The notes beneath the pieces are model-generated. The model searched no databases, was not told the DNA's origin, and saw only the letters and a list, made by a program, of their open reading frames with translations. Below, piece by piece: positions 1 through 64,000 of a stretch of 64,000 nucleotides of DNA. Both the position numbers and the translations under genes were made by a program. Origin of the DNA: Acidimicrobiales bacterium. GTDB taxonomy: Bacteria; Actinomycetota; Acidimicrobiia; Acidimicrobiales; Bin134. The stretch lies in contig OZ220474.1 in assembly GCA_965115985.1 (NCBI GenBank), forward strand, positions 3,172,504-3,236,503. Reading direction: 5' to 3'. Numbering within the stretch: position 1 is the first letter of the stretch; each line of letters begins with the position of its first letter.

Positions 1-1
1 C

Positions 2-490
2 GATCGCCACCGGTTGCGGATCCGGTATTTCAGCTATGGCCGGGACCAGGAATCCGATCGCGTCATCCACCCGTTCCGGGTGTTCTCGGAGATGGGCAAC
101 TGGTACGTGCAAGGACATTGCCGACTGGCCGGAGGAACCCGGGTGTTCCGGCTCGACCGGATCAAGTCGCTGGATGTTCTGGACGAACGCTTCGACCCTC
201 CCGAGGACATGAGCACGCCCTCGGTCTTCGAGGCCCGCGACACCGATCCCCGGGTGGTTCTTAGGCTGGCCCCCGAGGCTTCGTGGGTTGTCGAGCAGTA
301 CCCGCTCGACCAGCAGATGCACCTGGACGGTGGGGGGATCGAGGTCACCCTACCGGTGAGCCGAGTCGGCCGGTTGGAACGGCTGCTCCTCCAGCTCGGC
401 CCCCAGGTGGAACTGAGACACGCCGACCCGCCGGTGGCCGCCGACCAGGCTCGGCTGGCCGCCCGACGGGTTCTGACCCGGTACCGGTAG
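2..490 (+). CDS. WYL-domain transcriptional regulator, C-terminal part (PafB/PafC-like); 5' end outside window
   Basis: Frame is open from the window edge. RIRYFSYGRDQESDRVIHPFRVFSEMGNWYVQGHCRLAGGTRVFRLDRI looks like a WYL domain. TAG stop at 488-490. Confidence 0.7.
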   Translation, partial: DRHRLRIRYFSYGRDQESDRVIHPFRVFSEMGNWYVQGHCRLAGGTRVFRLDRIKSLDVLDERFDPPEDMSTPSVFEARDTDPRVVLRLAPEASWVVEQYPLDQQMHLDGGGIEVTLPVSRVGRLERLLLQLGPQVELRHADPPVAADQARLAARRVLTRYR

Positions 491-588
491 GGGTGGGCCC
501 GAACATGGACAACGAGTCGAAGTCCCGACCCCGGGGGGTAGGGGTGGGCCCGAACATGGACAACGAGTCGAAGTCCCGACCCCGGGCG
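487..588. repeat. 2 x 51-bp tandem duplication at the WYL-gene/lepB junction
   Basis: Copies at 487-537 and 538-588 are nearly identical. Copy 1 holds the TAG stop of the upstream gene. The lepB ATG at 589 abuts copy 2. In-frame ATGs at 505 and 556 lie inside the copies. Confidence 0.95.
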
Positions 589-1212
589 ATGGCCGGGACG
601 GTAGGGGTTTCGGGATACCCGGAAGAGGCGGGGGCCGACCCGGAGATCCAGTCGAAGAAGTCGGCGCTGCGGAGCGTTCTGGAGTGGGTGGTGGTGCTGG
701 GCGGGGCCCTGGTGCTGGCGCTGATTCTGCGGACGGTGCTCTTTCAGGCCTACTACATCCGCTTCACTTCGATGGAACCCACCCTGAGCAACGGTGATCG
801 GGTTTTGGTCAACAAGCTGAGCTACGACCTCCACGACGTCAACCGCGGCGATCTGGTGGTGTTCGAGCGGCCCGGAGGAGTCGGCGGCCCCCAGAACGAC
901 GACCTCATCAAACGGGTCATCGCCCTCCCCGGCGAGGTCATCACCTTCGTTGAGGGGGACGTGTACATCGACGATCAGCGGCTTTACGAGCCCTATTTGG
1001 AGTCGTCGGGCATCACCACCGGTGGAACACCGTCCGGCTGCGCGGCGATCAGGAACGGCGGTTGCCTGGTCGGGGCCGGGGACGTATTCGTGATGGGCGA
1101 CAACCGGACCAATTCCACCGACAGCCGGGCGTTCGGCCCCGTCCCCAAACACCTGATCGTGGGCCATGCCTTCCTGCGCATCTGGCCGGTGACCGAATTC
1201 GGCCGCCTCTGA
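589..1212 (+). CDS. lepB: Signal peptidase I
   Basis: SMEPTL Ser box, GDLVVF, KRVIALPGE Lys box, GDNRTNSTDSR and an N-terminal TM helix. The start is ambiguous (589, 556 or 505) because of the junction repeat. Confidence 0.85.
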   Translation: MAGTVGVSGYPEEAGADPEIQSKKSALRSVLEWVVVLGGALVLALILRTVLFQAYYIRFTSMEPTLSNGDRVLVNKLSYDLHDVNRGDLVVFERPGGVGGPQNDDLIKRVIALPGEVITFVEGDVYIDDQRLYEPYLESSGITTGGTPSGCAAIRNGGCLVGAGDVFVMGDNRTNSTDSRAFGPVPKHLIVGHAFLRIWPVTEFGRL

Positions 1213-1286
1213 GGAGCGATCCGTCCAGCCACGACGGAAAGAAACCCGTCCGGCCGAGGGGCGGCCCGGCCAATTACTTAATCTGA

Positions 1287-2213
1287 CTAATTGTGGTGGT
1301 GATCGTGGCCGTGGCCGTGATCGTCGAAGACGTGGATGACCCCATCGGAATGATCGGAGTGCTCGCCGTGGAACAGGCAGTCCTCGGCATCGCCGTGGGC
1401 CATCCTCAGACCGAAGGCCTCCTGCATGTTCTTGTTGCTCAGCACTTCGGAGGGCTTGCCCGCGGCCACCAGGCGGTTGGCCAGCAGCAGGACTTGATCG
1501 CACAGCTCGGCCTCGTCCATGTGGTGGGTGGAGATCACCACCATGCGCCCCCGGCGGCGTTCCTCGTCGATGATGCTCAGGATCGTTTCCTGGCTGGGCA
1601 TGTCCAGCCCGGTGATGGGCTCGTCCATCAGCAGTATCCGGGTGTCCCGGGCCAGAGCCTGAGCCACCAGCACCCGTTGGCGCTGGCCGCCGGACAGCTC
1701 CCCGAATTGACGGTCCTCCAGGTCGGCCACCTCCAAACGCTCGGCCGCCTCCTTGATGGACTCCCGATCCTCTCCCCTCAGCCGTTTCACCAGGCCCCGG
1801 TGGCTGTAGCGGGACATGCGCAACACGTTGGCCACGGTCACCGGCATCCACGTCCGGTTGCCGTGGTACTGGGCCACCAGTGCCACCGAATTCCTTGCCG
1901 GCATCGGGCTGATCGTGCCCGCGGACGGCCGGGTCAAACCGCTCAGCAGCCGGAGCAGGGTGGTCTTGCCCGAGCCGTTGGATCCGATGAGCGCCGTGCA
2001 GGTGCCGTACTCCAAGCAACAGTCCAAACCGGACAGGACAATGTCCCCGGTTCCGTACTTGGCCTCCACGTTCTTGAAAACGATCGTGTCCGAACCATCG
2101 ACTCCACTGCCACTCTCGACTCCGGTGGAGCCACCGCTCGTCCTGGTGGAGCTGCCACTTTCTGCCCCGGTCGAGCTGCTGCTCGTCTCGACTCCGGTGG
2201 AGCTACTGCTCAT
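1287..2213 (-). CDS. ABC transporter ATP-binding protein (metal-uptake type) with His-rich C-terminal tail
   Basis: Walker A GSNGSGKTT, signature LSGGQRQR, Walker B ILLMDEP. Tail is HVFDDHGHGHDHHHN. N-terminus is Ser/Thr/Gly-rich. Confidence 0.8.
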   Translation of the reverse strand: MSSSSTGVETSSSSTGAESGSSTRTSGGSTGVESGSGVDGSDTIVFKNVEAKYGTGDIVLSGLDCCLEYGTCTALIGSNGSGKTTLLRLLSGLTRPSAGTISPMPARNSVALVAQYHGNRTWMPVTVANVLRMSRYSHRGLVKRLRGEDRESIKEAAERLEVADLEDRQFGELSGGQRQRVLVAQALARDTRILLMDEPITGLDMPSQETILSIIDEERRRGRMVVISTHHMDEAELCDQVLLLANRLVAAGKPSEVLSNKNMQEAFGLRMAHGDAEDCLFHGEHSDHSDGVIHVFDDHGHGHDHHHN

Positions 2214-2955
2214 CGGTTAGAGGGTAGCAGTCCCGAAGGGCGTCCCTCATGCGATCCACATGGTCGCTGTAGACCGCGTCGATCCCCATGTCCAAAAGCT
2301 CCTTGAGCACTCGGGGCTGCTGGGCGTCCCAGCCGAAGCACAAAACCCCGAACCGATGGAACAGGGTGATCAGGCCCCCGGTCCAGTCGCTCTGGTGCAG
2401 GTTCACCGCGTCGATCCCGGCCTCGGCCAGCACGGCGGCCCGCCGCTCCGGCCCACCGGTCATGCGGTTCAGCCGAGTGGAGTTGCACAGGCGCACATCG
2501 GACCAGCGATCCCGCCAAGCCACCAGGGCGTCCACGTCCGGGTGGCACAGCCACAGCTTCCGCCGGAGTCGAAGACCGGTACGACGGGCGGCAGCATCCA
2601 CGCCGGCCATCACCGCGACCACGGCCTCGGGATCCTTGAGGTCGAGCGAGAGCTCGAAGTTCGCGCCGCAGGTGTCGAACAGTTCGTCCAACGTGGGGAT
2701 GTGGTCGGGCAGCTCGTCGCGGCGACAGTCGGAGATGGCCCGCCGTCGCCTCAACCGGCCCGAGCGCACCGACCCGTCGTGGTCCAGCACCACCTGCCCG
2801 TCGGCGGTGATCCACGCGTCGCTCTCCAGGCCCGTGGCTCCCATGGCCAACGCCAGGGAGAAGGCCTCCAGCGTGTTCTCCCGTTCCTGGGCTCGGGCTC
2901 CCCGGTGGGCGAACCCGGTCGGGGGTACTTGCAGGGGGGAGATCCTGGGGGGCAT
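2203..2955 (-). CDS. Glycerophosphodiester phosphodiesterase family protein
   Basis: FAHRGA..ENTLEAF..ESDAW..LDHD pattern typical of the GDPD (GlpQ/UgpQ) family. The 3' end overlaps the ABC gene start by 11 bp. Confidence 0.75.
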   Translation of the reverse strand: MPPRISPLQVPPTGFAHRGARAQERENTLEAFSLALAMGATGLESDAWITADGQVVLDHDGSVRSGRLRRRRAISDCRRDELPDHIPTLDELFDTCGANFELSLDLKDPEAVVAVMAGVDAAARRTGLRLRRKLWLCHPDVDALVAWRDRWSDVRLCNSTRLNRMTGGPERRAAVLAEAGIDAVNLHQSDWTGGLITLFHRFGVLCFGWDAQQPRVLKELLDMGIDAVYSDHVDRMRDALRDCYPLTDEQ

Positions 2956-2974
2956 TCGCGGCAGCTCCGGCTAT

Positions 2975-3106
2975 CTCGTCGAGCAGAATCATTGAGCAAA
3001 GCTAGCGGCGGCTGCTCGGTTGGGTGGGTGACACGGTGATGGCAGTCTCCTCGAACATGGCCATTGAGTGAGATCATCGAACAGAACTATCGAACAAAGC
3101 TAGCGG
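2975..3106. promoter_or_regulatory. Two diverged ~34-bp direct repeats sharing the core CAAAGCTAGCGG in the divergent GDPD/tatB promoter region
   Basis: CAAAGCTAGCGG occurs at 2997-3008 and 3095-3106 (period 98) and contains the palindrome GCTAGC. The flanks are partly similar (cgagcagaatcattgag vs cgaacagaactatcgaa). Confidence 0.4.
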
Positions 3107-3118
3107 TAACCTTCGGAT

Positions 3119-3526
3119 GTGGGGAACCTCGGATGGGCGGAGATCGCGGTGATCGCGGTGCTGGCCCTGGTGGTGCTGGGGCCGGACAAGTTGCCCGGAG
3201 CAGCCCGACAGATAGGGCAGGCCGTCCGACTGATGCGCAAGATCAGCACCGGTTTCCAGCAGGAGCTGCAAAACGCCCTGGACGAACCGGTGGAGGCCGA
3301 GGCTCGCCGTCGGGGAGAACTGGCGGTGAAGCAGGAGCAGGAAGAGGCCAAGCCGAAGCCTGAAGAGGCCGAGCGGGAACAGGAAGAGGGCGAGCAAGAG
3401 CAGGCCAAGCCGGAGCCTGAAGAGGCCGAGCGGGAACAGGCCAAGCCGGAGCCTGAAGAGGCCGAGCAGGAACAGGAAGAGGGCGAGAGGGAAGATCAAG
3501 GGGGCGAGCGGGCCCCTGAACGGTGA
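3119..3526 (+). CDS. tatB: Twin-arginine translocase TatA/TatB family protein (TatB-like) with acidic repeat tail
   Basis: The N-terminus MGNLGWAEIAVIAVLALVVLGPDKLPGAARQIGQAVRLMRK resembles the TatB TM plus amphipathic helix. GTG start. The tail has repeated AKPEPEEAEREQ units. The gene lies directly upstream of tatC. Confidence 0.7.
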   Translation: MGNLGWAEIAVIAVLALVVLGPDKLPGAARQIGQAVRLMRKISTGFQQELQNALDEPVEAEARRRGELAVKQEQEEAKPKPEEAEREQEEGEQEQAKPEPEEAEREQAKPEPEEAEQEQEEGEREDQGGERAPER

Positions 3527-4437
3527 GCGACACCAGTACGGGCCGATCCCGTTCCGGCGATGGGGATGGGGGCCGTTCCCGTTCCGGCGACGAGGGCCGA
3601 TCCCGATCCCGATCCTCCAACGGGACCATGCCCCTCATGGAGCATCTGGCCGAGCTGCGGGTGCGGATCATCAAATGCGTTCTGGCCGTGGTGGCCGGGG
3701 CCATCGTGTGCTGGGTGTTCTATCCCCAGATCCTGGATCGATTGGTCCAGCCGTACTGCGACGTGGTGCCCGAGGAGGCGGTCACCGAGGAAGCCGCCCG
3801 TCAGAACCTTTTCGGGGGATGCGAGCTGTTGGTGCTGGATCCCCTGGAACCCTTCTCGGTGCGGCTGACCGTGGCCGGGTACGGGGGGTTGACCCTGGCC
3901 GTGCCGGTGGTTCTGTGGCAGATATGGAGGTTCGTGCAACCCGGCCTCCATCGCCGGGAACGACGCTACGCCGCCGCGTTCACCACGGTCGGGGCCCTGC
4001 TCTTCGCCCTGGGAGCCGGACTGGCCTACTGGAGCATCCCCCGAGCGCTGAACTTTCTGGCCTCCATCGGGGGCGAGGATCTGGTGACCGGCTTCTCGCC
4101 GGCCAAGTACCTGTCGTTCGTGATCAAGATGATGGCCGCGTTCGGCATCGGCTTCGAGTTCCCCATCCTGCTGGTGTTCCTTCAGATCGCCGGGATCATC
4201 CACTACCGCCAACTCGTCCGGGGCCGGCGCTTCGCCATCGTCGGCATCGTGGCCCTGGTGGCGGTTATCACCCCCAGCGGGGATCCGTTCACGCTGATGG
4301 TGCTGTCGGTACCCATGTATCTGTTCTACGAGGCGGCCATCGGCTTCGGATGGCTGCGGGCCCGAAGACAACGCCGCCGAGCCGGTGGGGACCAGGCCCC
4401 GAAGAAGGCCGGCACCGGTACGACTCCGGCTTCCTAG
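3523..4437 (+). CDS. tatC: Twin-arginine translocase subunit TatC
   Basis: MPLMEHLAELRVRIIK is TatC-like and is followed by multiple TM segments. GTG 3523 overlaps the tatB stop (GTGA). ATG 3628 is an alternative start. In-frame GRSRSGD-type repeats (30/24 bp) occupy 3541-3612. Confidence 0.85.
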   Translation: MSDTSTGRSRSGDGDGGRSRSGDEGRSRSRSSNGTMPLMEHLAELRVRIIKCVLAVVAGAIVCWVFYPQILDRLVQPYCDVVPEEAVTEEAARQNLFGGCELLVLDPLEPFSVRLTVAGYGGLTLAVPVVLWQIWRFVQPGLHRRERRYAAAFTTVGALLFALGAGLAYWSIPRALNFLASIGGEDLVTGFSPAKYLSFVIKMMAAFGIGFEFPILLVFLQIAGIIHYRQLVRGRRFAIVGIVALVAVITPSGDPFTLMVLSVPMYLFYEAAIGFGWLRARRQRRRAGGDQAPKKAGTGTTPAS

Positions 4438-4477
4438 ACTGGTCCACCCATGAGGCAACCGACCCCGGAGAAGGCCG

Positions 4478-5089
4478 ATGCCGATTCGACGGGGTGAGGA
4501 TTGGGGTGAGCCCGGAGGTCTGGGACCCGATGGCGTGTTGGTGGGCAGCGATTCCGAGGCCCGAGCCCTTGTCGAGGAGGCCCGGCGGGACAACCGGCCG
4601 GTGCCCGAACTGGGTCTGCTGGGAGGCGATCTGTGCCGCACGTTGGGGGGTCGGGGCAACCCCGATGCCCTACGGTCGCCCGAGGCCTGGAGATTCGCGG
4701 TGGACGTCGGTGCCGTTCTACTGGACGGCAGGCTGTTCTGGTTCTGTGCCCACCTGGTCGCCCGGCGAAGAGGTTGGGGCGGGGAGGTGCTGGTGGCCAT
4801 GAACGCGGCGTGGCGGGGAAGCTGGAATCTGGGGCCTCGGGCTCACCCCGGTGACGGAGTGCTGGACGTCTATCACGGCCGCCTCTCGATCGGGGACCGG
4901 CTGCGAGCCCGACAACGGCTGGGCACCGGGGATCATCTGCCCCATCCCGGTATCCGCCACCATCGCGTCGGTGCCTTCCAAGCAGAGCTGGAGAAGCCGT
5001 TGATGGTGGAGTTGGACGGACGGCCGGTTCGGCGAACCTCGAACCTGTCGATCCGGGTGGAGCCGGCCGCGTTGGTCGTGGTGGTCTGA
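4478..5089 (+). CDS. Hypothetical protein
   Basis: ORF with GC3-rich codon usage consistent with coding. There is only a weak resemblance (AHPGDGVLDV) to lipid-kinase accessory domains. The function is not supported. Confidence 0.4.
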   Translation: MPIRRGEDWGEPGGLGPDGVLVGSDSEARALVEEARRDNRPVPELGLLGGDLCRTLGGRGNPDALRSPEAWRFAVDVGAVLLDGRLFWFCAHLVARRRGWGGEVLVAMNAAWRGSWNLGPRAHPGDGVLDVYHGRLSIGDRLRARQRLGTGDHLPHPGIRHHRVGAFQAELEKPLMVELDGRPVRRTSNLSIRVEPAALVVVV

Positions 5090-5219
5090 AGAGCAGGCCG
5101 TGCTCATCGTGGTGGTCTGAGGAGCTGGCCGCGTTGGTCGTGGTGGTCTGAGGAAGCGGCCGCGTTGGTCGTGGTGGTCTGAGGACGCGGCCGCGCTCAC
5201 CGTGGTGGTGAGAATCAGT
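5065..5219. repeat. 5 x 31-bp tandem repeat spanning the stop of CDS 4478-5089 and the GTG of the next CDS
   Basis: Copies start at 5065, 5096, 5127, 5158 and 5189. Each carries GTGGTGGTCTGA-like ends. The first TGA (5087-5089) terminates the upstream gene. GTG 5218 is at the end of copy 5. Confidence 0.95.
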
Positions 5220-6462
5220 GGTCCGAGCCACTGGATCGGGGCCTAAACCCACATGGGCCAGCCATGCGACAACTAGCATTCGCCCCGTGACCCCCGATGT
5301 GGCCAAGCAACGGATAGCCGCGGAGGTGGATGCCCGGGCCCCGGACCTGATCGAGGTCTCCCACCGAATCCACGAGACCCCCGAACTGTGCTTCGAGGAG
5401 CACACCGCCCACGATTTGTTGTGCTCCGCCCTGGAGGAGGCCGGGCTGGAGGTGCAACGTTCGGCCTTCGGCCTGGAGACCGCGTTCGTGGGGCGCGCCG
5501 GCCGGGGCGGCCCCCATGTGGCGGTGATCTGCGAGTACGACGCGCTGCCGGAGATCGGCCATGCGTGCGGCCACAACGTGATCGCGGCCGCGGGGTTGGG
5601 GGCCGGATTGGCGGCGGCTTCGCTGGCCGACGAACTCGGGGGCCGGGTCAGCGTCATCGGAACCCCGGCCGAGGAGGGTGGGGGAGGCAAGTGCCACATG
5701 CTCGAGCGGGACGCCTTCGCCGGGGTGGACGCGGCCATGATGATCCATCCGGCTAACCACGAACTCACCCGTATGAACGCCATCGCGGTGGAGCAGATAG
5801 AAGCCACCTACACCGGTCGGTCGGCTCATGCCGCCGCCTCTCCCCACCAGGGCCGCAACGCCCTCGACGGCGCGGTCCTCGGATACATGAACGTGGCCGC
5901 GCTCCGCCAGCACATACGACCCGACGAGCGAATCCACGGCATCTTCACCCGCTCGGGGGACAAACCCAACATCGTCCCCCACGACGCGGCCGCGCAATGG
6001 TACGTCCGTTCCCCCAAACTCGACGGCCTGGACGACCTGCGGGAACGGGTGGTGGCCTGCCTCGAGGCCGGGGCCGCCGCGGCCGGGGTCGACGTCGATT
6101 GCCGGCGCATGGCTCCCGTCTACGCCGACATGCTCGACAACCGGGTGATGCTGGGCCTCTACATGGACAACGCCGCGGCAATCGGTCGGATCGTGGACGA
6201 GCCCCGGCGGGCCGCGGTGGTGGGCAGTACCGACATGGGCAACGTCAGCTACGCGGTGCCCTCGATCCACCCCATGATCAAGGTCGCCCCCGAGCATGTG
6301 GCCATCCACTCCCCGGAGTTCGCCGACCATGCACGATCCAGCCGCGGTGATCGGGCGGTGGTGGACGGAGCGAAGCTCATGGCCATGACGGTGATCGATC
6401 TGTGGCTTCACCCCGACTCCCTGGACCGGGCCGCCGACGAGCTGGCCCGGGCCCGGAGCTGA
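5218..6462 (+). CDS. M20-family amidohydrolase/peptidase (AbgB/hippuricase-like)
   Basis: CGHNVIAAAGLGAG and GTPAEEGGGGK motifs. The exact start is uncertain (GTG 5218 or a downstream GTG). Confidence 0.8.
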   Translation: MVRATGSGPKPTWASHATTSIRPVTPDVAKQRIAAEVDARAPDLIEVSHRIHETPELCFEEHTAHDLLCSALEEAGLEVQRSAFGLETAFVGRAGRGGPHVAVICEYDALPEIGHACGHNVIAAAGLGAGLAAASLADELGGRVSVIGTPAEEGGGGKCHMLERDAFAGVDAAMMIHPANHELTRMNAIAVEQIEATYTGRSAHAAASPHQGRNALDGAVLGYMNVAALRQHIRPDERIHGIFTRSGDKPNIVPHDAAAQWYVRSPKLDGLDDLRERVVACLEAGAAAAGVDVDCRRMAPVYADMLDNRVMLGLYMDNAAAIGRIVDEPRRAAVVGSTDMGNVSYAVPSIHPMIKVAPEHVAIHSPEFADHARSSRGDRAVVDGAKLMAMTVIDLWLHPDSLDRAADELARARS

Positions 6463-6517
6463 GCACCGGAGCCGAGAAATTGCTGCCCACCGGTGAGCCG
6501 ACGTCGACCGCGATCTC

Positions 6518-6625
6518 GGGCGGCGATTTCCGATGAGCCAGTACGCATCGAGGGCGGAACGGATGGTTGGTGACAGGCCCACATCGATAGCGACCGTGGG
6601 CGGCGATTTCCGATGAGCCAGTACG
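6518..6625. repeat. Duplicated 28-bp start region (period 80 bp) upstream of the ThyX-like gene
   Basis: gggcggcgatttccgatgagccagtacg occurs at 6518-6545 and 6598-6625. The first copy opens a 27-codon ORF (6533-6616) that stops in ATGA on the real start at 6613. Confidence 0.9.
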
Positions 6626-8229
6626 TCGCCGAGCAGTTCACCACCGAGGAGGAGGACGTACTACGGCGGTACTTCACCAACCTGGATCAGCCGGTCTTCG
6701 CCCTGGTGAACCTGCCGGAGGTGGTCAAGGGGGCCCTCTTCGCCCGCTACAGCCGCTCGCCCAAATCGCTGCGCAGGCTGTTTCTGGACGAGTTCGTCGG
6801 GGAGTTGGACATAAGCGGCGACCAGACCATCGACGCCACCGTGGGCCTGAGGAGAGCCGAGGAGCTCTACGACCGGGTGTTCTTCGAGTACGGGGACGAC
6901 TCGGTGGCCCAACTGGGCGGGGTCCACCTGGCCTGCGAGCAGGCCTCCAACATCTTGACCAAGGTGCTGGAGTGGGGTCGGCTCATGTCGTATCTGGAGC
7001 AGTCCACCCGCTACATCGACTACCTGACCCGGATCGGGGGCCGCTATCGCTACTACCGCGATCCCCAGGTGGGCGAGTCGCCCCTGTCGGGACGCTACGT
7101 GAGCGACATGGACCGGATGTTCGAGGCCTACGGCCTGCTCCTGCCGACCATGACCGAGTTCTACCGCGACAACACCCCCAAGGACTCCGGGTCCTCCGAC
7201 TTCGCCTACCACCGGGCCGTCCGGGCCAAGGCGCTGGATACCGTCCGGGGGGTGCTTCCGGCGGCGACGGTGTCGAACGTGGGCATCTACGGCACCGGCC
7301 AGTCCTACGAGCTGCTGCTTCTGCGCATGCGGTCCCACGGGCTGCCGGAGGTCCGGGCGTACGCCGATCTGATGCTGACCGAGCTCCGCAAGGTGATCCC
7401 CTCCTTTTTGAAGCGGGTGGACCTGGACGACCGGGGAGTGGCCTGGAGCCACTATCTGGGCGACGTCCGGGAAACCATGGAGCTGGTGGCCGACCACCTG
7501 CTGCTCCCCGACCTGCCGGTCGATGACGCCCCGACGGTTCGCCTGGTGGACTTCGACCCGGAGGCCGAGGTCAAGATGGTGGCCTCCATGCTCTATCCCT
7601 ACACCCATTTGCCCGAGGAGCAGTTGGAGCGCGAGGTAAGGGCCATGGGCTCCGAGGACCGGCTGTCGGTGGTACGAGCCTATGTCGGGTCCCGGACCAA
7701 CCGCCGCCACAAGCCGGGTCGGGCCCTGGAGCGGCCCTTCTACCGGTTCGACGTTTTGGCCGACTACGGGGCCTTCCGGGATCTCCAGCGCCATCGCATG
7801 CTCACGCTGGAGTGGCAGAGGCTCACCCCCGGCCATGGGTTCACCCGGCCCGAGGCGGTGGACGCCGCGGGCTGCGGCCCGGTGTTCGACGAGGTCATGG
7901 AGCGGTCGGAGACCCTGTACCACCTGTTGAACCGGGACTTTTCCGAACAGGCCGCCTACGCGGTGTGCCTGGCCTACAAGGTGCGGTTCTCCATGAGCCT
8001 GAACGCCCGATCGGCCATGCATCTCATAGAACTGCGCACCACCCCCCAGGGTCACTCCGCCTACCGCAGGATCGGACAGGAGATGTGGAGGCTCATCCGG
8101 GACGAGGCCGGTCACCCGGCCATCGCGGAGATGATGAAGTTCGTCGATCTCAGCGAGGAGCCTCCCCTGGGCCGGCTGGACACCGAAAACCGCATCGAAC
8201 AAAAACGCCGAGCCGGCCGACCGGCGTGA
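6613..8229 (+). CDS. ThyX-like (thymidylate synthase complementing protein family) large two-domain protein
   Basis: ARYSRS near the N-terminus and a later LQRHRMLT recall ThyX RHR/S motifs. At 538 aa it is about twice a canonical ThyX. This is a family-level call only. Confidence 0.5.
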   Translation: MSQYVAEQFTTEEEDVLRRYFTNLDQPVFALVNLPEVVKGALFARYSRSPKSLRRLFLDEFVGELDISGDQTIDATVGLRRAEELYDRVFFEYGDDSVAQLGGVHLACEQASNILTKVLEWGRLMSYLEQSTRYIDYLTRIGGRYRYYRDPQVGESPLSGRYVSDMDRMFEAYGLLLPTMTEFYRDNTPKDSGSSDFAYHRAVRAKALDTVRGVLPAATVSNVGIYGTGQSYELLLLRMRSHGLPEVRAYADLMLTELRKVIPSFLKRVDLDDRGVAWSHYLGDVRETMELVADHLLLPDLPVDDAPTVRLVDFDPEAEVKMVASMLYPYTHLPEEQLEREVRAMGSEDRLSVVRAYVGSRTNRRHKPGRALERPFYRFDVLADYGAFRDLQRHRMLTLEWQRLTPGHGFTRPEAVDAAGCGPVFDEVMERSETLYHLLNRDFSEQAAYAVCLAYKVRFSMSLNARSAMHLIELRTTPQGHSAYRRIGQEMWRLIRDEAGHPAIAEMMKFVDLSEEPPLGRLDTENRIEQKRRAGRPA

Positions 8230-8296
8230 GTTCTCGAGGGCGTTGATCCATGCCGAGCCGGCCGACCGGCGTGAGTTCTTGAGGGCATTGATTTAT
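8207..8296. repeat. 2 x 45-bp tandem duplication at the 3' end of the ThyX-like gene
   Basis: Copies at 8207-8251 and 8252-8296. The TGA stop (8227-8229) is in copy 1 and is repeated at 8272-8274. Confidence 0.95.
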
Positions 8297-8369
8297 TGGA
8301 GCACACATTTCACCCCCGAGGTGTCTATGATCCGCGCGGGTCGAAACATTGAGGAGGGCCCAGGGGAAA

Positions 8370-8864
8370 ATGACTAACCCTGACGAACACAAGGAAGCCC
8401 CGGTGGAGGATTTCGACGAGGAAGATCTGGACGGTGATCTGGACGACGACCTCGACGGTGATCTGGATGGCGACCTCGACGACGATCTGGACGGTGATCT
8501 GGACGACGACCTCGACGACGACGAGGAGGACGATGACGAGGAAGCCGGCAACGGGTCGAACCGCGGCGGTTCGACCATGTCCGAGGATGATAACGAGGAC
8601 AAGGAGGACATAGACCCCGACAATGTGGAGGACGATCTCGACACCATCCTGAAGGATCGTCTGGCCGCGGGCGACGACGAGGACGAGGACGAGGACACCC
8701 CCGAGCCCCCGCCCGAGGCCGCGGGCCAGGTGGCCCCCAAGCGCGACAACGAATGGACCTGCGAGGGGTGTTTCCTGATCGTCAGCTCCAGCCAGTTCGG
8801 GCCTCGCGACAACCCCCGATGCCCATCGGGGGAGGAGCCCTGCCCATCGCTGGATCGGCTGTGA
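8370..8864 (+). CDS. DUF4193-like acidic protein with C-terminal Cys cluster
   Basis: Asp/Glu-rich body and C-terminal WTCEGCFLIV...RCPSGEEPC. The ATG at 8370 is preceded by gaggagg. A TTG at 8349 would give a longer ORF. Confidence 0.65.
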   Translation: MTNPDEHKEAPVEDFDEEDLDGDLDDDLDGDLDGDLDDDLDGDLDDDLDDDEEDDDEEAGNGSNRGGSTMSEDDNEDKEDIDPDNVEDDLDTILKDRLAAGDDEDEDEDTPEPPPEAAGQVAPKRDNEWTCEGCFLIVSSSQFGPRDNPRCPSGEEPCPSLDRL

Positions 8865-8934
8865 GTTCGACCGGCGACCCCGATTTGGATCGGGATCGGC
8901 TGTGAGTTCGACCGGCGACCCCGATTCGGATCGG
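8853..8934. repeat. 2 x 41-bp tandem duplication of a GTGA stop/start junction
   Basis: Copies start at 8853 and 8894. The TGA of the DUF4193 gene (8862-8864) is in copy 1. GTG 8902 of the next ORF is at the same position in copy 2. Confidence 0.95.
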
Positions 8935-9150
8935 GAGTCGTTGGACAAGCTGTTGGATGCGCTGGTGTTCGCGCCGCTGGGGCTTTTGGCCGGGCCGGCT
9001 CGATCGAACGAGGATCTGGCGGCTCGGGGCCGGCGACACCTGGAAGCCGCCAAGCTGCTGGGGCGCATGGCTCTGGATCACCCCCCGACCTCGCCCACCA
9101 CCGGCTCCAACTCCGAGCACCCACCCGCCCCGGACCCGGGCTCGAGCTGA
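8902..9150 (+). CDS. Small hypothetical protein
   Basis: 82-codon ORF bounded by junction repeats on both sides. No recognisable domain. Confidence 0.3.
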   Translation: MSSTGDPDSDRESLDKLLDALVFAPLGLLAGPARSNEDLAARGRRHLEAAKLLGRMALDHPPTSPTTGSNSEHPPAPDPGSS

Positions 9151-9281
9151 CCGGTGGGTTCGGCATCGACCTTGAGATCGTGTCCGGTAGCCCCCGACCC
9201 GGACCCGGGTTGACCGGTGGCAGTGCTTGTAGACCCTCATGCCCCCGGTAGCCCTCGACCCGGACCCGGGTTGACCGGTGG
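9128..9281. repeat. Three copies of a junction motif (cccggacccggg..TGACCGGTGG; periods 63 and 61 bp)
   Basis: TGACCGGTGG occurs at 9148-9157, 9211-9220 and 9272-9281. The first TGA ends ORF 8902-9150. The GTG in the last copy (9278) starts the GNAT gene. Confidence 0.9.
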
Positions 9282-9778
9282 GTGAGCGGCCGGTCACCGA
9301 AGCGGCCAGAACGGCCCGACCCGATGAGGTGGGTCTGGTGGCCGACTTGGCCCGCGAAGCTCGACACGAGGCTTTGCAGTACCGGGGAGGAGAGCGCTGG
9401 TTGGCCACCGAAGCAGCTCCCGAACCGCTGGAGGATCGTTTCCGAGAGTCGTTGGCCGATCCCGATGCCGTCCTGGTGGTGGGGGTGTGGGAGGAGTCGG
9501 TGGTCGGGTACGGGTGGGCCCGACGGCGGATACGCCTGGATGGATCGCCGGTGGGTCGGATCGAGGAGCTGTTCGTCGCCCCCGATGCCCGGTCGGTGGG
9601 GGTGGGGGAGTCGCTGTTCGAGGCGCTGTTGTCGTGGGCCGGCGACCAGAAACTGGTGGCCATGGACGCATTCGTGCTGCCCGGCCACCGCGCCGCCAAG
9701 AACTTCTTCGAGACCTTCCGCATGACCGCCCACGGGTTGATAATGCACACCCGGTTGGACCAGGACCGGACCGCATGA
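9278..9778 (+). CDS. GNAT family N-acetyltransferase
   Basis: IEELFVAPDARSVGVGESLFEALL is an acetyl-CoA binding-type motif. Typical size of 166 aa. Confidence 0.8.
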   Translation: MGERPVTEAARTARPDEVGLVADLAREARHEALQYRGGERWLATEAAPEPLEDRFRESLADPDAVLVVGVWEESVVGYGWARRRIRLDGSPVGRIEELFVAPDARSVGVGESLFEALLSWAGDQKLVAMDAFVLPGHRAAKNFFETFRMTAHGLIMHTRLDQDRTA

Positions 9779-9842
9779 GCGGACTAACCGGTCGCCGATG
9801 GGGACATACCCGGTTGGACCAGGACCGGACCGCATGAGCGGA
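9749..9842. repeat. Duplicated 35-bp ATGA junction (period 59 bp) between GNAT and NUDIX genes
   Basis: acccggttggaccaggaccggaccgcATGAgcgga occurs at 9749-9783 and 9808-9842. TGA 9776-9778 stops GNAT. ATG 9834 starts NUDIX. Confidence 0.95.
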
Positions 9843-10232
9843 CCGGAGCTGTGCGTGGGGGCGGTGGTGGTGCGGGAGAGTTCCATCCTGCTCATACGCC
9901 GGGGCCATCCGCCGGGGGAGGGGCGGTGGTCGGTGCCCGGCGGCAGGGTGCAACGGGGGGAGAGCCTGACCGATGCCGTCCGCCGGGAGCTACGGGAGGA
10001 AACCGGTTTGGACGGGGAGGTCGGCGAAGCCCTCGGCTGGACCGAGCTCATAGGTCGCCGCCGTCACTTCGTGGTGGTGGACTACCGGGTCACCGTGGCT
10101 CCCGATGCCCGGGCGACGGCTGGATCCGATGCCTCCGGTGCGGCTTGGGTCGCCTTCGACGATCTCGGTAACTGGGACTTGGTGGACGGCCTTCAGCAGT
10201 TCTTGGCCGACCACGAGGTCATTCCCCGGTAG
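9834..10232 (+). CDS. NUDIX hydrolase
   Basis: Nudix box GGRVQRGESLTDAVRRELREETGL. A longer ORF from 9798 exists, but ATG 9834 is the duplicated junction start. Confidence 0.85.
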   Translation: MSGPELCVGAVVVRESSILLIRRGHPPGEGRWSVPGGRVQRGESLTDAVRRELREETGLDGEVGEALGWTELIGRRRHFVVVDYRVTVAPDARATAGSDASGAAWVAFDDLGNWDLVDGLQQFLADHEVIPR

Positions 10233-10284
10233 CCGCCGGATTATTCCCCAGTAGCCACGAGGTCATTCCCCGGTAGCCGCCGGA
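10211..10284. repeat. Duplicated 30-bp convergent stop/stop junction (period 44 bp)
   Basis: ccacgaggtcattccccggtagccgccgga occurs at 10211-10240 and 10255-10284. The NUDIX TAG (10230-10232) is in copy 1. The stop of the minus-strand gene (tca 10263-10265) is in copy 2. Confidence 0.95.
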
Positions 10285-11651
10285 GTTCTGGTGCCCCGGC
10301 GCTTGCGCTTGGGGGCGGGGGAGGGCTCCACCCCGAACAGCGACGCGATATGGGGAACCCGGTTGGCCAGTTTCTTCACCTCGGTCAGCAGTTCCTGGTC
10401 GGGTTTTTCCGGTATGCCCAGGGGCTTCACCGTCCAGCGAACCGGCGAGAACGCCACCGCTCCCAGAACGGTGATCCACCGCTTGGTCGGAGTGTCGCCG
10501 GCCAACTCGGCACTGGCCGCCTCGGTCAACCGGGTGACTATGTCCTGGGGCAGGGGCACCCCCGCTTTTGGGGGCCGGGAGCTGAGCCTCAGGGCCCGGA
10601 CCATGCGACCGTCGGCCAAAGTGGCCGCCACCTCGGCCAGCCATTCGGAATGCTCCCGATCCACCCGCTCGGTGAGCTTGGCTCGCAATTCCTCGGCCAT
10701 GGCCTTGGTCTCGTCGTCGTCGGCCCCGGTTTCGGCCGCCACCACCACCGAGCGAAGGTCGCGCAAGTCGATCTCGCCCGCTCCTGCCAATGCCGCCTCC
10801 GCCCGATCCCGCCACTCCGCGGCCCGCATCCGGGGAAGCAACTTGCGAGCCACCGCCAAGAAATCCGCGGATTTGTCGGGGGTGGGTGGTTCGTCCTTGG
10901 GTGGTTTCTTGTCGGCTTCGGTCGCGGTCTTGTCGGGGGTGGGTGGTTCGTCCTTGGGTGGTTTCTTGTCGGCTTCGGTCGCGGTCTTGTCGGGGGTGGG
11001 TGGTTCGTCCTTGGGTGGTTTCTTGGCTGCCTCGGCCGCGTCGCGGGATTTTTTGCGTTGGTCCCGAAGGGCTTGCTCCACCGAGCCGATGCCGTCCCTG
11101 ACCATCTTCTCGGCGACGGGCTTCTGGTCGTCGGGCAGGCTGTCGATCACCGCTTGACGATGGACCCGGTTGGGGCGCAGGCGTCGGGGTTGGGGACGAT
11201 CATCCTCACGCCGGGGCTTGGATCGCGAGCGATCCTTTCCGTCGCCGCCATCCCTACGGCCCCGATGATCCCGGTTGTCCCGACGGTCGTCGCGGTTGCG
11301 GCGGTCGTTGCGGTCGCGGGTGTCCCTGTCCTTGCGCCCGGACACCAACCGAGTGGTGACCAGCGCCTGCTCCCGGCCCGATCCCAGTATCTCCAACGTC
11401 TCGGGCATGGGGCGCTTCTGCTTGGCTGCGAACACCTCGATGATCTCGATGCCGTCCATGTGGAACTCGGCCTCGACGGTCACCTCGTCGCCCACCTCCA
11501 CCGGGAAGGTGAGCAGGTCGCCCGGGAGGTCGCCCTTGGGTTGGCGAGCCCCGGCGGCCCGCCATGTCCAAGAACCGTCGGAACGCCGGCTGGTCAGCTC
11601 AATCTCAATCCTTCGAGACACCGGCGGCCACGCTACCGCACCGATGCCCAA
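10263..11651 (-). CDS. Hypothetical protein with Arg/Asp-rich segment and 19-aa tandem repeats
   Basis: 462-codon ORF containing an RDRNDRRNRDDRRDNRDHRGRRD stretch and KKPPKDEPPTPDKTATEAD x 2.7. No family was recognised. Confidence 0.5.
   Translation of the reverse strand: MGIGAVAWPPVSRRIEIELTSRRSDGSWTWRAAGARQPKGDLPGDLLTFPVEVGDEVTVEAEFHMDGIEIIEVFAAKQKRPMPETLEILGSGREQALVTTRLVSGRKDRDTRDRNDRRNRDDRRDNRDHRGRRDGGDGKDRSRSKPRREDDRPQPRRLRPNRVHRQAVIDSLPDDQKPVAEKMVRDGIGSVEQALRDQRKKSRDAAEAAKKPPKDEPPTPDKTATEADKKPPKDEPPTPDKTATEADKKPPKDEPPTPDKSADFLAVARKLLPRMRAAEWRDRAEAALAGAGEIDLRDLRSVVVAAETGADDDETKAMAEELRAKLTERVDREHSEWLAEVAATLADGRMVRALRLSSRPPKAGVPLPQDIVTRLTEAASAELAGDTPTKRWITVLGAVAFSPVRWTVKPLGIPEKPDQELLTEVKKLANRVPHIASLFGVEPSPAPKRKRRGTRTPAATGE
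10872..11024. repeat. In-frame 57-bp tandem repeat x 2.7 inside CDS 10263-11651
   Basis: Near-identical DNA units encode KKPPKDEPPTPDKTATEAD. The period is divisible by 3. Confidence 0.95.
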
Positions 11652-11691
11652 TCGTAGAACTGCTGACGAGTTCCGCTGCGGCGCACATCCC

Positions 11692-12063
11692 TCAGCATCG
11701 CTCCAGCACTGCGGCGGCGGGAACGGCGAACCCCCCGAGATCGACGGCGACCGTGGCCGTGGCCGGGGTGAGCCCGATGAGCACCCTGGGGGTCCAGGCG
11801 ACCCGGGCCGTCACCCGTAGAACCGAAGAGCCGGCGTTCCGGCTCACGCATCCGGCCAGAGCGGTGCCGTCGATGCGGGTGGTGTTCACCGTGTCCGAAT
11901 CGCAGCCGCGTCCGCCACAGGTGTCGATGAACCGGGCTGCGGCCCGCTCGGCCCGGACCGCGGCCAGGTTGCGGTTGGTTATCAGTTCGCCATGGTCGGC
12001 CAGCGAGCCGGTGGTCAGCGCAATCCCTATGCCCAGGGCCAACAGGACGATGGCGGTGTACAT
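11692..12063 (-). CDS. TadE-like pilus-assembly/pseudopilin protein (actinobacterial Tad-neighbourhood type)
   Basis: Short protein with the N-terminal hydrophobic helix MYTAIVLLALGIGIAL, located at the distal end of the Tad operon. Confidence 0.5.
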   Translation of the reverse strand: MYTAIVLLALGIGIALTTGSLADHGELITNRNLAAVRAERAAARFIDTCGGRGCDSDTVNTTRIDGTALAGCVSRNAGSSVLRVTARVAWTPRVLIGLTPATATVAVDLGGFAVPAAAVLERC

Positions 12064-12067
12064 CGGC

Positions 12068-12487
12068 CTAGCCGACGGGTTCGACGGCCACGGCGACGAC
12101 CCGGTCGATCACCAGCAGCTTGCCCAGATCGACCGGGCACTCGGCCACCGCGGCCACCGAGGCTCCGGCACCGGGCCGGTGGGAAGACGGAGGTTGGGAC
12201 ACCAGGCTGATGCGGAAGCCGGCATCGGTCTGGTCGCAGACCCCGGCGGTGGCGGCCCGCCCGGACTGCTCCACGGTGGCCACCACCTCGCGCCACCGGG
12301 GCCGGGCCGACGGCTCGGCCCCGGAAGCAGTGGAGTCGGTCAGGGCATCGGCGGCGTAGGCCGCCGCGGTTTCCGCGAACGTCGAGGTCCGGTGGTTGGC
12401 CGCTCCCAACGTTCCCGCGGCGTTGAGCACCACCAAGCCCAGCACCATTACCGGCAGGATGAGCAAGAAGGCGATGGCGTCGCTCAT
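12068..12487 (-). CDS. TadE-like protein
   Basis: N-terminal AIAFLLILPVMVLGLVVL resembles a TadE-domain helix. Operon context. Confidence 0.55.
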   Translation of the reverse strand: MSDAIAFLLILPVMVLGLVVLNAAGTLGAANHRTSTFAETAAAYAADALTDSTASGAEPSARPRWREVVATVEQSGRAATAGVCDQTDAGFRISLVSQPPSSHRPGAGASVAAVAECPVDLGKLLVIDRVVAVAVEPVG

Positions 12488-12495
12488 CGGGGTCT

Positions 12496-12592
12496 CCTCT
12501 GCGTGACCCGGCTCAGCGCAACTCGGCTCAGCACGATCCGGCTCCCCTCTGCGTGACCCGGCTCAGCGCAAATCGGCTCAGCATGATCCGGG
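12496..12592. repeat. 2 x 50-bp tandem duplication at a stop/start junction inside the Tad operon
   Basis: Copies start at 12496 and 12546. The stop of CDS 12578-12979 (tca 12578-12580) is in copy 2 and is repeated at 12528-12530. The next gene starts at 12487. Confidence 0.95.
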
Positions 12593-12979
12593 GACGCTCA
12601 GGGCTACGGTGCCGGCCACCGAGTGGCAGGCGGTGGCGGTGGTGTTGAGCACGGATCCCCGAGTGTCCAGCGGGGCGGTGGTCACCGCGACGATCAGGTT
12701 GCAGGCATCGGCGTGGACCTCGACGGCCACCGGCTGCACCGCCAGATGCTCGATTCGGCTCAGGGCGGCCTGGGAGGCAGCGGCCACTGCCTCGGGCGGG
12801 GGGTCGGACCGGCACTGCCAACCGGCCGCGGAGGCGGCCTGGGCCGCAGCCGCGGCCGCCGACTGGGCCGCGGCCCCGGTGGACAGCTTGGTGACATGGC
12901 TCACGTACAAACCGGTGATCAGAGCCAGAAGGAGCATCAGCAGAACCGAGGTGCGCAACACCACCAGAGAGTCGGCCAT
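12578..12979 (-). CDS. TadE/TadG-like pseudopilin candidate
   Basis: N-terminal hydrophobic helix VLLMLLLALITGLYV. Small secreted-type protein in the Tad operon. Confidence 0.45.
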   Translation of the reverse strand: MADSLVVLRTSVLLMLLLALITGLYVSHVTKLSTGAAAQSAAAAAAQAASAAGWQCRSDPPPEAVAAASQAALSRIEHLAVQPVAVEVHADACNLIVAVTTAPLDTRGSVLNTTATACHSVAGTVALSVPGSC

Positions 12980-12988
12980 GGGTGGTTA

Positions 12989-13213
12989 CTACTTGTCGCC
13001 GCAACTTCCGGAATCGTCGTCGCCCTTCCAAGTGCCTTTCACCGCATCGCACAACACCTTGCTGGTGATCTTGGTCTTGTCGATGTTCTCGGTGCCGTCC
13101 ACTCCGGCCTTGGGAGCGTTGGAGCTGAGTTGGGCGTAGACGATGATGGCCACGATGGCGGCGGCGGCGATGCCGACGACGATCAGGATCATCTGGACGA
13201 TGGCTGACTGCAT
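12989..13213 (-). CDS. Small pilin-like protein in the Flp position, without a leader peptide
   Basis: 74 aa starting MQSAIVQMILIVVGIAAAAIVAIIVYAQL. ggag lies 8 nt upstream of the ATG and an in-frame stop lies 14 codons upstream. It is located between the TadC-like and TadE-like genes. Confidence 0.45.
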   Translation of the reverse strand: MQSAIVQMILIVVGIAAAAIVAIIVYAQLSSNAPKAGVDGTENIDKTKITSKVLCDAVKGTWKGDDDSGSCGDK

Positions 13214-13252
13214 GATTGGGTTCTCCAGTAAAAGCGGGGCTGCCGGTGGGCT

Positions 13253-13981
13253 TCAGATCACGAAGATCACGGCAGCCATGACGGTGAGACCAGCGATGGC
13301 AGACACGAGAGTGACTGTGGTTCCTATGGCCCGGCCGAGCTGGTCGATGGCCAGGCGCTTCTCGGACTCCAGGGTCCGGATGGATCGGGACAGGGACTTG
13401 TCCAGCAGGTCCGAGGAAGCCGCCCCGGCCCGCTCGGCGGCCACCACCGAACTCAGCAATGGCTCGGTGGGTGATCCGGCGATGACCGCGGTTACCGCGG
13501 GCAGCGGGTCCCGGCCCACCTCCAGGGCTCCCCCTATGGCTCCCCGAGCCACGGTGAACGCCCGACCGGTCACCGTCAGGGCGGCGTTGACCGCGGCGGC
13601 GTTGATGGGCTGGCCCGACGCGGTGAGCAACCGCAGCTTGCGCATCCACTCGAGCATCTTGTGATCCCGCTCGCCGCGGTAGGCGGCCGCGGCCATGAAC
13701 CGGATCGCCGCCGGTGCCCCCTGCGGCAGCCAGGTCCCGGCGATCACCGCCACGGCCAGACCCCCGGCCCCACCGAACAGCCCCCAGCCCACCGAACCCC
13801 CGATGACCACGGCGGCGGCCGACAGGCCCCATCCGGCCACAAAAACCCGGTTGGGCGACCATCCCATTGCCGAGGCCTGAACCATGGCTCGACCCCCGGC
13901 CCGAGGAGCGGTCAGCAACAGCAGGGCGATGGCCACAACCCCCGACAGCCCGGCCAGCGCCATCATCGGGCGGCCTGCCAT
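13253..13981 (-). CDS. tadC: Type II secretion system F-family protein (TadC-like)
   Basis: Polytopic membrane protein immediately downstream of the TadB-like gene, with T2SS-F-like loop segments. Confidence 0.6.
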   Translation of the reverse strand: MAGRPMMALAGLSGVVAIALLLLTAPRAGGRAMVQASAMGWSPNRVFVAGWGLSAAAVVIGGSVGWGLFGGAGGLAVAVIAGTWLPQGAPAAIRFMAAAAYRGERDHKMLEWMRKLRLLTASGQPINAAAVNAALTVTGRAFTVARGAIGGALEVGRDPLPAVTAVIAGSPTEPLLSSVVAAERAGAASSDLLDKSLSRSIRTLESEKRLAIDQLGRAIGTTVTLVSAIAGLTVMAAVIFVI

Positions 13982-14244
13982 GCCGGGGCGTGTACCCGGG
14001 TGCAGAGTGCCGCGGTCAACACCGCCAATAGCATCATTGGGCGGCCTGCCATGCCGGGGCGTGTACCCGGGTGCAGAGTGCCGCGGTCAACACCGCCAAT
14101 AGCATCATTGGGCGGCCCGCCATGCCGGGGCGAGCACCCGGGTACAGAGTGCCGCGGTCAACACCGCCAATAGCATCATTGGGCGGCCCGCCATGCCGGG
14201 GCGAGCACCCGGGTACAGAGTGCCGCGGTCAACACCGCCAATAG
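13961..14244. repeat. 4 x 71-bp tandem repeat of the tadB-stop/tadC-start overlap
   Basis: Copies start at 13961, 14032, 14103 and 14174. Each unit holds both a TadC-type ATG (MAGRPMM) and the TadB-type TGA about 16 nt downstream. The real tadC start is in copy 1 (13981). The real tadB stop is in copy 4 (14176-14178). Confidence 0.97.
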
Positions 14245-15000
14245 CAGCAGGAGTTGCTGGCCGGCCGTCGAGGCCAGCCAGGCTCCCACGTCCCGGGCGG
14301 CAAAGCCGGTGATGGCCATCATGGCGACCGCCATCACCACCGTGGCCGCGATCTGGGGCATGAGAGCAGCCACGTGGCGATGGAAGTGGCGAGCGGTTTC
14401 GGCGGCCTCGGCGGCCTCGTCGGCCAGGACGCCGGCCAGGGTCACCCACTGCGAGCCCCCGTGGAAAGCCTCGGCCAGCATCGTGGTCACCATCTCGGCC
14501 AACGGGCGCTTGATGGTGGCCGCGAACCGGCTGGCCGCTTCCACCAGCCCCCCGGTCTCGCACTCCGCGGCCATCCGCCGGGCGGCGACTCCCACCCGAC
14601 CCGAAACCAGCGGCGCGGCATCGATGACCGCCTGAACCACCGTCGGAGCCACCAGAGCCTGGTTGGCCAGCGCGCCGGCGAGCTGGGCCAGCTCGTCGGT
14701 CTCCTTAAGGGCGCGACGTGAACGGGCCTGCACGGCGAACGCCCATGCACACACCCCGGCCAGCACGGCCGCCCCCATCCCCGTGGCCACCCCGACCAGA
14801 ACCAGTCCGGCAACGAACCCGGTGATCACCACCGAGGCGGCAATCACCGGGCCGAACCAGGACGATCCCCCTCGGGGCCGTGAGAGAACCGCCATTCCGC
14901 CGAGCCGGAGCACCGAGCGACCTCCTGTCGGGGTCGGCCACCCGATCACCGCGCACAGCGCGAGCCCGGCCACTGCGACCACCAGGATCCGAGCAGTCAT
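14176..15000 (-). CDS. tadB: Type II secretion system F-family protein (TadB-like)
   Basis: Membrane protein. ATG 15000 overlaps the CpaF stop (ATGA). The longer ORF in the track (to 16005) is an alternative-frame extension through cpaF. Confidence 0.6.
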   Translation of the reverse strand: MTARILVVAVAGLALCAVIGWPTPTGGRSVLRLGGMAVLSRPRGGSSWFGPVIAASVVITGFVAGLVLVGVATGMGAAVLAGVCAWAFAVQARSRRALKETDELAQLAGALANQALVAPTVVQAVIDAAPLVSGRVGVAARRMAAECETGGLVEAASRFAATIKRPLAEMVTTMLAEAFHGGSQWVTLAGVLADEAAEAAETARHFHRHVAALMPQIAATVVMAVAMMAITGFAARDVGAWLASTAGQQLLLLLAVLTAALCTRVLAPAWRAAQ

Positions 15001-16754
15001 GGTTTTCCTGCCGCGGGAACCGTGGCCCGGCCCCTTGAGCCCGTGGGGATCATCGTCTCGTTCGTTCGGGTTCCCGGCCCAGGGATACGTTCCTGTGAGC
15101 CCGTGGGGATCATCGTCTCGTTCGTTCGGGTTCCCGGCCCAGGGATACGTTCCCGTGAGCCCGTGGGGATCATCGACTGTCGGTTGGGGGGTGGTTCCCG
15201 GCCGTCGGCCGACCGGAGCTCGATGCCCACCGACCGGTACAACTGCTCGGCCTGGCCGTGGGGCCAGCCCACCGGGGCGGCCCACCGCCGACCGGGTTGG
15301 CGTGTCCACAGGCATCGGGTGGTGATGGTGTCGTGCTCGTCGTCGTAGCTGACGATCTGGGTGACGTCGGAGATCACCCGCTCCCCCTGCTCGTTGCGAC
15401 CCATCCACACCAAAAGATGAACGGCTATGGCGATCTGCTGGCGGGCGAACCGGGGATCGGCCCCCTCGCTGCACGCGTAGGACACCAGCTTGGCCAGCAC
15501 CCCCGGCCCCGGCTGGCTGTGGAGGGTGACCAGGCAGCCGTTGAGTCCACTGCTCATGGCGTCCAGCAACGCCAGGGTGCCCTCGCCCCGGGTCTCGCCG
15601 ATCACCAGCTTGGACGAGTTGGCCCGCTTGGCGTCCCGGATGTGGTCGCTCATGGTCAGCTTGCCCACCCCGTCGTTGTTGGCGTCCCGGGTGAGCCGCT
15701 CGAAGCTGTTGGGATGTATGCCGTACTGGGCCAGGCGCAGCTCGGGGGTGTCCTCGATGGTGTCGATCCTCTCCGAGCCGTCCACGGTGGCCAGCAGGGC
15801 CTGGCACAACGTGGTTTTCCCACCCCCCATGGCGGCGGCGATCACCACGTTGGCCCTGACCGGGCCGGACACCGCGCCCACCAGGATCCTCCTCAACTGC
15901 GGGCCGGCGACGTCGAGGGCCTCGAGGGAGGCCTTGCCGGCCATGTTCGACCTGAGGACCATCGTGGGGGGATGGCACATGAACGCCTCGGCGTGGAGCC
16001 GCCACCGATCACCGAGGCGGATGTCCAGGCGGCTGTCCAGCACGTCGAACCGCTGGGGGTGCCCGCCGGAAAAGCTGGCCAGTTGCCGAGCCGTCTCTAT
16101 CAGTTCGTCGTCGGAGGCGAACGGCGAGTCCCGGCGCTCCCGCTGCCCCTCGGAGCGGTGGACGATCATGCACTCGCCTCCCCTGATCTGGAACTCCTCG
16201 ACCCCGGGTTCGTCCAGCAGGTCGGACAGCCGACTCTGCGCGGCCTGCGAGGCCGACCAGAGATGGGTCTCGCGGTCGAGAGGATCGAGCCGGCGGGGGG
16301 CGACCGCCGCCCACACCAGCCGCCGTCCGAGGCGGCGAAGCCGGCGAAGGTGCCCCCGGGCCGGTTCCGGGGGCACCCACAGGGTGAAGACCCGCTCTCG
16401 GCGGGCATTGTCCAGTTCGGGTTGTTCATCGGACACCACCACCGACACGATCGGGGTGGACCGACGCGGCCCGCTGTCCAGCCGGAGCTGGGAACGCACG
16501 TCGGTGCTGTCGGCCGAGGTGATCCACAGCACCGCGGCCGCCGAGGCGATGGCCGATTCCAGACGAACCGCCGGCTCGTCGTCGTCCAGCGACAGCACCG
16601 TGGGATGACCGGCCGCCGACGCCCGGTCGATCTCCGCCGAAGAGGCGGCCAGCACCACGTCGGCCGCCGCGGCGGTCATCCCGTCCAGCACCCCATCCAG
16701 CACCCGTTGGGCGGCCTCGACTCCGAGCAGACGATCGCGAACCGCCAGCAGCAT
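14997..16754 (-). CDS. tadA: CpaF/TadA-family secretion ATPase with ~190-aa N-terminal extension and repeated C-terminal tail
   Basis: Walker A AAMGGGKTT, VIGETRGEG box, LTLHSQ-type His box region. 585 aa. Confidence 0.9.
   Translation of the reverse strand: MLLAVRDRLLGVEAAQRVLDGVLDGMTAAAADVVLAASSAEIDRASAAGHPTVLSLDDDEPAVRLESAIASAAAVLWITSADSTDVRSQLRLDSGPRRSTPIVSVVVSDEQPELDNARRERVFTLWVPPEPARGHLRRLRRLGRRLVWAAVAPRRLDPLDRETHLWSASQAAQSRLSDLLDEPGVEEFQIRGGECMIVHRSEGQRERRDSPFASDDELIETARQLASFSGGHPQRFDVLDSRLDIRLGDRWRLHAEAFMCHPPTMVLRSNMAGKASLEALDVAGPQLRRILVGAVSGPVRANVVIAAAMGGGKTTLCQALLATVDGSERIDTIEDTPELRLAQYGIHPNSFERLTRDANNDGVGKLTMSDHIRDAKRANSSKLVIGETRGEGTLALLDAMSSGLNGCLVTLHSQPGPGVLAKLVSYACSEGADPRFARQQIAIAVHLLVWMGRNEQGERVISDVTQIVSYDDEHDTITTRCLWTRQPGRRWAAPVGWPHGQAEQLYRSVGIELRSADGREPPPNRQSMIPTGSRERIPGPGTRTNETMIPTGSQERIPGPGTRTNETMIPTGSRGRATVPAAGKP
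15037..15176. repeat. In-frame 60-bp tandem repeat x 2.3 in the 3' end of tadA
   Basis: Units start at 15037, 15097 and 15157 and encode MIPTGS(R/Q)ERIPGPGTRTNET. The period is divisible by 3. Confidence 0.95.
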
Positions 16755-16871
16755 TAGTTGCCCCCCTCGACTCCGAGCAGACGATCGCGAACCACCGGCA
16801 GCATTAGTTGCCCCCCTCGACTCCGAGCAGACGATCGCGGACCGCCGGCAGCATTAGTTGCCCCCCTCGAC
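16716..16871. repeat. 3 x 50-bp tandem repeat of a TAATG stop/start junction (cpaB-like/tadA)
   Basis: Copies start at 16716, 16766 and 16816, with a partial copy at 16866. The tadA ATG (16754) is in the copy nearest tadA. The upstream gene stop (tta 16854-16856) is in the copy nearest that gene. Confidence 0.97.
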
Positions 16872-17546
16872 CGGGCATCCGATATCGCCGGGTCCACAGA
16901 GCACCAGCGGATCATCCTGGTAGACCTCGAACTCGCACAGGGGCCAACCCGCGGGGGGAGACTCCCATATCCACCACTGCTCGTCGGCCAAAACGGCGGC
17001 CAATTCCGGGTCGGCCTCCACCGTCACCCCGGAATCGCCGGCCTCGGTTCCGGCAGCCACCAGGTTGACCAGGGCGACAGCACAGCCCCCGGGGGTGGCC
17101 GCGAACACTGCCCGGGCCCCCGCGTACGGCCCGTCACCGGACCACATCTCGTGATTGGCCCCGATCCGTATCAACGTCGTGCGGCGGTTGTCCTCATCGG
17201 GTCGGGGGCGCAGCATCGCCGGCGACACCAGGGTGCCCTCGGGCACATCGGTGGTGGCCACGGTACCGTCCAGCTCCGGCTGGGTGATGAAGAGCCCGGC
17301 CAGGTCGGCGGGCACGCTCACGGTGGCGTGCCCCCCGGGGGGATACCCCTCGACCCATCGCTCGACGGTTGCCACCACCGGGACCTCGACTGGACCTTCG
17401 TCGTTGTCGGACAGGGCGAGAATGGTGACCACGGTGATGACCAGCACCGTCCCCGCGGCCATCAGCCGCCACCGGAAACTCACCGGCCAATCCGCCGGCG
17501 ACCATTGGTCCTTTTCCGGGCGGGTCACCATGTGGTCACCTGCCAT
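16854..17546 (-). CDS. CpaB/RcpC-like (SAF-domain) pilus assembly protein candidate
   Basis: N-terminal TM segment LMAAGTVLVITVVTILAL followed by a TDVPEGTLVSPAML SAF-like segment. It lies directly upstream of tadA. The start is 17546 or 17531. Confidence 0.5.
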   Translation of the reverse strand: MAGDHMVTRPEKDQWSPADWPVSFRWRLMAAGTVLVITVVTILALSDNDEGPVEVPVVATVERWVEGYPPGGHATVSVPADLAGLFITQPELDGTVATTDVPEGTLVSPAMLRPRPDEDNRRTTLIRIGANHEMWSGDGPYAGARAVFAATPGGCAVALVNLVAAGTEAGDSGVTVEADPELAAVLADEQWWIWESPPAGWPLCEFEVYQDDPLVLCGPGDIGCPVEGGN

Positions 17547-17613
17547 TGGTCCTTTTCCGGGCGGGTCACCATGTGGTCACCTGCCATTGGTCCTTTTCCG
17601 GGCGGGTCACCAT
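17502..17613. repeat. 2.7 x 41-bp tandem repeat of an ATGGTGA stop/start junction
   Basis: Copies start at 17502, 17543 and 17584. The stop of the 615-aa gene (tca 17607-17609) is in the copy nearest that gene. The cpaB-like starts are in the distal copies. Confidence 0.95.
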
Positions 17614-19454
17614 ATCGTTACCCGTTCGGTCAGATAGTCGTTGGGCTCGCGGAACCAGGACAGATCCTCGGCCAGAACCTCGGTGTGGCGATGGCCCTGT
17701 TCGGAGGTGTATTCGACTTTTAGCTGCCACTCCCAGAAGCCACGCCGAGGAATCACCCACCGACATTTCCCGTAACGTTCCCGCCAATCGGTGGACAGGG
17801 ACAGCACCCCGCCGGTGGGCACGGTCCAGGGGGGCAGTTCCTGGGGCGAGCACCAGACGGTTGCCGGATCGGCCGAGGGGAACGCCGTTCGGAACCATTG
17901 CTTGCGCTGCTGATCCATTCGATCCCATAAATCGGCGGCAGCCCGGGCGGTATCGGCCGCGGCCGTGTTCCCCGGTGATCGCAGTTCGGCCAGCTCGGAA
18001 GCTACGTAGGGGAGCAATTCCCGCAACGACACCCCCACTGCGGTCGCGGTCCACCAGCACCCGTTCACCGGGTTGTCCAGCACATCGAGCGTCGCTCCCG
18101 GTTGCAGGGCCGTCCAGTGACGGACGGGGTTGCCGGGCCCGGAGGCCGCGGTCAAGAACAGTTGCCCACCGGGAACCTCCGGGTGGTGATGGTCGGTGAA
18201 GCCGCCGGCGTAGGGAACAATCGACTCCCACCGCACCCGTTCCCGCAGCGACGTCCGGGTTTGGTCGGTCCACCCCGACGAGCAGACCTTCTCCTCGTCC
18301 TTCTCCGTCGGGGGCGGCGGCAGGTATGGACGAGGAGTGGAAGTCGGGGGCGGAGGGGGCGGCGGCAGATACGGACGAGGAGTGGAAGTGGGTGGCGGAG
18401 GGGGCGGCGGCAGATACGGACGGGGGGTGGAAGTGGGTGGCGGAGGGGGCGGCGGCAGATATGGGCGGGGAGTGGGAGGTGGTGGCGGGGGAGGGGGTGT
18501 CGGAGTTGGGCAGGTCTTGGACATGGTTGCGTGTCTGGGGTGGGGGCCGACCCAGTACAAGGTCCGACCCGCCCTGCCCACGCACGACGGCTCCGATCCT
18601 GATTCCCGCAAGCAGGTGCTGCTGTGGCCGAAGTGCTTGTGGAACCCCGCCGAACAACCAGGATCAGGTGGCGGTGTCGGCGGCGGGGGAGGGGGTGTCG
18701 GAGTTGGGCAGGTCTTGGACATGGTTGCGTGTCTGGGGTGGGGGCCGACCCAGTACAAGGTCCGACCCGCCCTGCCCACGCACGACGGCTCCGACCCCGA
18801 TTCCCGCAAGCAGGTGCTGCTGTGGCCGAAGTGCTTGTGGAACCCCGCCGAACAACCAGGATCAGGTGGTGGTGTCGGCGGCGGAGGTGGTGTGGGGGTC
18901 GGCAGGGCCCGGCAGGTTTTGGACATGGTTGCGTGTCTGGGGTGGGGGCCGACCCAGTACAAGGTCCGACCCGCCCTGCCCACGCACGACGGCTCCGACC
19001 CCGATTCCCGCAAGCAGGTATTGCTATGGCCGAAGTGCTTGTGCAATCCCGCCGAACAACCAGGATCGGGCTTTTGTTGCATGGTGTATCGCCAGAAGTA
19101 CGTCCTCGGTGTCCACCAGTGGCTCCCGGCGGGAAACTCGTACCATGCTCCGGGCGTGTTGGACGCGGGCGGGCTGTGTCCGCACCCCTCGCTGGTACTG
19201 TGAACCACGCAGGTGCTGGAGCGAGCACCCCCGGTGGGCCGTGGGCCATAAGGCGTCCCGGCATACTCGATGAACCGGTTGGTGTGGGTGTACTCGTGGA
19301 TCACTCGCACTCGAGCGGTCCAGCACCACTCACCCACGGATGCGCCGGCGCACGGGGGGAAGTTGAAATTGAACTTCATGTCCGCGGCCACCGGCGCAGC
19401 GACGAATGGCGGGGCCAGCAGGGAGATGACGACGACCGTGACGATCACCCTCAT
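17607..19454 (-). CDS. Secreted Cys/His-rich repeat protein of unknown function
   Basis: Signal peptide MRVIVTVVVISLLAPPFVAAPVAA from ATG 19454. It has three 66-68 aa modules, four 15-aa Pro-rich units and a C-terminal domain of about 230 aa. A longer ORF to 19598 runs through an intergenic repeat. Confidence 0.6.
   Translation of the reverse strand: MRVIVTVVVISLLAPPFVAAPVAADMKFNFNFPPCAGASVGEWCWTARVRVIHEYTHTNRFIEYAGTPYGPRPTGGARSSTCVVHSTSEGCGHSPPASNTPGAWYEFPAGSHWWTPRTYFWRYTMQQKPDPGCSAGLHKHFGHSNTCLRESGSEPSCVGRAGRTLYWVGPHPRHATMSKTCRALPTPTPPPPPTPPPDPGCSAGFHKHFGHSSTCLRESGSEPSCVGRAGRTLYWVGPHPRHATMSKTCPTPTPPPPPPTPPPDPGCSAGFHKHFGHSSTCLRESGSEPSCVGRAGRTLYWVGPHPRHATMSKTCPTPTPPPPPPPPTPRPYLPPPPPPPTSTPRPYLPPPPPPPTSTPRPYLPPPPPPPTSTPRPYLPPPPTEKDEEKVCSSGWTDQTRTSLRERVRWESIVPYAGGFTDHHHPEVPGGQLFLTAASGPGNPVRHWTALQPGATLDVLDNPVNGCWWTATAVGVSLRELLPYVASELAELRSPGNTAAADTARAAADLWDRMDQQRKQWFRTAFPSADPATVWCSPQELPPWTVPTGGVLSLSTDWRERYGKCRWVIPRRGFWEWQLKVEYTSEQGHRHTEVLAEDLSWFREPNDYLTERVTIW
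18309..18473. repeat. In-frame 45-bp repeat x 3.7 (TPRPYLPPPPPPPTS)
   Basis: Coordinates were derived from protein residues 376-430 of ORF 17607-19598. Confidence 0.9.
18474..19067. repeat. In-frame 198/204-bp repeat x 3 (Cys4/His-rich module)
   Basis: The module DPGCSAG(F/L)HKHFGHS(S/N)TCLRESGSEPSCVGRAGRTLYWVGPHPRHATMSKTC plus a Pro/Thr linker is repeated, nearly identical at DNA level. Confidence 0.95.
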
Positions 19455-19466
19455 GACCCGCCTGCC

Positions 19467-19564
19467 TTGGGCATCGCCACCATCGGGGTTGACGCGAGTC
19501 CGAGTCGACCAGGGCGGCGATTCGGCCGTCCTTTGGGCATCGCCACCATCGGGGTTGACGCGAG
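19467..19564. repeat. Duplicated 31-bp segment (period 66 bp) between the lipoprotein gene and the repeat-protein gene
   Basis: ttgggcatcgccaccatcggggttgacgcgag occurs at 19467-19498 and 19533-19564. Confidence 0.9.
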
Positions 19565-19584
19565 CGACGGCCACGTCCGTAGGG

Positions 19585-20568
19585 TCAACACGTCCCATTG
19601 GTGTTCACCCCCACGTGCTGTTGCAATCCGGGCACTGCTCCCGGAGCCTCGGCATTGAGAACCGCGTTCAGGACCCAGTGCTCGGCGCACAACCGGGTCG
19701 TTCCCGGAACCGCCAGATGGGCGGCCAGATCGGCCTCGAACAGCGGACAGGTATCGGTGGCGATGGTCTCCGACGGGGAGTGCCCCTTGAGTTCCAAGCC
19801 CCGGAGCACGACGTCGCGGCACTTCTCGGCGAAGGAACGCCCATCGAGGGGGGTCGGATTCCCGATGGTGGGACACTGGGTCCAGGAGTTGCCCTCCCCA
19901 TCGACCACGTCGTAATCGTCGGAGTACGCCCGCTGTACGCACCCGCGATCGGCACCGTAACGCTGCACAGCGTGCTCCATCAGACCGGCGCTGGTCGTGC
20001 AGCCCAGCACGGCCTGTGACGCCCGTACCTCCTGTGGCCACGACGAGGACAGCGACGGGTCGGCGTGGTGATTGACGCACCGGCTCATCCAGTCCTCGGC
20101 CTCCGGGGGCGGCGGGATCACCCGGAACCCGCCCAGTTCTTCGGCGGTGGCGGGTCGCAGTACCCGGTACTCACCGGGAGAGGTCTCGGTCCACGCGCTT
20201 TCCAGCGACTCGGGGGGCGAGTGGTATTCCCCGCCGGAGCTCCCGCCCTCATCGGTGGCACCGGGAGCGACGTCCTTCCAGTCGGGATCCGACTCCGGCG
20301 GACCGGAGGCGGGGGAGTGGTCGTGGGAGTGGTGGTCGGCCGAGCTCGAAGCGTTGTCGATGCCGGTGTGAGCGTCCGCTCCCGCCCCGTCCAGCAATTC
20401 CTGGTCGGGCGACATCAGCAACACCGCCGCCGTCTCCTGATCCCCGACCGATGAGCTCCCGGACGAGTCTGCACCGGGCCCGCCGCAGCCCGCCAGCACC
20501 AGCACAACCATCACCCAGGCTCGGCAGATGGCACCCATACGTCCGCTCCGTTCGAGATGTTTCGACAA
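19585..20568 (-). CDS. Lipoprotein, Cys-rich, unknown function
   Basis: Lipobox VLVLAGC after a basic N-terminus. It has a His-rich stretch ADHHSHDHS and 12 further Cys residues. An alternative start is Met11 (20538). Confidence 0.6.
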   Translation of the reverse strand: MSKHLERSGRMGAICRAWVMVVLVLAGCGGPGADSSGSSSVGDQETAAVLLMSPDQELLDGAGADAHTGIDNASSSADHHSHDHSPASGPPESDPDWKDVAPGATDEGGSSGGEYHSPPESLESAWTETSPGEYRVLRPATAEELGGFRVIPPPPEAEDWMSRCVNHHADPSLSSSWPQEVRASQAVLGCTTSAGLMEHAVQRYGADRGCVQRAYSDDYDVVDGEGNSWTQCPTIGNPTPLDGRSFAEKCRDVVLRGLELKGHSPSETIATDTCPLFEADLAAHLAVPGTTRLCAEHWVLNAVLNAEAPGAVPGLQQHVGVNTNGTC

Positions 20569-20745
20569 GGGCCGATGGGGCCGATAACTCTGGCGCTAGC
20601 CAGTGGGAGCACCCTAGCTCTCCAACTTTCAGATGTCAACAGCTATTTTCAATAAATTTTTTTATTTCTGAGCAAGGTCTCGGGACGTCGCCCCCAGCAT
20701 CAACGCCGACGGTGCCTTGATCGCACTACGCTCGAACCACCCGGT

Positions 20746-21168
20746 ATGGACAGCACCGTCTCCAAGTTCGACTCGGCCCGCATGGCTCGACAGCGAACTC
20801 GCGACACCGGGCCCGAGATGGTGCTGCGACGAGAGCTTCATCGCCGGGGCCTGCGCTATCGGGTGAGCTACCCGGTTCCGGGGAATCCGAGGAGGTCGAT
20901 CGACATCGCGTTCGTCAAGCCTCGCCTGGCCGTCTTCGTGGACGGCTGCTTCTGGCACGGCTGCCCCACCCACGGAACATGGCCGACCAACAACGCCGAA
21001 TGGTGGAGGAACAAGATCGAGAGGAACCGCAGGCGCGACACCGACACCGATCGCCTCCTTCGAGAGGACGGCTGGGAGCCCCTGCGCTTCTGGGAGCACG
21101 AGGTCGCCGCCGCCGCCGACCGCGTCCAGGCCGCCTATATCCAACGCCTCCGGGCGATCCGCCCATAG
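20746..21168 (+). CDS. vsr: Very short patch repair endonuclease
   Basis: TGPEMVLRRELHRRGLRYRV, IDIAF..AVFVDGCFWHGCP, and the WW-RNKIERNRRRD pattern typical of Vsr. Confidence 0.9.
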   Translation: MDSTVSKFDSARMARQRTRDTGPEMVLRRELHRRGLRYRVSYPVPGNPRRSIDIAFVKPRLAVFVDGCFWHGCPTHGTWPTNNAEWWRNKIERNRRRDTDTDRLLREDGWEPLRFWEHEVAAAADRVQAAYIQRLRAIRP

Positions 21169-21180
21169 GCTCTCGGACGG

Positions 21181-21314
21181 CCATGCCCCGCACCATCCGC
21201 CCATGAGCTCCCGAACAGCCATGCCCCGCACCATCCGCCCATGAGCTCCCGAACAGCCATGCCCCGCACCATCCGCCCATGAGCTCCCGAACAGCCATGC
21301 CCCGCACCATCCGC
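21181..21314. repeat. 3.5 x 38-bp tandem repeat at the vsr/dcm junction
   Basis: Copies start at 21181, 21219 and 21257, with a partial copy at 21295. Each carries atccgcccATGAgc. A more diverged copy at about 21143-21180 supplies the vsr stop (TAG 21166-21168). Confidence 0.95.
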
Positions 21315-22400
21315 TCGATCGACCTGTTCGCCGGAGCGGGTGGCTTGTCGCTGGGGTTCGAACTGGCCAACGAGGAACTGATGGGCATCGGCTTCGAGCC
21401 GGTTTTTGCCGTCGAGCACGATCCCGCGGCCGCCCTGACCTACAAGACCAACTTCGGGGTGGGGGTGTACGACGGTGACATCGAGGGATTGGATCCGATC
21501 ATCTACCCGAACGCGGAGATCGTCATCGGTGGTCCTCCCTGCCAGGGCTTTTCCCCACTCGGTCGCGACCGTGACGACAAGTCCCGTACCCGGTTGAATG
21601 CGCTTTGGGAGCACTATCTAGCTGCGGTGGAGCAAGTGAAGCCGCTGGCTTTCGTGATCGAGAACGTCCCCGAGTTCCAAAAATCCTCCGAGTTCGACGA
21701 ACTGCGCCGGCGGATGGCATCGCACCGCCTGCTTCGGGAGTACGGATACGGGTTCGGGGTGCTGAACGCGGCGGACTACGGGGTGCCCCAAAGCAGGCGT
21801 CGGGGCATCTTCCTCGCGGTAAGAGGCCGAGAGGTTCCCTGGCCTCCACCACCCACCCATGGCCACGGCTCCATCGGACAAGAACCGGTCAGGACGGTGC
21901 GGGATGCCATTGGGGATTTACCACCTGTACCCACCACCGACCGACCAGCCATGAGAGACGGTTTTCAGGATCTGCACATTCGCCGGAACCCTCGCCCGAC
22001 GTCACTGGAGCGGTATCGAGCCATTCCCGAGGGAGGCAACCGGTTCGACCTCCAGCGGAATCGTCCCGACCTGACCCCGGCGTGCTGGGCCAACAAGCCA
22101 ACCGGCACCACCGACGTCATGGGCAGGCTCTGGTGGGACCGGCCGAGCTTCACCATCCGCACCGAGTTCTACAAGCCCGAGAAAGGTCGATATCTGCACC
22201 CCTGCGAAGACCGCCCCATAACTCACCGCGAGGCCGCCCGCCTCCAAACCTTCCCCGACCCGTTCATCTTCGAGGGTACCAAGATCGAGATCGCCCGCCA
22301 GATCGGCAACGCCGTACCCCCTCTACTGGCCAAGGCCATCGCTCTTCACACTGCAAAACTTCTTGTTTCAAAAAGCGACATAAAATTTGTCGCTTTTTGA
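21279..22400 (+). CDS. dcm: DNA (cytosine-5)-methyltransferase
   Basis: Motif I DLFAGAGG, motif IV GGPPCQGFS, motif VI FVIENV, QSRRRGIF, motif X GNAVPPLLA. The start is 21279 or in-frame 21297 (MPRTIRSIDLF). Confidence 0.92.
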   Translation: MSSRTAMPRTIRSIDLFAGAGGLSLGFELANEELMGIGFEPVFAVEHDPAAALTYKTNFGVGVYDGDIEGLDPIIYPNAEIVIGGPPCQGFSPLGRDRDDKSRTRLNALWEHYLAAVEQVKPLAFVIENVPEFQKSSEFDELRRRMASHRLLREYGYGFGVLNAADYGVPQSRRRGIFLAVRGREVPWPPPPTHGHGSIGQEPVRTVRDAIGDLPPVPTTDRPAMRDGFQDLHIRRNPRPTSLERYRAIPEGGNRFDLQRNRPDLTPACWANKPTGTTDVMGRLWWDRPSFTIRTEFYKPEKGRYLHPCEDRPITHREAARLQTFPDPFIFEGTKIEIARQIGNAVPPLLAKAIALHTAKLLVSKSDIKFVAF

Positions 22401-22773
22401 AAGGGTTTTTAGACACATTCGTGATTCTCATCATCCTGTAGTGTTGTATATCAACAACTATAGATTTGGCTGGGATGAGGTCAAACAAATTTTATTGGTT
22501 CCAATAATAGGGTGGTCCCCTCTTTTTATATTTTATCTGTTTGTATTGCGGTCTCGATTAGCTATATTTTTAGGTGGCTGTGTTCTTCTAGTTGGATATC
22601 CGACTACCGTAGAACTGGTCAATTCAAGTATGGATGAAAGTAGCACGGCAGCAATTGGGTTCTTCTCAATTCCGTACTTTATTATATTGCCATCCCTTAT
22701 CTTGGTGGCAATCCTGGATGCTCTTGTGAAGTGGGCTATCTCCAAATGGATGAGTCCACGACACCCTCACTGA
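22387..22773 (+). CDS. Small membrane protein candidate (AT-rich ORF)
   Basis: About 3 predicted TM helices and no ATG start (TTG/GTG only). The 3' end runs into an IS fragment, so it may be a remnant. Confidence 0.3.
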   Translation: MSLFERVFRHIRDSHHPVVLYINNYRFGWDEVKQILLVPIIGWSPLFIFYLFVLRSRLAIFLGGCVLLVGYPTTVELVNSSMDESSTAAIGFFSIPYFIILPSLILVAILDALVKWAISKWMSPRHPH

Positions 22774-22986
22774 CTTCTTTGATCTCCACGCCGATGCTTT
22801 GGAACCACAGGCGGGCTTGCTCGAAGAAGCCGACCAGCGTGTCAGCAGTCTGGTCGTTGAGGGCCTCGACGTAGGCGACGCGGCTGTGGTCGTCCTTCGT
22901 CGGGGTGCGCGTCGGGTACCGCCGGGGCCGCGACGAGCGATCCCACAACACAATGACACCGGAGGCTCACCCAAAAGCCTCAACAA
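22772..22986 (-). pseudogene. IS481-family transposase fragment
   Basis: DDHSRVAYVEALNDQTADTLVGFFEQARLWFQSIGVEIKEV matches the DDE-core region pattern of IS481-type transposases. It is truncated on both sides and frame-broken. Confidence 0.5.
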
Positions 22987-23050
22987 CGTCCATGGACGTT
23001 ACATCAGGCTGCTACGCTGAAGTGGCGATCGTTGAGGAGGGAGGTGTCTG

Positions 23051-24229
23051 ATGAGCGCCGAGACGCTTGTTCCGTCGTATGAGGATGCTGAGCGGGCGGC
23101 ACGCGTTCTGGTCGAGGAGCATGGTGTGGGGTCGGTGGTGCTGTTCGGATCGGTCGCCAACGGCACCGCTAGGGAGGGCAGCGACATAGACATGGTGGCC
23201 GTGTACGACGATCTGGACTACCGGTTCCGCTACGAGCGTTCCAGAGAGTTGGCGGCGGCGGCTCGTGCGCATGCAGGCTGCGAAGTGGATGTGAGGGTGA
23301 CGGACCGCCCGGAGTGGAAGCACCGCACCGAGGTCGTGCGCAATTCGTTCGAGAGCGGAATAGCGGATTCCGCGGTGGTGCTGGTTGACCATCCTCCAGG
23401 TGAAGTCAACTGGGACAAGGAGATAGGCATGCCGGACTCGGAGCAAAGAGAGATCGACCGCCGGTTGAACGACATCCGAAAAGAGCTAGAAGAAATCAAC
23501 AGCCGGTACGTAGCTACGCCTGAGGAGGTTGAGCTTCCATCAACTGACCTGCTTTGGTCTTTGCGGCGACAAGACCGTTTGATAGCTGTTTGTGCTCATG
23601 GAGCTATGGTTGTGGAGCACGGGTTGAAGGCTTTGCTGGCAATGTACAGTGTACCTCCCCCTCGCACTCATTCCGCAACTGAACTGCTGGATATTATTGA
23701 TCAACGACTGGACAACGTTCGCCTTGAAATACCTAGGAGCATGCTGAGGCAAATAGGAACATGGAGACAAGCGGGAACATATGGTGAAACTTTCTACGAA
23801 ATGAATATATCAATAGAAGAATTAAAAGAATTAGCTGCTCAATATTCAGCTATATCAATATCCATTACACGACAAGTAGTAAAGGAATATTCCCAACGCT
23901 ATACTACTCCTGGAAAATATGTTGACCCCCTGATTTACACTTGCGAGAAACTGGAAAAAACAAGAACAGAGCGCGATCTACTCTCAGGTAGCGTTACTGC
24001 AACACGCAAACGGCTTCGTTTGCCTCGAAGGTCCACCAGTTGCATGGCCTTGGCTACCGGTAGAGAGGCCTCCGTCTCTTCGAGCTCGACCTCCACGATC
24101 TTCGGCTCCGATGCCGGCTCGGGCGGTGGGGTGAATTCGGGAGGAGGTAGGGCATCAGGCATGCCTCGACATTACCAAGGCGGCCGGGCCTTGCCTTCTC
24201 TGATAGCGTTGAGAATATATGTTATGTAA
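23051..24229 (+). CDS. Nucleotidyltransferase-domain / HEPN-domain fusion protein
   Basis: The N-terminal segment VVLFGSVANGTAREGSDIDMVAV is a minimal NTase GS..DxD motif. The middle segment AHGAMVVEHGLKALLAMYSVPPPRTHSATELLDII is a HEPN-like helix pair. The last ~80 codons are low-complexity, so the true stop is uncertain. Confidence 0.6.
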   Translation: MSAETLVPSYEDAERAARVLVEEHGVGSVVLFGSVANGTAREGSDIDMVAVYDDLDYRFRYERSRELAAAARAHAGCEVDVRVTDRPEWKHRTEVVRNSFESGIADSAVVLVDHPPGEVNWDKEIGMPDSEQREIDRRLNDIRKELEEINSRYVATPEEVELPSTDLLWSLRRQDRLIAVCAHGAMVVEHGLKALLAMYSVPPPRTHSATELLDIIDQRLDNVRLEIPRSMLRQIGTWRQAGTYGETFYEMNISIEELKELAAQYSAISISITRQVVKEYSQRYTTPGKYVDPLIYTCEKLEKTRTERDLLSGSVTATRKRLRLPRRSTSCMALATGREASVSSSSTSTIFGSDAGSGGGVNSGGGRASGMPRHYQGGRALPSLIALRIYVM

Positions 24230-24360
24230 AGTTAATGCCGACCGGGTTCCGCTCAGGGTTGGTACTCGTGCAGAGCCGGCGGCCATCTGTTGGACCGGAT
24301 CGTGATCATGGAGTTCCCCCGGTTTGGTGGACAGGTTGTTTTGCTGGATTGTAGTGGTGT

Positions 24361-25230
24361 TCATGCGGCTTGGTGGTGGGTGTAGACCTGGGCGGGGGTG
24401 CGGTGGCCCAGTGAGCTGTGGTGGCGTTGGCGGTTGTAGAACACCTCGATGTAGTCGAACAGGATCGTCCGCAGTTGCGCGTGGCAGAGACGCTCCCAGG
24501 GGCCGTGGATGTGGCGGATTTCTTTTTTGAGGGTGGCCCAGAACGATTCCATGGCGGCGTTGTCGTAGCAATCTCCAACGGTTCCCCAGGAGCCGACGAG
24601 GCCGTCCTGGGCGAGGCGGTCGCCGAACGCCATGGAGGTGTATTGGGTTCCGTGGTCGCTGTGGTGCACCAGCCCGGCGCCGGGTCGGCGGCGGGCGATG
24701 GCCATGGCCAAGGCGTCGACGACCAATTCGGTGGTTTGGTGCTCGGCGATGGACCAGCCCACCAGGCTGCGGTCGCAGAGGTCCAGGATTCCCGCCAGGT
24801 GGACTTTGGTGTCGGCGCAACCGAACGAGCCTATGTCGGCCACCCATTTGCGGTCGGGCACCTCGGCGGTGAAGTCCCGGTCCAAAAGATCGGCGGCGGG
24901 CACCGTTTTGGTGCCGGGATCGTGGCGGCGACGGGGGGAACACGCCCCCACCAGCCGGTTCGCTCGCATCAGGCGGGCCACCCGGTTGCGGCCCACGCGG
25001 CGGCCGCGGTGGCGGAGCTGCTCGTGGACCCTCGGGGAGCCGTAGGTGCGTCTCGAGGTCTGGTGGATCTCGCGGATCTCGACCAAAAGCTTGGTGTCGG
25101 AGGTCTCACGCTTGGAGGGGCGTCTTTTGGCCCAGGCGTAGAACCCCGAGCGGCACACCCCGGTGACGCGGCACAAATCGGTGACCCGGTACTCGGCTCG
25201 GTGATCCGGGACGAACCGGTAGCCGATCAC
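24361..25230 (-). CDS. IS3-family transposase OrfB (DDE integrase domain)
   Basis: rve-type pattern: WVADI...H(S)D(H)G.QYTS....NAAMESFWATLKKE. It overlaps orfA as expected for frameshift fusion. Confidence 0.9.
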   Translation of the reverse strand: MIGYRFVPDHRAEYRVTDLCRVTGVCRSGFYAWAKRRPSKRETSDTKLLVEIREIHQTSRRTYGSPRVHEQLRHRGRRVGRNRVARLMRANRLVGACSPRRRHDPGTKTVPAADLLDRDFTAEVPDRKWVADIGSFGCADTKVHLAGILDLCDRSLVGWSIAEHQTTELVVDALAMAIARRRPGAGLVHHSDHGTQYTSMAFGDRLAQDGLVGSWGTVGDCYDNAAMESFWATLKKEIRHIHGPWERLCHAQLRTILFDYIEVFYNRQRHHSSLGHRTPAQVYTHHQAA

Positions 25231-25523
25231 CGGTTCGTCTCCCTCGCGAAATACGCGGCCGCCTTCCCCAGGATCTCCAGATCGATCTCCTGCTGGGCCA
25301 CCCGTCTGCGCAACCTTTTCAACTCCTCGCGCTCGGACACGCTCAACGCCTCGGGATCGGCCGCTCGCTCGCGCTGCTCACGATCGGCGGTGACCCAGTT
25401 CCACAGCGTTGCCTCGCTGATCCCCAACGACCGGGCCACCCCCGCAACAGAGCGACCCGACGACACCGCCAACGCCACAGCCTCACGACGAAACTCAGGC
25501 GGATACTTCGACACACGACCCAT
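25227..25523 (-). CDS. IS3-family transposase OrfA (HTH)
   Basis: MGRVSKYPPEFRREAVALAV...SIS(E)ATLWNWV is a typical IS3 OrfA. The start is placed at Met34 of the ORF so that it lies inside the IR. Confidence 0.85.
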   Translation of the reverse strand: MGRVSKYPPEFRREAVALAVSSGRSVAGVARSLGISEATLWNWVTADREQRERAADPEALSVSEREELKRLRRRVAQQEIDLEILGKAAAYFARETNR

Positions 25524-25747
25524 ACGGGCCTCCTTCCCCAGGGACCGAACCCCCATAATCAGATGTCCACCAAACCGGGGCAACTCCATCACATCGAGAA
25601 CAAACTCCAATCGGGTGTTCATCGCTTTGGTTGGGTTTCGCTAGTTCTTTTGCCCGGACGATGTGTCCGGGGACCGGTGGGTTCCAGTTTTGTGCTGTTC
25701 GGGTGGGGTTGAGAGGTTCTGGTGGGTCGAGGATGTAGGGTGGCGGG

Positions 25748-26140
25748 ATGGGAAGTCGTCGGGTCGTGAAGGTGCTGGAGCTTCCGGAGGATATGGCGCA
25801 CTTCAAGTTCCGGCACGGGTACCATCGTCCGGTGGTCCAGTTCATCATGGACTGGAACGACCAGCCGGAGCGGCGCGTGGAGATGCTCTGCGGAGGGAAG
25901 GAACCCGTAGGTAAGGTTCCCAGTGATCTGGTGCTCATCGCTGCGGTCGTCCACGGCCTGTGCGACCGGGACGGGATTGCGGTGCCCGAGTGGGTGGCGT
26001 CTCATCGTCTTCGACCCCCGATCACGATGTCTCGTCAACCGGCGGACTCGGAGTGGGGTCGGTGGGTCGTGTCTCAGGCACCACCCGTCTGTTTCGAACA
26101 CGGGGTCTTCTTCGAGGCCGAGATGCTGTCGGCCACGTGA
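25748..26140 (+). CDS. Hypothetical protein, upstream partner of an NTase-like gene (possible antitoxin)
   Basis: 130-codon ORF whose TGA overlaps the GTG of the next gene (GTGA at 26137-26140). No domain was recognised. Confidence 0.4.
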   Translation: MGSRRVVKVLELPEDMAHFKFRHGYHRPVVQFIMDWNDQPERRVEMLCGGKEPVGKVPSDLVLIAAVVHGLCDRDGIAVPEWVASHRLRPPITMSRQPADSEWGRWVVSQAPPVCFEHGVFFEAEMLSAT

Positions 26141-26751
26141 GTGGTACGGAGGAGAAGTACTTCGACTCCGACCGGCTGATCGAGCTGCTCGGTAAGGTCG
26201 ATGCCCAACTGGGAGACGGTGAACCGATACGGGTCGTGGCCTGCGGGGGAGCGGTGCTGGCCTTGAGGTACGACTTTCGCATCACCAACGATGTCGACAT
26301 CATTTCGGAGCCATTCCCCGACGAACTTAAACAGGCGGCGAGGGCGGTGGCGGAGCGTCACGGCCTTCAGGATCAATGGGTCAACGATGCCGCCAAGATC
26401 TCGATTCCGAAACTCGCACCTCGGTTCGAGACGATCTACCAGGGTCGAAGACTGGAGGTTCTGAGTCCCGGCCCTCGCTTCTTGTTGGCCATGAAGCTGG
26501 CCGCAGGCAGAGACCGTGACCTGGAAGACGCCATACTGCTGGTGAGAGAAATAGGGTACAGCAGCATCGAGGACGTTCTGAACCTGGTCGAGACGGCCTG
26601 GGGACACACGCATTTCTCAATGTCGGTGGAGTACTTCACCCGGCAGGTCTACGAACTCGCCCAGCAGGAACAGCCCCATCTGCCGTCGGAGGCCCCCCAC
26701 GGATTCACCTCACGCCCGGATCCCGGCACCGGGCTAGACACCGGCCCGTAG
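26137..26751 (+). CDS. AbiEii/DUF6036-like nucleotidyltransferase-fold protein (possible toxin)
   Basis: VVACGGAVLALRYDFRITNDVDII is a GG..x..R.T.DxD pattern like AbiEii-type NTases. About 204 aa from GTG 26137. The track ORF from 25960 overlaps the upstream gene. Confidence 0.5.
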   Translation: MSGTEEKYFDSDRLIELLGKVDAQLGDGEPIRVVACGGAVLALRYDFRITNDVDIISEPFPDELKQAARAVAERHGLQDQWVNDAAKISIPKLAPRFETIYQGRRLEVLSPGPRFLLAMKLAAGRDRDLEDAILLVREIGYSSIEDVLNLVETAWGHTHFSMSVEYFTRQVYELAQQEQPHLPSEAPHGFTSRPDPGTGLDTGP

Positions 26752-26774
26752 ACCATTCGTCATCGCCTGGCCCG

Positions 26775-26791
26775 CCCCCCCCCCCCCCCCC
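26775..26791 (+). repeat. C17 homopolymer tract at the right edge of the accessory island
   Basis: 17 consecutive C residues read directly from the sequence, followed by an AT-rich 60 bp. Confidence 0.9.
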
Positions 26792-26867
26792 GAACCGGTG
26801 GCCATCTGTTTAGGGGAGGGAATAATGTGTCTAATATGCATTGAGAGTTATTAGAGGTTGTCAGCAG

Positions 26868-27581
26868 CTATAGAGCGGCGCGGCCGGTGCTGAGGCCGCC
26901 GTCCACGTAGATGACTTGGCCGGTCACGTAGCGGGCGTCGTTGGAGGCCAGGAATCCCACTACGTCGGCGATGTCGTCGGGGCGGCCGGTTCTGCCCAGT
27001 GGCACGGCCCGGGCCCTTTGTTCGCCCCGTTCGCCCTCGTGGTTCTTCCTGGTGCCCTCGGTGAGAATCGTTCCCGGGCCGACGGCGTTGGCTCGGATGC
27101 CTTTGGGGCCCAATTCGAGTGCGGTCTGGCGGGTGAAGCTCTCCACTCCGGCCTTGGACGCCGGGTAGATGCCCACTCCCGGTGAGTTGGTGTACACCGC
27201 GCTCGACGACAGGTTCACGATGGCGGCCCCCGGTCCCATCAACGGAACCAGCGCCTGAGTGCAATGAAACGTTCCCATCAGGTTCACCTGCAACACCCTC
27301 TGCACATCCTCGGGGGTCATGGAGTCCATGTCGGAAAAGATCCAGATGCCGGCGTTGTTCACCAGCACGTCCACCCGATCCAGGGACTCGGCCAACGTGG
27401 CCACCGAATCGGGGTCGGAAACGTCGCACCGCCGCCACCGGCCACCGAGCATTGCCGCGGTGGCCGCGGCGGTGTCGGGGTTCTGGTCGACCGCGACGAC
27501 CTCGTGGCCATCGGCCGCCAAACGCTGCGAGATCGCCCGCCCGAGTCCCTGACCGGCTCCGGTCACCACTGCTGTTCCCAT
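26868..27581 (-). CDS. SDR-family oxidoreductase
   Basis: MGTAVVTGAGQGLG Rossmann motif and YPASKAGV catalytic motif. The start is placed at Met80 of the track ORF. Confidence 0.85.
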   Translation of the reverse strand: MGTAVVTGAGQGLGRAISQRLAADGHEVVAVDQNPDTAAATAAMLGGRWRRCDVSDPDSVATLAESLDRVDVLVNNAGIWIFSDMDSMTPEDVQRVLQVNLMGTFHCTQALVPLMGPGAAIVNLSSSAVYTNSPGVGIYPASKAGVESFTRQTALELGPKGIRANAVGPGTILTEGTRKNHEGERGEQRARAVPLGRTGRPDDIADVVGFLASNDARYVTGQVIYVDGGLSTGRAAL

Positions 27582-27628
27582 GATCCCAGCATGGCAGATC
27601 GCTCCCGGCGGGTTGCTACAGTCCCGCC

Positions 27629-28837
27629 GTGCATCACCAGCATCATTCCTACCGCTGGGTGATGCTTGGCGCTCTGTGGGCGGTGTACTTCTCCTTCGGC
27701 CTGACGGTTTTCTCCATGGCCCCACTGGTGGAGACCGTCCGCGAAGACCTCCAAATGAGCAAGGGAGCCATGGGAAGCGTGCTGGGGGCCTGGCCGCTGG
27801 TGTACCTGGTGGCGGCACTCCCCTCGGGCACCCTGGTGGACCGGCTGGGACTGCGCCGGTCGCTGGCCATGGCCACGGTGATCATCTCGGCCTCCGCGCT
27901 GTTGCGGTCGATCGCCGGCAGCTTCGTCGGAATGTTCGGGGCGGTGGCGGTGTTCGGGCTCGGTGGCCCGCTGGTGTCGGTGGGAGCCCCCAAGCTGATC
28001 AGCGTGTGGTTCGACGACCGGGAACGGGCCCTGGCCATGGGCATAACCATGACCGCGCCGGCCATCGGCGGAGTACTCCCCCTCACCACCGCCAACAGCG
28101 TGTTGATGCCCGCCTTCGACCAGAGTTGGCGGGCGACACTGATGGTGTACGCCCTGATCACGATCGCGGTGATCGCCATCTGGCTGGCGGCTGCCGTGGC
28201 GGGTGGGCGGATCGCTCCCGGCATCGACGGCAACATCGACCCCGCTCCCGGGTTCTCCGGCGCATGGGACCTGCTGAACCGCCGAGCGGTGAGGATCATG
28301 CTGGTAATGGCCGTGGGGATGTTCTTCTACAACCATTCCCTCAACGGGTGGCTGCCCACGATAATCGAGGATCAGGGATTCTCCAGCTCGGGGGCCGGTT
28401 ATCTGGCCGGCACGGTGACGGCCCTGGGCATCATCGGGGCGCTTGTCGGGCCGCGATCAATACCCGAGAACAGTCGGATCGCGGTTCTGGCCCTGACGTT
28501 CGCGCTGTTCGGCGGGGCCACCATCCTGCTCGAGGCCGGGATCAGGCCGACCACCTTCATCGGACTGACCCTCATAGGCCTGAGCAAGGGGCTGGCGGTG
28601 CCCATCGCCCTGCTGGTGATGATGCAGCTCCCCGGTGTCACCCAACGCAACATGGGAGCAGCCGGAGGGCTGTTCTTCACCGCGGGCGAGGCCGGGGGCG
28701 TGACCGGCCCGATCCTGTTCGGCGTCCTGTCCGATTTCGGAGGCTCCACCGCCGGATTGGTGCTGCTTACCGCGGTGACCGTGGCCACCGCGGTGCTGGC
28801 CCTGGGGCTCCGCTCGGAAATGAGCCGCTCCCCCTAG
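27629..28837 (+). CDS. MFS transporter
   Basis: About 12 hydrophobic segments and an MFS-type loop motif LVDRLGLRRS. GTG start, with an alternative ATG at 27662. Confidence 0.8.
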   Translation: MHHQHHSYRWVMLGALWAVYFSFGLTVFSMAPLVETVREDLQMSKGAMGSVLGAWPLVYLVAALPSGTLVDRLGLRRSLAMATVIISASALLRSIAGSFVGMFGAVAVFGLGGPLVSVGAPKLISVWFDDRERALAMGITMTAPAIGGVLPLTTANSVLMPAFDQSWRATLMVYALITIAVIAIWLAAAVAGGRIAPGIDGNIDPAPGFSGAWDLLNRRAVRIMLVMAVGMFFYNHSLNGWLPTIIEDQGFSSSGAGYLAGTVTALGIIGALVGPRSIPENSRIAVLALTFALFGGATILLEAGIRPTTFIGLTLIGLSKGLAVPIALLVMMQLPGVTQRNMGAAGGLFFTAGEAGGVTGPILFGVLSDFGGSTAGLVLLTAVTVATAVLALGLRSEMSRSP

Positions 28838-28865
28838 TTGGTGGTGCTTCGGGTTCGGGCTGGGA

Positions 28866-31800
28866 CTAGGCGGTTGTGGTTGTGGTTCGGGTTAGGGCGG
28901 TGCAGGCGTCGTTGGCGAGGTCTGCGGGGTTGTCGCCGTGGTTGGCGTTGGCGAGGCGGCGGCATTCCTCGGCGAGTTCACGGTCGAATTGCTGGGGGTG
29001 GGTGGCGGCGAGGGTGTCGCCGGCTTTTTGGCGGGCTATGGCTTCGCGACGGGAGTAGGGCAAAGAGCACGTGTCGGCGACGCCGTCGCCGTCGGAGTCC
29101 AATGGGTAGGTGGTGGGTCCGCCGAGGGATTGGTTGGCGCAGTAGGAGGGGCCGGTGATGGTTCCCGAGTAGTAGGGCCCGCCGTCGTCGATGGGCGGGT
29201 ATCCGGGTGCGGCGAGGGCGTCGCCGCCGCAGGGTTCGTCGCCTTCGAGGGTGGCGCAGGCGGCGTTGACCAGTTTCCGGTATTGGTCGGGGTGGCGGTT
29301 GGCGAGGTTGGTGATCGCGTTCTGGCGGGCGATGGCTTCTCGGCGGGTGTAGGGCAAAGAGCAGGTGTCGGCGGTGCCGTCGCCGTCGGCGTCGAGGGCG
29401 AACAGGCGGGCACCGCCCAGGGATAGGTCGGCGCAGAACCTCGGCCCGGTGACGGTCCCGGAGTAGTAGTCGTCGCCGACCGTCGATGCCTCGGTGGGGG
29501 TCACTTCCTCGGAGACGGTGATCGCACCGTCTCCGACCGTGTTTTGGGCTCTCACCGCAAAAATGTAGGCGACGGTGCCGGTACCGCTGTCGAGGCCGGT
29601 CAAAGTGACGGTCGAAGCGTCGGCGGCCATCGTGGTCCACTCCCCCCAGTCGCCGACGCCGATGCGGGTGCGGTGCTGCCAGGCGTTGATCGCCGAACCC
29701 CCGTCACCCGTGGAGGTCCACGCCAGGGTGATCTGCCCGTCGCCGGCGGTCACGGTGAGTTCCGGGGCGGACGGCACCTTGGCGGGGGTGGCGGACTCGG
29801 CGGCGACCGCGCCGGTGCCGGCGGTGTTGGTGGCTCGAACCTCGAAGGTGTAAGCGACCCCGTTTTCCAGGTTCGGTATTGGCATACCGGTGGCGTCGGC
29901 GGCCATCGTCACCCATTCGCCGCCCGTGGTGCGTACTTGCCAGGCGGTGATCGGCGAACCCCCGTCACCGGTCGAGGCCCATACCAGGGCCACCATCGAA
30001 TCACCGGCCGTCGCGGCCAGTTCCGGGGCGGGTGGTGCTCCTGCCGGGGTGGCTTCGGCGGTGCCGGTCGCGCCGGGTCCGACGTCGTTAACGGCTCGCA
30101 CCTCGAAGGTGTAGGCAACACCGTTGGTCAGGTTGGGTACCGCCATGGTGGTCGTGGTCGGGTCGGCCACGACCACCCATTGGCCGCCGGTGGTGCGGTG
30201 TTGCCAGGCGGTGATCGGCGAGCCCCCGTCGCCGGTGGACGCCCATACCAGGGTCACCATCGCGTCGGCGGCCGTGGCGGTCACCGTCGGTGCCGCCGGC
30301 ACCGTGGCCGGGGTGGCCGACACGCTACCCGCGGGGCCCTCGCCGATGGCGTTGGTGGCTCGCACCTCGAAGGTGTAGGTGACGCCGTTGGTCAGGTTCT
30401 CGACGACGTGGCCGCTGCCGGCCACAGTGGTCCATCTTCCGAACTCGGTGTCGTCGGTTCTGGTTCGGTATTGCCAACCGGTGGTCTCCGACGCCCAGGT
30501 CGCCTCGCCGGGCGCGCCCGGGGTGCCGGGGGTCCACGACAGGGTTACTTCGCCGTCGCCGCGGGTGGCGCCCACCGATTCGGGGGCGGGCGGCACCGCA
30601 GAGGGTGTCACCGATTCGGACGCGAACGCGCCGCCCTTGATCTGCGGGTTGGCGGTGGTGGCGCGAACCTCGAACCGGTAAGCGATCCCGTTCGACAGGT
30701 CGCCCACGGTGTGGGTCGCGGTGGTGACGGTGCTGTCGGCGATGTTGGTCCATGAGCCGTAGCCGCCGTCGCCCTGGCGTTGGCGGTACTCCCAGCCGAC
30801 GATGGTGCTGCCCGCCGAACCAGCAGCGGTCCACGACAACACCACTCGGGCGTCGCCGGCGGTGGCGACCAGGGTGCCCGGAGCCGGCGGGCCGATCGGG
30901 GTCACCGCCGAGGTCTCAAAATGGGGGCCCGGCCCGTAAGCGTTACGGGCCCGGACTTGGAACGTGTAGGTGCGCCCGTTCACCAGGTTGCGCACCACCG
31001 CCCCGGTTTCCGCGGATGGTCTGGTGGCGGTGTCCGCGGTGGGGGCGACGGTGGTGCCCAGGGTCTCCCACGCGTCATAAACCCCGCCGGTGGTCTTTTT
31101 GCGTACTTCGTAGGCGACGACCCGGTTCAGGTTCAGTCCGGGTTGGGCGGGTTTGGCGACCCTGATCGTCGCTTCGCCGTCGCCGGCTTCCACCAGTGCC
31201 CGCACCGGAGCGCTGGGCGGGCGACCCGGGGTGGTTGGTAGTGCTTCGGCGGCGGCACCTGCGCCGATGGCGTTGCGGGCTCTTACTCGGAACGTGTAGG
31301 AGGTGCCGTTGGCCAACGCGGTGTCGTCGGCGGCGCCGGCGACGGCGAATTTCGTCACCGTCGCCGTGGTGGTGGCGGCGTGGCCACCGTCCACTTTTTG
31401 CCAATCGCCGGGGGCGTCGCAACCAGTGGTGGTCTCGCAGTACTCCCAACCGGTGATCGCCGGGCCGCCGTCGCCCGCGGAGACCCACGACAACACCACG
31501 CTGCGGTCGCCGCCTTTTGCGGTCAAATTCAGCGGGGCGGGCGGGGCCACCCCCGGTGTCGCCGGGCGGCGCGACTCGATGATCTGCCCGTACCACGGAC
31601 TCTCGTGGTCGGTGTTGTTGGTCGCCCTGACCCTGAATCGGTAGGCGACGCCGTTGTCCAAGCCGTCGACCACGTAACCATCCGACGCGCCGCCCGCGAA
31701 TTGTTCGCCGACGCCGATCGCCGTCCACGGCTGCCACGCTGCGTCGCCCACCCGATGGGAGTACTCCCACACCGTGTCGGCGTAGGTGCCCTCGTCGTCG

Positions 31801-34800
31801 GTGGTCGCGGCCACGAACGCGCCCCCCGCCGACGGTTTGTACTGAAGCTTCAACGTGGCTCGACTCGTGCCCGGCTCCACGTTCAGATAAGGGGGCTCGT
31901 TGGAACTATCGGGGTTGGCTGCACCGGGGAACGGCGGAGCCCCCCAGACGAACCTCAACTCGCCATGTGTACCTGCGCCGAGCCGGTTGACGTGACGCAA
32001 CCTGATGGTGTACTCGGTGCCGAGTTTTTTGGTTACGTCGTGGAAGGGTTTCCAACCGACGGGATTGTCGTCGCCGTCGAAGCGATGCCAGGTGCTCCAC
32101 GGCCCGTCGCCGGTTCTGAACGAGTACTCGTCCCTCAAGCGATCCGGACTGTCGTCGGCGTTGTCGAGCCTGTCGCGGTAAACGTGAAAAACCGCCTCCG
32201 CCCCCGCCGTTTTGGGGTCGGCGGAGTACCCGGCGTGGATGAAACCATCGGGTGAGCGCGGGACGTGGGCCTCGATGCGGGCATGGGCCACCGCGGAGGG
32301 CAGGCCCCCGGTGTTCGCGTCGTCGTCGGAGCGGTGGAAGGCGTTCAACGCCCGCACCACGATGTAGAAATCTCGGTTGTCCTCGAAGTAAGCGACGCCG
32401 TCGGGCAACCCGTCGGCGTTCGGGGGGCGGGGTATCGTCACCGAAGCAGTCGCCGCGCACTCCGGTGTCGTTGTCGCGTCGCAGATCGTTTTCCAGTCGG
32501 TGGAGCTCGCCAACGCGGTGGTGGTCTTGTCCAGTTTGTACTGCCATTTCGTCACCGGGGAGCCGCCGTCGCCGCCGGCCGCCCACGTGATCGTGATGCG
32601 GCCCTCACCGGATTCCGCGTCGTAGGCCGGGGTCAGCGTCACGTTGGTGGGAGCGGCGGGTCTTTGGCCGGGGTAGTGGTCCTTCGTGGTCTGCGCATAG
32701 GCGCCGCCGCCGGTGGCGTTGGTCGCCCGCACCCGGAACCCGTAAGCGGTGCCCGCGGTCAAGCCCGACACCATATAGGTTTGTTCGTCGGTGGCGGTGA
32801 TGCTCGCGCCACCGGTGCCGTCGCTGGTGGCGGTCACCGGGATCGCCTTCCACTCGCCCCACTGGCCGCCGGCGGCTTTTTGGGAGTATTCGTAGCGAAC
32901 GATGGGGGAGCCGCCGTTGTTCAGTTCCCCGCTCGTGTCGAGGGGGGGAGTCCAGCTCAGCGTCACCGAGTCCTTGCCCGGCGTGCCCGCCAAAGCGGTG
33001 GGCGCGCCGGGAACGTCGCCGGGGTTCACATCCGCGCTGGTGGCCGGGGTGCCCGCACCGTTTTTGTTGGTCGCTCTCACCTGGAAACGGTAAACCCACT
33101 CGTTCGCCAAACCCACCACCACATAACCCCGAGTAGCCGCGCTGCTGGCGGGAACCGCCGTCCACCGATCACCATCGACAAAAGCCGGAATGGTGGAACC
33201 CTCGGCCGCGCCCTTGTAGCGGTATTGCCAGCCGACGATGGGCGAGCCGCCGTCGCCGCCGGGTTGCCACGACAGCTCCACCGACCCGCTCGAGGGCGTC
33301 GCTTCCAATCCTCGGGCCCGGCCGGGCACGCCCGAGGCCACCACCCCGGTCGCTTGCGAGTGGGGGCCCGCACCGTTCGCGTTGACCGCTCGTACCCGGA
33401 ACCCGTAAACCGTGCCGTTGCTCAAACCGGTGACGGTGTGGGAGTCGTAGGCGTTGTACTCGCCGCTGGTGAAATCCAAGAACCCCGAAGCTGCCACCAT
33501 GATCGTCCACCCCGACCAGTCCCCATCACCAGTTTTGCGGGACGACTCGTAACGCAACACCGGCGAAAAACCGTTCGCCTCGACCGCCGCGTCCCTGCCG
33601 TCGGCCACCTTCGACCACGACAACGTGACCTGCGAATCCCCCGCCACCGCCTCGAAATTGGCGGGAGCCGCCGGAACCGACGACACCCGGCCCGCGTCGG
33701 GGAACGCGAGCGCCGCCCCGGCGACGCCGTCGGCGTCCACCGCCCGCACCTCGAACCCGTAGCGTTTGCCGACCGTCAAACCCGTCACCGTGTGGGTCGT
33801 GGTACGACCGTCGCTGCCGGGAACCGGCAACCAGCTCGACACCGTCGCGTCCTTGTCGCCGACCACCCAGAACGAGTACTCGTAGCGCACCACCGGAACA
33901 CCACCGGAACCCGAAGCGGGACCCCACCGCAACGTCACCGAACCATCACCAACGACCACCGCAGGCACCACCGAAACAGGAGCACCCGGCCCACCACCAA
34001 CCACCACAGTCGCAGTCGCAGTAGGCGTAGGCGTAGGCGTAGGCGTGGGGGTGGCAGTCGCAGTCGCAGTCGCAGTGGCAGTGGGAGTGGCAGTGGGCGT
34101 GGCAGTGGGAGTGGCAGTGGGAGTGGCAGTGGGCGTGGCAGTGGGAGTGGCAGTGGGAGTGGCAGTGGGAGTGGCAGTGGGAGTGGCAGTAGTCGTGAAA
34201 TCGGTCCGCACCTCGACGCCGGCAGTGGTCGTGCAGGCAGTGTTGACCCCGACGACACCCACCTTGTAACCCCTGGAAGCGACCAGATTGGAGAAAGTAT
34301 GGGTCTTGGCAGTTACAGGGACATCGTCACCGAATTTAACACCCGCAGAAGTGTAAATGCGAAGTATATAACTCACCGTCGCACAAGAACCAGCAGGCCC
34401 GGCCTGCCAAGTAACAACAGCATCCCAAGTATCATTACCAGAATTATGAGCAGGAGCCACCACAACATTAGTCACCGGACTCGGCCTCGTCTGAGCAGGC
34501 GTAGCAGTCGCAGTAGGCGTAGCAGTAGGCGTAGGTGTAGCAGTAGCAGTAGGCGTAGGTGTAGCAGCAGGATCAGCACTAGTAGTAAAGCTGGAAACCA
34601 CTATTTCTCCATTACTCGGGGAACATGACGGGTTGACCGAACGGACACCAACTCGGTACGAGGTGGAAGCACTCAAGCCGGAATGAGAATGAGACCTAGA
34701 CATCACAGTTCTAAGACTTCCGCTTACTATACTATTACCCGAAGAACCCCTATACACCCAAGCAAGCCAACGACTAGCTTCGCACCCGCTCGCCGACAAA

Positions 34801-34979
34801 TCCCAAGTAAAACTAACGGAATTATGAGTAGTAGTAACCTGAATATTGGTGGGCACCTTCGGAGCACCTTGGGCGGTCGCTTTTCCAGGAGCCAGGCCGA
34901 CGTCCGCGGCCACCAAGCCCGCGGCCACCAAACCGACTACGACCAGCAACCCCCAACCGGAGAACCTACGCCTACCCAC
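28866..34979 (-). CDS. Giant secreted fibronectin type III repeat protein (2037 aa)
   Basis: Signal/TM-like N-terminus followed by about 17 FN3-like units (recurrent LSW....GGSPI..W.Y......W..........V.GL.NG..Y.F.VRA.N..G.G). It has a Pro/Thr linker and two C-terminal DxDGDG modules. GTG start at 34979. Confidence 0.85.
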   Translation of the reverse strand: MGRRRFSGWGLLVVVGLVAAGLVAADVGLAPGKATAQGAPKVPTNIQVTTTHNSVSFTWDLSASGCEASRWLAWVYRGSSGNSIVSGSLRTVMSRSHSHSGLSASTSYRVGVRSVNPSCSPSNGEIVVSSFTTSADPAATPTPTATATPTPTATPTATATPAQTRPSPVTNVVVAPAHNSGNDTWDAVVTWQAGPAGSCATVSYILRIYTSAGVKFGDDVPVTAKTHTFSNLVASRGYKVGVVGVNTACTTTAGVEVRTDFTTTATPTATPTATPTATPTATPTATPTATPTATPTATPTATATATATATPTPTPTPTPTATATVVVGGGPGAPVSVVPAVVVGDGSVTLRWGPASGSGGVPVVRYEYSFWVVGDKDATVSSWLPVPGSDGRTTTHTVTGLTVGKRYGFEVRAVDADGVAGAALAFPDAGRVSSVPAAPANFEAVAGDSQVTLSWSKVADGRDAAVEANGFSPVLRYESSRKTGDGDWSGWTIMVAASGFLDFTSGEYNAYDSHTVTGLSNGTVYGFRVRAVNANGAGPHSQATGVVASGVPGRARGLEATPSSGSVELSWQPGGDGGSPIVGWQYRYKGAAEGSTIPAFVDGDRWTAVPASSAATRGYVVVGLANEWVYRFQVRATNKNGAGTPATSADVNPGDVPGAPTALAGTPGKDSVTLSWTPPLDTSGELNNGGSPIVRYEYSQKAAGGQWGEWKAIPVTATSDGTGGASITATDEQTYMVSGLTAGTAYGFRVRATNATGGGAYAQTTKDHYPGQRPAAPTNVTLTPAYDAESGEGRITITWAAGGDGGSPVTKWQYKLDKTTTALASSTDWKTICDATTTPECAATASVTIPRPPNADGLPDGVAYFEDNRDFYIVVRALNAFHRSDDDANTGGLPSAVAHARIEAHVPRSPDGFIHAGYSADPKTAGAEAVFHVYRDRLDNADDSPDRLRDEYSFRTGDGPWSTWHRFDGDDNPVGWKPFHDVTKKLGTEYTIRLRHVNRLGAGTHGELRFVWGAPPFPGAANPDSSNEPPYLNVEPGTSRATLKLQYKPSAGGAFVAATTDDEGTYADTVWEYSHRVGDAAWQPWTAIGVGEQFAGGASDGYVVDGLDNGVAYRFRVRATNNTDHESPWYGQIIESRRPATPGVAPPAPLNLTAKGGDRSVVLSWVSAGDGGPAITGWEYCETTTGCDAPGDWQKVDGGHAATTTATVTKFAVAGAADDTALANGTSYTFRVRARNAIGAGAAAEALPTTPGRPPSAPVRALVEAGDGEATIRVAKPAQPGLNLNRVVAYEVRKKTTGGVYDAWETLGTTVAPTADTATRPSAETGAVVRNLVNGRTYTFQVRARNAYGPGPHFETSAVTPIGPPAPGTLVATAGDARVVLSWTAAGSAGSTIVGWEYRQRQGDGGYGSWTNIADSTVTTATHTVGDLSNGIAYRFEVRATTANPQIKGGAFASESVTPSAVPPAPESVGATRGDGEVTLSWTPGTPGAPGEATWASETTGWQYRTRTDDTEFGRWTTVAGSGHVVENLTNGVTYTFEVRATNAIGEGPAGSVSATPATVPAAPTVTATAADAMVTLVWASTGDGGSPITAWQHRTTGGQWVVVADPTTTTMAVPNLTNGVAYTFEVRAVNDVGPGATGTAEATPAGAPPAPELAATAGDSMVALVWASTGDGGSPITAWQVRTTGGEWVTMAADATGMPIPNLENGVAYTFEVRATNTAGTGAVAAESATPAKVPSAPELTVTAGDGQITLAWTSTGDGGSAINAWQHRTRIGVGDWGEWTTMAADASTVTLTGLDSGTGTVAYIFAVRAQNTVGDGAITVSEEVTPTEASTVGDDYYSGTVTGPRFCADLSLGGARLFALDADGDGTADTCSLPYTRREAIARQNAITNLANRHPDQYRKLVNAACATLEGDEPCGGDALAAPGYPPIDDGGPYYSGTITGPSYCANQSLGGPTTYPLDSDGDGVADTCSLPYSRREAIARQKAGDTLAATHPQQFDRELAEECRRLANANHGDNPADLANDACTALTRTTTTTA
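34008..34193. repeat. Coding microsatellite (12-bp/6-bp units) encoding a (TPTA)n/(TA)n/(TP)n linker
   Basis: Residues 263-324 of the 2037-aa protein. Highly regular ggcagtgggagt-type units are visible on the plus strand. Confidence 0.9.
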
Positions 34980-34994
34980 ACCAGCAACCCTTTT

Positions 34995-35010
34995 GGGGGG
35001 GGGGGGGGGG
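34995..35010 (-). repeat. G16 on the plus strand (C16 on the coding strand), 15 nt upstream of the GTG start of the 2037-aa gene
   Basis: The run length is confirmed by two plus-strand ORF translations crossing it (five GGG codons plus one g). Confidence 0.95.
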
Positions 35011-35223
35011 CGAAGCGATCATCGCGGCCCTGGACCGCGAACCACTACCATGCATCATCGAGCACCTCTCAAGCACATGGCCCGACCCGCACAAGGATCG
35101 GAACCAACACAACCAGCATCAAGCCCCGAACAGTAACCAACCCCTCAACCCCAAACAAGTATTTCCTCGGGGGTGGTGCCCCTCGGGAGGAGATCCAGGT
35201 GGTCGGCACGAAGCCCCTGGGAA

Positions 35224-37494
35224 CTACGCGCCGCGGCCGGCGATGAGCTGTTGCAGGGCGTCCTCGTCGCCCACCAGCTCCGACACCAATCCCTCGTCCA
35301 CGTCGGCCACGATTATCTCCCCCACCTCGTCGGACACCGATGTGAAAAAGCCCAGCTCCTTCATGCCCGCGGTCTGGCGGTAGTTGTCGTCGGTGGGGGT
35401 CAAATACTGGACCGACACCGCGTTGTAGCGCCGAATCAAGTACAGGTGCATCAGTGCCATCAGCCGCTTGCGGCGTAGAGCCGGGCTGTGGGTGTTCTGG
35501 TCCCGTACCGACAGGATGGCCCTCCCCCGCCGATCGTGCAGCACCCCGAACACCACATTGGCCAAGTCCTTGTCGCCGCTGAGCACCACCAGTTGGAGAA
35601 CCTCGGAACCCGCGGTGTAGGGCCGCAGTCTCACCTTGAGGTCGGCATCAACGTGGTTGTGCAGGGCCCACCGTTGCAACCATGCTTCCAGCTCCCGGGT
35701 GGGCACCTCGGTCTGGACGAGGTGCTGGAACTGGGTGGAGCCCTTGCCCATGGCCCGGGTGGTGGCGGTGCGCCCGGAACTGGCCATGAGCGCGGCGTCC
35801 AGACGGGGGCCGCCCACCAGGGTTTGCGGGGTCCGGTAGGGGGAGTCCACCAGGCGGAACCTCCGCTGGAGCCGGGCCAGGGCCAGCATCCCGTCCTGTT
35901 GGAGGGAGGCGGCGAACTCCTCGCCGGCCATGCCGTCCACCTGGTGGCCGCCGTAGGTGATGAAGTTGAAGACGAACCCCATCCGGCCCAGTTCGGCGGG
36001 GAACTCCCGCATCTCGTCCTCGCTCATCCCGGTGGTGTCCCAGTTGAACGACGGCGACAGGTTGTAGGCCAGCATCTTGTCGGGATGCACCGCGTGGATG
36101 GCCTCGGCGAACTCCCGGGCGTCGTTCAGGTCGGCGGTCTTGGTCTCCATCCACAACAGGTCGCAGAACGGGGCCACCGCCAGCGACTTGGCCACCGCGT
36201 AGGGTATGCCGCCCTGCACCTGGTAGTAGCCCTCGGTGGTCCGGGCCACCTCGGGATCCCAGGTCACGTCGAGGCCGAGCTCGGTGGCTCGGGACCGGGC
36301 GGTGGCGGTGTCGACGCCGGCGGCGAAGCCCAGCCACTCCCCCACTCCCATGTCGAAGGTCTCCCCCTCCGATGATCGCAGCGCCAACTGGTCGGCCACC
36401 GCCTGGGGATAGGTGGCCAGCCCCGCGGCTCGGTGCCAGGCCTCGGCCAGGGCGTCGGAGACCCGGTCCACCGCCTCGTCGGGCCGAGGATCGGGCGACG
36501 CGTGGTAGGCCACCATGGCCTTCTCGATCTCCCGACCGACCCCCGACTGGTCGAGCCAGGCCGAGGCCCGGCCATAGCGGCTCTCGGGCACCGCGTACAG
36601 AAGATGACCGTTGACCCCTTCCACCCCGGCCTCGGCGAGACGGCGCAGCACGGCCAGATAGGCATCCTTGTACGAGGGAACCGACGGCTGGGTGGCCCCC
36701 ATGATGAACGGCTGGTCGCGCTCGTCGGTGCCGCCGTCCAACAGGTTGGCCGCCTCGGCGTCGGTGCGGGCCACGATGATGCCGGCCACCCCCATCACGT
36801 CGAGCTGGAACCGGGCCGCGTTGAGCCGCTTGATCTGCTCGTCGCACGGCACCAGCACCTTGCCGCCCTGGTGGCCGCACTTCTTGAGCCCCGGCTTCTG
36901 GTCCTCGATGTGATAGCCCGGTACCCCGGCCTCCACGAAACGGCGGATCAGATTGCGGACATGAGGATCACCGCCGTGACCGGTATCGGCGTCGGCGATG
37001 ATCGTGGGGGTGAAATCGACGATGGGAGTGGTCTGGCGTTCCGCAGCGCTCATCCGGGAGCGGGCGAACCGCTGGTTCCGGTCGGCGGTCAAAAGGGCCC
37101 GCACCAACCCGGCCGCCTCGTCGGGCACCATGCTCAACGGATAGCTGGCCAGGTCGGGGCCGGGATCCTCGTGCCGGGCCCCCTTGGCCGACGTGGCCCA
37201 TCCCCCCAGGTATATGCCCTCGATCCCCGCCCGCTTCATGGCCACCGCCTGGCCCGGCGAGTACGGACCGAACGTGGAGATGCACCGCCCCTGGTCGAAG
37301 AGCTCCCTCAACCGACTGTGGAAGCGCTCGGCCGCCACCCGGGCCACGGGGTGGTCCTGGGCGATCACCCCCCGCTGCTCCACCACCTGGCGGGCCGAGT
37401 ACAGGCGGGTCACCCCCTCGAAACGGGACGAGGCCATCCACTCCCGGGTGGATTCGACCTCGGCATCGAACGAACCGGCAGCGTTGACGGTCAT
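35224..37494 (-). CDS. aceA: Isocitrate lyase, long (ICL2/AceAb-type, 756 aa)
   Basis: ICL signature KKCGHQGGK. The N-terminal [28 protein letters not shown] is typical of ICL. An extra internal/C-terminal domain gives the ~750 aa length. Confidence 0.9.
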
Positions 37495-37587
37495 GCTGAT
37501 ACCTCATCTGGTGTGAGACGAAAGATTGACCGCCGACACTAGCAACCGCGCCTCTGCCTCGATCCTCATTTATCGATTTATCGGGGG

Positions 37588-37733
37588 TTCCCTCTCGCCT
37601 TCGGCCTCCGCCCTCCCGGCTGTCCGATGATGGGAGCACGAGCTTCCCTCTCGCCTTCGGCCTCCGCCCTCCCGGCTGTCCGATGATGGGAGCACGAGCT
37701 TCCCCCTCGCCTTCGGCCTCCGCCCCGTGGGGT
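37588..37733. repeat. 2.6 x 56-bp tandem repeat in the divergent aceA/glcB intergenic region
   Basis: Copies start at 37588, 37644 and 37700 and are near-identical. Confidence 0.95.
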
Positions 37734-37747
37734 CGTAGCCTGAAGCG

Positions 37748-39997
37748 GTGCCCGAGACCTATCGGACGTTGGGAAGACTCGAAGTGGCCGACCCCCTGGC
37801 GGCCTTCGTCGACGACCGGCTGGCTCCGGGAACCGGGGTGGGTCCCGAGCAGTTCTGGCCGGCTTTCGAGCAGGTGGTGGCCGGCTTCGGGCCGAGAGTG
37901 CGGGCCGCCCTCGACGAGCGAGACCGCTTGCAGGCCCGAATCGATGCCTGGTATCGGAGTCGCGGGCCGCACCCGGAAGAACCGGAGGAGGCGGCCGCCT
38001 TCCTGCGTTCGATCGGCTACCTGGTGGACGATCCCGGGCCGGTGTCGGTCACCACCACGGGGGTCGATCCCGAGATCGCCTCCACGGCCGGGCCGCAACT
38101 GGTGGTACCGGTGGACAACGCCCGCTACGCCCTCAACGCCGCCAACGCCCGCTGGGGCAGCCTGTACGACGCCTTCTACGGCACCGACGCCATCGATGAA
38201 TCGGGGGGCGCGGGCCGGGCCGGGCCGTACAACCCGGTGCGGGGCCGGAGGGTGATCGACCGGGTTCGCGAGCTGCTGGACGCCCACGTTCCCCTGGGGC
38301 GCGGATCCCACTCCGAATCGGTGGCCTATGCGGTTGACGATGGTGGGCTACGGGTGGAGATGGCCGACGGAACCACCACGGGGTTGGCCGATGCCGGGCA
38401 GTTCACCGGCCACACCGGAGAGGCCGACGCTCCCACCACGGTGCTGCTGAAAAAGCACGGGCTCGAATTGGAGCTGGTGATCGACCGCCACCACCGCATC
38501 GGTCGCGACGATCCCGCAGGCATCGCCGACGTGATGATGGAATCGGCCCTAACCACCATCATGGACCTGGAGGACTCGGTGGCCGCGGTGGACGCCGACG
38601 ACAAGACCCGGGCCTACGCCAACTGGCTGGGGCTGATGCAGCGCAACCTCACCGCATCGTTCACCAAGGACGGTCGGTCCCTCACCCGCAGTCTGGCCGC
38701 CGACACCACGGCCACCGATCCGTCGGGCCGGACGAGAACGGTGCGCCGCCGAAGCGTCATGTTGATCCGCAGCGTGGGCCTGCACATGGAAACCGACATG
38801 GTGCGCCTTAACGGCCGGCCCGTTCCCGAGACAATCGTCGATGTGGCCATGGCCGCCTGGTGCGCCCTCCACGACCTGGCGGGGGGCGGCTCGCACCGCA
38901 ACAGCCTCACCGGATCGGCCTACATCGTGATGCCCAAGCTGCACGGCCCCCACGAGACTGCGTTGGTGCGCGACCTGTTCGCCTCGGTCGAGACCGTGGT
39001 GGGGATGGCTCCCAACACTTTGAAGATGGGGATCATGGACGAGGAGCGCCGCACGTCGCTCAACCTGGCCGCCTGCATCGCCGAGGCCTCCGAGCGGGTG
39101 GCGTTCATCAATACCGGGTTCCTCGACCGCACCGGCGACGACATCCACACCACCATGGAGGCCGGTCCGATGATTCCCAAGGCGGACATCAAGTCGTGCC
39201 GGTGGCTGACCGCCTACGAGGAGGCCAACGTGGCTGCCGGGCTGGCCATGGAGCTGCCGGGGCGTGCCCAGATCGGCAAGGGCATGTGGGCCCGACCCGA
39301 CGACATGGCCGCGATGCTGGAGGACAAGGCCGACCATCCACGTTCGGGGGCGTCCACCGCGTGGGTGCCCTCCCCCACCGCGGCCACCCTCCACGCGCTC
39401 CACTATCTGGACAACGATGTGGCCGCCCGCCAAAAGGAGCTGACCCCACCGGCTGCCGACCGGGCCGCCGTCCGGGCTGTCGCCGAGTGCTCCGCCGCCC
39501 CCCCGGCCGCCGCCGATAGGGCCGCCGCCGTCCGGGCCATGCTCACCCCCGCGGTGCCGGCTCCCGACCGCCGCATCTCCCCCGCCGAGATCCAGCGGGA
39601 GCTGGACAACAACGCCCAGAGCATCCTGGGCTACGTGACCCGGTGGGTGGGTCAGGGCGTGGGCTGCTCCAAGGTGCCCGACATCAACGGCGTCGCCCTC
39701 ATGGAGGACCGGGCCACGCTGCGGATTTCCTCGCAGCACATCGCCAACTGGCTCCACCACGGTCTGCTGTCCGAGCACCAGGTGGTCGAGACCATGCGAC
39801 GGATGGCCTCGGTGGTCGACGGCCAGAACTCCGACGACCCCGACTACGAGCCCATGATCAAGAATTTCCCCACCAGTATCCCGTTCAACGCCGCCCTGGC
39901 GTTGGTTCTGGAGGGTCGAGATCAACCCAACGGCTACACCGAAGCAATCCTCACCACCCACCGCCGCCGTCAAAAGGCCTCCCAGCAGGCCAAATGA
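37748..39997 (+). CDS. glcB: Malate synthase G
   Basis: About 750 aa. The N-terminal LEVADPLAAFVDDRLAPGTGVGPEQFW and overall length are typical of GlcB. GTG start. Confidence 0.9.
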   Translation: MPETYRTLGRLEVADPLAAFVDDRLAPGTGVGPEQFWPAFEQVVAGFGPRVRAALDERDRLQARIDAWYRSRGPHPEEPEEAAAFLRSIGYLVDDPGPVSVTTTGVDPEIASTAGPQLVVPVDNARYALNAANARWGSLYDAFYGTDAIDESGGAGRAGPYNPVRGRRVIDRVRELLDAHVPLGRGSHSESVAYAVDDGGLRVEMADGTTTGLADAGQFTGHTGEADAPTTVLLKKHGLELELVIDRHHRIGRDDPAGIADVMMESALTTIMDLEDSVAAVDADDKTRAYANWLGLMQRNLTASFTKDGRSLTRSLAADTTATDPSGRTRTVRRRSVMLIRSVGLHMETDMVRLNGRPVPETIVDVAMAAWCALHDLAGGGSHRNSLTGSAYIVMPKLHGPHETALVRDLFASVETVVGMAPNTLKMGIMDEERRTSLNLAACIAEASERVAFINTGFLDRTGDDIHTTMEAGPMIPKADIKSCRWLTAYEEANVAAGLAMELPGRAQIGKGMWARPDDMAAMLEDKADHPRSGASTAWVPSPTAATLHALHYLDNDVAARQKELTPPAADRAAVRAVAECSAAPPAAADRAAAVRAMLTPAVPAPDRRISPAEIQRELDNNAQSILGYVTRWVGQGVGCSKVPDINGVALMEDRATLRISSQHIANWLHHGLLSEHQVVETMRRMASVVDGQNSDDPDYEPMIKNFPTSIPFNAALALVLEGRDQPNGYTEAILTTHRRRQKASQQAK

Positions 39998-40009
39998 GCT
40001 AGGGCAAGC

Positions 40010-40198
40010 CCCAGGGCGTCCTCGGTCCATTCGATCTCGGGGACATGCTGATCGGCCAGCGTGGCCGCCGCCCGACCCATCAGCCCAGGGCGTCCTCGGT
40101 CCATTCGATCTCGGGGACATGCTGATCGGCCAGCGTGGCCGCCGCCCGACCCATCAGCCCAGGGCGTCCTCGGTCCATTCGATCTCGGGGACATGCTG
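40010..40198. repeat. 2.5 x 74-bp tandem repeat between glcB and the sulfotransferase gene
   Basis: Copies start at 40010, 40084 and 40158. Each contains ggacATGCTG. The last, partial copy provides ATG 40193. Confidence 0.95.
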
Positions 40199-41509
40199 GG
40201 CCATGGCGACATGGTACGGACGACATGGTACGGGGGTAGCCTGCGGGGCGTGAGCAACCGTCCGGCCCCCATTCGCATAGATGACCTGGCAAACCCGGTG
40301 CTTGCCCCGGAGATAGCACGGATGATGGAGCAGACCGCTCCGATGGCCGAAAAGATCGAGTTGAGCCCCGAGGCCGTGCTGGCCGAGGCCACCGCCCGGA
40401 CCGGGCTCGGTGATTTCGGACCCGACGGATTCCGGGCCCCGCTCGAGGTGTTGTGCCGGGCCCTGGACGTCGAGGCCGACCTCTCCCCCATGGGTCGGGT
40501 GAGCAGCTTCAACCAACTGAGCGGTTTCGCGGCCAACCGTTTGCGGATCGAGCAGTACGTCAAGGACCATCCCGACGCTCTCGAGGTGCCCATAAGCCGA
40601 CCCATCGTGATCGCCGGGCTGCCCCGCACCGGCACCACCCATCTGCACAACCTCGTCTCCGCCGACCCCGGGTTGCGCTCGCTGCCCTGGTGGGAGGCCC
40701 TGGAGCCGGTTCCTCCTCCCGAGGAGGCCGGAACCACCGAAGGTCGCATCGAACGGGCCCGGGGCGGGCTGGTGATCCACAACACGGCCCTGCCCCACTA
40801 CGACCGCATGCACGAGATGACCTGGGATCACGTCCACGAGGAGATCCACCTGCTGGGCATCGATTTCTCCACCATGTTGTTCGACTGCACGGCGGTGATG
40901 CCCTCGTGGCGGGCGTACTACCAGCAGCACGACCAGACCCCCCACTACCAGTACCTCAAGCGAATTCTCCAGGTGCTCACCCACCAGCGCCCGCCCCGGG
41001 AGCGCTGGGTGCTCAAGTCCCCCCAGCACCTCGAACAGATAGGGCCGCTGATGAACGTCCTCGGCGACGCCACCGTGGTGTTCACCCACCGCGATCCAGT
41101 GTCGATCACCGCCTCGTTCGCCACCATGATCTGTTACTCGGCCCGCATGAGCGCCACCCATCCGGTGGACGTCCACGGCATCGGCCAATGGTGGGCCCGA
41201 CTGATCGAGGACATGCTCCGGGCCTGCACCGCCGACCGGAACCTGGTGCCCCCGGAACAGTCCATGGACGTGTTGTTCCACGAGTTCATGGCCGACGACG
41301 TGGCCACGGTGGAGCGCATCTACGAGCTGGCCGACCGATCCTTCACCCCCCGGGTGAGGGCGGCCATGGACGGGTACATGGCGGACCATCCCCGGGGCAG
41401 GCACGGCCGGGTGATCTACGACCTGGCCGACTTCGGCATCGATCCCGCCGAACGCCGCCAATCGCTCGGCTTCTACACCGACCGGTTCGCGGTGGAGTTG
41501 GAGTCCTGA
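40193..41509 (+). CDS. Sulfotransferase family protein
   Basis: PAPS-binding 5'-PSB loop IAGLPRTGTTHLHNLV and the TGLGDFG region. The start is uncertain (ATG 40193 in the last repeat copy, or ATG 40322). Confidence 0.75.
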   Translation: MLGHGDMVRTTWYGGSLRGVSNRPAPIRIDDLANPVLAPEIARMMEQTAPMAEKIELSPEAVLAEATARTGLGDFGPDGFRAPLEVLCRALDVEADLSPMGRVSSFNQLSGFAANRLRIEQYVKDHPDALEVPISRPIVIAGLPRTGTTHLHNLVSADPGLRSLPWWEALEPVPPPEEAGTTEGRIERARGGLVIHNTALPHYDRMHEMTWDHVHEEIHLLGIDFSTMLFDCTAVMPSWRAYYQQHDQTPHYQYLKRILQVLTHQRPPRERWVLKSPQHLEQIGPLMNVLGDATVVFTHRDPVSITASFATMICYSARMSATHPVDVHGIGQWWARLIEDMLRACTADRNLVPPEQSMDVLFHEFMADDVATVERIYELADRSFTPRVRAAMDGYMADHPRGRHGRVIYDLADFGIDPAERRQSLGFYTDRFAVELES

Positions 41510-41679
41510 CCGCGCCGAGCAAGCGGTGGAGTTGGAGTCCTGACCGCGCCGGGCAAGCGGTGGAGTTGGAGTCCTGACCGCGCCGGGCAAGCGGTGGAGT
41601 TGGAGTCCTGACCGCGCCGGGCAAGCGGTGGTGCTGGAGTCCTGACCGCGCCGGGCAAGCGGTGGTGCTGGAGTCCTAG
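41491..41679. repeat. 5.5 x 34-bp tandem repeat between convergent genes
   Basis: Copies start at 41491, 41525, 41559, 41593, 41627 and 41661. The sulfotransferase TGA (41507-41509) is in copy 1. The stop of the minus-strand thioesterase gene (41680-41682) abuts the last partial copy. Confidence 0.97.
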
Positions 41680-42348
41680 CTACAAATCGTCGATTAGCTG
41701 GCGGTTGGCCCGCACGAAGATGCCCTCGGCGGTGGCGGTCACTGCTCCGTCGTGAACCATCTCGCCGGATACGTACAATTTCCGCCCCTCGCTGCCGGCG
41801 GGCCAGGCCCGCAGGGCGATGTCGCTCATCAACGGCGTGGGCCGCCGGTAGACCACCTTCAGCGTGCCGGTGTAGCCGCCCCGGTCGTTGACCACGTTGA
41901 CCACTCCCAGCAGCTCGTCGAACACCTTGGCGATGATCCCCCCGTGGACCAGGCCCGGCGGGCCGGCGTAGACCGCGGACAGGTTCATCCGCCCGTGAAC
42001 CTCGGTGCCCTCCACCCAGAACTCCGCCGGGGGCGACACCGGGTTCAACCGCCCGATGATGGGGCTGTAGGGGAAGAACGTCATCGGGTCGTGGGACTCG
42101 AACCCGGCCTCCAGATCGCCCATGACCCCTTGGCGGTGGTGTCCCTCCACCTGCTCGGCCTCCACCAGGGCTGCGGCCTGTTCCAAAAGATCGGTGGCTC
42201 GGGCGACGGCGTCGCCGGTGACCGCAGTGACCCGCACCGCGTTCAACACCCGGCGGGCGGCCCCGGCCAGGGCCAACCGCTCGGCCCCGACCCCGTAGTC
42301 GGGGCCCGAAGCCGCGCTGGGGGCCTCCCAGAGAGGTGGCTCGCTCAA
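41680..42348 (-). CDS. PaaI-type hotdog-fold thioesterase
   Basis: GLVHGGIIAKVFDELLG motif. TTG start inferred from the ORF track. Confidence 0.65.
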   Translation of the reverse strand: MSEPPLWEAPSAASGPDYGVGAERLALAGAARRVLNAVRVTAVTGDAVARATDLLEQAAALVEAEQVEGHHRQGVMGDLEAGFESHDPMTFFPYSPIIGRLNPVSPPAEFWVEGTEVHGRMNLSAVYAGPPGLVHGGIIAKVFDELLGVVNVVNDRGGYTGTLKVVYRRPTPLMSDIALRAWPAGSEGRKLYVSGEMVHDGAVTATAEGIFVRANRQLIDDL

Positions 42349-42402
42349 ACGACTACCAGCACGGGGGACTCAAGGAACCGAGGGGCTCGATGAACCGATA
42401 AA

Positions 42403-42558
42403 GCCGAGGGCTCGGGGACTCGATGAAACTGGGCTCAGGAACCGAGGACTCAAGGAACTGGGGACTCGAGGGGCCGAGGGCTCGGGGACTCGATGAAACT
42501 GGGCTCAGGAACCGAGGACTCAAGGAACTGGGGACTCGAGGGGCCGAGGGCTCGGGGG
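42403..42558. repeat. 2.2 x 70-bp tandem repeat between the SDR stop and the thioesterase start
   Basis: Copies start at 42403, 42473 and 42543, with additional diverged similarity at 42364-42402. Confidence 0.95.
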
Positions 42559-42570
42559 CTGGCAGGGCCG

Positions 42571-43368
42571 TCAATCGGAGTCGTAACCGTAATCGACCAC
42601 GAAGTCGGTGCCCGGCAGCCCCGGCGTGACCATCCCCGCTCGCCAGCCGCCGTCCACGCTCAGCTCGGCCCCGGTCACGTACGACGCCTCGTCGCCGGCC
42701 AGGAACAGGGCGGCGTGGGCGATCTCGACCGGCTCGCCGATGCGGGGGATGGCCTGGAACTGGTACGGCTCCTTCTCGGCCCGGGGATCGTTGGTGGGGT
42801 TGCCCATCGGAGTGTTGACCCCGCCGGGGTGGATGGAGTTGACCCGGATGTCGAACCGCCCCCACTCGATGGCCGCGGTCTTGGTCATGCCCCGAATGGC
42901 CGACTTGGAGGCGGTGTAGCTGATGAGTCCGTTCTTGGACTGGAGGCCGTCGATGGAGCTGATGTTCACGATCGAGCCGCCACCCGCCATCCTCATGGGG
43001 GCCAGCACCGCCTTCATCCCCAGGAACGTACCCACCTGGTTTACATTGATCACCTTCATGTAATCGTCGAGGGTGGTGTCCTCGATGGCCGCGGGCATGA
43101 TGATGGCCGCGTTGTTCACCAGAACCCGGAGCGAGCCCATGGCGGTGGCGGTGGCCACCGCCGCGGCCCAGTCGGCCTCGCGGGACACGTCCAGATGCAC
43201 GTAGCGGGCCCGGTCGCCGATGTCGGCCGCCACTTGCTCGCCCTCCTGGTCGAGGACGTCGCCCAGCACCACCTTGGCCCCCTCGGAGGCGAACAGCCGA
43301 GCCTCGGCCTCGCCCTGCCCCCGGGCTGCTCCGGTGATGATCGCTACCTTGCCGTCCAAACGTCCCAT
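42571..43368 (-). CDS. SDR-family oxidoreductase (hydroxysteroid dehydrogenase-like)
   Basis: ITGAARGQG Rossmann motif and YTASKSAIRG catalytic motif. Confidence 0.85.
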   Translation of the reverse strand: MGRLDGKVAIITGAARGQGEAEARLFASEGAKVVLGDVLDQEGEQVAADIGDRARYVHLDVSREADWAAAVATATAMGSLRVLVNNAAIIMPAAIEDTTLDDYMKVINVNQVGTFLGMKAVLAPMRMAGGGSIVNISSIDGLQSKNGLISYTASKSAIRGMTKTAAIEWGRFDIRVNSIHPGGVNTPMGNPTNDPRAEKEPYQFQAIPRIGEPVEIAHAALFLAGDEASYVTGAELSVDGGWRAGMVTPGLPGTDFVVDYGYDSD

Positions 43369-43485
43369 CGTGACGAGATCTCCTTAGGTATCGAGGTATG
43401 GGCCCACGGCTCCCCGCGGCGGCCGAGCCATCACCCTAGCTGCCCCCATCGAAGCCACCCCAACCTGGGCCGGCCGCAGCCGCGG

Positions 43486-43637
43486 CCCGCAGCCGGCCTA
43501 CGAAGCCACTCGGGGCCTTACCGGCCGGTCGCTCATTCGTACAGTGCCCCGCAACCGGCCTACGAGGCCACTCGGGGCCTTACCGGCCGGTCGCTCATTC
43601 GTACAGTGCCCCGCAGCCGGCCTACGAAGCCACCCCC
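43486..43637. repeat. 2.5 x 62-bp tandem repeat carrying the DUF2236-gene stop
   Basis: Copies start at 43486, 43548 and 43610. The stop (cta 43622-43624) is in the copy nearest the gene and is repeated in the others. Confidence 0.95.
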
Positions 43638-44521
43638 GGTCGTTCGTCGCGAAACAGCCGTGGGTCGTAAGGAGCACCGCACCGATCCAGCGCCGCCTGC
43701 CAGGCCGGACTGTTCTTCATCACCCGGCGCAGTCCCAGTATCAGAGCAGTGCCGGCCACTCGGGCCCCGGGCACCGCCACCACCCCCAGAACCGAGGCGA
43801 GCTCGCGGGGGATGATGGTGACCGCTCCGTTCATCAGCACCTGATAGCCCGCTCGCTGGGCCGGAGGAATCGGGGGTCTCCGCAGAAATCCGATCGCATT
43901 TCGCATCCCCGGACTGGGGGCCAACCCGGGATGTCCGGTTATCCAGGCTCGCAGGTCGGCCGCAGTTGTCGGCAGCGGATCGGCTCCCAGCAACTCCCCC
44001 ACCCTCGTCTGCTCCGTCACGAACCGGTCGGCCTCCCCCACGGTCAGGCGACCTCCGAAACGCTGGTAGGCCTCCAGGAAGGAGTCGGTGAGGGTGTTGT
44101 GAACCCAGGCGGCCAACTCCGGGGTGGACGCACTGTAGGGCCGTCCCCGGTGCGATGTACCGCTCACCCCGCCGTGGGCCGACCTGACCTTGTCGATGGC
44201 CTCCTTCACTTCGGGCATCGCCCCGTAGGTGGCGGTGGTCACGTAGAACGACGTTCGACTGAGTCGGCCGAGCGGGTCGTCCCGGTAGCGGCTGTGATCC
44301 TCGACCCCGGCCACGACCTCGGGGTGGGCGGCCTGGATCAGAAGGGCTCGGATGCCGCCGACGAACACGCTGACGTCGCCGATCACCCGCCAACTGATCG
44401 AATCGGGACCGCACAGCCCTGGATCACCCTCGAACTCGCCGGTGCGCAGCAACGGGATTTCGTCGTGGGCGAACATCCCCCTCACCGAGTCGATGACCCG
44501 AGTTCTGGCCCGATGGAACAT
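43622..44521 (-). CDS. DUF2236 (MpaB/rubber-oxygenase-like) family protein
   Basis: GGIRALLIQAAHPEVVAGVEDHSRYRDDPLGRLSRT pattern typical of the DUF2236 family. Confidence 0.65.
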   Translation of the reverse strand: MFHRARTRVIDSVRGMFAHDEIPLLRTGEFEGDPGLCGPDSISWRVIGDVSVFVGGIRALLIQAAHPEVVAGVEDHSRYRDDPLGRLSRTSFYVTTATYGAMPEVKEAIDKVRSAHGGVSGTSHRGRPYSASTPELAAWVHNTLTDSFLEAYQRFGGRLTVGEADRFVTEQTRVGELLGADPLPTTAADLRAWITGHPGLAPSPGMRNAIGFLRRPPIPPAQRAGYQVLMNGAVTIIPRELASVLGVVAVPGARVAGTALILGLRRVMKNSPAWQAALDRCGAPYDPRLFRDERPGVAS

Positions 44522-44538
44522 GACCGAACCACCCTACC

Positions 44539-44656
44539 GTCACCCTCGAACCCCCCGGAATCGCGAATGAACGCCCCCACCCCCCGGTCGTCCCTGCGGT
44601 CGCCGTCACCCTCGAACCCCCCGGAATCGCGAATGAACGCCCCCACCCCCCGGTCG
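44539..44656. repeat. 1.8 x 66-bp tandem repeat in the divergent DUF2236/SMP-30 intergenic region
   Basis: Copies start at 44539 and 44605. Each contains an ATG (44566 and 44633). ATG 44633 is in frame with the SMP-30 gene. Confidence 0.95.
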
Positions 44657-44671
44657 CTATTGTCCTCCGGC

Positions 44672-45523
44672 ATGGAGATGCTTGCCCGGCCGGAGCCGTT
44701 CCTCGGTGGGATCGATTTCGGCGAAGGCCCCCGATGGCACGACGGTCGCCTTTGGTACTCGGACTTCTACCAGCAGACCGTCAACGCCGTGTCGCTGGAC
44801 GGCACGGTGGAGGTGATCGTCGATGTGCCGGGCCAGCCGTCGGGGTTGGGGTGGATGCCCGACGGTGACCTGCTGGTGGTGTCGATGCTGGATCGGCGAG
44901 TGCTGCGCTACGACGGGATCGTCCTTCGAGAACACGCCGATCTCTCGGCGGTGGCCACCTCCCATTGCAACGACATGACCGTGGACGGCGAGGGGCGGGC
45001 CTACGTGGGCAACTTCGGTTTCGACCTGCACGAGGGCGAGGACGTGGCCCCGGCCACGCTGGGGCTGGTGCAACCCGACGGCACCGTGGAGGTCTCGGTC
45101 GGGGGGTTGCTGTTTCCCAACGGGGCGGTGATCACCCCCGACGGCACCAGGTTCATCGTGGGCGAGAGCTTCGCGAGCCAGTTCACCGTGTTCGACATAG
45201 GAGCCGACGGTCGGCTGGGGAACCGACGGCCATGGGCGGCGGTGCCGGGAACCATCCCCGATGGTTGCTGCTACGACGTCGAGGGAGGCATCTGGTACGC
45301 CGACGCGGTGGGGCGCGCCGCCCAGCGGGTGATCGAGGGAGGGGAGATCACCCATCGGGTGGAGACCGAGCAGAACTGCTTCGCAGTCATGCTGGGGGGC
45401 GACGACCGTCGTACCCTGTTCCTGCTCACCGCACCGGGGTCCCATCCCGACGAGGTGAGGGGCCGGGGCCAGGCCCGGATAGAAACCGTCCCGGTGGATA
45501 TTCCCGGTGCCGGGCTGCCCTAG
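44672..45523 (+). CDS. SMP-30/gluconolactonase/LRE-family protein
   Basis: GEGPRWHDGRLWYSD, beta-propeller-like repeats and PDG(C/T) segments. An alternative start is 44633. Confidence 0.75.
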   Translation: MEMLARPEPFLGGIDFGEGPRWHDGRLWYSDFYQQTVNAVSLDGTVEVIVDVPGQPSGLGWMPDGDLLVVSMLDRRVLRYDGIVLREHADLSAVATSHCNDMTVDGEGRAYVGNFGFDLHEGEDVAPATLGLVQPDGTVEVSVGGLLFPNGAVITPDGTRFIVGESFASQFTVFDIGADGRLGNRRPWAAVPGTIPDGCCYDVEGGIWYADAVGRAAQRVIEGGEITHRVETEQNCFAVMLGGDDRRTLFLLTAPGSHPDEVRGRGQARIETVPVDIPGAGLP

Positions 45524-45600
45524 GAGGGCCGGGCCGCCCCCAGCCGGAGACCCCCGGCAAACAAGGGTGGGCAGAAGTATCGAGCAACGGCAGGAGTCAA

Positions 45601-45701
45601 AGGAGAGGAATATGAGATTCTCGGAAAAGGTGGCCCGCAAGGACGTCCTGGAGAACGGCCAACTCGGGGAGGCATCATGAGATTCTCGGGGAAGGTGGCC
45701 C
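45601..45701. repeat. Duplicated RBS+start region (period 65 bp) of the SDR gene
   Basis: ATGAGATTCTCGG(A/G)(A/G)AAGGTGGCCC occurs at 45612 and 45677, each preceded by a ggag-type RBS. The first copy opens a 22-codon ORF (45612-45680) ending in ATGA on the real start. Confidence 0.9.
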
Positions 45702-46435
45702 TGGTCACCGGGGCCGGGTCGGGAATCGGCCAGGCCACTGCGGCCCGGCTGGTGGGCGAGGGAGCGGTCGTGGTGGGCAGCGACGTCAGTTCGTCCGGCC
45801 TGGAGGAGACCGCGGGGATGATCGATGGGATGGTCGATGGAGCCGGGGGTTTCCATCCGGTGGTGTCCGACGTGCGCTCCCGGGAGGCCTGCCATGAGTT
45901 GGTGGCCTCGACCGTGGCCGAGCACGGGCAACTGGACGTGCTGTGCAACATCGCCGGGTTGGCCCGGAGCCATCGAGTGGGCGATGTGGATCAAGGCACC
46001 TGGGATCTGATCATGGAGGTGAACGTGGGCGGGGTGTTCTGGATGTCGCAGGCCGCGCTCCCCCACCTGGAGGCCTCCGGGGGGTGCATCGTGAACATGG
46101 CCTCCAACGCCGGGCAGATCGGGCAGGCCTACACCGTGCCCTACTGCGCCAGCAAGGGAGCGGTGATCTTGATGACCAAGGCCATGGCCATGGAGACCAT
46201 CCGCACCTCGGTGAGGATCAACGCCGTCGCTCCGGGTGGGGTGGACACCAACCTGGTGACGTCCTTCGGGTTTCCCGACGACCCGGACATGGAGCTGATG
46301 GGGCGATACATGGGCTTTCGAGGAATGGCCCAGGCCGACGACATCGCCTCGGCGGTGGCCTACCTGGCCTCCCCCGAGGCCCACCGCATCCACGGAGCGG
46401 TCCTGAACGTCGATGCCGGCTTGACCGCCGGATGA
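45677..46435 (+). CDS. SDR-family oxidoreductase
   Basis: VTGAGSGIG Rossmann motif and YCASKGAV catalytic motif. Confidence 0.85.
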   Translation: MRFSGKVALVTGAGSGIGQATAARLVGEGAVVVGSDVSSSGLEETAGMIDGMVDGAGGFHPVVSDVRSREACHELVASTVAEHGQLDVLCNIAGLARSHRVGDVDQGTWDLIMEVNVGGVFWMSQAALPHLEASGGCIVNMASNAGQIGQAYTVPYCASKGAVILMTKAMAMETIRTSVRINAVAPGGVDTNLVTSFGFPDDPDMELMGRYMGFRGMAQADDIASAVAYLASPEAHRIHGAVLNVDAGLTAG

Positions 46436-46595
46436 GCTGGGGTCCTGAACGTCGATGCCGGCTTGACCGCCGGATGAGCTGGGGTCCTGAACGTCGATGC
46501 CGGCTTGACCGCCGGATGAGCTGGGATCCTGCCGGTCGCCGGGTGTTGGTCACCGGATGAGCTGGGATCCCGCCGGTCGCCGGGTGCTGGTCACC
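46400..46595. repeat. Nested tandem duplications (3 x 42 bp, then 2 x 41 bp) around an ATGA junction between two SDR genes
   Basis: ggATGAgctggg occurs at 46430, 46472, 46514 and 46555. The first TGA (46433-46435) stops SDR 1. The last ATG (46557) starts SDR 2. Confidence 0.97.
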
Positions 46596-47348
46596 GGGGC
46601 CTCGTCGGGCATCGGGGCCGCCCTGGCGGTGGAGTTGGGCCGGGGCGGAGCCTTCGTGGGCCTGGCCGCCCGCCGGGGCGACCGCCTCCAGCAGGTTCTG
46701 TCCGAGGTACGGGCCGCGGGCGGCGACGGCTGCTGGTGGACGCTCGACCTGGCCGATCTCGACGAGGTGGCCCCCTTCGCGGCGCGGGCCTGGGCGGAGA
46801 TGGGCCCCATCGACGTGCTGGTCAACAACGCGGGTGCTCCTCGACGACGGTCGATGAAGAGGCTCACCCCCGAGGAGCTGGACGAGACGTTGGCAGTGAA
46901 CTTCACCGGCTCGGCCCGGCTCACCCTGGCTCTTTTGCCCCACATGCTGGAGCGGGACTCCGGGGACATCGTGAACGTGTCGTCCATGGGCACCCAGTCG
47001 ATGGCCTTCAGAACCGGGGCCTACGGCGCGGCCAAGGCCGCCATCAACCTGTTCACCGAGGGCCTGTACATGGATCTGGCCGGAACCGGTGTCCGGGCTC
47101 ATCTGTTCGTCCCCGGCAGCACCGCCACCGAGTTCTCCACCCCCAAACCGGGCAACGACCGCCCGTTCCCCCAGCCCGAAGGGGCTTCCATGGACCCGGT
47201 GGACGTGGCCCGAGCCCTGATCGCCAAACTGGGCACCGACGACTTCGAGGGCTTCGCCGCCCCCGATCTCGAAAAAACCGCCCAAGCCAAACGCTCCGAC
47301 CCCAACCACTACCTGACACAAATGCTCAACCACCTCTCCCGACGCTAA
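46557..47348 (+). CDS. SDR-family oxidoreductase
   Basis: VTGASSGIGAA Rossmann motif and YGAAKAAI catalytic motif. Confidence 0.85.
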   Translation: MSWDPAGRRVLVTGASSGIGAALAVELGRGGAFVGLAARRGDRLQQVLSEVRAAGGDGCWWTLDLADLDEVAPFAARAWAEMGPIDVLVNNAGAPRRRSMKRLTPEELDETLAVNFTGSARLTLALLPHMLERDSGDIVNVSSMGTQSMAFRTGAYGAAKAAINLFTEGLYMDLAGTGVRAHLFVPGSTATEFSTPKPGNDRPFPQPEGASMDPVDVARALIAKLGTDDFEGFAAPDLEKTAQAKRSDPNHYLTQMLNHLSRR

Positions 47349-47461
47349 GCCTTCATCATAGAGGTTATGGGGGTTAGGTAATGCGTGATGCCGCTTTTTA
47401 TGGACATACCACTGAGTTAGATTCTTGATATTTTATACATCCGTCACTAGGCAAATAAAAG

Positions 47462-48343
47462 CTAGAATGTGAGCAATAGGCGATCTGATACTTGTTCATC
47501 CTCGAGTGTCTCTCCACCACGCTGAAACCTCCGCAATTGAGAGACTCCACAATTAACAAAAGCCTCGCGTTCGAATAATCCATCCGGAAGCTCAAACTCA
47601 ATAGTTCGTTGTCCAGACTTTTTAGTTCCATCAATACTGAGCAAGACAGCTACACCTCGGTCTTTGCATTCGCTAATTACATGGACCAGACGATCCAGTT
47701 TAAAGGTCTGTGCGCCATATAGTATTGCTTGAGTATCGCTATACGGAGGATCGCAGTATACGACATCTCCAGCCTTAGTTTGGCTCATTGCTTCTTCAAA
47801 ATCACAATTGGTGAAGGTTGTACCAGATACTCGTCTCGTCCAAATATCGACACGATTATCAAAAGAAGCTGGAGTAACCGGATTATGCGGTCCGCACGGT
47901 GTAGACATGTAACCATCCGCTTGCCTGAAACGAACGACCCCTCCGTAGCAGGAACGCGTCAGAAATAAAAAATCAGCAGCGTTTGGCTCTGTGTTGTAAG
48001 AGGTCTTGATGTCCTCATAAACCTCTAGTTTATTTCCTGCTTCCATTCGATTCCAGCGCTCACGATACCAATTCTTCAAAGTCTCTGGGTCTATTCGGAG
48101 TGTCTTCCATATATCAATAAGCGGTTTGAAAGCGTCCGACCCGTAACCAACCTCTGGTGCCAGTGTCCCAAGAACTGCGCCACTGCCCAAGAATGGTTCA
48201 TGATAAGCATTCCTGTCCTCAGGGAAGTAAGAGACGATCTCATGGGCAAAGCGCTGCTTGTTTCCGATCCACTTCAGTAGTTGTGTCTTGAACGGCCGGA
48301 TCGCTGGGCGAACGTCGTCGATGTGGAAAGCGAGTTGATGCAT
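47462..48343 (-). CDS. Dam-like (D12 class) N6-adenine DNA methyltransferase
   Basis: LLKWIGNKQRF, motif I EPFLGSGAVLG, motif IV CDPPY. AT-rich gene. The ATG at 48343 is preferred over the TTG at 48373. Confidence 0.85.
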   Translation of the reverse strand: MHQLAFHIDDVRPAIRPFKTQLLKWIGNKQRFAHEIVSYFPEDRNAYHEPFLGSGAVLGTLAPEVGYGSDAFKPLIDIWKTLRIDPETLKNWYRERWNRMEAGNKLEVYEDIKTSYNTEPNAADFLFLTRSCYGGVVRFRQADGYMSTPCGPHNPVTPASFDNRVDIWTRRVSGTTFTNCDFEEAMSQTKAGDVVYCDPPYSDTQAILYGAQTFKLDRLVHVISECKDRGVAVLLSIDGTKKSGQRTIEFELPDGLFEREAFVNCGVSQLRRFQRGGETLEDEQVSDRLLLTF

Positions 48344-48406
48344 GTTCCCGAACCTAGCCGAGCAGTGCGACAACGATGGTGTCCACTCCGTTTAGAGAGC
48401 GACTCC

Positions 48407-48431
48407 CTGGTCATCGTAGCACGATGACCAG
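48407..48431. promoter_or_regulatory. Perfect 11-bp inverted repeat with 3-nt spacer upstream of the methylase gene
   Basis: ctggtcatcgt-agc-acgatgaccag was read directly from the sequence. It could be an operator or a hairpin. The function is unknown. Confidence 0.4.
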
Positions 48432-48463
48432 GCACGATGGCCGATGCATTGTCAGCGGCGACC

Positions 48464-48600
48464 TGGTGTGGCCCCGGTTTGGTGGGCACCTGATTCAGGG
48501 TGTGGGTGCTGTGACCTGGAGGGAGGATGTCCGTGTGGGTCGTGCGTCCGAGTGCTCGTCGGGGTTCCATCGAGGGACGGCTGGTCAGGCGGCTTCGCTT
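48464..48600 (+). mobile_element. Remnant of an IS3-family element (terminal IR plus 5' orfA region)
   Basis: tggtgtggccccggtttggtgggcacctgatt resembles the IR of the intact IS at 24309-25588. The following sequence resembles its orfA start (GTGGGTCGTGCGTCCGAG vs ATGGGTCGTGTGTCGAAG). No transposase body follows. Confidence 0.5.
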
Positions 48601-48753
48601 GTCAGCACCGGGAGTCTCGTTCGATGCGAGCAAACTGCCTGGTAGAAGCACACGCCCGCCGCTGCTGGTCTCGAAGTGCCAGCAGGGTGGATGGTCCAAT
48701 GAACCAAAGAATCCTGAATTGGGATATCTTAGAATCGGGTCTAGACAAAGGGC

Positions 48754-48993
48754 GTGGAGAAAAGCATCGGAACCGCAGAGCATGCCGCGCTGGCAGCTTT
48801 GCTCCGAAGGCTGCGGGTCGAAGCTGGACTTCGACAATCCGAACTCGCAGAACTTCTTGAGGAACCTCAGTCCTTCGTCAGCAAGTACGAGTCGGGTGAG
48901 CACCGACTTGATCTAGTGGAGTTAAGGACAATTGCGCTTCACTTGGGTCTGGATATCATCGAACTATCACGCAAGTTTGAGAGATCTTTGTGA
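48754..48993 (+). CDS. XRE-family HTH protein, controller (C) protein candidate of the R-M cassette
   Basis: LRRLRVEAGLRQSELAELL..SFVSKYESGEHRLDLVEL is an HTH_3 pattern. 79 aa. Its stop overlaps the GTG of the downstream endonuclease candidate (GTGA). Confidence 0.7.
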   Translation: MEKSIGTAEHAALAALLRRLRVEAGLRQSELAELLEEPQSFVSKYESGEHRLDLVELRTIALHLGLDIIELSRKFERSL

Positions 48994-49811
48994 AACCACA
49001 CGATGAGTTTTTCAACCGAGAGAAGAGTTTCTGGGCGCACGTGCGTGCTATCAGCGAAACAGTTGGCTATACCAAGCGTGGGAGTGGGCTAGTAAAGGCT
49101 CCAACGGAGAATGAAATAAAAAGTGCTCTAGACAAGCGCGGTCTAGATGGGTCACGCACTTTATATAATGGCCTAGCTTTGGATTTGTACGCTTACTTCC
49201 AATATCGATCGAAAGTTCTAAATGAGGAGGTTGAAGGGCTCCTGATGGATGCTGATGAAGCAGAGAAACTGTTTGAAGAGCAGCACAATCTGCTGAGTCC
49301 AACCTGTCCAATCCCGATGAATAAACAAAAGGGCAAGATGAAAAAGCCAGCGTTTCTGACAGGACTTGTCAATATGCTTGTGGAAGCACATATCAATGGA
49401 ATGCCTTGCGACTATGATCCACGCTCCCTAACAACATTTACCAAAGACGGGGCACCACTTAGGACGCTCGCGAGACGTGTCGACGGTGCGTTTCCTTCTA
49501 CAGTTAATCCAAAGGCTATTTGGGAGATCAAAGAGTACTACTACACCACTACGTTCGGGAGCAGAGTTGCAGATGGTGTTTATGAGACTCTACTGGACGG
49601 AATGGAACTCGAAGAACTTCGGATGAACGAGGGCGTTAAGGTTCATCACTACTTGATGGTTGATAGTTACTACACGTGGTGGGAGTGTGGACGATCCTAT
49701 CTTTGCAGAATAATAGATATGCTTAATATGGGTCTTGTAGATGAAGTTCTTTTTGGCCGAGAGGTTGTGTCAGAACTGCCCCGTATCGTCCGTGGGTGGC
49801 TCACGGAATAA
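48990..49811 (+). CDS. Type II restriction endonuclease candidate (PD-(D/E)XK-like)
   Basis: AT-rich 273-codon ORF. VDGAFPS..x10..WEIKEY fits a D...(D/E)xK core. It is translationally coupled to the HTH gene and divergent from the methylase. No specific family was recognised. Confidence 0.5.
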   Translation: MKPHDEFFNREKSFWAHVRAISETVGYTKRGSGLVKAPTENEIKSALDKRGLDGSRTLYNGLALDLYAYFQYRSKVLNEEVEGLLMDADEAEKLFEEQHNLLSPTCPIPMNKQKGKMKKPAFLTGLVNMLVEAHINGMPCDYDPRSLTTFTKDGAPLRTLARRVDGAFPSTVNPKAIWEIKEYYYTTTFGSRVADGVYETLLDGMELEELRMNEGVKVHHYLMVDSYYTWWECGRSYLCRIIDMLNMGLVDEVLFGREVVSELPRIVRGWLTE

Positions 49812-49833
49812 CTGTCCAAATATCCACCTCTTG

Positions 49834-51195
49834 TCACCAGTCGATTCTTGAGAATGTGCGGCCGGGGAACAGGTTCACCACGGGCTTCCAGAGGTGTTCC
49901 AGGCGCCGGGCTCGGCGAGCCAGATAGCGGAGCACTTCGACCTCGTGGTCGGGCCCCCAGGACTTGATGGCTTGGTCCAACTCCATCAATCCATCCTTGA
50001 GGGTGGTGGCCCGTCGGCCGGTCAGGGTGGCGATCTCGTCCAACTCGACCTCGGCCAGCCGGGGGCCGAGTTGGGTTCGGCGGTCGAGGCACTCCACCAA
50101 TAATCCGGCGTGCTCCAGGCGGTGGCGGGGAAAGTCGCCGACCACTGCGGGCAGCACCTCGTCGCGCAGGTTGGCGGCTATCACCCCCTCGAGAGAGGGC
50201 ATCGTCTCGACCTCGGGCAACTCGGGGCGCTCCAGCTCGGTTCCCATGGCGTCGGCGAGCGCCTCGCAGGTGGCCCGTTCGCAGATGTAGCGGTAGGCCC
50301 GGTTCATGCCGTTGGGCATCTGGGGGTCGTTGATCTCGGTGATTCGGGCCAGCGACACGATGGAGCGCACGAACTGCTGCACCCGGTAGTAGCGCACCGA
50401 GTCGAGACGCACCGGGAAACCCGACAGCTCCTCGTAGCGGCGAAACACCGGGCCGAGGCCCTCCTCGGGGGTCGAGGGGCAGTAGAACTCCCGGGCGCAT
50501 ATGTTGCCCAGATCCTCCATCGGATCGCCGAAATGGGCCCACTCCCAGTCCACGATGGCGCTCACTCGGCCCTGGTGGAACATGAAGTTGGCCGGTCCGG
50601 TGTCGCCCTGCAACAGACACACCCGGTCGAGGTGCTCGGGCACGTGGTTCCTCAGCCACTGGAGCGAGAACGTGTACAGCGGATCGACCACCATGTCGTC
50701 GAGGAACCGTTCCACGAACTCGACCTCGCCCAACGCGCACTCCGCCGAAGTGGTGGGAACGGCCATGTGGTCGAGACCCAGCGAGTCGGGGGCCAGCGAG
50801 TGGAGCAGAACCAACTGCTGCACGAAATCCTCCAACACCGTGGCCTGCTCCTCGGGATCGGCGTTGTCCAGGTCGGCCCGGCCCACCATCCGCTCGTGCA
50901 GTGCGGCCTGGAGCTGCTCGTTCCAGGCGCATATGGCGGGCACCTTCAACCCGGACTCGGCCAGTGCCGTCTGCACCTTGGCCTCGTGCTTCACCGAGTG
51001 GGTGCCGCTGCCGTCGCCCTCGCGATCCAGCCGCAGGAAGTACTCGGCCACCGAATCATCGGGACGGGTGACGTCCACCACCCAGGCCTCCCGCCGGGCG
51101 ATGTGGCGCTCCAGCCGGGTGATCCGGCCGCCTCCCGCCTCGGCGATCCAGTCGGTCGTCCCGTCGGGCAGATCGTGATTCAACTCTTCGGCCAT
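49834..51195 (-). CDS. Phosphotransferase (APH/choline-kinase-like) family protein
   Basis: LLQGDTGPANFMF and IVDWEWAHFGDPMEDL motifs (Brenner and DxD-type). Confidence 0.8.
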   Translation of the reverse strand: MAEELNHDLPDGTTDWIAEAGGGRITRLERHIARREAWVVDVTRPDDSVAEYFLRLDREGDGSGTHSVKHEAKVQTALAESGLKVPAICAWNEQLQAALHERMVGRADLDNADPEEQATVLEDFVQQLVLLHSLAPDSLGLDHMAVPTTSAECALGEVEFVERFLDDMVVDPLYTFSLQWLRNHVPEHLDRVCLLQGDTGPANFMFHQGRVSAIVDWEWAHFGDPMEDLGNICAREFYCPSTPEEGLGPVFRRYEELSGFPVRLDSVRYYRVQQFVRSIVSLARITEINDPQMPNGMNRAYRYICERATCEALADAMGTELERPELPEVETMPSLEGVIAANLRDEVLPAVVGDFPRHRLEHAGLLVECLDRRTQLGPRLAEVELDEIATLTGRRATTLKDGLMELDQAIKSWGPDHEVEVLRYLARRARRLEHLWKPVVNLFPGRTFSRIDW

Positions 51196-51224
51196 CCCGA
51201 TGGCTTACCACAGCGATTACCGGG

Positions 51225-52448
51225 TTAGCCGACGGCGAAATCCGGGTTGGGGGTGAACGTGAGCGGCAGCGAGGTCAGGCCCCGGGTGTAGACCCCGGTT
51301 TCGACCTGCTGGTAGCCATCGGCGTAGGCGATGTCGTCCATGGCGTCCAGCAGGGCGTCCATGGCCACGGTGAGCTCGGCCCGGGCCAGCATCGACCCCA
51401 CGCAGAAATGGCGGCCCAGTGCGAACGCGGTGTGGTTGGCCGCGGCGGTGAACGCCTTGTCGAACTCCAGGTCGGAGCGGTGGATGTCGAACCGGTCGGG
51501 TTCGCCGAACACCTCGGGATCCCGGTTGGCCGAACCCAAAAGCAGCTCAAGGGTACGACCCGCCTCCACCGTGCCCCCGGAGAACTCCACGTCCTCCTCG
51601 GTGTGGCGCATGATCATCTGCACCGGCCCGGTGTAGCGCAGCGTCTCGGCGAAGGCCCGGCCGATGAGTTGACGGTCGGCCCGCACCTCGGCCATCTGGT
51701 CGGGGTTGTCCAGCAGGTTCCGCATGGTCAGGGTGATGGCCTTCTCGGTGGTCTCTCCGCCGGCGGTCAGCAAAAGACTGCAAAACCCCCGAATGTCATC
51801 GTCGCTCATCCGGACACCGTCGAACTCCTTGGTCACCATGGCGGTGAGCAGGTCGTCGCCGGGGTTGGCCCGCCGCTCGGCGATCTTGGGCATCAGGTAC
51901 TCCCCCATCTCCTTTCGAGCCGCCATCCCCCGCCGGTTCTTCTCCTCGTCACCGGTGATGTTGGAGACGAAATCCATGATCATCGTGTACCACTGGTGGA
52001 ATTGGGGCACGTCCTCCATGGGCAGGTCGAGGAGCTGCACGATCACCCCGATCGGGTAGTAGGTGCTGAATCGGCGGCACAGATCCACCTCTCCGTCGGC
52101 CAGGAACTCGGCGATCTGGCTGCGGGCCGCCCTGGTGATGGCGGGCACGATGCTCTGCTCCAGGTAGCTGCCCCGAAAGATCGGGTTGACGATGCCCCGG
52201 TAGGAGGAGTGCTCCTTGCCCTCCATCTGGAGGATGGTGCGACCGTGGACCGGCTCGGTCTGCCACTCGTAGTTGCGGCTCGAAACCTTGGGGTTGCGGA
52301 AGGCTCCGGCCACGTCCTCGTAGCGGCTGATCACGTAGGCCTGGGTGCCCTCGTGCCACATCACCGGGTACTCGTTGCGAAGCACCTCGTAGTGCGGATA
52401 GGGGTCGGCATCGTACTGGGGGGACAAGATGTCAGGAGCAGCAGTCAT
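51225..52448 (-). CDS. Cytochrome P450
   Basis: Heme loop FALGRHFCVGSMLA, ETLR K-helix motif, AGGETT I-helix. The start is placed at Met104 of the track ORF (MTAAPDILSPQYDADPYPHY). Confidence 0.9.
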   Translation of the reverse strand: MTAAPDILSPQYDADPYPHYEVLRNEYPVMWHEGTQAYVISRYEDVAGAFRNPKVSSRNYEWQTEPVHGRTILQMEGKEHSSYRGIVNPIFRGSYLEQSIVPAITRAARSQIAEFLADGEVDLCRRFSTYYPIGVIVQLLDLPMEDVPQFHQWYTMIMDFVSNITGDEEKNRRGMAARKEMGEYLMPKIAERRANPGDDLLTAMVTKEFDGVRMSDDDIRGFCSLLLTAGGETTEKAITLTMRNLLDNPDQMAEVRADRQLIGRAFAETLRYTGPVQMIMRHTEEDVEFSGGTVEAGRTLELLLGSANRDPEVFGEPDRFDIHRSDLEFDKAFTAAANHTAFALGRHFCVGSMLARAELTVAMDALLDAMDDIAYADGYQQVETGVYTRGLTSLPLTFTPNPDFAVG

Positions 52449-52569
52449 GATCCATATAATATGACGGTTGATGACACTCCGACCGATCGTGCCGGCCGTG
52501 CAAGCGCGATCCGAAGCAGGCCACTTCATGTCCTCTGCCCAGCCCACCATTCTCTGGAGGCGGCTATGA

Positions 52570-52588
52570 CCCCCCCCCCCCCCCCCCC
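52570..52588 (+). repeat. C19 homopolymer tract upstream of the ~3631-aa gene
   Basis: 19 consecutive C residues, 6 nt before the TTG at 52595 and 39 nt before the ATG at 52628. Confidence 0.9.
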
Positions 52589-52627
52589 AATCAATTGCGG
52601 TTGTCAAGCTCGAGTCCGAGGCGACGA

Positions 52628-55600
52628 ATGGTTCGGAATAACCGAACCATCGCTCGCGAGGCACTGTCGCCTTCGCGGTTCCTGGCGCTTGCCGTTGCCT
52701 TCCTGCTGGTGCTGACGGTGACCCACGCCGTGTATTCGCCCGAACCCGCCACAGCACAAGCCGCGGTGCCGGTACTCACGGGCACCCCGGCCAATGCCCA
52801 GGTGGCCCTGTCCTGGGTCTACCCCACCGACCCCAACATCACCAACTGGCAGTATCAACAGAAGAAAGATGCGGCGGTCTACGGCGATTGGAGCGACATC
52901 GACGGCTCTGACGCCGGCACCCGCGGCCACACGATCACGGGCCTTACCAATGGCGCGGTCTACGGCTTTCGTGTTCGTCCTGTGATCGGAAGCACCCCCG
53001 GCACCGCATCCAGAGAGATCACGGCCACCCCGCGTGGTATCCCCTCTGCTGCGACAGGCCTCACCGCCACGCCCGGTGACGGGCAGATAACTCTGTCGTG
53101 GGACAGGCACCCGGATGCCAGCATCTCAGGCTGGGAGTTTTGGTACAAGCCGACGGATCTCTACCAGGGGGGCAGCTGGGCACCCATAGCTGGTTCTGAT
53201 GCCACCACCACCAGCCACGCGGTCACTGGCTTGACCAACGGAAGGGAATACGTCTTCCAGATTCGTGCCGCCAACCGGATTGGTCGCGGACCCATATCAG
53301 CAGAGGTCAAGGCCACGCCCGTAGCCGCCCGGCCCGCTGCGCCGACCGGTGTCACCGCGACTGCGGGCCATCAGCAGGTGAGCTTGTCGTGGAGCGACCC
53401 TGGCCAACCCAGCATCACCCGCTGGCAATATCAACAAAATGACGGTACCGGCTACGGCTCGTGGACGAACATGGCCGACTCCACTGCGACAACCACCAGC
53501 TATACGGTGACGTCCCTCACCAATGGCACTGCCTACAAGTTCAAGGTCCGTGCGGTGAATGACAGGGGGGCCGGTACCCCATCAGCAGAGGTTACAGCCA
53601 CGCCAACACTCCCTCCGCCTGCCAGACCTACGGGTTTTCGAGCTTTGGGATCGGGTCCTATAACGAATCCTGTCACCGGCTACTATGCGGGTCGGCTGAC
53701 GTTTTATTGGGATAATCCAAATGATCCCACGATCACCAAGCGGCAGTATTACGAGCATGACTTTGGAAGAAGGTGGATAGATCTAGCCAATTCCGGTGCT
53801 GATACCACAAGTGCTTCGATTCGAGTGAGCGCAGGTATTGGATTGCCATACAGTATTCGTGCCTGCAACATGGCAGGATGTGGTGCATCTACTGCTCGAA
53901 CTGGCTTTGTCAGGCCGAATCGACGGGATCCAAGGCCGGCGAAGCCGACCGGCCTTACCGCTACTGAAGTGGGTGATGGATTTGTGACATTGTCTTGGGA
54001 CAACCTGGGGGATTCCGGCATCGGCTATTGGCATGTTCGGTGGTGGGTGGTTGGGAGCAGTCGCCCGAACTGGGATGCAAGCCTTTCCCAGGTAGCCAGG
54101 GTTGATGGCGCAACCAATACCACCTATAAGGTGGAGCGTTTGACGAGTAATGAGGAGTACGAATTTCAGATCAGGGCGTACTATTCCTCGGGAAACAAGG
54201 CGAACATTCAGGACTCGGATACGATACGTGCTACTCCGATATCGGCACCTGGTATACCCGGCGGGTTTCGTGCCATAGGTGGGGATACGCAGGTTACTTT
54301 GTCATGGAACAAACACAGAAGTTCTGGTATCACCCGGTGGGAATATCAGCAAAGGAAAGAACCAAGTGGAACGGGCAAGTTTGGTGACTGGATTCCCATC
54401 CCAGGTTCCGATACTGCTACCACCAGTCACACTGTAACCGGTCTTCAGCAAGGAGGCACATACACCTTCAAAGTTCGTGCTGTGAACCGTATCGGCAATG
54501 GTCTAGCCTCAGCAGAGCGTACCACTGTCGCTGAGACAGATGCAGAGGTGCCTTGCAGGGTAGTCCTTTCGGACGCTTTGGGTAGCAATATTAGGAGCGG
54601 TCAAATACGGGTTAGTTTTGACATACTTGTTCCGGAAAACTGCGGGAAGATCACCTTTTTTGATTATCAAGCCAAGACTCTCAGCCAAGACTGGGACGAT
54701 GTGAACTGGCAGCCTGTGACCAATTTCAATGGAGATGATTTCGAGAATATGCCGACCTTTCAAGTACGTAAAAACGCCGCAGAGTCAGATGTATCAGTAA
54801 CTTCCCCCCAGAATTTGGATGTACGCATTCGGGCAGAAAACTTAGGCGCGCTTGAGGAGGGTCCGCCCTCTGATCCAGTGCGGATTTGGGCTGGGGATGC
54901 TCCGGCTGTTACCGGACTCAGGGCGGCAGGCAACGATAGGTCGGTCACCTTGTTTTGGGACCCCAAGCCTGACCGGGGCGTTATACATTGGGAATACGGA
55001 TACAAGCCTGATGGTGGGAATTGGTCAACTGATGTGCAGCTAGATGCTAAAGCCTCCATGACTCGGGTCTCCGGTCTGGCCAATGGAACCGAATACACGT
55101 TCCGTTTGCGGTCCCAGTCAGGGTATAATGGCGTGAAGAGCGATTGGGTTGAAACCACAGCCATACCAACAGTTACACCGCTCGGTGTTACGGTTTCTGA
55201 GTCTGAGTTGACCGTGGCGGAGGGCAGCAGTGGCACCTACACGGTCAAGTTGAACGCCGCCCCGTCTGACGATGTAACAGTTTCGATAATCGGGTCCTCT
55301 GGCGATGTGACGGTGAGTCCTCCCAGTCTGACGTTTACCACCAACAACTTCAACAGTGTGCAAACGGTGACAGTTTCGGCAGCCAAGGACGATGATGCAA
55401 TCATTGACCCTCCGGTGACTTTGACGCACAGTGCCTCTGGAGGGAGTTATAGCTTTGTGGATATCGGTTCTGTATTGGTGAAGGTCACAGACAGGGACAC
55501 CGCTGGTGTTACGGTTTCCGAGTCTGAGTTGACTGTACGGGAAGGCACCAGTCAGACCTACACCGTGAAACTTGATACACGAGCCCAGGAGAATGTGACG

Positions 55601-58600
55601 GTTTCGATAAGCGGAGCCTCTGGTGATGTGACCGTGTCACCTGAGAAACTGTTCTTTACCACCAGTAACTTCAACACTGCCCAGACGGTGACTGTGGCAG
55701 TTGGAAGTGACTCGGATTCGGTTGACGATCCGCCGGTTACTTTGACACACGCCGCATCCGGAGGAGATTACGGCGGCGTGAGCATTGACTCACTGACGGT
55801 GAATATCACTGACTCCAATCCACCTGCGGCACCAACAGGTCTGACGGCAACGTCAGGTGATACGAGCGTTGATTTGTCGTGGAACGATCCCAGCGACCCA
55901 AAAATCACCAGTTGGCAATTTCAGTACAAACCCGATGGCGGTAGCTACGGTGGATGGGCGGGGATTGCCAACTCTGGTGCCTCCACCACCACTCACACAG
56001 TCACGGGCCTGACCAACTACACGGAATACACCTTCCAGGTTCGCGCCGTCAGTGCCAATGGCGAAAGCGATCCCTCCAACGAAGCTACGGCAACGCCGAA
56101 GGCACCACCACCCGCAGCACCAACCGGCTTGACCGCCACTCCCGGTGACGGAGAGGTTACTTTGGGTTGGACCAACCCCAGCAATGCCAGCATCACCCGC
56201 TACGAGTATCAGCAGAAGATCGGTACCGGTAACTACGGTGCATGGACGGCGATTGCCAGCTCTGGTGCCTCCACCATCAGTCACACGGTTGCATCCTTGA
56301 CGAACGGCACTACTTACGCCTTCAAAATTCGAGCGGTGAACTCCACCGGCAATGGTGCAGCCTCAGCCGAGGCAACCGCCAGGCCGCTACCGCCTCTACC
56401 TGCAGCACCGACCGGCTTTACAGCTAATCCTCGCGATGGATCGGTACTGCTGCTTTGGTCTGATCCAGGTAATGCCAGCATAACGGGTTATGAGTTTCAG
56501 TTGAAGATGGGCAATAACTATGGCCCGGAGTGGGCACCGATTTCAGGCTCTGATGCGCTTACTACCGAACACATAGTCCCAAACTTGAAAAACGGTACTG
56601 CCTATACATTCAGAATCCGAGCGGTGAATCTGGCCGGCAAGGGTGCGCCTTCCGCCGATTCGACCGCGACCCCAATACCTGTGCCCGAAAGTCCTAGGAA
56701 ATTCGAGACTATTGGAAGTGATGAGCGGGTGACCTTGTATTGGGCTAATCCGAAGGATCCCACGATCACGAAGTGGCAGTATCGATACAGACTTTGGACT
56801 CTTCAGATCCCCGGTTTTCAGAGTCCGCCGAACCCTTTTGGCGCATGGACGGATATGAGTGGCTCTGATGCCACCACTACAAGCTTCGCGGTTACGGGAT
56901 TGACTAGCGGTACATTTTATGATTTCCAAATTCGTGCCGTTAACGTCGCCGGTGACGGCTTAGCTTCTAAAGTACTTACGGAAGCGGCAATCGCTAAGCC
57001 GGCTAGGCCGAGCGGCCTTACCGCTACTCCAGGTGATGGACAGGTGACCCTGTCTTGGGACGATCCTAAGGATACCAAGATCAGTCATTACCTTTTAAGG
57101 TACAAGGCCCCCACTGATTTTATTCATCCACCATGGGTTGAGAGCCATGCGCAGGTATTCAAGGTTGACGGCGCAACTGCTGTCACTTATACTGTGACAG
57201 GTTTGAACAATGGTACGACCTATGACTTCCAAATTGTGGCGTACCACATATCAACACCGGGCACTGCGTCGAAGTCGGTGCGTGTTGCTCCCGTGTCACC
57301 GGCACCGGCCAAACCCACTGGTTTGACGGCCACGGCTGGTGTGAGATCAGCGATGTTGTCTTGGACTGATCCCAATGACGATTCGATAACCATCTATGAG
57401 TACCGTCAAAGGAAAGGCAGCGATAGTTGGGGTGGCTGGACTCTGATTCCTGGTTCGGGTGCTGAGACTACGTCTCACACGGTGTCTGGCTTGGATTATA
57501 CCGATGATTACCGGTTCCGGATACGAGCCAAAGGCACCACCGGCAATAGCCCAGCATCAGAGGTAGTAACAGTCGCGCCCGCTTTCGGCACCCTGAGCAT
57601 TGCTGATGTGTCAGCAGATGAAGGCGGCACGTTCACCTTTACCGCGATGGTCAGTGCTGCGCCTCCTGAGAACCTGGATTTCAAGTATACTGTCACGGCA
57701 GAAACTGGTGATACGGCTATACCTGGTACGGACTTCACGGCAGTAACCATTGCAACCGCGGCCCGCATAAATGCCACCGAGACCAGCACCACTATCACAG
57801 TGACAGTTAACGATGACGGCGTGGTTGAACCTGATGAGACGTTCACGGTCACTCTTTCGGACGTGCCGGAAAGCATAATTTTGGCCGATGTAACCGCGCA
57901 GGGCACGATCACCAATGACGACAACACGCCGGTGCTGACTGCGATTGACAACTTCACGATCAAACGTGGTCAAACGGTTGACATAACAGCTTCTGCCACT
58001 GATGTGGATGCCTCTGATGCGATCACTTACTTGTGGGCGCGTAAGGCTGGTGAGACTCCTGCGGCACCTGCTGGGATCACTCTTGGCCAAGCACAGTTGA
58101 CGTTCACGCCGACGGCACTAGGAGCTTACACGTACACGGTTACCGCGTCAGACAACCACGGTAACGAGACTACTGAAGAAGTGATTATTACCGTGGTCGA
58201 GGCTGCCACAGTGTCAAAGTCCAGCATCGAACTCACTGAAGGTGCTAATGGCACGTACACGGTGAAGTTGAACTCCGTGCCGAGCGGTGATGTGACGATC
58301 ACGGTTGGTGGGGCCACTTCTGATGTGACGGTGGACAAGTCCTCGTTGACGTTCACCACATTGAACTGGAGTTCGGCTCAGACGGTCACGGTCACCACAG
58401 AGGCGGATGAGGACACCACCGACGAAACGGTCACGTTGACCCACACCGCTTCGGGTGGTGGCTACGTCTCGGCAACCATCGCATCCGTGAGGGTTTCGGT
58501 GACCGATACGACGCCTACCTTCCAGCTCCTCACTGATCCGGCTGATGTGACCGAGGGAGATAACATCAGCCTCACGGTCACGTCGGACATGTCGCTTACG

Positions 58601-61600
58601 GGAACCAAGCAAGTAACCCTGACACTGGCCGCGAGATCATCGAGCACTTTTGATGCTGATGATATTCCAGGCACTCTAGGCCCCAGATCCTTCTCAGCCA
58701 ACTTTGGGAGCAATCCCAGCAAAACCGGAACCATATCAATTCCTACCAGCAGCGACTCGGACACCGAAGGTACGGAAGCCTACCGAATCACCCTCAATGA
58801 AGGGACCGGTTACGCGGCGGGCACGGATAAAAGAGCAGACGGCAACTTGCTCGACCTGGCTCCTCCTCCGACCATCAATTTGAGTGTTGGTGATGTGTCG
58901 GCTTTGGAGGATGGGACGTTCACGTTCACTGTGACGGCTAATCCGATACCGACTGAGGGGATCAGTTTCAAGTACAAGGTGACCGCCGAGACCACCGATA
59001 CCGCTACCGCTACCGATGACTTCACCGCGGTGACCACTGCTACGGCCAAGACCATCGCAGCCAACACTGCTACTACGACGATTGTTGTCACGGTCGTGGA
59101 CGACGACCTGGACGAAAAAAACGAGACATTCACAGTGACCTTGTCCGACCCGTCCGACGGCGTTACCATCAGTGATGCGACTGCTACGGGTACCATTAAT
59201 GACAACGATAATTCGCCGGTGTTGACCGCGATTGATGATGATACCTTGTACTTGGGTCAGCAAGTCGATATCAGAGCGACGGCCACTGACGCCGATGCCG
59301 ACACGATCACTTACACGTGGGCGCGCAAGGCCGGTGAAACTCCTGCGTTGCCTGGTGGTACTGCTTTGAGTGATAGGCGTTTGCGGTTCACTCCTACCGC
59401 TACGGGCACCTACACGATGACGGTCACCGCATCCGACGGTAACGGCAACTCCGCCACCGAGGAAGTGGTGATAACCGTTATCAACGCGGCCACCGTGTCG
59501 AAGTCCGCGTTGACCGTCGAGGAAGGCAGCACCGGCAGCTACACGGTGAAACTCAACGCCGAACCCACCGGTAATGTGACCGTCACCGTTGGTGGTGTTT
59601 CGGGTGATGTGACGGTGGACAAGTCCTCGTTGACTTTTACCACGACCGATTATGCCACTGCTCAAACGGTGATGGTGACCGCTGCTGGTGATGAGGACAC
59701 CACCACCGATCCGACCGTGACCTTGACCCACACCGCTTCGGGTGGTGGCTATGGTTCCGCGACGATCACGTCGGTAGTGGTAACTGTCACGGAGAACACG
59801 CCGACGCTTACATTGGGAAATAATCCTGCCGCGGTGACCGAGGGCGACAATATTTCTCTGACCGTCACGTCGGACCGATCCCTGACGGGAACTCTCCAAG
59901 TCTCGCTCACGCTGGCCGATCGAGGATCCAGCGGATTCGACGCTGCTGACATCGCCGGCTCCTTGGGTCCACGAAACTTCACCGCCACCTTCGGCAACAC
60001 TGCTTCCACCACCGGGACAATCACCATCGCAACCAACACCGACACCAACGACGAAGGCGCAGAAACCTACACCATCACCCTGAACGACGGCACCGGCTAC
60101 GCCATCGGCACGGACACCACCGCCGAAGGAACCATAAACGACCCCACCCCAACACCCACCCCCACCCCCACCCCAACACCCACTCCTGTTCCTACGGTGT
60201 CGTTGAGCATTGCTGATGTGTCGGCTTCGGAGGATGGGACGTTCACGTTCACTGTGACGGCCAATCCGATACCGACTGAGGGGATCAGTTTCAAGTACAA
60301 GGTGACCGCCGAAACCACCGATACCGCTACCGCTACCGATGACTTCACCGCGGTGACCACTGCTACGGCCAAGACCATCGCAGCTAACACCGCCACCACG
60401 ACAATCACTGTAGTGGTGGTGGACGACGAGCTGGATGAAAAAAACGAGACGTTCACGGTGACTCTGTCGGACCCGTCCGATGGTGTGATTATTGGTGATG
60501 CGACTGCCACGGGTACCATCAACGACAACGATAATTCGCCGGTGTTGACTGCGATTGATGACGACACCTTGTATTTGGGCCAGCAAGTCGATATCAGGGC
60601 GACGGCCACCGATGCGGATGCCGACACGATCACTTACACGTGGACGCGCAAGGCCAGTGAAACTCCTGCGTTGCCTGGTGGCACTACTTTGAGTGATAGG
60701 CGTTTGCGGTTCACTCCTACCGCTACGGGCACATACACGATGACGGTCACCGCATCGGATGGCAGCGGCAACTCCGCCACCGAGGAAGTGGTGATAACCG
60801 TTATAAACGCGGCCACGGTGTCGAAGTCCGCGTTGACCGTCGAGGAAGGCAGCACCGGCAGCTACACGGTGAAACTCAACGCCGAACCCACCGGTAATGT
60901 GACCGTCACCCTTGGTGGTACGACCAGCGATGTGACGGTGGACAAGTCCTCGTTGACGTTTACTACCTCGAATTGGAGTGCGGCTCAGACAATCGTGGTT
61001 ACCGCAGAGGCGGATGAGGACACCACCGACGAAACTGTCACGTTGACCCACACCGCTTCTGGTGGTGGCTACGCCTCGGCGACGATTGCGTCCATAAGCG
61101 TTTCGACGACCGATACTACGCCCACTTTCCAGCTTCTCACCGATCCGGCTGATGTGACCGAGGGTGGCAGCATCAGCCTGACCGTCACGTCGGACATGTC
61201 GCTTACGGGAACCAAACAGGTGAGTTTGACGTTGGCGGCGAGGTCGTCGAGTACTTTCACTGCTGCTGATATCGTAGGGACACTAGGGCCCAGGTCCTTC
61301 TCGGCTGATTTTGGTAGTACTCCCAGCAAAACTGGAACCATCTCGATTGCTACGAGTAGCGATTCGGCCACCGAGGGTACGGAAGCCTACCGGATCACCT
61401 TGAACGATGGTGCGGGTTATGCACTGGGTATGGATAAAAGAGCAGACGGCAATCTGCTCGACCCGACCCCTACTCCGACCATTAATTTGAGCATTGCTGA
61501 TGTGTCGGCTTCGGAGGATGGTACGTTCACGTTCACGGTCACGGCCAGTCCGATACCGACTGAGGGGATCAGTTTCAAGTACAAGGTGACCGCCGAAACC

Positions 61601-63523
61601 ACCGATACCGCTACCGCTACCGATGACTTCACCGCGGTGACCACTGCTACGGCCAAGACCATCGCTGCCAACACCGCCACCACGACGATTGTTGTCACGG
61701 TCGTGGACGACGACCTGGACGAGAAGAACGAGACGTTCACGGTGACCTTGTCCGACCCGTCCGACGGCGTTACCATTAGTGATGCGACTGCTACGGGTAC
61801 CATTAATGACAACGATAATTCGCCGGTGTTGGTTTCCATCGAAGACGACACCTTGTACCTGGGTCAGCAAGTCGATATCAGAGCGACGGCCACCGATGCG
61901 GATGCCGACACGATCACTTACACGTGGGCGCGCAAGGCCGGTGAAACTCCTGCGTTGCCTGGTGGTACTGCTTTGAGTGATAGGCGTTTGCGGTTCACTC
62001 CTACCGCTACGGGCACCTACACGATGACGGTCACCGCATCCGACGGTAACGGCAACTCCGCCACCGAGGAAGTGGTGATAACCGTTATCAACGCGGCCAC
62101 CGTGTCGAAGTCCGCGTTGACCGTCGAGGAAGGCAGCACCGGCAGCTACACGGTGAAACTCAACGCCGAACCCACCGGTAATGTGACCGTCACCGTTGGT
62201 GGTGTTTCGGGTGATGTGACGGTGGACAAGTCCTCGTTGACTTTTACCACGACCGATTATGCCACTGCTCAAACGGTGATGGTGACCGCTGCTGGTGATG
62301 AGGACACCACCACCGATCCGACCGTGACCTTGACCCACACCGCTTCGGGTGGTGGCTATGGTTCCGCGACGATCACGTCGGTAGTGGTAACTGTCACGGA
62401 GAACACGCCGACGCTTACATTGGGAAATAATCCTGCCGCGGTGACCGAGGGCGACAATATTTCTCTGACCGTCACGTCGGACCGATCCCTGACGGGAACT
62501 CTCCAAGTCTCGCTCACGCTGGCCGATCGAGGATCCAGCGGATTCGACGCTGCTGACATCGCCGGCTCCTTGGGTCCACGAAACTTCACCGCCACCTTCG
62601 GCAACACTGCTTCCACCACCGGGACAATCACCATCGCAACCAACACCGACACCAACGACGAAGGCGCAGAAACCTACACCATCACCCTGAACGACGGCAC
62701 CGGCTACGCCATCGGCACGGACACCACCGCCGAAGGAACCATAAACGACCCCACCCCAACACCCACCCCCACCCCCACCCCAACACCCACTCCTTCGCCA
62801 CAAAGTCCACCTGGAACCATGCCCAGCACGCCTACGGGAGTGACCGCCACTGTGGGTGACACCGAGGTCACCATCTCCTGGTCCAGCGGCGGCACCGGCA
62901 ATGGCGGCACCTGCGCCTCCGACAAGTACTACGTCACCGTCTACGACGCCACCCAGCAGCTCTTCCCCGCGGTGGCCGAGTCGCTGCCCATGATCAGCGG
63001 CACGAGTTGGTACATAGACGAACTCACACCCAGCACCCGCTACTACGTCGAAGTGGAAGCCTGGGGCGATGCCTGCGAAGAGTACTCCGAAGAACTCGGC
63101 ACCGCGTTCTTCACCACCAACGCATCCTCCAGCACCGGCGACCCCAGTGCTCCCGTCCCTCGTAAAAAACGCGCCCCCGCCCCCGTCAGAGACCTGGAGG
63201 TGGACACCAGTACCAGCGGGCAGATAACCATCACCTGGAAAAAACCCATCGACATCGGCACCAATCGCAGCAAACGCTGCGCCTACACTGCCGAAGCCTC
63301 CGACCACGCCGACCTTTCCATCGAATACAATTACCTCGTCGAAAACCTCTACTCCGGCACCGACATCACCGACTCATACTTCACATCCAACGCGGCCACC
63401 CTGTCCAAAACCATTACCGGCATACCCACGGGAACCGGCCACCGCCTACGAGTAACGGTAACCGCCTACTCCGAACAATGCGGCTATTGGTCCAACTCCA
63501 GCGACCACACATGGTGGTCTTGA
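52628..63523 (+). CDS. Giant secreted FN3 / Calx-beta / cadherin-like / Ig-like repeat protein (~3631 aa)
   Basis: The signal peptide is MVRNNRTIAREALSPSRFLALAVAFLLVLTVTHA. Many FN3 units follow, up to about 57.5 kb. Then come four ~430-aa super-modules, each with a Calx-beta-like segment (TAETTDTATATDDFTAV...DDDLDEKNETFTVTL), a cadherin-like segment and Ig-like segments. Two Cys-containing FN3-like units close the protein. A TTG at 52595 is an alternative start. Confidence 0.85.
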   Translation: MVRNNRTIAREALSPSRFLALAVAFLLVLTVTHAVYSPEPATAQAAVPVLTGTPANAQVALSWVYPTDPNITNWQYQQKKDAAVYGDWSDIDGSDAGTRGHTITGLTNGAVYGFRVRPVIGSTPGTASREITATPRGIPSAATGLTATPGDGQITLSWDRHPDASISGWEFWYKPTDLYQGGSWAPIAGSDATTTSHAVTGLTNGREYVFQIRAANRIGRGPISAEVKATPVAARPAAPTGVTATAGHQQVSLSWSDPGQPSITRWQYQQNDGTGYGSWTNMADSTATTTSYTVTSLTNGTAYKFKVRAVNDRGAGTPSAEVTATPTLPPPARPTGFRALGSGPITNPVTGYYAGRLTFYWDNPNDPTITKRQYYEHDFGRRWIDLANSGADTTSASIRVSAGIGLPYSIRACNMAGCGASTARTGFVRPNRRDPRPAKPTGLTATEVGDGFVTLSWDNLGDSGIGYWHVRWWVVGSSRPNWDASLSQVARVDGATNTTYKVERLTSNEEYEFQIRAYYSSGNKANIQDSDTIRATPISAPGIPGGFRAIGGDTQVTLSWNKHRSSGITRWEYQQRKEPSGTGKFGDWIPIPGSDTATTSHTVTGLQQGGTYTFKVRAVNRIGNGLASAERTTVAETDAEVPCRVVLSDALGSNIRSGQIRVSFDILVPENCGKITFFDYQAKTLSQDWDDVNWQPVTNFNGDDFENMPTFQVRKNAAESDVSVTSPQNLDVRIRAENLGALEEGPPSDPVRIWAGDAPAVTGLRAAGNDRSVTLFWDPKPDRGVIHWEYGYKPDGGNWSTDVQLDAKASMTRVSGLANGTEYTFRLRSQSGYNGVKSDWVETTAIPTVTPLGVTVSESELTVAEGSSGTYTVKLNAAPSDDVTVSIIGSSGDVTVSPPSLTFTTNNFNSVQTVTVSAAKDDDAIIDPPVTLTHSASGGSYSFVDIGSVLVKVTDRDTAGVTVSESELTVREGTSQTYTVKLDTRAQENVTVSISGASGDVTVSPEKLFFTTSNFNTAQTVTVAVGSDSDSVDDPPVTLTHAASGGDYGGVSIDSLTVNITDSNPPAAPTGLTATSGDTSVDLSWNDPSDPKITSWQFQYKPDGGSYGGWAGIANSGASTTTHTVTGLTNYTEYTFQVRAVSANGESDPSNEATATPKAPPPAAPTGLTATPGDGEVTLGWTNPSNASITRYEYQQKIGTGNYGAWTAIASSGASTISHTVASLTNGTTYAFKIRAVNSTGNGAASAEATARPLPPLPAAPTGFTANPRDGSVLLLWSDPGNASITGYEFQLKMGNNYGPEWAPISGSDALTTEHIVPNLKNGTAYTFRIRAVNLAGKGAPSADSTATPIPVPESPRKFETIGSDERVTLYWANPKDPTITKWQYRYRLWTLQIPGFQSPPNPFGAWTDMSGSDATTTSFAVTGLTSGTFYDFQIRAVNVAGDGLASKVLTEAAIAKPARPSGLTATPGDGQVTLSWDDPKDTKISHYLLRYKAPTDFIHPPWVESHAQVFKVDGATAVTYTVTGLNNGTTYDFQIVAYHISTPGTASKSVRVAPVSPAPAKPTGLTATAGVRSAMLSWTDPNDDSITIYEYRQRKGSDSWGGWTLIPGSGAETTSHTVSGLDYTDDYRFRIRAKGTTGNSPASEVVTVAPAFGTLSIADVSADEGGTFTFTAMVSAAPPENLDFKYTVTAETGDTAIPGTDFTAVTIATAARINATETSTTITVTVNDDGVVEPDETFTVTLSDVPESIILADVTAQGTITNDDNTPVLTAIDNFTIKRGQTVDITASATDVDASDAITYLWARKAGETPAAPAGITLGQAQLTFTPTALGAYTYTVTASDNHGNETTEEVIITVVEAATVSKSSIELTEGANGTYTVKLNSVPSGDVTITVGGATSDVTVDKSSLTFTTLNWSSAQTVTVTTEADEDTTDETVTLTHTASGGGYVSATIASVRVSVTDTTPTFQLLTDPADVTEGDNISLTVTSDMSLTGTKQVTLTLAARSSSTFDADDIPGTLGPRSFSANFGSNPSKTGTISIPTSSDSDTEGTEAYRITLNEGTGYAAGTDKRADGNLLDLAPPPTINLSVGDVSALEDGTFTFTVTANPIPTEGISFKYKVTAETTDTATATDDFTAVTTATAKTIAANTATTTIVVTVVDDDLDEKNETFTVTLSDPSDGVTISDATATGTINDNDNSPVLTAIDDDTLYLGQQVDIRATATDADADTITYTWARKAGETPALPGGTALSDRRLRFTPTATGTYTMTVTASDGNGNSATEEVVITVINAATVSKSALTVEEGSTGSYTVKLNAEPTGNVTVTVGGVSGDVTVDKSSLTFTTTDYATAQTVMVTAAGDEDTTTDPTVTLTHTASGGGYGSATITSVVVTVTENTPTLTLGNNPAAVTEGDNISLTVTSDRSLTGTLQVSLTLADRGSSGFDAADIAGSLGPRNFTATFGNTASTTGTITIATNTDTNDEGAETYTITLNDGTGYAIGTDTTAEGTINDPTPTPTPTPTPTPTPVPTVSLSIADVSASEDGTFTFTVTANPIPTEGISFKYKVTAETTDTATATDDFTAVTTATAKTIAANTATTTITVVVVDDELDEKNETFTVTLSDPSDGVIIGDATATGTINDNDNSPVLTAIDDDTLYLGQQVDIRATATDADADTITYTWTRKASETPALPGGTTLSDRRLRFTPTATGTYTMTVTASDGSGNSATEEVVITVINAATVSKSALTVEEGSTGSYTVKLNAEPTGNVTVTLGGTTSDVTVDKSSLTFTTSNWSAAQTIVVTAEADEDTTDETVTLTHTASGGGYASATIASISVSTTDTTPTFQLLTDPADVTEGGSISLTVTSDMSLTGTKQVSLTLAARSSSTFTAADIVGTLGPRSFSADFGSTPSKTGTISIATSSDSATEGTEAYRITLNDGAGYALGMDKRADGNLLDPTPTPTINLSIADVSASEDGTFTFTVTASPIPTEGISFKYKVTAETTDTATATDDFTAVTTATAKTIAANTATTTIVVTVVDDDLDEKNETFTVTLSDPSDGVTISDATATGTINDNDNSPVLVSIEDDTLYLGQQVDIRATATDADADTITYTWARKAGETPALPGGTALSDRRLRFTPTATGTYTMTVTASDGNGNSATEEVVITVINAATVSKSALTVEEGSTGSYTVKLNAEPTGNVTVTVGGVSGDVTVDKSSLTFTTTDYATAQTVMVTAAGDEDTTTDPTVTLTHTASGGGYGSATITSVVVTVTENTPTLTLGNNPAAVTEGDNISLTVTSDRSLTGTLQVSLTLADRGSSGFDAADIAGSLGPRNFTATFGNTASTTGTITIATNTDTNDEGAETYTITLNDGTGYAIGTDTTAEGTINDPTPTPTPTPTPTPTPSPQSPPGTMPSTPTGVTATVGDTEVTISWSSGGTGNGGTCASDKYYVTVYDATQQLFPAVAESLPMISGTSWYIDELTPSTRYYVEVEAWGDACEEYSEELGTAFFTTNASSSTGDPSAPVPRKKRAPAPVRDLEVDTSTSGQITITWKKPIDIGTNRSKRCAYTAEASDHADLSIEYNYLVENLYSGTDITDSYFTSNAATLSKTITGIPTGTGHRLRVTVTAYSEQCGYWSNSSDHTWWS
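57593..62809. repeat. Four ~1.3-kb coding super-repeats (1287, 1323, 1284, 1323 bp) forming a 2607-bp higher-order repeat
   Basis: Unit starts at 57593, 58880, 60203 and 61487. Antisense ORFs 59749-60048 and 62356-62655 translate identically (offset 2607). Units 2 and 4 are identical over roughly 300 aa. Confidence 0.95.
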
Positions 63524-63569
63524 TAAACCAAACCACGGCTAAACCAAACCAACGACTAAACGGAAACCC

Positions 63570-64000
63570 ATGAGCAAAACCACCCCACCGGAACAGACAA
63601 CCCCACTGTCCAAGACGACCTCGTTGGAACAGGCCGTAGCGTCGATTCCCGACGGGGCCACGGTGGCCATCGGTGGGTTGTCGATGAACAGCGCCCCCAT
63701 GGCTCTGGTGCGTGAGTTGGTGCGCCAGGAGAAGAAGGACTTGAGCTTGGTGGCCATCGTGGCCGGTATGGCGGTGGACTGGCTGGTGGCCGGGGGCTGC
63801 GTGCGCCGAGTGATCTCCGGGCTGGTCAGCTTCGAGGGACTGGGCCTGGCTCCCAATTTCAGGGCCGCGGTGCAGTCGGGCCGGGTGGATATAGAGGAAT
63901 ACAGCGAACACCTGCTGATCTGTCGGCTTCAGGCCCAGAGCTACGACCTGCCGTTCGTGCCCACCAGGGCCGGGCTGGGCACCGACGTCCTCGGCCTGCA
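63570..64000 (+). CDS. CoA-transferase subunit A family protein (3' end outside window)
   Basis: Own translation gives MSKTTPPEQTTPLSKTTSLEQAVASIPDGATVAIGGLSMNSAPMALVRELVRQEKKDLSLVAI..., a typical family I CoA-transferase alpha N-terminus. The frame is open to the window end. Confidence 0.7.
   Translation, partial: MSKTTPPEQTTPLSKTTSLEQAVASIPDGATVAIGGLSMNSAPMALVRELVRQEKKDLSLVAIVAGMAVDWLVAGGCVRRVISGLVSFEGLGLAPNFRAAVQSGRVDIEEYSEHLLICRLQAQSYDLPFVPTRAGLGTDVLGL

Follow-up and report, generated by a model that had tools for sequence, protein, structure and literature searches.

Among described systems that resemble the arrays analysed here, the MIRU-VNTR loci consist of tandem units of 40-100 nt at co-directional intercistronic junctions of a high-GC actinobacterium. 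Each unit carries a small ORF, the ends of which overlap the flanking stop and start codons at -4 spacing, so that translation can pass on, and copy number differs among genomes. The units form one dispersed consensus family, which has ~40-50 loci in a genome of 4.4 Mb and is presumed to have arisen by insertion (PMC3184786, PMC12548453). Coupling between the MIRU ORFs and the downstream gene at the -4 spacing is stated in one report (PMC12548453, citing Supply 1997). Among the 12 classical MIRU loci, seven have units of 53 nt, two of 77 nt, two of 54 nt and one of 51 nt, none of which is of 3n+1 length (PMC3558156); 53 and 77 are 3n+2, and 51 and 54 are 3n. Other locus-specific VNTRs and promoter repeats, in M. 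tuberculosis and elsewhere, are local minisatellites that change copy number by slippage and show an in-frame bias within genes; a genome has tens of such loci, and most discussion of them concerns promoter or intragenic elements (PMC12817950). At ATGA and TAATG junctions, a terminating ribosome reinitiates at the adjacent start, and short 'delivery' uORFs can pass ribosomes on to the gene that follows (PMC12548453). Finally, in one lineage, the marine Beggiatoaceae, stop-containing TAACTGA direct repeats are abundant between genes, with a single 7-nt motif at all loci (PMC4679880).

The stretch of DNA analysed here (64 kb, hereinafter the window) is part of the chromosome of a 'Candidatus Poriferisocius'-like sponge symbiont of the Acidimicrobiia, with a genome of 3.37 Mb. 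In contrast to the MIRU and Beggiatoaceae repeats, each of its arrays has a unit of its own (22-80 nt), copied from the local gene ends. The preliminary description had likened the arrays to MIRUs in concept, with locus-specific units and a far higher density, and the comparison agrees: there are ~4 boundary arrays per 10 kb, roughly 40 times the density of MIRU loci. About half of the gene-gene junctions in a 47-kb segment (19 of the 43 counted) bear a locally made duplication of 30-80 bp, as opposed to the tens of VNTR loci in a whole genome. The short ORFs of the window may, by analogy with delivery uORFs, hand ribosomes to the downstream gene; unlike those, they are successive duplicates of the junction itself, with as many as five following one another.

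Tandem arrays in the GC-rich core

Tandem arrays with units of at least 20 nt were identified in the GC-rich core (positions 1-47,400) by combining Tandem Repeats Finder, a repeat search and a scan for identity at spacing p, and their positions were tabulated against gene ends along with the period modulo 3. Among the 30 arrays detected, 20 lie on or between gene ends, compared to 7.6 +/- 2.3 under random placement (none of 20,000 trials reached 20). Thus, the clustering at gene boundaries claimed in the preliminary description holds, and so does the abundance, although the count is slightly lower (20 arrays, spread over 19 of 43 junctions, instead of at least 22 boundaries), and two of the reported periods, 65 and 80, were not recovered as tandem periods, 80 being only the distance between two occurrences of a 23-nt motif (42361 and 42441). 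The unit lengths fall within a narrow band of 22-80 nt, and the copies are 95-100% identical. The boundary arrays are as follows (unit, copy number and period class, then content).

486-586, plus strand: 51 nt, 2.0 copies, 100% identical, 3n; upstream stop TAG at 488-490; signal peptidase (LepB) start GTG 493 or ATG 505, again at ATG 556; an N-terminal in-frame duplication of LepB
5059-5213, plus strand: 31 nt, 5 copies, 3n+1; each copy ends in TGA; upstream stop in copy 1 (5087-5089), downstream start absent from the unit
8207-8292, plus strand: 45 nt, 1.9 copies; ThyX stop TGA 8227-8229 in copy 1; unit made of the stop and 3' spacer
8852-8936, plus strand: 41 nt, 2.1 copies, 3n+2; GTGA in each copy; a 14-codon mini-ORF joins the upstream stop to start 8902 of the downstream gene
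9121-9281, plus strand: 37-nt repeat, 3 copies spaced by 63 and 61 nt, with 25-nt fillers unlike each other; TGA-N3-GTG in each repeat; two mini-ORFs (19 and 22 codons) span the distance from stop 9148 to start 9278
9746-9844, plus strand: 59-nt period, 1.6 copies, 3n+2; ATGA at 9775 and 9834; a mini-ORF joins stop 9776-9778 to start 9834
10219-10284, convergent junction: 22 nt, 3 copies (equivalent to 44 nt); both stops in the unit, TAG of the plus-strand gene and TCA (that is, TGA) of the minus-strand gene
12496-12591, minus strand: 50 nt, 1.9 copies, 3n+2; mini-ORFs of 18 and 16 codons form a chain between stop 12578 and start 12487
13939-14246, minus strand: 71 nt, 4 copies, 3n+2; four ATGA; the unit is the final 71 nt of the upstream gene; three 24-codon mini-ORFs from stop 14176 to start 13966
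16715-16871, minus strand: 50 nt, 3.1 copies, 3n+2; three TAATG; two 16-codon mini-ORFs from stop 16854 to the CpaF start at 16754
17502-17624, minus strand: 41 nt, 3 copies, 3n+2; three ATGGTGA; two 14-codon mini-ORFs from stop 17607 to the start of a SAF-domain gene
21150-21314, plus strand: 38 nt, 4.3 copies, 3n+2; ATGA chain of 13-codon mini-ORFs up to the C5-methyltransferase start at 21279
37588-37725, divergent spacer of isocitrate lyase (minus) and malate synthase G (plus): 56 nt, 2.5 copies
40010-40198, plus strand: 74 nt, 2.6 copies, 100% identical; spacer between the malate synthase stop at 39997 and the sulfotransferase start at 40193
41489-41677, convergent junction: 34 nt, 5.6 copies, 3n+1; sulfotransferase stop 41507-41509 in copy 1
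42403-42557, minus strand: 70 nt, 2.2 copies, 100% identical, 3n+1; spacer of two minus-strand genes
43486-43633, minus strand: 62 nt, 2.4 copies; upstream stop TAG 43622-43624 in copy 1, the remainder 3' spacer
44536-44657, divergent spacer: 66-nt period, 1.8 copies
46399-46597, plus strand: compound array of 42 nt, 3.2 copies (46399-46531), and 41 nt, 2.1 copies (46505-46597); 125 nt added (3n+2); ATGA 46432 opens a 42-codon mini-ORF that extends to ATGA 46557, where the downstream gene truly starts

Most of the units duplicate a stop/start region, as originally described for all of them, but about a quarter of the arrays consist of spacer units containing neither codon, among them those in the divergent spacers (37588, 44536) and in the spacers at 40010 and 42403.

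Within genes, the period is a multiple of 3 in all 10 arrays (57, 30, 36, 57, 24, 60, 45, 198, 66 and 264), in line with the earlier reading of the coding-region repeats. They include the following.

3329-3493, plus strand: 57/36/21 nt, in-frame, in the Glu-rich tail of a TatA/B-like gene
8424-8522: 36 nt
10866-11040: 57 nt
12825-12879: 24 nt
15032-15175, minus strand: 60 nt, 2.4 copies, in-frame C-terminal insertion in the tail of a CpaF-like ATPase (24 nt, that is, 144-120, in the relative L001)
18310-18488: 45 nt
18484-19067: 198 nt
19465-19565: 66 nt

Reading frame and a proposed mini-ORF relay

The boundary arrays had been described as free of frame bias, which turned out to be incorrect for units that contain the downstream start. 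In the window and its relatives combined, 19 such arrays have 3n+2 periods, six have 3n and one has 3n+1 (chi-square p = 5e-5; the independent events were curated by hand, and some of those in relatives might share ancestry). The lone 3n+1 case, a 19-nt unit in L002, relays through dimers, and none of the 3n+1 arrays of the window (5059, 10219, 41489 and 42403) has a start in the unit. To our knowledge, this 3n+2 rule for start-containing units has not been stated before.

In an ATGA, GTGA or TAATG junction, the start lies in frame -1 relative to the stop, and where the unit includes the downstream start, the period would set the fate of ribosomes that initiate in an internal copy. With a 3n+2 period, every extra copy becomes a mini-ORF of 11-24 codons ending exactly on the next stop/start overlap, which would preserve coupling; a 3n period gives an in-frame N-terminal extension; and with a 3n+1 period, which is almost never seen, ribosomes would pass the true start in the wrong frame. 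Each extra copy of a 3n+2 unit with an ATGA or TAATG overlap thus reads as a mini-ORF from one start to the next stop, and such chains are explicit in nine arrays of the window and 12 arrays of relatives. The placement of the upstream stop in the first copy and the downstream start in the last one, noticed at the outset, was confirmed codon by codon in nine co-directional arrays. Judging from the sequences, the outcome would be a termination-reinitiation relay like the one known from mycobacterial MIRUs, with the mini-ORFs translated and the flanking genes coupled.

Given the bias of the start-containing arrays toward 3n+2, functional coupling across these boundaries is probably kept rather than lost. 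The preliminary description had considered, as an alternative, a process that uncouples overlapping genes. Uncoupling is a physical consequence and not a separate process: at 10219, the genes ancestrally overlapped by 14 nt in convergent orientation and now have a 30-nt spacer between them, and at 46432, a 125-nt spacer has replaced an ATGA overlap.

Junctions in related genomes

Whether the orthologous junctions are single-copy in close relatives, a question raised with the original observation, is answered in the affirmative by synteny comparison with ~30 relatives: such junctions are found in up to 16 of them, and the size gaps correspond to whole units. The junction at 17502-17624 measures exactly 41 nt in all 14 anchored relatives (123 nt here); that at 13939-14246 measures 95 nt (308-3x71) in 10 of 11 (308 nt here); and those at 16715-16871, 8852-8936 and 46399-46597 measure 57 nt (a single copy in L001) versus 157, 44 versus 85, and 74 versus 199 nt, the last being the single-copy state of L160 and L161, in which the genes overlap by 4 nt (ATGA). 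The junction at 8207-8292 is 41 nt (86-45) in about half of the anchored relatives and 52-129 nt in the others, with one negative estimate. The relatives have 24-61 nt at 486-586, 22-31 nt at 9121-9281, 16 nt at 12496-12591, 22 nt at 10219-10284 (some with 37-nt duplications of their own) and, in most cases, 10-23 nt at 5059-5213, where three genomes, L001 among them, have 53-74 nt. Toward the end of the core, a 26-nt end segment of 37588-37725 is present once in L160, and 51 unrelated nt occupy the place of 43486-43633 in the same genome. The array at 40010-40198 sits in a gene-deletion scar, with one or two genes found there in L160 and L161; the sulfotransferase start at 40193 matches that of an identical 438-aa database protein.

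At some of these junctions, relatives have duplications that arose independently and differ in period. These occur at 8852 (50 nt in L001 versus 41 nt here), 13939 (35 nt in L025 versus 71), 41489 (a 67-nt array of three copies in L160, made of its own C-terminal end, versus 34) and 12496 (insertions of 63 nt in L001 and 30 nt in L006). Upstream of ThyX, the units are 35, 38, 19 and 26 nt in different genomes.

Insertion of a MIRU- or MITE-like mobile family at start codons, followed by amplification, would account for the MIRU-like design, that is, tandem intercistronic units of 40-100 nt with small ORFs overlapping the stop and start (PMC3184786, PMC12548453), and for frame classes identical to those of the MIRU loci. 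Nevertheless, this origin is barely credible. As first proposed, the units share no common sequence: only chance 8-10-mers are shared between them, no unit recurs elsewhere in the window, no common boundary or terminal motif was found among the arrays, and the units have no match to Rfam or other families. Moreover, each unit is homologous to the single-copy junction sequence of relatives, local C-terminal and N-terminal coding ends included. A mobile repeat family is therefore contradicted by the lack of shared sequence, the local homology and the lack of a terminal motif.

An artefact of assembly or consensus calling in long-read metagenomes, to which the lower number of arrays in short-read MAGs of the clade might point, is very improbable. 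An artefact would not follow frame rules (3n in genes, 3n+2 across starts) and is hard to reconcile with nested substitutions that split copies 1-2 from copies 3-4 at 13939 and copy 1 from copies 2-3 at 17502. In addition, independent assemblies of different species share a unit with varying copy number at one junction, and HiFi reads greatly exceed the 100-300 nt of the arrays in length. Local origin of the units, absence of shared sequence and independent duplications together argue against both a mobile family and an artefact.

Probable generation and selection of the arrays

The arrays are very likely locus-specific minisatellites that were made in place and filtered by selection, and not copies of a mobile element. 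Frequent short tandem duplication under a selective filter, with a separate unit at each locus, was the reading initially favoured, and the single-copy orthologues, the local units and the 3n periods within genes all support it. In the first step, a segment of 20-80 nt straddling or abutting a gene end would be duplicated in tandem, most likely through replication slippage or template switching between short direct repeats. Microhomology is found at 16715 (7 nt; the direct repeat GTTGAGG is present at both ends, 50 nt apart, also in the single copy of L001), at 12213 of L001 (14 nt) and at 21150 (ATCCGC), but none is visible in several other arrays, such as 17502 and 486. Long fractional copies are common as well, and the repeats of 9121-9281 are separated by unlike fillers. 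Simple slippage does not predict fractional copies or fillers; fill-in with end-joining, or templated insertion, may play a part.

That the same filter acts on the products of a different generator altogether, namely repair of staggered breaks or nicks (by fill-in and end joining or templated insertion) in place of slippage, is possible but rather unlikely. The zero microhomology at the ends of 17502 and 486, the unrelated 25-nt fillers at 9121-9281 and the confinement of unit lengths to 22-80 nt are compatible with such repair, whereas the microhomology in other arrays and the lack of a recurrent boundary sequence hinting at a site-specific nuclease are not in its favour.

Under the preferred scheme of duplication in place, a two-copy array then gains and loses whole units as a VNTR and is homogenised, as comparison of genomes shows. 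The 38-nt unit at the start of a PafA/Dop-like gene is present in 1, 2, 3, 4 or 6 copies across 15 genomes; its internal copies show 100% identity inside each genome but have diverged between genomes, and the old first copies keep the pattern of ATG, 11 codons, stop and ATG. In the third step, as the statistics show, selection retains only 3n periods within genes, and at junctions leaves both genes intact, the upstream one ending at the stop of the first copy and the downstream one starting in the last.

The arrays could also have been retained because they are useful, as regulatory devices that set the expression ratio between neighbouring genes (a copy-number rheostat on translational coupling or promoters) or as sources of leader peptides, in which case their density would be an adaptation. 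We regard this as quite unlikely, despite several observations that fit it. The array at the PafA/Dop junction is genus-wide, and its diverged first copies preserve start, length and stop; a 62-nt insert common to L006 and L009 has remained an intact ATG-to-TGA mini-ORF despite ~50% divergence; translation matters, as the 3n+2 rule shows; and changes in the copy number of promoter tandem repeats in M. tuberculosis are phase-variable and reported to affect adaptation (PMC12817950). However, purging of harmful arrays alone predicts the frame rule equally well, and about half of the junctions are affected irrespective of gene function, convergent junctions and the deletion scar included. Furthermore, nearly all arrays of the window are missing from the closest relative, and many copies are 98-100% identical, which indicates that the arrays are young and turn over fast.

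Arrays with out-of-frame periods reach 2.95 per 10 kb in the window core and 1.86 in the closest genome, compared to 0.19 in other long-read congeners, 0.09 in other Acidimicrobiia and 0.06 in diverse bacteria, so that the window exceeds its congeners ~15-fold and the background 30-50-fold; these values derive from 64 kb of the window genome and 21-43 kb per relative and are an extrapolation when applied genome-wide. Some of the compared short-read assemblies may have collapsed arrays, but the long-read congeners are likewise array-poor. The high density therefore characterises this genome and the one closest to it, and not the genus as a whole. A standing density so far above that of congeners points to duplication at a raised rate, or to weaker purging, in this lineage.

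Repeat arrays and the gene boundaries of the core

The GC-rich core of the window (positions 1-47,400; 67% GC) carries ordinary chromosomal genes, flanked or interrupted by segments of lower GC content. A megablast comparison of positions 1-25,000 with phage and plasmid collections gave no relevant match, and the region therefore does not correspond to any known mobile element. The tRNA scan of the window was empty, and Rfam yielded no match at the gathering threshold anywhere in it. The principal features are as follows.

Core: signal peptidase, TatC, double-domain ThyX and M20 peptidase
Core: Tad-pilus block including a CpaF-like ATPase
Core: isocitrate lyase, malate synthase G, sulfotransferase and several short-chain dehydrogenases
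22.2-24.3 kb: lower-GC island carrying an NTase-HEPN gene
47.4-49.8 kb: lower-GC island
52,595-63,523 (+): adhesin-like gene of 3,642 aa in a lower-GC region

A ThyX query retrieved 79 loci. The closest (82-90% amino acid identity) come from ‘Candidatus Poriferisocius’ and Acidimicrobiales MAGs with complete chromosomes assembled from long reads; these form a group of sponge symbionts, and they keep the gene order of the window across the core. The ThyX gene itself (6613-8229, +) encodes 538 aa with two Thy1 matches, i.e., a tandem double domain, and this long form is conserved throughout Acidimicrobiia, in sponge symbionts and free-living marine lineages alike, at identities as low as 57%.

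Tandem arrays with units of at least 20 nt were sought in the core with TRF, a repeat search and a p-spaced identity scan, and the three methods agreed on 30 arrays (hereinafter named by their start positions), with copies that are 95-100% identical to each other within an array. Twenty of the 30 touch a gene end or are intergenic; they have units of 22-74 nt in 2-5.6 copies and occupy 19 of the 43 gene-to-gene junctions, 15 of the arrays being located at co-directional junctions. When these segments are placed at random, 7.6 ± 2.3 fall at boundaries, and none of 20,000 trials reached 20. In all 10 intragenic arrays the period is divisible by three. The intragenic and boundary assignments come from a hand-curated gene list, an automatic classifier that relied on spanning ORFs and GC3 having misassigned several arrays in this high-GC DNA. 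The preliminary description thus holds with respect to both the enrichment at boundaries and the periods of the intragenic repeats; its count of at least 22 boundary repeats was slightly too high, and its periods were reproduced except for those of 65 and 80 nt. The junction arrays are a real, non-random and lineage-specific feature.

The units are unrelated to one another, as originally proposed: all-against-all comparison of 21 units found no similarity beyond chance 8-10-mers (E ≥ 0.02) except between the overlapping arrays 46399 and 46505, and copies of the units were not found elsewhere in the window. Neither the array boundaries nor the enriched k-mers revealed a common motif or a nuclease-like site, the only enriched words being TGAGC, which derives from the (A/G)TGAGC junctions, and a mild excess of CCGG. 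A CRISPR array was considered for 9121-9281 and rejected: the locus has no more than three repeats, of which the first is 76% identical, the stop and start of the genes on either side lie within them, and the relatives have a single repeat. No cas domains were detected among the window genes scanned.

Local origin of the units and changes in copy number

Each array was anchored in up to 16 relatives, the compared loci of which are denoted L001, L002 and so on. The orthologous junctions are one unit long in these genomes, and the unit is local coding sequence; in array 13939, for example, it corresponds to the upstream gene's final 71 nt, as far as the ATGA. These single-copy junctions bear out the earlier proposal that each locus makes its own unit.

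Lengths of junction segments in the window and in relatives
17502-17624: 123 nt (3 × 41) in the window; exactly 41 nt in 14 of 14 relatives with the anchor
13939-14246: 308 nt in the window; 95 nt (three 71-nt units fewer) in 10 of 11 relatives, 130 nt in L025
16715-16871: 157 nt in the window; 57 nt in L001
8852-8936: 85 nt in the window; 44 nt in relatives
46399-46597: 199 nt in the window; 74 nt in relatives, where two dehydrogenase genes overlap by ATGA

Several of the same junctions bear different duplications in the relatives, namely one of 50 nt at 8852 (L001), one of 35 nt at 13939 (L025) and 67 nt in three copies at 41489 (L160), while live arrays with units of 35, 38, 19 and 26 nt are present just upstream of ThyX in L001, L009, L002 and L013, respectively. 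These observations rule out a mobile repeat family and indicate recurrent, independent local events that affect the same junctions because duplication is tolerated there. The 150-nt spacer upstream of ThyX in the window (6463-6612) contains degenerate GTGAGCC/ATGAGCC segments and a repeated GGGCGGCGATTTCC; it looks like a decayed array, and old arrays may end up as ordinary intergenic sequence. A deletion scar (39998-40260) surrounds the 74-nt array at 40010: malate synthase G is separated from the sulfotransferase by one gene in L160 (226 aa; 9082-9762) and by two in L161 (241 aa plus a dehydrogenase; 8481-9975), whereas in the window about 45 nt of the 5′ end of the lost gene are left as part of the 74-nt unit.

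Like VNTRs, the arrays consist of head-to-tail copies of units of at least 10 nt at single loci, and related genomes differ in them by whole units (three copies vs. one in 14 relatives at 17502, four vs. one at 13939). The widest range was observed just outside the window, at the start of a gene that resembles PafA/Dop, of the pupylation system, in its N-terminal motif MDRRIFGIENEYG (L001:773-883), where the copy number of a 38-nt unit is 1, 2, 3, 4 or 6 across 15 genomes. The internal copies at this junction are 100% identical within a genome and diverged between genomes; the two-copy genomes have a drifted, older first copy, and five of six keep the succession ATG, eleven codons, stop, two bases, ATG. 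In every internal copy the duplication has changed the Tyr codon of the conserved EYG to a stop. Substitutions are nested in the window arrays (copies 1-2 vs. 3-4 at 13939, copy 1 vs. 2-3 at 17502), which points to stepwise growth. Judged from these genome comparisons, the arrays behave as VNTRs over long times.

The most likely generator of the duplications is slippage. Short direct repeats at the unit ends fit slipped-strand mispairing: a GTYGAGG repeat 50 nt apart at the 16715 junction, also found in the single copy of L001, a 14-nt repeat at L001:12213 and ATCCGC at 21150. Across the arrays as a whole, microhomology is present at some and absent from others. Unit-end repeats were not found at 17502 and 486, long fractional copies are common, and the three repeats of 9121-9281 are separated by unrelated fillers, all of which would fit either divergence of constrained end copies or generation of the duplications by end-joining or templated insertion.

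Frame of the start-containing units and the comparison with MIRUs

The preliminary description held that boundary arrays show no frame bias; this is refuted for units that contain a start codon, which favour periods of 3n+2. At ATGA, GTGA and TAATG junctions the downstream start is one base ‘behind’ the frame of the stop. In an array whose unit contains a start and has a 3n+2 period, a ribosome initiating in one copy would reach the stop of the next copy, which itself overlaps a start. Codon-by-codon tracing detected such chains of mini-ORFs, each extending from the start of one copy to the stop of the next, in 9 arrays of the window and 12 of relatives, with offsets of -1, -4 or +2.

Mini-ORF chains in the arrays of the window
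8852: one mini-ORF of 14 codons
9121: mini-ORFs of 19 and 22 codons
9746: mini-ORF chain
12496: mini-ORFs of 18 and 16 codons
13939: three mini-ORFs of 24 codons
16715: two mini-ORFs of 16 codons
17502: two mini-ORFs of 14 codons
21150: mini-ORFs of 13 codons
46399-46597: one mini-ORF of 42 codons between two ATGA overlaps; 125 nt (3n+2) added by two units of 42 nt and one of 41 nt

Among the independent start-containing events, 19 are 3n+2, six are 3n and one is 3n+1 (chi-square p = 5e-5, for a hand-curated list in which some events of relatives may not be fully independent), and the window alone gives 8:2:0 in the same order (p = 0.006). The 3n events are in-frame N-terminal extensions, e.g., of 17 residues in LepB at 486-586. 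The sole 3n+1 event, a 19-nt unit in L002, relays via unit pairs, and the 3n+1 arrays of the window (31, 22, 34 and 70 nt) have no start within the unit, two being located at convergent junctions, one containing a stop only and one lying in a spacer. On sequence grounds, the 3n+2 rule implies that translational coupling would be preserved by selection. Local tandem duplication combined with selection, including this rule, is the best explanation of the arrays. The rule appears to have gone unremarked: the literature yielded neither a description of such arrays in sponge symbionts or Acidimicrobiia nor a stated frame rule for junction repeats.

In review accounts of the work of Supply et al., MIRUs are 40-100-nt intercistronic repeats with small ORFs that overlap the flanking genes and a -4 spacing suited to coupling (PMC3184786, PMC12548453); the units of the twelve classical loci are 53 (seven), 77 (two), 54 (two) and 51 nt long, 3n+1 being absent (PMC3558156). 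The arrays described here share the tandem arrangement in intercistronic regions of operons, with units of 22-74 nt compared to 40-100 nt, and, in the 9 window and 12 relatives' arrays, the small ORF that overlaps the flanking stop and start. However, MIRU units have a consensus across loci and those of the window do not; the filled and empty MIRU sites suggest transposition-like insertion with short target repeats, of which there is no sign here, since the single-copy sites of relatives already hold one full unit, the local coding end, and the array boundaries share no motif; and the host of MIRUs is Mycobacterium, whereas the genomes closest to the window are those of ‘Candidatus Poriferisocius’ and other Acidimicrobiales MAGs. 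Membership among MIRUs thus fails on the defining points, and the conceptual likeness drawn in the preliminary description, with units particular to each locus, stands at the level of architecture. The right label would seem to be locus-specific junction minisatellites that work like MIRUs. Compared with known junction VNTRs and MIRU-like relays, their density and clean selective signature are notable.

The 3n+2 rule offers a sequence-only signature of selection on termination-reinitiation coupling at many ordinary operon junctions, and it suggests a simple origin for MIRU-like intercistronic elements. In practical terms, short-read MAGs have such arrays broken or collapsed, and the annotation of start codons is misled by them.

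Density across lineages and other features of the window

Density was expressed as the number of arrays per 10 kb with periods of 19-130 nt not divisible by three; loci from a malate synthase G metagenome scan, which recovered distant relatives only (≤63% identity), served just as repeat-density background.

Array density (per 10 kb)
Window core: 2.95
Two loci of the closest genome: 1.86
Other long-read congeners (367 kb): 0.19
Short-read MAGs of the clade: 0.13
Other Acidimicrobiia (748 kb): 0.09
Diverse bacteria (1.03 Mb): 0.06 (0.09 for GC ≥ 62%)

The window and the closest genome, which are about 82% identical at the nucleotide level, have no arrays in common, so that each lineage accumulated its own after the split; many arrays are 98-100% identical and are accordingly young. 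This distribution suggests that duplications either arise at a heritably high rate or are weakly purged in a small clade consisting of the window genome and its closest relative. Tentatively, and with less than even confidence, we propose that in these two genomes a heritable hyper-duplication regime continually makes junction DNA (probably at more than 1,000 loci genome-wide, by extrapolation) that is selected into MIRU-like 3n+2 relays. Under such a regime, the clade would be a natural experiment on the birth of spacers, leader peptides and perhaps also new small genes from overlapping junctions, would show how translational coupling constrains indels and could account for the origin of MIRU-type elements. 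If the pattern is genome-wide, this bacterium owes its intergenic DNA mainly to local tandem duplication. The roughly 15-fold contrast between repeat-rich and repeat-poor congeners provides a comparative handle on the control of short-duplication rates in bacteria; OZ241836 is a repeat-rich chromosome, and OZ242341 and NZ_OZ244791 are repeat-poor ones.

Two high-GC Acidimicrobiales long-read MAGs with ThyX 66-68% identical (L046, L069) have several arrays per 21 kb, with periods of 28, 32 and 34 nt as well as in-frame ones, unlike free-living low-GC relatives, in which no such short tandem arrays were seen; the tendency may recur in further high-GC symbiont lineages.

The island at 22.2-24.3 kb (53% GC) contains no junction arrays. 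Together with its surroundings (21279-25622) it looks like an acquired island of the defence or toxin-antitoxin type:

21279-22400: C5 cytosine DNA methyltransferase, at the island edge
23051-24229: nucleotidyltransferase-HEPN protein, inside the island
24361-25230: orfB of an IS3-family transposase (orfA upstream), adjoining the island just beyond its edge

Two giant genes rich in FN3 domains are present in the window. The one at 28866-34979 (-) encodes 2,037 aa with 11 FN3 matches and has in-frame repeats near its 5′ end, of 12 nt (GTGGGAGTGGCA × 12) and 6/18 nt; a comparable FN3 giant occupies another position in L160, beside the dehydrogenase pair. The ORF at 52595-63523, with a GC content of about 55-60%, combines 12 FN3 domains with PKD, Calx-beta, He_PIG and Big_9 and includes a big internal duplication, with identical CCCACCCCAACA repeats at 60143 and 62750, spaced by 2,607 nt. 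Its product looks like a giant adhesin that was possibly acquired and is possibly relevant to life in sponges.

Follow-up and report, generated by a model that had tools for sequence, protein, structure and literature searches.

Four head-to-tail copies of a 71-bp segment were found on the minus strand at the junction of two membrane protein genes of a Tad-type operon, in a 64-kb stretch of an acidimicrobial chromosome (the window, i.e. the whole stretch analysed), where related genomes have a single copy. The array is most probably (about 0.68) the result of a recent, lineage-specific and near-neutral amplification from one copy to four, without a dedicated function. It would have persisted because both genes stayed intact and translational coupling can still be transmitted along a chain of short reading frames. 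Taken alone, the locus is of modest interest, being a minisatellite derived from a gene junction, and its context is more important. The window contains about 20 such locus-specific arrays, unrelated to one another and with units from 22 to 198 bp, nearly all at gene ends; thus, the 71-bp array is not a peculiarity of the pilus operon, as it had been taken to be.

Structure of the array and its flanking genes

Tandem Repeats Finder (TRF) reported a period of 71 with 4.0 copies, 97% matches, no indels and a score of 509, which is far beyond chance. Aligned in register, the array comprises 4.03 copies, in agreement with the original prediction of four tadB/tadC junction copies, and with head-to-tail copies (at least 2), a unit in the range of ~10-100+ bp and high identity it is a tandem repeat or minisatellite. 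The repeated segment comprises the final 68 nt of the TadB-position gene together with the stop/start overlap (ATGA) and 2 nt of the TadC-like gene. All four copies have the minus-strand motif ...GGCATGGC[G/A]GGCCGCCC[A/G]ATGA in common. In every copy, the ATG of MAGRPMM and, 16 nt on, the TGA ending the TadB-frame ORF were seen, as predicted. Coordinates of all features are given in Table 1.

Table 1. Features of the 71-bp array, its operon and further junction arrays (window positions).
Feature	Position	Strand	Basis and remarks
71-bp x 4.03 tandem array	13961..14246	-	TRF; copies aligned in register; 3.00 extra periods compared to L001
Copies of the 71-bp array	14246-14176, 14175-14105, 14104-14034, 14033-13963, + 2 nt	-	in-register print
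TadB-position membrane protein gene, 274 aa	14176..15000	-	ORF and translation; last 22 codons and TGA inside copy 1
TadC-like gene of the T2SSF family, 237 aa counted from the ATG in the final ATGA	13253..13966	-	ORF; PF00482 in 11/11 homologues
T2SSE (CpaF/TadA-type) secretion ATPase gene	14997..16754	-	Pfam T2SSE, E = 3.6e-14; ATGA overlap with the TadB-position gene at its end
Relay mini-ORF 1, MMLLAVLTAALCTRVLAPAWRAAQ and stop	14105..14179	-	translation; ATG overlaps tadB TGA (ATGA), TGA overlaps the following ATG
Relay mini-ORF 2, MMLLAVLTAALCTRVHAPAWQAAQ and stop	14034..14108	-	translation
Relay mini-ORF 3, MMLLAVLTAALCTRVHAPAWQAAR and stop	13963..14037	-	translation; TGA overlaps tadC ATG (ATGA)
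60-bp x 2.4 in-frame array, ATPase C-terminal tail	15032..15175	-	TRF, sequence
50-bp x 3.1 array, SAF-protein/ATPase junction (TAATG), relay ORFs MLP[A/V]VRDRLLGVEGGN and stop	16715..16871	-	
41-bp x 2.7 array, next junction upstream (ATGGTGA), relay ORFs MVTRPEKDQWQVTTW and stop	17502..17613	-	
50-bp x 1.9 array, junction of two small downstream operon genes	12496..12591	-	
41-bp x 2.1 array, GTGA junction (relay)	8852..8936	+	
38-bp x 4.2 array, Vsr/C5-methylase junction, relay ORFs MPRTIRP and stop	21157..21314	+	
74-bp x 2.6 array, sulfotransferase gene start, unit ORFs linked by ATGCTGA	40010..40198	+	
Two adjoining arrays (42 x 3.2, 41 x 2.1), ATGA junction of two short-chain dehydrogenase genes	46399..46597	+	

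The two genes adjoin each other directly 3' of the secretion ATPase gene. The operon order is a SAF-domain (CpaB-like) gene upstream, the ATPase and then the two helical membrane proteins, linked by ATGA. Among the homologues of the downstream, TadC-like protein, the best match to PF00482 (T2SSF) had E = 5.6e-6; the window protein itself scored 18.4 bits (Pfam cut-off 25.2), with profile positions 1-123 of 125 aligned. Homologues of the TadB-position protein have 271-274 aa, and one of them is titled 'type II secretion system F family protein' in an NCBI record. T2SSF was found neither in the window protein at this position nor in 20 homologues; Pfam and NCBIfam gave no match and a PDB profile search was empty. 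An alignment of the TadB-position and TadC-like profiles with hhalign yielded a probability of 10%. The AF2 model of the TadB-position protein (pLDDT 76) had no significant Foldseek match in the PDB, the sole lead being SpoIIIAB (6bs9_C; probability 0.85, E = 2.7), which is below significance. Since T2SSF was not detected by profile, profile-profile or fold searches, the name 'tadB', applied to this gene in the original prediction, is used here as a positional label only.

Approximately 35 relatives (sponge-associated Acidimicrobiia, 'Ca. Poriferisocius') possess the junction only once, with stop and start codons overlapping by 4 nt (ATGA). In the nearest relative, L001, 73 nt (1.03 units) lie between the same flanks. 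With the TadB-like gene ending at 14176 and the TadC-like gene starting at 13966 (or at 13981 via a lineage-specific upstream ATG), the junction in the window exceeds the single-copy length by 213 nt (3 x 71), which corresponds to 3.00 periods; accordingly, about 210 nt of repeat between two membrane-component genes had been rightly proposed. The ancestral overlap is 4 nt and not ~19 nt as originally suggested, because the 23 relatives examined have CTG or TTG in place of the upstream ATG and gene callers start the 237-aa TadC homologues at the ATG of ATGA, this genome included. The difference in copy number, one in the relatives and four here, is a difference between species. Exact-protein look-ups of the 242-aa and 237-aa forms of the TadC-like protein retrieved no contig on record, and among the collections searched this species is represented by one contig.

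No difference exists between copies 1 and 2, which both retain L001-like bases at four sites. Four derived substitutions are common to copies 3 and 4, and a single site distinguishes the two; the ancestral CGATGA is retained by copy 4 alone. On account of these shared substitutions and of the CGATGA restricted to copy 4, copy 3 is a recombinant of the two copy types. The simplest history would comprise at least three events, and the pattern of bases fits unequal recombination rather than an assembly error.

Chain of short reading frames

Each extra copy forms a complete ORF of 24 codons, because 71 equals 72-1 (2 mod 3) and the ATG begins one base before the TGA. The intermediate copies had been expected to encode only short out-of-frame peptides, which is incorrect; every one of these ORFs is bounded by ATGA on both sides. 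Their consensus in the tadB frame, with an ATGA overlap at either end, is MMLLAVLTAALCTRV[L/H]APAW[R/Q]AA[Q/R] followed by a stop (translation). The whole junction can be written as tadB-ATGA-orf-ATGA-orf-ATGA-orf-ATGA-tadC, which was verified by translation. ATGA is present in 4/4 copies and at the single junction of the relatives; by this stop/start overlap (ATGA/TGATG, or a distance of few nt) the two genes are a candidate translationally coupled pair.

What the array does to coupling and stoichiometry of TadB and TadC is a reasonable question. According to PMC10666635 and PMC12548453, translational coupling requires overlaps or very short spacing. The relay is the arrangement with the greatest likelihood of preserving coupling rather than breaking it. 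Ribosomes ending tadB would be passed on by repeated termination-reinitiation, ORF by ORF, up to tadC, whose start is preceded within 20 nt by none of the motifs GGAG, GAGG and AGGA; reinitiation across four successive ATGA sites may be inefficient.

Arrays across the window

Using a unit of ≥ 20 bp and an identity of ≥ 90% as thresholds, 18 arrays were counted in the 64 kb, which gives 2.81 per 10 kb (~1 per 3.5 kb). The corresponding values were 0.49 per 10 kb for relatives of the clade and 0.048 per 10 kb for unrelated contigs, a ~58-fold difference between the window and the latter; the background set consisted of metagenome contigs from a malate synthase G scan, which yielded distant taxa only (≤ 63% identity). 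Two of the 18 arrays were located inside genes, compared to 11.3 expected by random placement, and a number as low was obtained in 0 of 20,000 simulations. The pattern extends across the window and probably across the genome, with 64 kb of the 3.37-Mb chromosome covered.

The period of arrays inside genes was divisible by 3 in 42 of 42 cases. For arrays outside genes, 26 periods were 0 mod 3, 21 were 2 mod 3 and five were 1 mod 3 (chi-square p = 0.001). Co-directional junction arrays in which the upstream stop is repeated were classified as relay (10), in-frame (6) or broken (2); these are small numbers (10 vs 2; 21 vs 5), obtained with our own crude gene caller, by which 74-84% of the sequence was coding. 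An explanation of the 2 mod 3 excess by missed genes was rejected, as arrays within genes must be 0 mod 3. In the L034 array, the period of 67 and the stop-to-start offset of 7 are both 1 mod 3; therefore, this array fits a rule in which the period is given by the start frame minus the stop frame, beyond a mere preference for 2 mod 3.

The units of the 50-bp array at the SAF-protein/ATPase junction have a 7-nt microhomology (GTCGAGG) at their ends, which is already present in the single-copy sequence of L001. At the next junction upstream, L001 has the 30-nt part only, and at the junction of the 41-bp GTGA array on the plus strand it carries a separate 50-bp array. About half of the arrays contain long partial copies in a Y-Z-Y structure, whose spacer Z is missing from L001; thus, simple slippage is not a full explanation. 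Independent relay arrays were also found in other genomes (L061, L044, L008 and L001). That of L061, a member of another genus, is a 50 x 3.9 array on the GTGA junction of the ATPase and TadB-position genes.

Origin of the array and comparison with known systems

Slipped-strand or unequal recombination may have produced the 71-bp array as one outcome of unusually frequent tandem duplication of 20-200 bp in this sponge-symbiont genome. A duplication across the stop/start junction keeps both genes intact, tadB being completed in copy 1 and tadC being begun in copy 4.

A wider interpretation, which we put forward tentatively and hold to be rather doubtful, is that duplication resembling that of Borg elements acts on the entire chromosome (and to a lesser degree in the clade). 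Hundreds of locus-specific arrays would exist, selection on coupling would pick the survivors at junctions as chains of stepping-stone mini-ORFs, and drift in copy number could tune the ratios of operon products. Survival, equally tentatively, would require a period that is either divisible by 3 or the same (mod 3) as the start frame minus the stop frame. If so, the genome would represent a natural genome-scale experiment on termination-reinitiation.

It is unlikely that the array is an adaptive rheostat or contingency locus, in which a selected copy number sets or reversibly switches the TadB:TadC ratio and hence pilus output, every added termination-reinitiation step transmitting just a fraction of the ribosomes. 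The array does lie between two subunits of one machine, and tadC lacks the upstream motifs named above. Coupling efficiency decreases as the stop-start distance grows (PMC12548453), the array is old enough to have gained 5 substitutions before a renewed expansion, and the neighbouring ATPase/TadB-position junction of L061 carries its independent array. However, similar arrays occupy unrelated housekeeping junctions (ThyX, Vsr/Dcm, dehydrogenases, malate synthase) and so give no pointer to a Tad-specific role; moreover, ~35 relatives thrive on one copy.

Mis-assembly or an amplification chimera of one true copy is very improbable. In its favor, the genome appears as just one contig among the collections searched, and the copy-to-copy junction sequence was absent from the JGI metagenome contigs scanned. 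Against this, sequence differences exist among the copies, and their distribution demands divergence followed by recombination. In addition, reading frames are respected by all arrays (in-gene periods are multiples of 3 and junction arrays leave both ORFs intact), a regularity beyond the reach of an artefact, comparable arrays exist at other loci in related long-read genomes, and the 3.37-Mb chromosome-scale contig is typical of long-read assembly, which easily spans 286 bp.

Slightly more improbable still is a function of the products, either as hydrophobic micropeptides copying the last TadB helix or as a structured regulatory RNA. The three mini-ORFs are intact with conserved start and stop codons, and their peptide matches the helix predicted at the C-terminus of the TadB-position protein. 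Yet none of the relatives has the peptides, and the extra copies carry the non-synonymous changes L>H and R>Q, which suggests that constraint is relaxed. Rfam gave no match, RNA folds of the units and the array were no better than those of shuffled sequences (z = 0.09, -0.32 and -1.9), and promoter-like or terminator-like sites were not found in a scan. Least probable of all is the insertion of a mobile, dispersed MIRU-like repeat at the tadC start codon, carrying a -4-coupled ORF as is the hallmark of MIRUs (PMC12548453): the unit consists simply of the adjacent 3' end of tadB and the junction and aligns 1:1 with the single-copy sequence of relatives, and array units compared all-against-all and each against the window had no cross-matches.

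For the preferred reading, a near-neutral amplification, the significance lies in the setting. One young locus-specific array per ~3.5 kb is rare for a bacterial chromosome, the archaeal Borg elements being the only comparable literature case found. The arrays bear what may be a readable signature of selection, since in-gene periods are divisible by 3 and junction periods mostly keep the start linked to the upstream stop. Should this bias extend to the entire 3.37-Mb chromosome, it would provide evidence of a population-genetic kind for selection on termination-reinitiation coupling at many operon junctions, and short 'stepping-stone' ORFs could carry coupling over hundreds of bases, as proposed for MIRUs. 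The lineage is a candidate for finding the driver of short-tandem-duplication bursts (e.g. defective repair or replication, or relaxed selection on a symbiont). When genomes of this type are annotated, the 'gaps' between genes are to be read as duplicated gene ends rather than as regulatory regions.

A direct precedent for tandem duplication of bacterial gene ends was not found in the literature; among known systems, MIRU-VNTRs and the tandem repeats of Borg elements come closest. Copy-number polymorphism is the defining 'VN' property of VNTRs. Bacterial VNTRs and minisatellites share with the arrays described here the head-to-tail local copies, microhomology at unit ends (as in the 50-bp array) and recombinant internal copies, but the density and the systematic placement at gene junctions are different. 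MIRUs are actinobacterial tandem units of 40-100 bp in operon junctions, with short ORFs coupled to the flanking genes at -4 (PMC12548453), and the three ATGA-bounded ORFs of the 71-bp array overlap their flanks in the same manner. In contrast to MIRUs, which form a dispersed and apparently mobile family, each array in the window is built from its own local junction.

Borg repeats are described, in the passages of PMC9879509 considered, as pervasive, recent, locus-unique and near-perfect arrays which arise independently in related genomes, with units divisible by 3 inside ORFs and not in intergenic regions; some begin inside gene ends, flanking partial repeats are common, and roles as regulatory RNA or disordered protein have been proposed. 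As far as these passages describe them, the structural traits are all shared by the window arrays, a likeness at the level of the phenomenon. Borgs are giant archaeal (Methanoperedens) extrachromosomal elements with A-rich and mostly shorter units, whereas the arrays reported here reside in a bacterial chromosome of 68% G+C. Furthermore, the latter are concentrated on stop/start junctions with periods biased to coupled mini-ORFs, a bias unmentioned in those passages. With termination-reinitiation coupling at ATGA or TGATG, the array shares the ancestral ATGA, the canonical -4 overlap of the relatives, which is recreated at every unit boundary. The known cases join two real genes directly, while here three filler ORFs may serve as stepping stones between them.

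The 71-bp junction and its ancestral form

Tandem Repeats Finder (TRF) returned a 71-bp unit in 4.0 copies (97% matches, no indels, score 509) within the pilus operon, and the raw sequence agreed, confirming the four copies of the original prediction. The genes here lie on the minus strand, on which the unit reads TGCTATTGGCGGTGTTGACCGCGGCACTCTG[T/C]ACCCGGGT[G/A]C[T/A]CGCCCCGGCATGGC[G/A]GGCCGCCC[A/G]ATGA; every copy therefore holds the predicted 'MAGRPMM' ATG and, 16 nt downstream, the TGA of the upstream frame. Compared with a single-copy junction, the gap between the two genes is widened by 213 nt (3 x 71). In the nearest relative's locus (L001, NZ_OZ241836.1) the same flanking anchors enclose 73 nt, or 1.03 units, and the excess of the window is exactly 3.00 periods, which bears out the proposed insertion of ~210 nt of repeat.

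The 237-aa downstream protein is, by its profile alignments, a T2SSF-family member: the window copy falls under the Pfam cut-off, yet its alignment covers the whole domain, and PF00482 was matched by 11 of 11 homologues. The name 'tadB' is a positional label for the 274-aa protein, which occupies TadB's usual place, because the comparisons made gave no support. Neither this protein nor any of 20 homologues matched a family, no sequence match was obtained in PDB, and hhalign against the TadC-like profile gave a probability of 10%. Foldseek with its AlphaFold model (pLDDT 76, fair) returned nothing significant, the sole lead being SpoIIIAB (6bs9_C; probability 0.85, E = 2.7).

The ATPase query recovered 80 loci from genome collections, all from sponge-associated Acidimicrobiia, many labelled 'Candidatus Poriferisocius' and many from chromosome-scale assemblies; the window's contig (3.37 Mb) is the only record of its species. 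The best relative, L001, has an ATPase 87% identical and is colinear with the window over 4.5-22.4 kb at ~81% nucleotide identity. In ~35 close relatives the TadB-position ORF stops 19 nt past the site aligning with 'MAGRPMM'. In the 23 relatives examined, the codon at the position of this ATG is CTG or TTG, never ATG, and all 23 read ...CC[G/A][A/G]TGA..., a canonical 4-nt ATGA (or GTGA) stop/start overlap. Gene callers begin the 237-aa TadC homologues at the ATG of ATGA, the window's genome included. The ancestral overlap is therefore 4 nt, not the ~19 nt previously supposed, and the upstream ATG arose in this lineage as a side effect of a synonymous substitution in tadB, GCC>GCA.

Within ATGA the start codon precedes the stop codon by one base, and the period is one base short of a whole number of codons (71 = 72-1). 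Translation that begins in copy n therefore continues through copy n+1 in the tadB frame and ends at its TGA, which again overlaps an ATG. Translation confirmed three complete 24-codon ORFs, then TadC, in the layout tadB-ATGA-orf-ATGA-orf-ATGA-orf-ATGA-tadC. Each peptide joins the start of TadC to the C-terminal helix of TadB, and every unit boundary recreates the ancestral overlap. The copies had been taken to encode short out-of-frame peptides, which was wrong in detail: they are complete, ATGA-linked ORFs in the tadB frame. None of GGAG, GAGG and AGGA occurs in the 20 nt ahead of the tadC ATG, which makes expression of tadC by reinitiation plausible.

Arrays across the window

The original observation was confirmed and its interpretation was partly right. 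The 71-bp array is a junction-derived minisatellite inside a window-wide pattern, which is more interesting than the single locus. The same TRF run yielded ~20 long-period near-perfect arrays in the 64 kb (periods 22-198 bp, 1.9-5.6 copies), whose units show no mutual similarity and no occurrence elsewhere in the window; for several, the corresponding sequence is single in L001 where colinear. Those entered as 'Array' in the table lie almost all at gene starts, gene stops or intergenic spacers. Gene positions came from a simple caller based on codon usage. By these calls, 11 of the 18 stringent arrays touched a gene end (3.5 expected under random placement) and only two lay within a gene (11.3 expected); in 20,000 random placements, no outcome was as extreme for either count. 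The arrays affect ordinary chromosomal genes (ThyX, Vsr/Dcm, isocitrate lyase, malate synthase G, short-chain dehydrogenases, sulfotransferase).

Coordinates of genes, ORFs and arrays in the window
Position	Strand	Feature	Details
	minus	SAF-domain (CpaB-like) gene	first in operon listing
	minus	T2SSE secretion ATPase	after SAF-domain gene; Pfam E = 3.6e-14
14176-15000	minus	274-aa membrane protein (TadB-position)	after ATPase; ends in copy 1
14105-14179	minus	mini-ORF 1	MMLLAVLTAALCTRVLAPAWRAAQ, stop
14034-14108	minus	mini-ORF 2	MMLLAVLTAALCTRVHAPAWQAAQ, stop
13963-14037	minus	mini-ORF 3	MMLLAVLTAALCTRVHAPAWQAAR, stop
13253-13966	minus	237-aa T2SSF-family protein (TadC-like)	after 274-aa protein; MMALAGLSG...; starts in copy 4 (at 13981 if upstream ATG used)
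	minus	several small genes	after 237-aa gene
13961-14246		71-bp array	4.0 copies
486-586		Array	
5059-5209		Array	
8207-8292		Array	
8852-8936		Array	41 bp x 2.1
10219-10284		Array	
12496-12591		Array	L001 also with Y-Z-Y duplication
15032-15175		Array	
16715-16871		Array	50-bp unit; junction TAATG; unit ORF MLPAVRDRLLGVEGGN, stop
17502-17613		Array	41-bp unit; junction ATGGTGA; unit ORF MVTRPEKDQWQVTTW, stop
18310-19067		Array	composite, 45 bp x 4.0 adjoining 198 bp x 2.9; no confident gene call; lengths differ in L001
20746-22400	plus	Vsr very-short-patch endonuclease gene, then C-5 cytosine methylase gene	38-bp x 4.2 array at junction; TAG in first copy where later copies have ATGA
21157-21314		Array	38-bp unit; 14-nt spacer; unit ORF MPRTIRP, stop
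34045-34190		12 nt x 12.2 array	GTGGGAGTGGCA
34493-34572		18 nt x 4.2 array	
34093-34269		weak gene call	58 aa
35224-39997		isocitrate lyase, malate synthase G	divergent
37588-37725		Array	56 bp x 2.5, in their common upstream region
40010-40198		Array	
41489-41677		Array	
42403-42557		Array	
43486-43633		Array	
46399-46597		Array	
46512-46597		41-bp array	junction ATGA; unit ORF MSWDPAGRRVLVTG, stop
52595-63523	plus	giant ORF	~3,640 aa, lower G+C

Per 10 kb, the window holds 2.81 arrays (1.72 with a period not divisible by 3), against 0.49 (0.10) in 1.55 Mb of clade relatives, 0.59 (0.13) in the chromosome-scale relatives only and 0.048 (0.029) in 1.03 Mb of unrelated metagenome contigs; its array density is ~58x that of the unrelated contigs and ~6x that of the clade relatives. 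Over 21.5 kb syntenic with the loci, ten arrays in the window compare with ~1.3 per relative's locus. A raised duplication rate in this lineage could reflect altered repair or replication, or else selection that is weak in a symbiont.

Three segments (22000-24000, 48000-50000 and 54000-62000) have a G+C content of 52-57% vs ~68% elsewhere and lack the short junction arrays. Recent acquisition, with less time spent in this genome, could be one explanation, and a dependence of array formation on G+C another. The giant ORF is composed of ~288-nt (96-aa) modules and of ~1.3-kb modules in four to five copies of 73-93% identity; its product resembles a large, repetitive protein of the surface or adhesin type. 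The 12-nt and 18-nt arrays, in a region with only the weak 58-aa gene call, differ in kind from the junction arrays. The array between isocitrate lyase and malate synthase G could act on promoters rather than coupling.

Five arrays lie at or beside successive junctions of the pilus operon alone (12496, 13961, 15032, 16715, 17502). Adaptive tuning of the TadB:TadC ratio is possible. A chain of four reinitiation steps is unlikely to match the efficiency of a single step; nothing sets this operon apart, however.

Period rule, history and origin

Inside genes, the period was divisible by 3 in 42 of 42 arrays from the window and relatives. Outside genes, 26 periods were 0, 21 were 2 and five were 1 mod 3 (chi-square p = 0.001); among those not divisible by 3 the bias of 21 vs 5 gave p = 0.0012, and relatives alone showed 12 vs 3. 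A probable reason for this bias, the formation of closed ORFs by junction units, shows in individual arrays of the window (see table) and of other genomes' loci: L044 (74 x 3.6), L008 (38 x 3.4) and L001 (50 x 2.3). In a different genus, L061 (Ca. Aldehydirespirator sp., OZ244836.1) has a perfect 50-bp x 3.9 array (11630-11822) at the GTGA junction of ATPase and tadB-position gene, each unit being an ORF, VSAAGWTMLGERNGAPK and stop, with GTGA overlaps at both ends. One GTGA gene junction carries an array in both the window (8852-8936, 41 bp x 2.1) and L001 (17348-17461, 50 bp x 2.3), both 2 mod 3 and both forming relay ORFs; either recurrent duplication or an old shared one would account for them.

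The rule that the period equals start frame minus stop frame (mod 3), giving one closed ORF per duplicated junction unit, is well supported, though not proven. A formal test, using our own gene calls, covered the 18 arrays in which the upstream stop is part of the repeated unit and the gene that follows is co-directional: ten formed such a relay of start/stop-linked ORFs, six were in-frame (period divisible by 3, lengthening the downstream ORF instead) and two were broken. Numbers are small (binomial p = 0.019 for 10 vs 2; p = 0.033 for ≤ 2 broken of 18). The informative case is L034, where period 67 (1 mod 3) and stop-to-start offset 7 (1 mod 3) still give a relay.

At four sites of the 71-bp array, copies 1 and 2 have the L001-like base and copies 3 and 4 a common derived base. 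In the tadB frame, two of the four derived changes replace an amino acid (L>H, R>Q), in keeping with a frame that the extra copies no longer need. At a fifth site, the ancestral CGATGA is found only in copy 4 and CAATGA in copies 1-3. Copy 3 is thus of the right-hand type at sites 1-4 and of the left-hand type at site 5, as unequal crossing-over or slippage would produce from two copies that had diverged. In the simplest history, one duplication was followed by five substitutions and these by two expansions, which points to evolution in the cell rather than to an error of assembly. An assembly artefact is unlikely, as the copies are diverged and recombinant and reading frames are respected universally.

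The 50-bp unit at 16715 has the 7-nt direct repeat GTCGAGG at both ends, already present in the single-copy sequence of L001 as GTTGAGG...GTTGAGG; a short direct repeat is a classic substrate for slipped-strand duplication. Microhomology at the 71-bp unit is just 2 nt. Long partial copies in a Y-Z-Y-Z-Y structure occur in about half of the arrays. Those at 17502-17613, 15032, 37588, 40010, 41489 and 43486 show this structure with non-integer copy number (2.4-2.7, 5.6). For the 17502 array, the L001 sequence consists of Y alone (30 nt) and the 11-nt Z (CAGGTGACCAC) was newly gained, so the founding event there was not a clean duplication; the resemblance of Z to the start of Y hints at templated filler.

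Comparison with known systems

The reading as an RNA element or regulatory site gained no support: the 71-bp array had no Rfam match, folded no better than shuffles and showed no promoter- or terminator-like sites. The 50-bp unit likewise had no unusually good RNA fold; the 41-nt unit of the 17502 array (17532-17572, minus strand) did, at -16.2 kcal/mol (z = -3.1 vs shuffles). The 71-bp unit is of local origin and unique in the window, which excludes a MIRU-like mobile element.

In MIRU, the unit ORF is coupled at -4, so that insertion into an operon does little harm (PMC12548453). The 71-bp array resembles it functionally, as an ORF-bearing unit in an operon, but belongs to no dispersed family. 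Taken as a genome-wide phenomenon, the pattern is closest to the pervasive, young, locus-unique tandem repeats of Borgs, whose arrays are also flanked by partial repeats (PMC9879509). Three things set it apart from them: a bacterial chromosome of high G+C as host, a concentration of arrays on stop/start junctions, and a bias of periods toward preserving coupling.

Follow-up and report, generated by a model that had tools for sequence, protein, structure and literature searches.

Introduction

Tad/Flp (type IVc) pili are major colonisation organelles, but to our knowledge little has been learnt about the accessory parts they have in Gram-positive (monoderm) bacteria. The Acidimicrobiia that live with sponges are uncultured. 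Several groups of described proteins can be compared with the one analysed here. Tad pili carry variable tip complexes, built from KilL/M/N in Myxococcus and from TadE/F/G elsewhere (Herrou et al. 2025, PMC12075869). Tad tip proteins are minor pilins with an alpha1N helix, a prepilin cleavage site and a C-terminal variable domain that is thought to contact the target (PMC12075869). In type IVa pili, the PilY1/PilC proteins combine a C-terminal domain tied to the machinery with an N-terminal one that does the binding; the C-terminal domain of PilY1 is a beta-propeller, and the protein binds Ca2+. The wall proteins of Gram-positive bacteria (LPXTG, GW and WxL types) consist of a signal peptide, a head or repeats, a Pro-rich spacer and a C-terminal anchoring part, and their repeat copy number varies between strains. 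Finally, in histidine-brace copper proteins (LPMO, CopC, PmoD-like), the mature chain starts with His and has a matching fold.

Here we describe gene X, found in a 64,000-nucleotide stretch of DNA (the window, taken at its full length). Its product resembles Tad tips in being disulfide-rich, encoded at a Tad-type locus and made of a constant part and an interchangeable variable domain, with alternative versions per lineage. Unlike them, X has a Sec-type signal by inspection, no detected pilin fold, a conserved C-terminal domain and a variable N-terminal head. Like PilY1/PilC, it is a large non-pilin protein linked to pilus genes, with a conserved C-terminal and a variable N-terminal domain; however, there is no sequence similarity between them, the pilus class is different, and the C-terminal domain of X (C-domain) is modelled as a mixed alpha/beta structure with no PDB fold match. 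The order of its parts is that of the Gram-positive wall proteins, from which it differs in lacking LPXTG, the hydrophobic segment and any Pfam match to GW, WxL, SLH or LysM; the C-domain may serve as an anchor. The His-first feature of the histidine-brace proteins is shared, after AxA, by one class of orthologues (type A), whereas mature X of the window is predicted to start with Asp26.

We propose, with a probability of about one half, that X is exported and serves an Acidimicrobiia-specific Tad-like pilus operon as a non-pilin accessory protein with an exchangeable outer head. The X family, with its constant domain and species-swapped head, is tied to one Tad-like operon subtype across three genera, which makes X a concrete candidate for how sponge symbionts vary surface or pilus specificity.

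Results

Gene X encodes a modular protein with a predicted signal peptide

X is a real open reading frame for 615 aa, as the preliminary description had it, and the strand, which had not been stated, is the minus strand (Table 1). A longer frame of 663 aa from an upstream ATG (19598) was rejected and is an unlikely start: orthologues begin at MRV..., and the extra 48 residues consist of a junction repeat. The signal peptide claimed earlier was recognised by inspection: a short, basic n-region leads into a hydrophobic core of 12 residues, after which come a c-region with Pro and an AxA site. It appears to be of the Sec type, with mature X predicted to begin at Asp26. Equivalent hydrophobic segments ending in AxA occur in the orthologues and are not conserved.

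The remaining anatomy largely agreed with what had been described. An N-terminal domain of about 100 residues (N-domain) is followed by three Cys/His modules, by four Pro-rich units (TPRPYLPPPP) forming a stalk, and by a Trp-rich C-domain of 231 aa, of which 15 are Trp. In the sister species L038 the stalk is made of related PRPYQPPPP units, and other orthologues have other kinds of Pro/Thr repeats at this position. The protein ends in ...DYLTERVTIW, with neither an LPXTG motif nor a hydrophobic tail.

Table 1. Position of gene X, its parts and its neighbours in the window, with the basis of each assignment.
Feature	Coordinates	Strand	Basis
Upstream partner lipoprotein, 327 aa, lipobox LAGC, His-rich stretch	19585..20568	minus	ORF call; true first gene of the unit
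Two copies of the 30-bp unit CGCGTCAACCCCGATGGTGGCGATGCCCAA in the spacer between lipoprotein stop and X start	19468..19562	minus	Sequence reading
Gene X, 615-aa modular protein, predicted exported	17607..19454	minus	ORF call; start 19454 backed by orthologue starts
Putative signal peptide, aa 1-25, MRVIVTVVVISLLAPPFVAAPVAA, followed by D	19380..19454	minus	Inspection
N-domain type B, aa 26-129 (~104 aa), 4 Cys	19068..19379	minus	56-64% identity to the N-domain of 7/16 orthologous loci
Cys4/His5 module copy 1 and Pro/Thr linker, aa 130-197	18864..19067	minus	TRF, copy comparison
Cys4/His5 module copy 2 and linker, aa 198-263	18666..18863	minus	TRF, copy comparison
Cys4/His5 module copy 3 and linker, aa 264-327	18474..18665	minus	TRF, copy comparison
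Pro-rich stalk, four TPRPYLPPPPPPPTS units, aa 328-384	18303..18473	minus	TRF, 45 bp x 4.0 copies
Trp-rich C-domain, aa 385-615, 4 invariant Cys	17610..18302	minus	Alignments; defines the family
Tandem copies (41 bp x 2.7) of the X-stop/SAF-start junction	17502..17613	minus	TRF, sequence reading
SAF-domain (CpaB/RcpC-like) gene, 230 aa	16854..17546	minus	Pfam SAF, E 2.6e-4, 21.9 bits (cut-off 21)
Tad-type secretion ATPase with N-terminal extension, 585 aa	14997..16754	minus	Pfam T2SSE, E 3.6e-14, above cut-off
Rest of the Tad-like operon	11692..15000	minus	Order kept in 16/16 loci
TadB-like gene	14176-15000	minus	Order and size; no T2SSF match
TadC-like gene	13253-13981	minus	Weak T2SSF match, E 0.0058, below cut-off
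Pilin-like gene, 74 aa	12989-13213	minus	Order conserved
Three TadE-like genes	12578-12979, 12068-12487, 11692-12063	minus	Order conserved

The C-domain defines a protein family linked to a Tad-like operon

The C-domain was detected in 35 of 36 Candidatus Poriferisocius genomes and in none of the 24 other families of the order; a class-wide profile search added only one genome of another Acidimicrobiia genus (G417). The 25 database relatives are all unnamed proteins of 415-500 aa. In an alignment of 18 sequences, the window C-domain was 54-71% identical to orthologues and 38-41% identical to paralogues. The invariant residues of the domain (~228 aa), namely C7, W11, R24-E26-S27, C82-W84, W150-C151, C180-R181, G188-W190-W192 and S215-W216-F217, are all present in the window protein. 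Pfam-A gave only a spurious sub-threshold match of X to Spp-24 and NCBIfam gave none, queries of both databases with its neighbours, its paralogues and the remote X-like proteins added nothing for X, and searches of PDB sequences with the C-domain profile and with full-length X returned only weak, irrelevant matches. Modelled with AF2 (pLDDT 76, pTM 0.75), the C-domain matched nothing in PDB or BFVD at E <=0.001 by Foldseek, the best PDB TM-score being 0.27. The earlier statement that no family could be recognised is thus upheld: on these comparisons, the C-domain is the mark of a protein family that the curated databases searched do not contain. With neither a fold nor a sequence match, nothing links the C-domain mechanistically to pili.

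Gene X was found to be very strongly linked to pilus genes. The best NCBIfam match of the Tad-type ATPase is TIGR03819 (TadA-family; E 1.4e-40, below the equivalog cut-off), and the sizes and order of the TadB, TadC and SAF genes fit a Tad locus and are conserved among loci. The order X, SAF, ATPase, TadB, TadC, pilin and three TadE genes was kept in 16 of 16 loci. The SAF gene adjoins X in all 32 orthologous loci of named records; its match begins ahead of the X stop in 31 of these (the alignment of the other, L067, is partial), and a long ATPase match is also present in 31, the contig of the remaining one (L039) ending early. In two other Acidimicrobiia genera, a distant X-like gene is again followed by SAF and ATPase genes (G417, and G388 with an hhalign probability of 61% and E 8e-5). 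Across 401 Acidimicrobiia genomes, the extended ATPase of this operon subtype was confined to these three genera. The idea that X homologues are never linked to Tad loci fails, because linkage was seen in all orthologous loci and in two further genera, and both the pilus linkage and the co-occurrence with Tad loci in relatives hold. No prepilin peptidase gene is present in the Tad-like locus; one Peptidase_A24 gene lies elsewhere in the window genome (C1:3369052-3369405, 42.1 bits, above cut-off). A DNA-uptake reading was not adopted: ComEC lies beside the operon only in G388, and not in this genus or genome.

The overlap of the X stop with a duplicated cpaB-like start was also confirmed. The stop codon TGA (17607-17609) lies inside an ATGGTGA heptamer, which also starts the first copy of the 41-bp cpaB-like start region, and the junction copies form a chain of 15-codon ORFs coupled by ATGGTGA. 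Because of this chain of coupled short ORFs, and because no terminator-like sites were detected between the genes on the minus strand, X is likely to be co-transcribed with the pilus genes, as had been suggested. The preliminary description also placed X at the head of the Tad operon. This does not hold, since a co-directional lipoprotein gene lies directly upstream, making X the second gene, and the pairing of the two is conserved.

The head of X is exchanged together with the upstream lipoprotein

The part preceding the C-domain differs between species, and three N-domain types (A, B and C) were distinguished among the orthologues. The 8 other species whose N-domain is of type B all keep the lipoprotein gene as the immediate upstream neighbour of X. 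At the profile level its product is related to the '351-type' lipoprotein upstream of type-A X (hhalign 96%, E 1.4e-9), and the partner lipoproteins make up one family. Among the 25 loci that were typed, N-domain and lipoprotein types go together in 24. On the ATPase tree the N-domain types are scattered, type B needing at least 3 changes forced by well-supported branches. By these sequence comparisons, the head and the upstream lipoprotein have changed as one cassette on several occasions in the genus; their pairing could simply reflect physical linkage, both lying in a single recombination tract.

About ten paralogous lipoprotein-X cassettes were found away from any Tad genes, accompanied by a conserved 331-aa gene and sometimes by a staphylococcal-type nuclease. 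The X family is therefore not strictly a pilus part, and it can work without the pilus machine. These 10 loci raise the alternative that the lipoprotein and X form an autonomous extracytoplasmic pair for metal capture or buffering (Cu, Zn or Ni) or for redox, which merely shares the Tad-like transcript in one genomic copy. Such a role would suit the single family of partner lipoproteins and the His/Cys-rich heads: there are 5 conserved His in each module, 36-43 His in paralogues with up to 5 GEHKHG modules and an HHSHDH stretch in the lipoprotein, and in type-A heads His comes first after the predicted AxA site. However, the window genome holds the Tad-linked copy only, no metal-transport genes lie nearby, and the fold-search matches of the C-domain to copper proteins (9d0z, 6cpd, 9ll2) were insignificant, with probabilities of 0.05-0.15. 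Moreover, the overlap of the Tad-linked X with the SAF gene, seen in each species and again in two other genera, speaks for production of the two in stoichiometric amounts. We consider an autonomous pair unlikely and retain an accessory role in the pilus operon as the preferred reading.

X compared with known Tad tips and with wall-active proteins

A second alternative, put forward in the preliminary description, is that X is a pilus tip adhesin. On this view, its C-domain would bind, at the end of the fibre, the three TadE-like minor pilins, and its modules would contact the sponge matrix. The operon does contain three TadE-like genes, the record titles (sponge MAGs) indicate a host-associated lifestyle, and the variable, swapped head of X recalls the exchangeable, disulfide-rich variable tips of Tad pili (PMC12075869). 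Yet the features of the minor pilins that build those tips, an alpha1N helix at the N-terminus and a prepilin site (PMC12075869), were not seen on inspection of X: its 12-residue h-region is short, is followed by PP and AxA and is not conserved between orthologue types, and the conserved part of the protein is C-terminal. In addition, a Pro-rich stalk of ~60 to >100 aa is typical of wall-spanning proteins rather than tips, and there are paralogues without pili. X is not pilin-like, and a role as tip adhesin is, in our view, decidedly doubtful. The other proposal made there, a wall-spanning component, would fit the architecture of X.

In diderm Tad loci, rcpA/cpaC-type genes sit directly before the CpaB-like gene, which is the place taken by X. 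X could accordingly be imagined as an envelope assembly factor (wall-remodelling, wall-binding or a conduit) helping the fibre through the thick wall and standing in for the secretin and pilotin parts that monoderms lack. Its C-domain is rich in Trp (15/231), as are many glycan-binding domains, and a faint SLT_3 gene lies two genes upstream in one relative. However, neither a hydrolase nor a CBM was detected in X by Pfam or by fold search, the His of the HHHPEVPGG motif is not retained in paralogues, and a swapped, variable head is unexpected for a housekeeping conduit. We regard such a factor as very improbable.

The Cys/His module was recently triplicated

The three near-identical modules of 66-68 aa reported earlier were confirmed: the first residues are aa 130, 198 and 264, the period is 68 and then 66 aa, and TRF returned 198 bp x 2.9 copies with a 94% match. 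Each core of ~52 aa follows the motif C-x4-H-K-H-x-G-H-x3-C-x9-C-x23-C. The four Cys ascribed to the module were found, but the His count is five (HKH, GH, HPRH) and not six.

In L038 there is a single module, 87% identical to copy 1 of the window, with every Cys and His kept. The dN/dS of the module between the window and L038 is 0.04-0.05, which points to strong purifying selection on its reading frame. The dS between the window copies is 0.12 and 0.06, compared to ~0.55 between the window species and L038, and the cores of copies 2 and 3 are only two synonymous bases apart. On this evidence the triplication in the window genome is recent, L038 being single-copy. The array is not a product of chance or assembly, because the copies differ at specific positions and their frame is under purifying selection. 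A misassembled repeat or a gene in decay, as might be feared in a single-contig MAG full of tandem repeats (completeness 90.8%), is scarcely credible, as defined sites and the linkers tell the copies apart, the frame is open with a dN/dS of 0.04-0.15 and the module is kept in L038.

A word-based search of a 5.8-billion-protein set gave no match to the module, and an exhaustive phmmer search of 1.84 billion representatives with the three-module region gave four, all to unrelated repeat proteins (two Gly/Asp-rich tandem-repeat proteins, one junk repeat and one helical-repeat protein). Against PDB, the module profile met only weak, irrelevant sequences, and its model had no Foldseek match at E <=0.001. 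An origin by internal duplication of the N-domain, the C-domain or the orthologue heads was rejected by shuffle tests (p 0.25-0.95). Closer relatives may be the GEHKHG-type Cys4 modules, found in family paralogues (up to 5 per protein) and in one orthologue. These share with the window module the pattern G-x-H-x-H-x(2-6)-C-x7-P-x-C and the C2-C3 spacing, and likewise lie between N-domain and stalk in tandem arrays of 1-5 copies, whereas their first and last Cys are offset. In the six-frame translation of the whole window genome, this shared pattern occurs in X alone. The window modules were missed by an HMM built from the paralogue modules alone; once the L021 module was included, matches were consistent but marginal, as are the sequence statistics in general (z 1.8-2.7; E 0.007-0.02 for HMM domains and 0.06 for hhalign). 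A common origin of the two kinds is likely but not proven by these alignments.

A model for the exchangeable head

The C-domain would be the constant half of X, facing the machine or the envelope and docking to the CpaB-like SAF protein, to the lipoprotein partner or to the cell wall, and everything N-terminal of it would be a variable, environment-facing head. This orientation is proposed because surface proteins of Gram-positive bacteria offer an analogy. The length of the Pro-rich stalk would suffice to span a monoderm wall, and the stalk may hold the head off the cell. In the window genome and its sister species, the head carries the small, presumably disulfide-type module, whose conserved His and Cys suggest metal binding. 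The copy number would have risen from one to three in two recent tandem-duplication steps, by the same slippage or unequal recombination that spread tandem repeats through the genome, where we counted 717 arrays (period >=20 bp, match >=90%). Such amplification would lengthen the head and triple a His-rich site with a possible role in binding metal or some other ligand.

A bolder version of this model, which we put forward tentatively, is that, in sponge symbionts, X and the lipoprotein provide a monoderm Tad-like pilus system with a hitherto unrecognised kind of exchangeable head, one not built from pilins. The C-domain would fit into the machine, binding (to metal ions or the sponge matrix) would be retuned by swapping of cassettes and amplification of the His/Cys module, and the unusually active tandem duplication of the genome would be the tuning mechanism. 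At ~52 aa, the module is small enough to be expressed and assayed for metal or ligand binding.

Tandem duplication in the window genome reshapes gene junctions as well as the protein: the 30-bp repeats widen the junction between the lipoprotein gene and X, which is only a few bases long in orthologues.

Gene X and its operon

The 615-aa open reading frame of X was found where the preliminary description had placed it, and its three modules, four Pro-rich units and Trp-rich C-terminal domain of about 230 aa were recovered by TRF and in the sequence. The signal peptide proposed there corresponds to a Sec-type signal-like N-terminus. Each module does carry four Cys, but five His (HKH, GH, HPRH) were counted instead of six. 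An ATG at 19598 would give a longer frame; this start was rejected, as orthologues begin at MRV..., and a duplicated 30-bp junction unit makes up the 48 additional codons. The predicted order of parts, with a signal peptide and variable head followed by a Pro-rich spacer and a conserved C-terminal part, is the classic one of monoderm surface proteins.

Features of X and neighbouring genes
Feature	Position	Strand	Remarks
Lipoprotein gene	19585-20568	minus	327 aa; 130 bp upstream of X
X	17607-19454	minus	615 aa
Signal-like N-terminus of X	MRVIVTVVVISLLAPPFVAAPVAA/D	minus	Sec-type; judged by eye; slash, cleavage
N-domain of X	aa 26-129		
Three modules of X	starts aa 130, 198, 264		TRF 198 bp x 2.9 copies, 94% match
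Pro-rich units of X			four TPRPYLPPPP; 45 bp x 4.0 copies
C-domain of X			231 aa; 15 Trp
SAF-domain (CpaB-like) gene	3' of X	minus	
Secretion ATPase gene	3' of X	minus	Pfam T2SSE, E 3.6e-14
TadB- and TadC-like genes	3' of X	minus	
Pilin-like gene	3' of X	minus	74 aa
Three TadE-like genes	3' of X	minus	
462-aa gene	10263-11651	minus	3' of TadE-like genes

The TGA stop of X lies within the heptamer ATGGTGA, which also begins a 2.7-copy array of a 41-bp unit carrying the SAF-gene start, the overlap with a duplicated cpaB-like start noted earlier. Each extra copy is a 15-codon ORF whose stop overlaps the next ATG, and start/stop coupling is thus kept through the repeat. X had been thought to head the Tad operon, but the lipoprotein gene precedes it on the same strand, making X the second gene of the unit. 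A search for terminator-like sites on the minus strand between the lipoprotein, X and Tad-like genes found none. The best NCBIfam match of the ATPase was the TadA-family model TIGR03819, below its cut-off. The locus itself has no Peptidase_A24 (prepilin peptidase) gene; the sole one of the genome lies about 133 kb away (genome contig C1:3369052-3369405).

The 462-aa gene, which had no match in a Pfam search, comes after the TadE-like genes in most of the 16 relatives (near-full-length match in 14), carries three KKPPKDEPPTPDKTATEAD repeats and may belong to the Tad-like operon. At the 3' end of the ATPase gene (15032-15175, minus strand), a 60-bp x 2.4 repeat gives the C-terminus three copies of MIPTGS(R/Q)ERIPGPGTRTNET; ATPase alignments of orthologues end short of this tail.

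The C-domain and its linkage to Tad-like loci

As the preliminary description had stated, X belongs to no recognised family, having no Pfam or NCBIfam match. A database search returned 25 relatives, all nameless and 415-500 aa long, which align solely over the last ~230 residues (54-68% identity). The C-domain defines a family without annotation. Its AlphaFold2 model (26 sequences; pLDDT 76, pTM 0.75) is a mixed alpha/beta domain for which no match reached E 0.001 in PDB or BFVD (top TM-score ~0.27), and its four Cys are invariant in the alignment, consistent with an exported protein. The function proposed for the C-domain is drawn from genomic context.

Of 36 species-level genomes in the genus, Candidatus Poriferisocius by record titles (sponge-associated MAGs, placed by NCBI in Candidatus Hopanoidivoransaceae), 35 carried the C-domain; among 24 further families in the order, none did. 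The order X, SAF, ATPase, TadB, TadC, pilin, three TadE and 462-aa gene was kept at all 16 orthologous loci. In loci of named records, the SAF gene adjoins X in 32/32, its match begins ahead of the X stop in 31/32 (at L067 the SAF alignment is partial), and a long ATPase match was obtained in 31/32, the contig of the last stopping early. A survey of 401 genomes in the class confined the extended ATPase that marks this operon subtype to three genera, and both others have an X-like gene at the same place: that of G417 matches the C-domain (tblastn E 1.8e-10) directly 5' of SAF, and that of G388 encodes a 429-aa protein that shares the architecture of X (hhalign 61%, E 8e-5), preceded with start/stop overlap by a 528-aa lipoprotein gene. 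Homologues of X are thus clearly linked to Tad loci, across the genus and in two other genera, and the refuting condition set in the preliminary description, an absence of any such linkage, does not hold.

In G417, the C-domain match falls in two reading frames (L034, 9715-10235), which points to a frameshift or sequencing error. In G388 (L082), a ComEC competence gene (13561-15810) lies directly 5' of the lipoprotein-X-SAF-ATPase unit, a linkage not found in Ca. Poriferisocius, and the SAF gene (9669-10529) has an internal tandem duplication of its own.

A head that varies between species

The region before the C-domain differs sharply among species. Three N-domain types were distinguished: type A (WTHVNSWTHY...NCGHGPH; the predicted mature protein begins with His), type B (that of the window) and type C (TCTDPNTG...), each followed by Pro/Thr repeats of varied kinds; some heads also have a four-Cys knot, NPCANGGCLPPC. 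The upstream lipoprotein varies in step with the N-domain: type B occurs with the 327-aa type (9/9, window counted) and type A with the 351-type (15/16), the two lipoproteins being homologous (hhalign 96%, E 1.4e-9). The N-domain types are scattered over the ATPase tree: the window and its sister, both type B, cluster with a type-A genome (100/99 support) outside the main type-B clade, and well-supported branches force at least three changes for type B. This distribution shows several replacements of the head end of the lipoprotein-X unit. Because the N-domain and lipoprotein pieces adjoin, a single recombination tract, and not a functional need, may account for their pairing.

In type-A orthologues (e.g. 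P0002-P0005, L046-L058) and L082:10508-11797, predicted AxA cleavage leaves His first (ALA/HEQT, VA/HTRT). A His at this position is the hallmark of histidine-brace copper sites; the window protein has none there.

Given the constant C-domain, its unbroken coupling to the SAF gene and the swapped head, we favour the reading that X is an exported protein, accessory to the Tad-like system, whose head is exchangeable (probability about 0.5). The constant C-domain would work with the machine or envelope, and the Cys/His-rich head would be the outward-facing part bearing specificity.

About ten X paralogues (C-domain ~37% identical) were found at other sites, with no Tad genes within 10 kb; the window genome has none. 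Their order (L030-L033, L071-L081) is a lipoprotein, the X-like gene, sometimes a staphylococcal-type nuclease (an SNase-family lipoprotein) and a conserved 321-331-aa gene of no family. The X-like proteins reach 857 aa, with five GEHKHG modules. Such Tad-free copies, together with the richness in His, would fit an autonomous metal or redox unit of lipoprotein and X merely co-transcribed with the Tad-like genes, which we consider unlikely. Putative metal binding by X is in itself a reasonable idea. A true tip adhesin of the pilus is somewhat less probable still, since the tips known from Tad pili are minor pilins, which have alpha1N helices (PMC12075869), whereas X does not resemble a pilin. 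That X is a wall-crossing assembly factor seems improbable.

The Cys4/His5 module

The module was absent from the first 16 orthologues (0/16); a word search returned nothing, and exhaustive phmmer over 1.84 billion representative proteins yielded four matches, all unrelated repeat proteins. The closest relative found (sister species L038, NZ_OZ241836.1; C-domain 86% identical) has exactly one module (87% identity), which retains all four Cys and five His and is followed by PRPYQPPPP units. Between the two species, the module shows 27 synonymous and 10.5 non-synonymous differences (dN/dS 0.04-0.05), indicating a constrained protein domain. Its AF2 model (pLDDT 75.5) has four short strands and matched no known fold.

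Within the window, dS is 0.12 between copies 1 and 2 and 0.06 between copies 2 and 3, whose cores differ by two synonymous bases and nothing else, against ~0.55 for the flanking N- and C-domains between species. These values date the triplication of the module, a two-step event, to after the divergence of the sister species. As the copies are distinguishable, an assembly artefact can be dismissed as a source of the triple repeat.

Module dS between sister species (18864-19067 against L038:9413-9598) is ~2 in this small sample, far above the flanking ~0.55, and the module could have a history separate from its flanks.

The module showed no significant similarity to the N-domain, C-domain or other heads. 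The paralogues and a single Tad-linked orthologue (L021/L045) carry 1-5 GEHKHG modules in tandem, which are clearly related among themselves (z 9.9). Their similarity to the window module is marginal (z 1.8-2.7, HMM domain E 0.007-0.02, hhalign E 0.06), with equal C2-C3 spacing and a common pattern, G-x-H-x-H-x(2-6)-C-x7-P-x-C, found nowhere else in the genome's six-frame translation (6.7 million residues) and never in shuffles. The pattern was drawn up after the alignment had been seen, so its uniqueness is supportive, not decisive. A common origin of the two kinds of module is rather probable on these comparisons.

The genome holds 717 tandem arrays (period at least 20 bp, match at least 90%; ~213 per Mb), the module array being one of 21 with a period of at least 100 bp. 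Each gene junction in the Tad-like operon also bears near-perfect repeats (e.g. 14003-14246, 15032-15175, 16715-16871 and 17502-17613).
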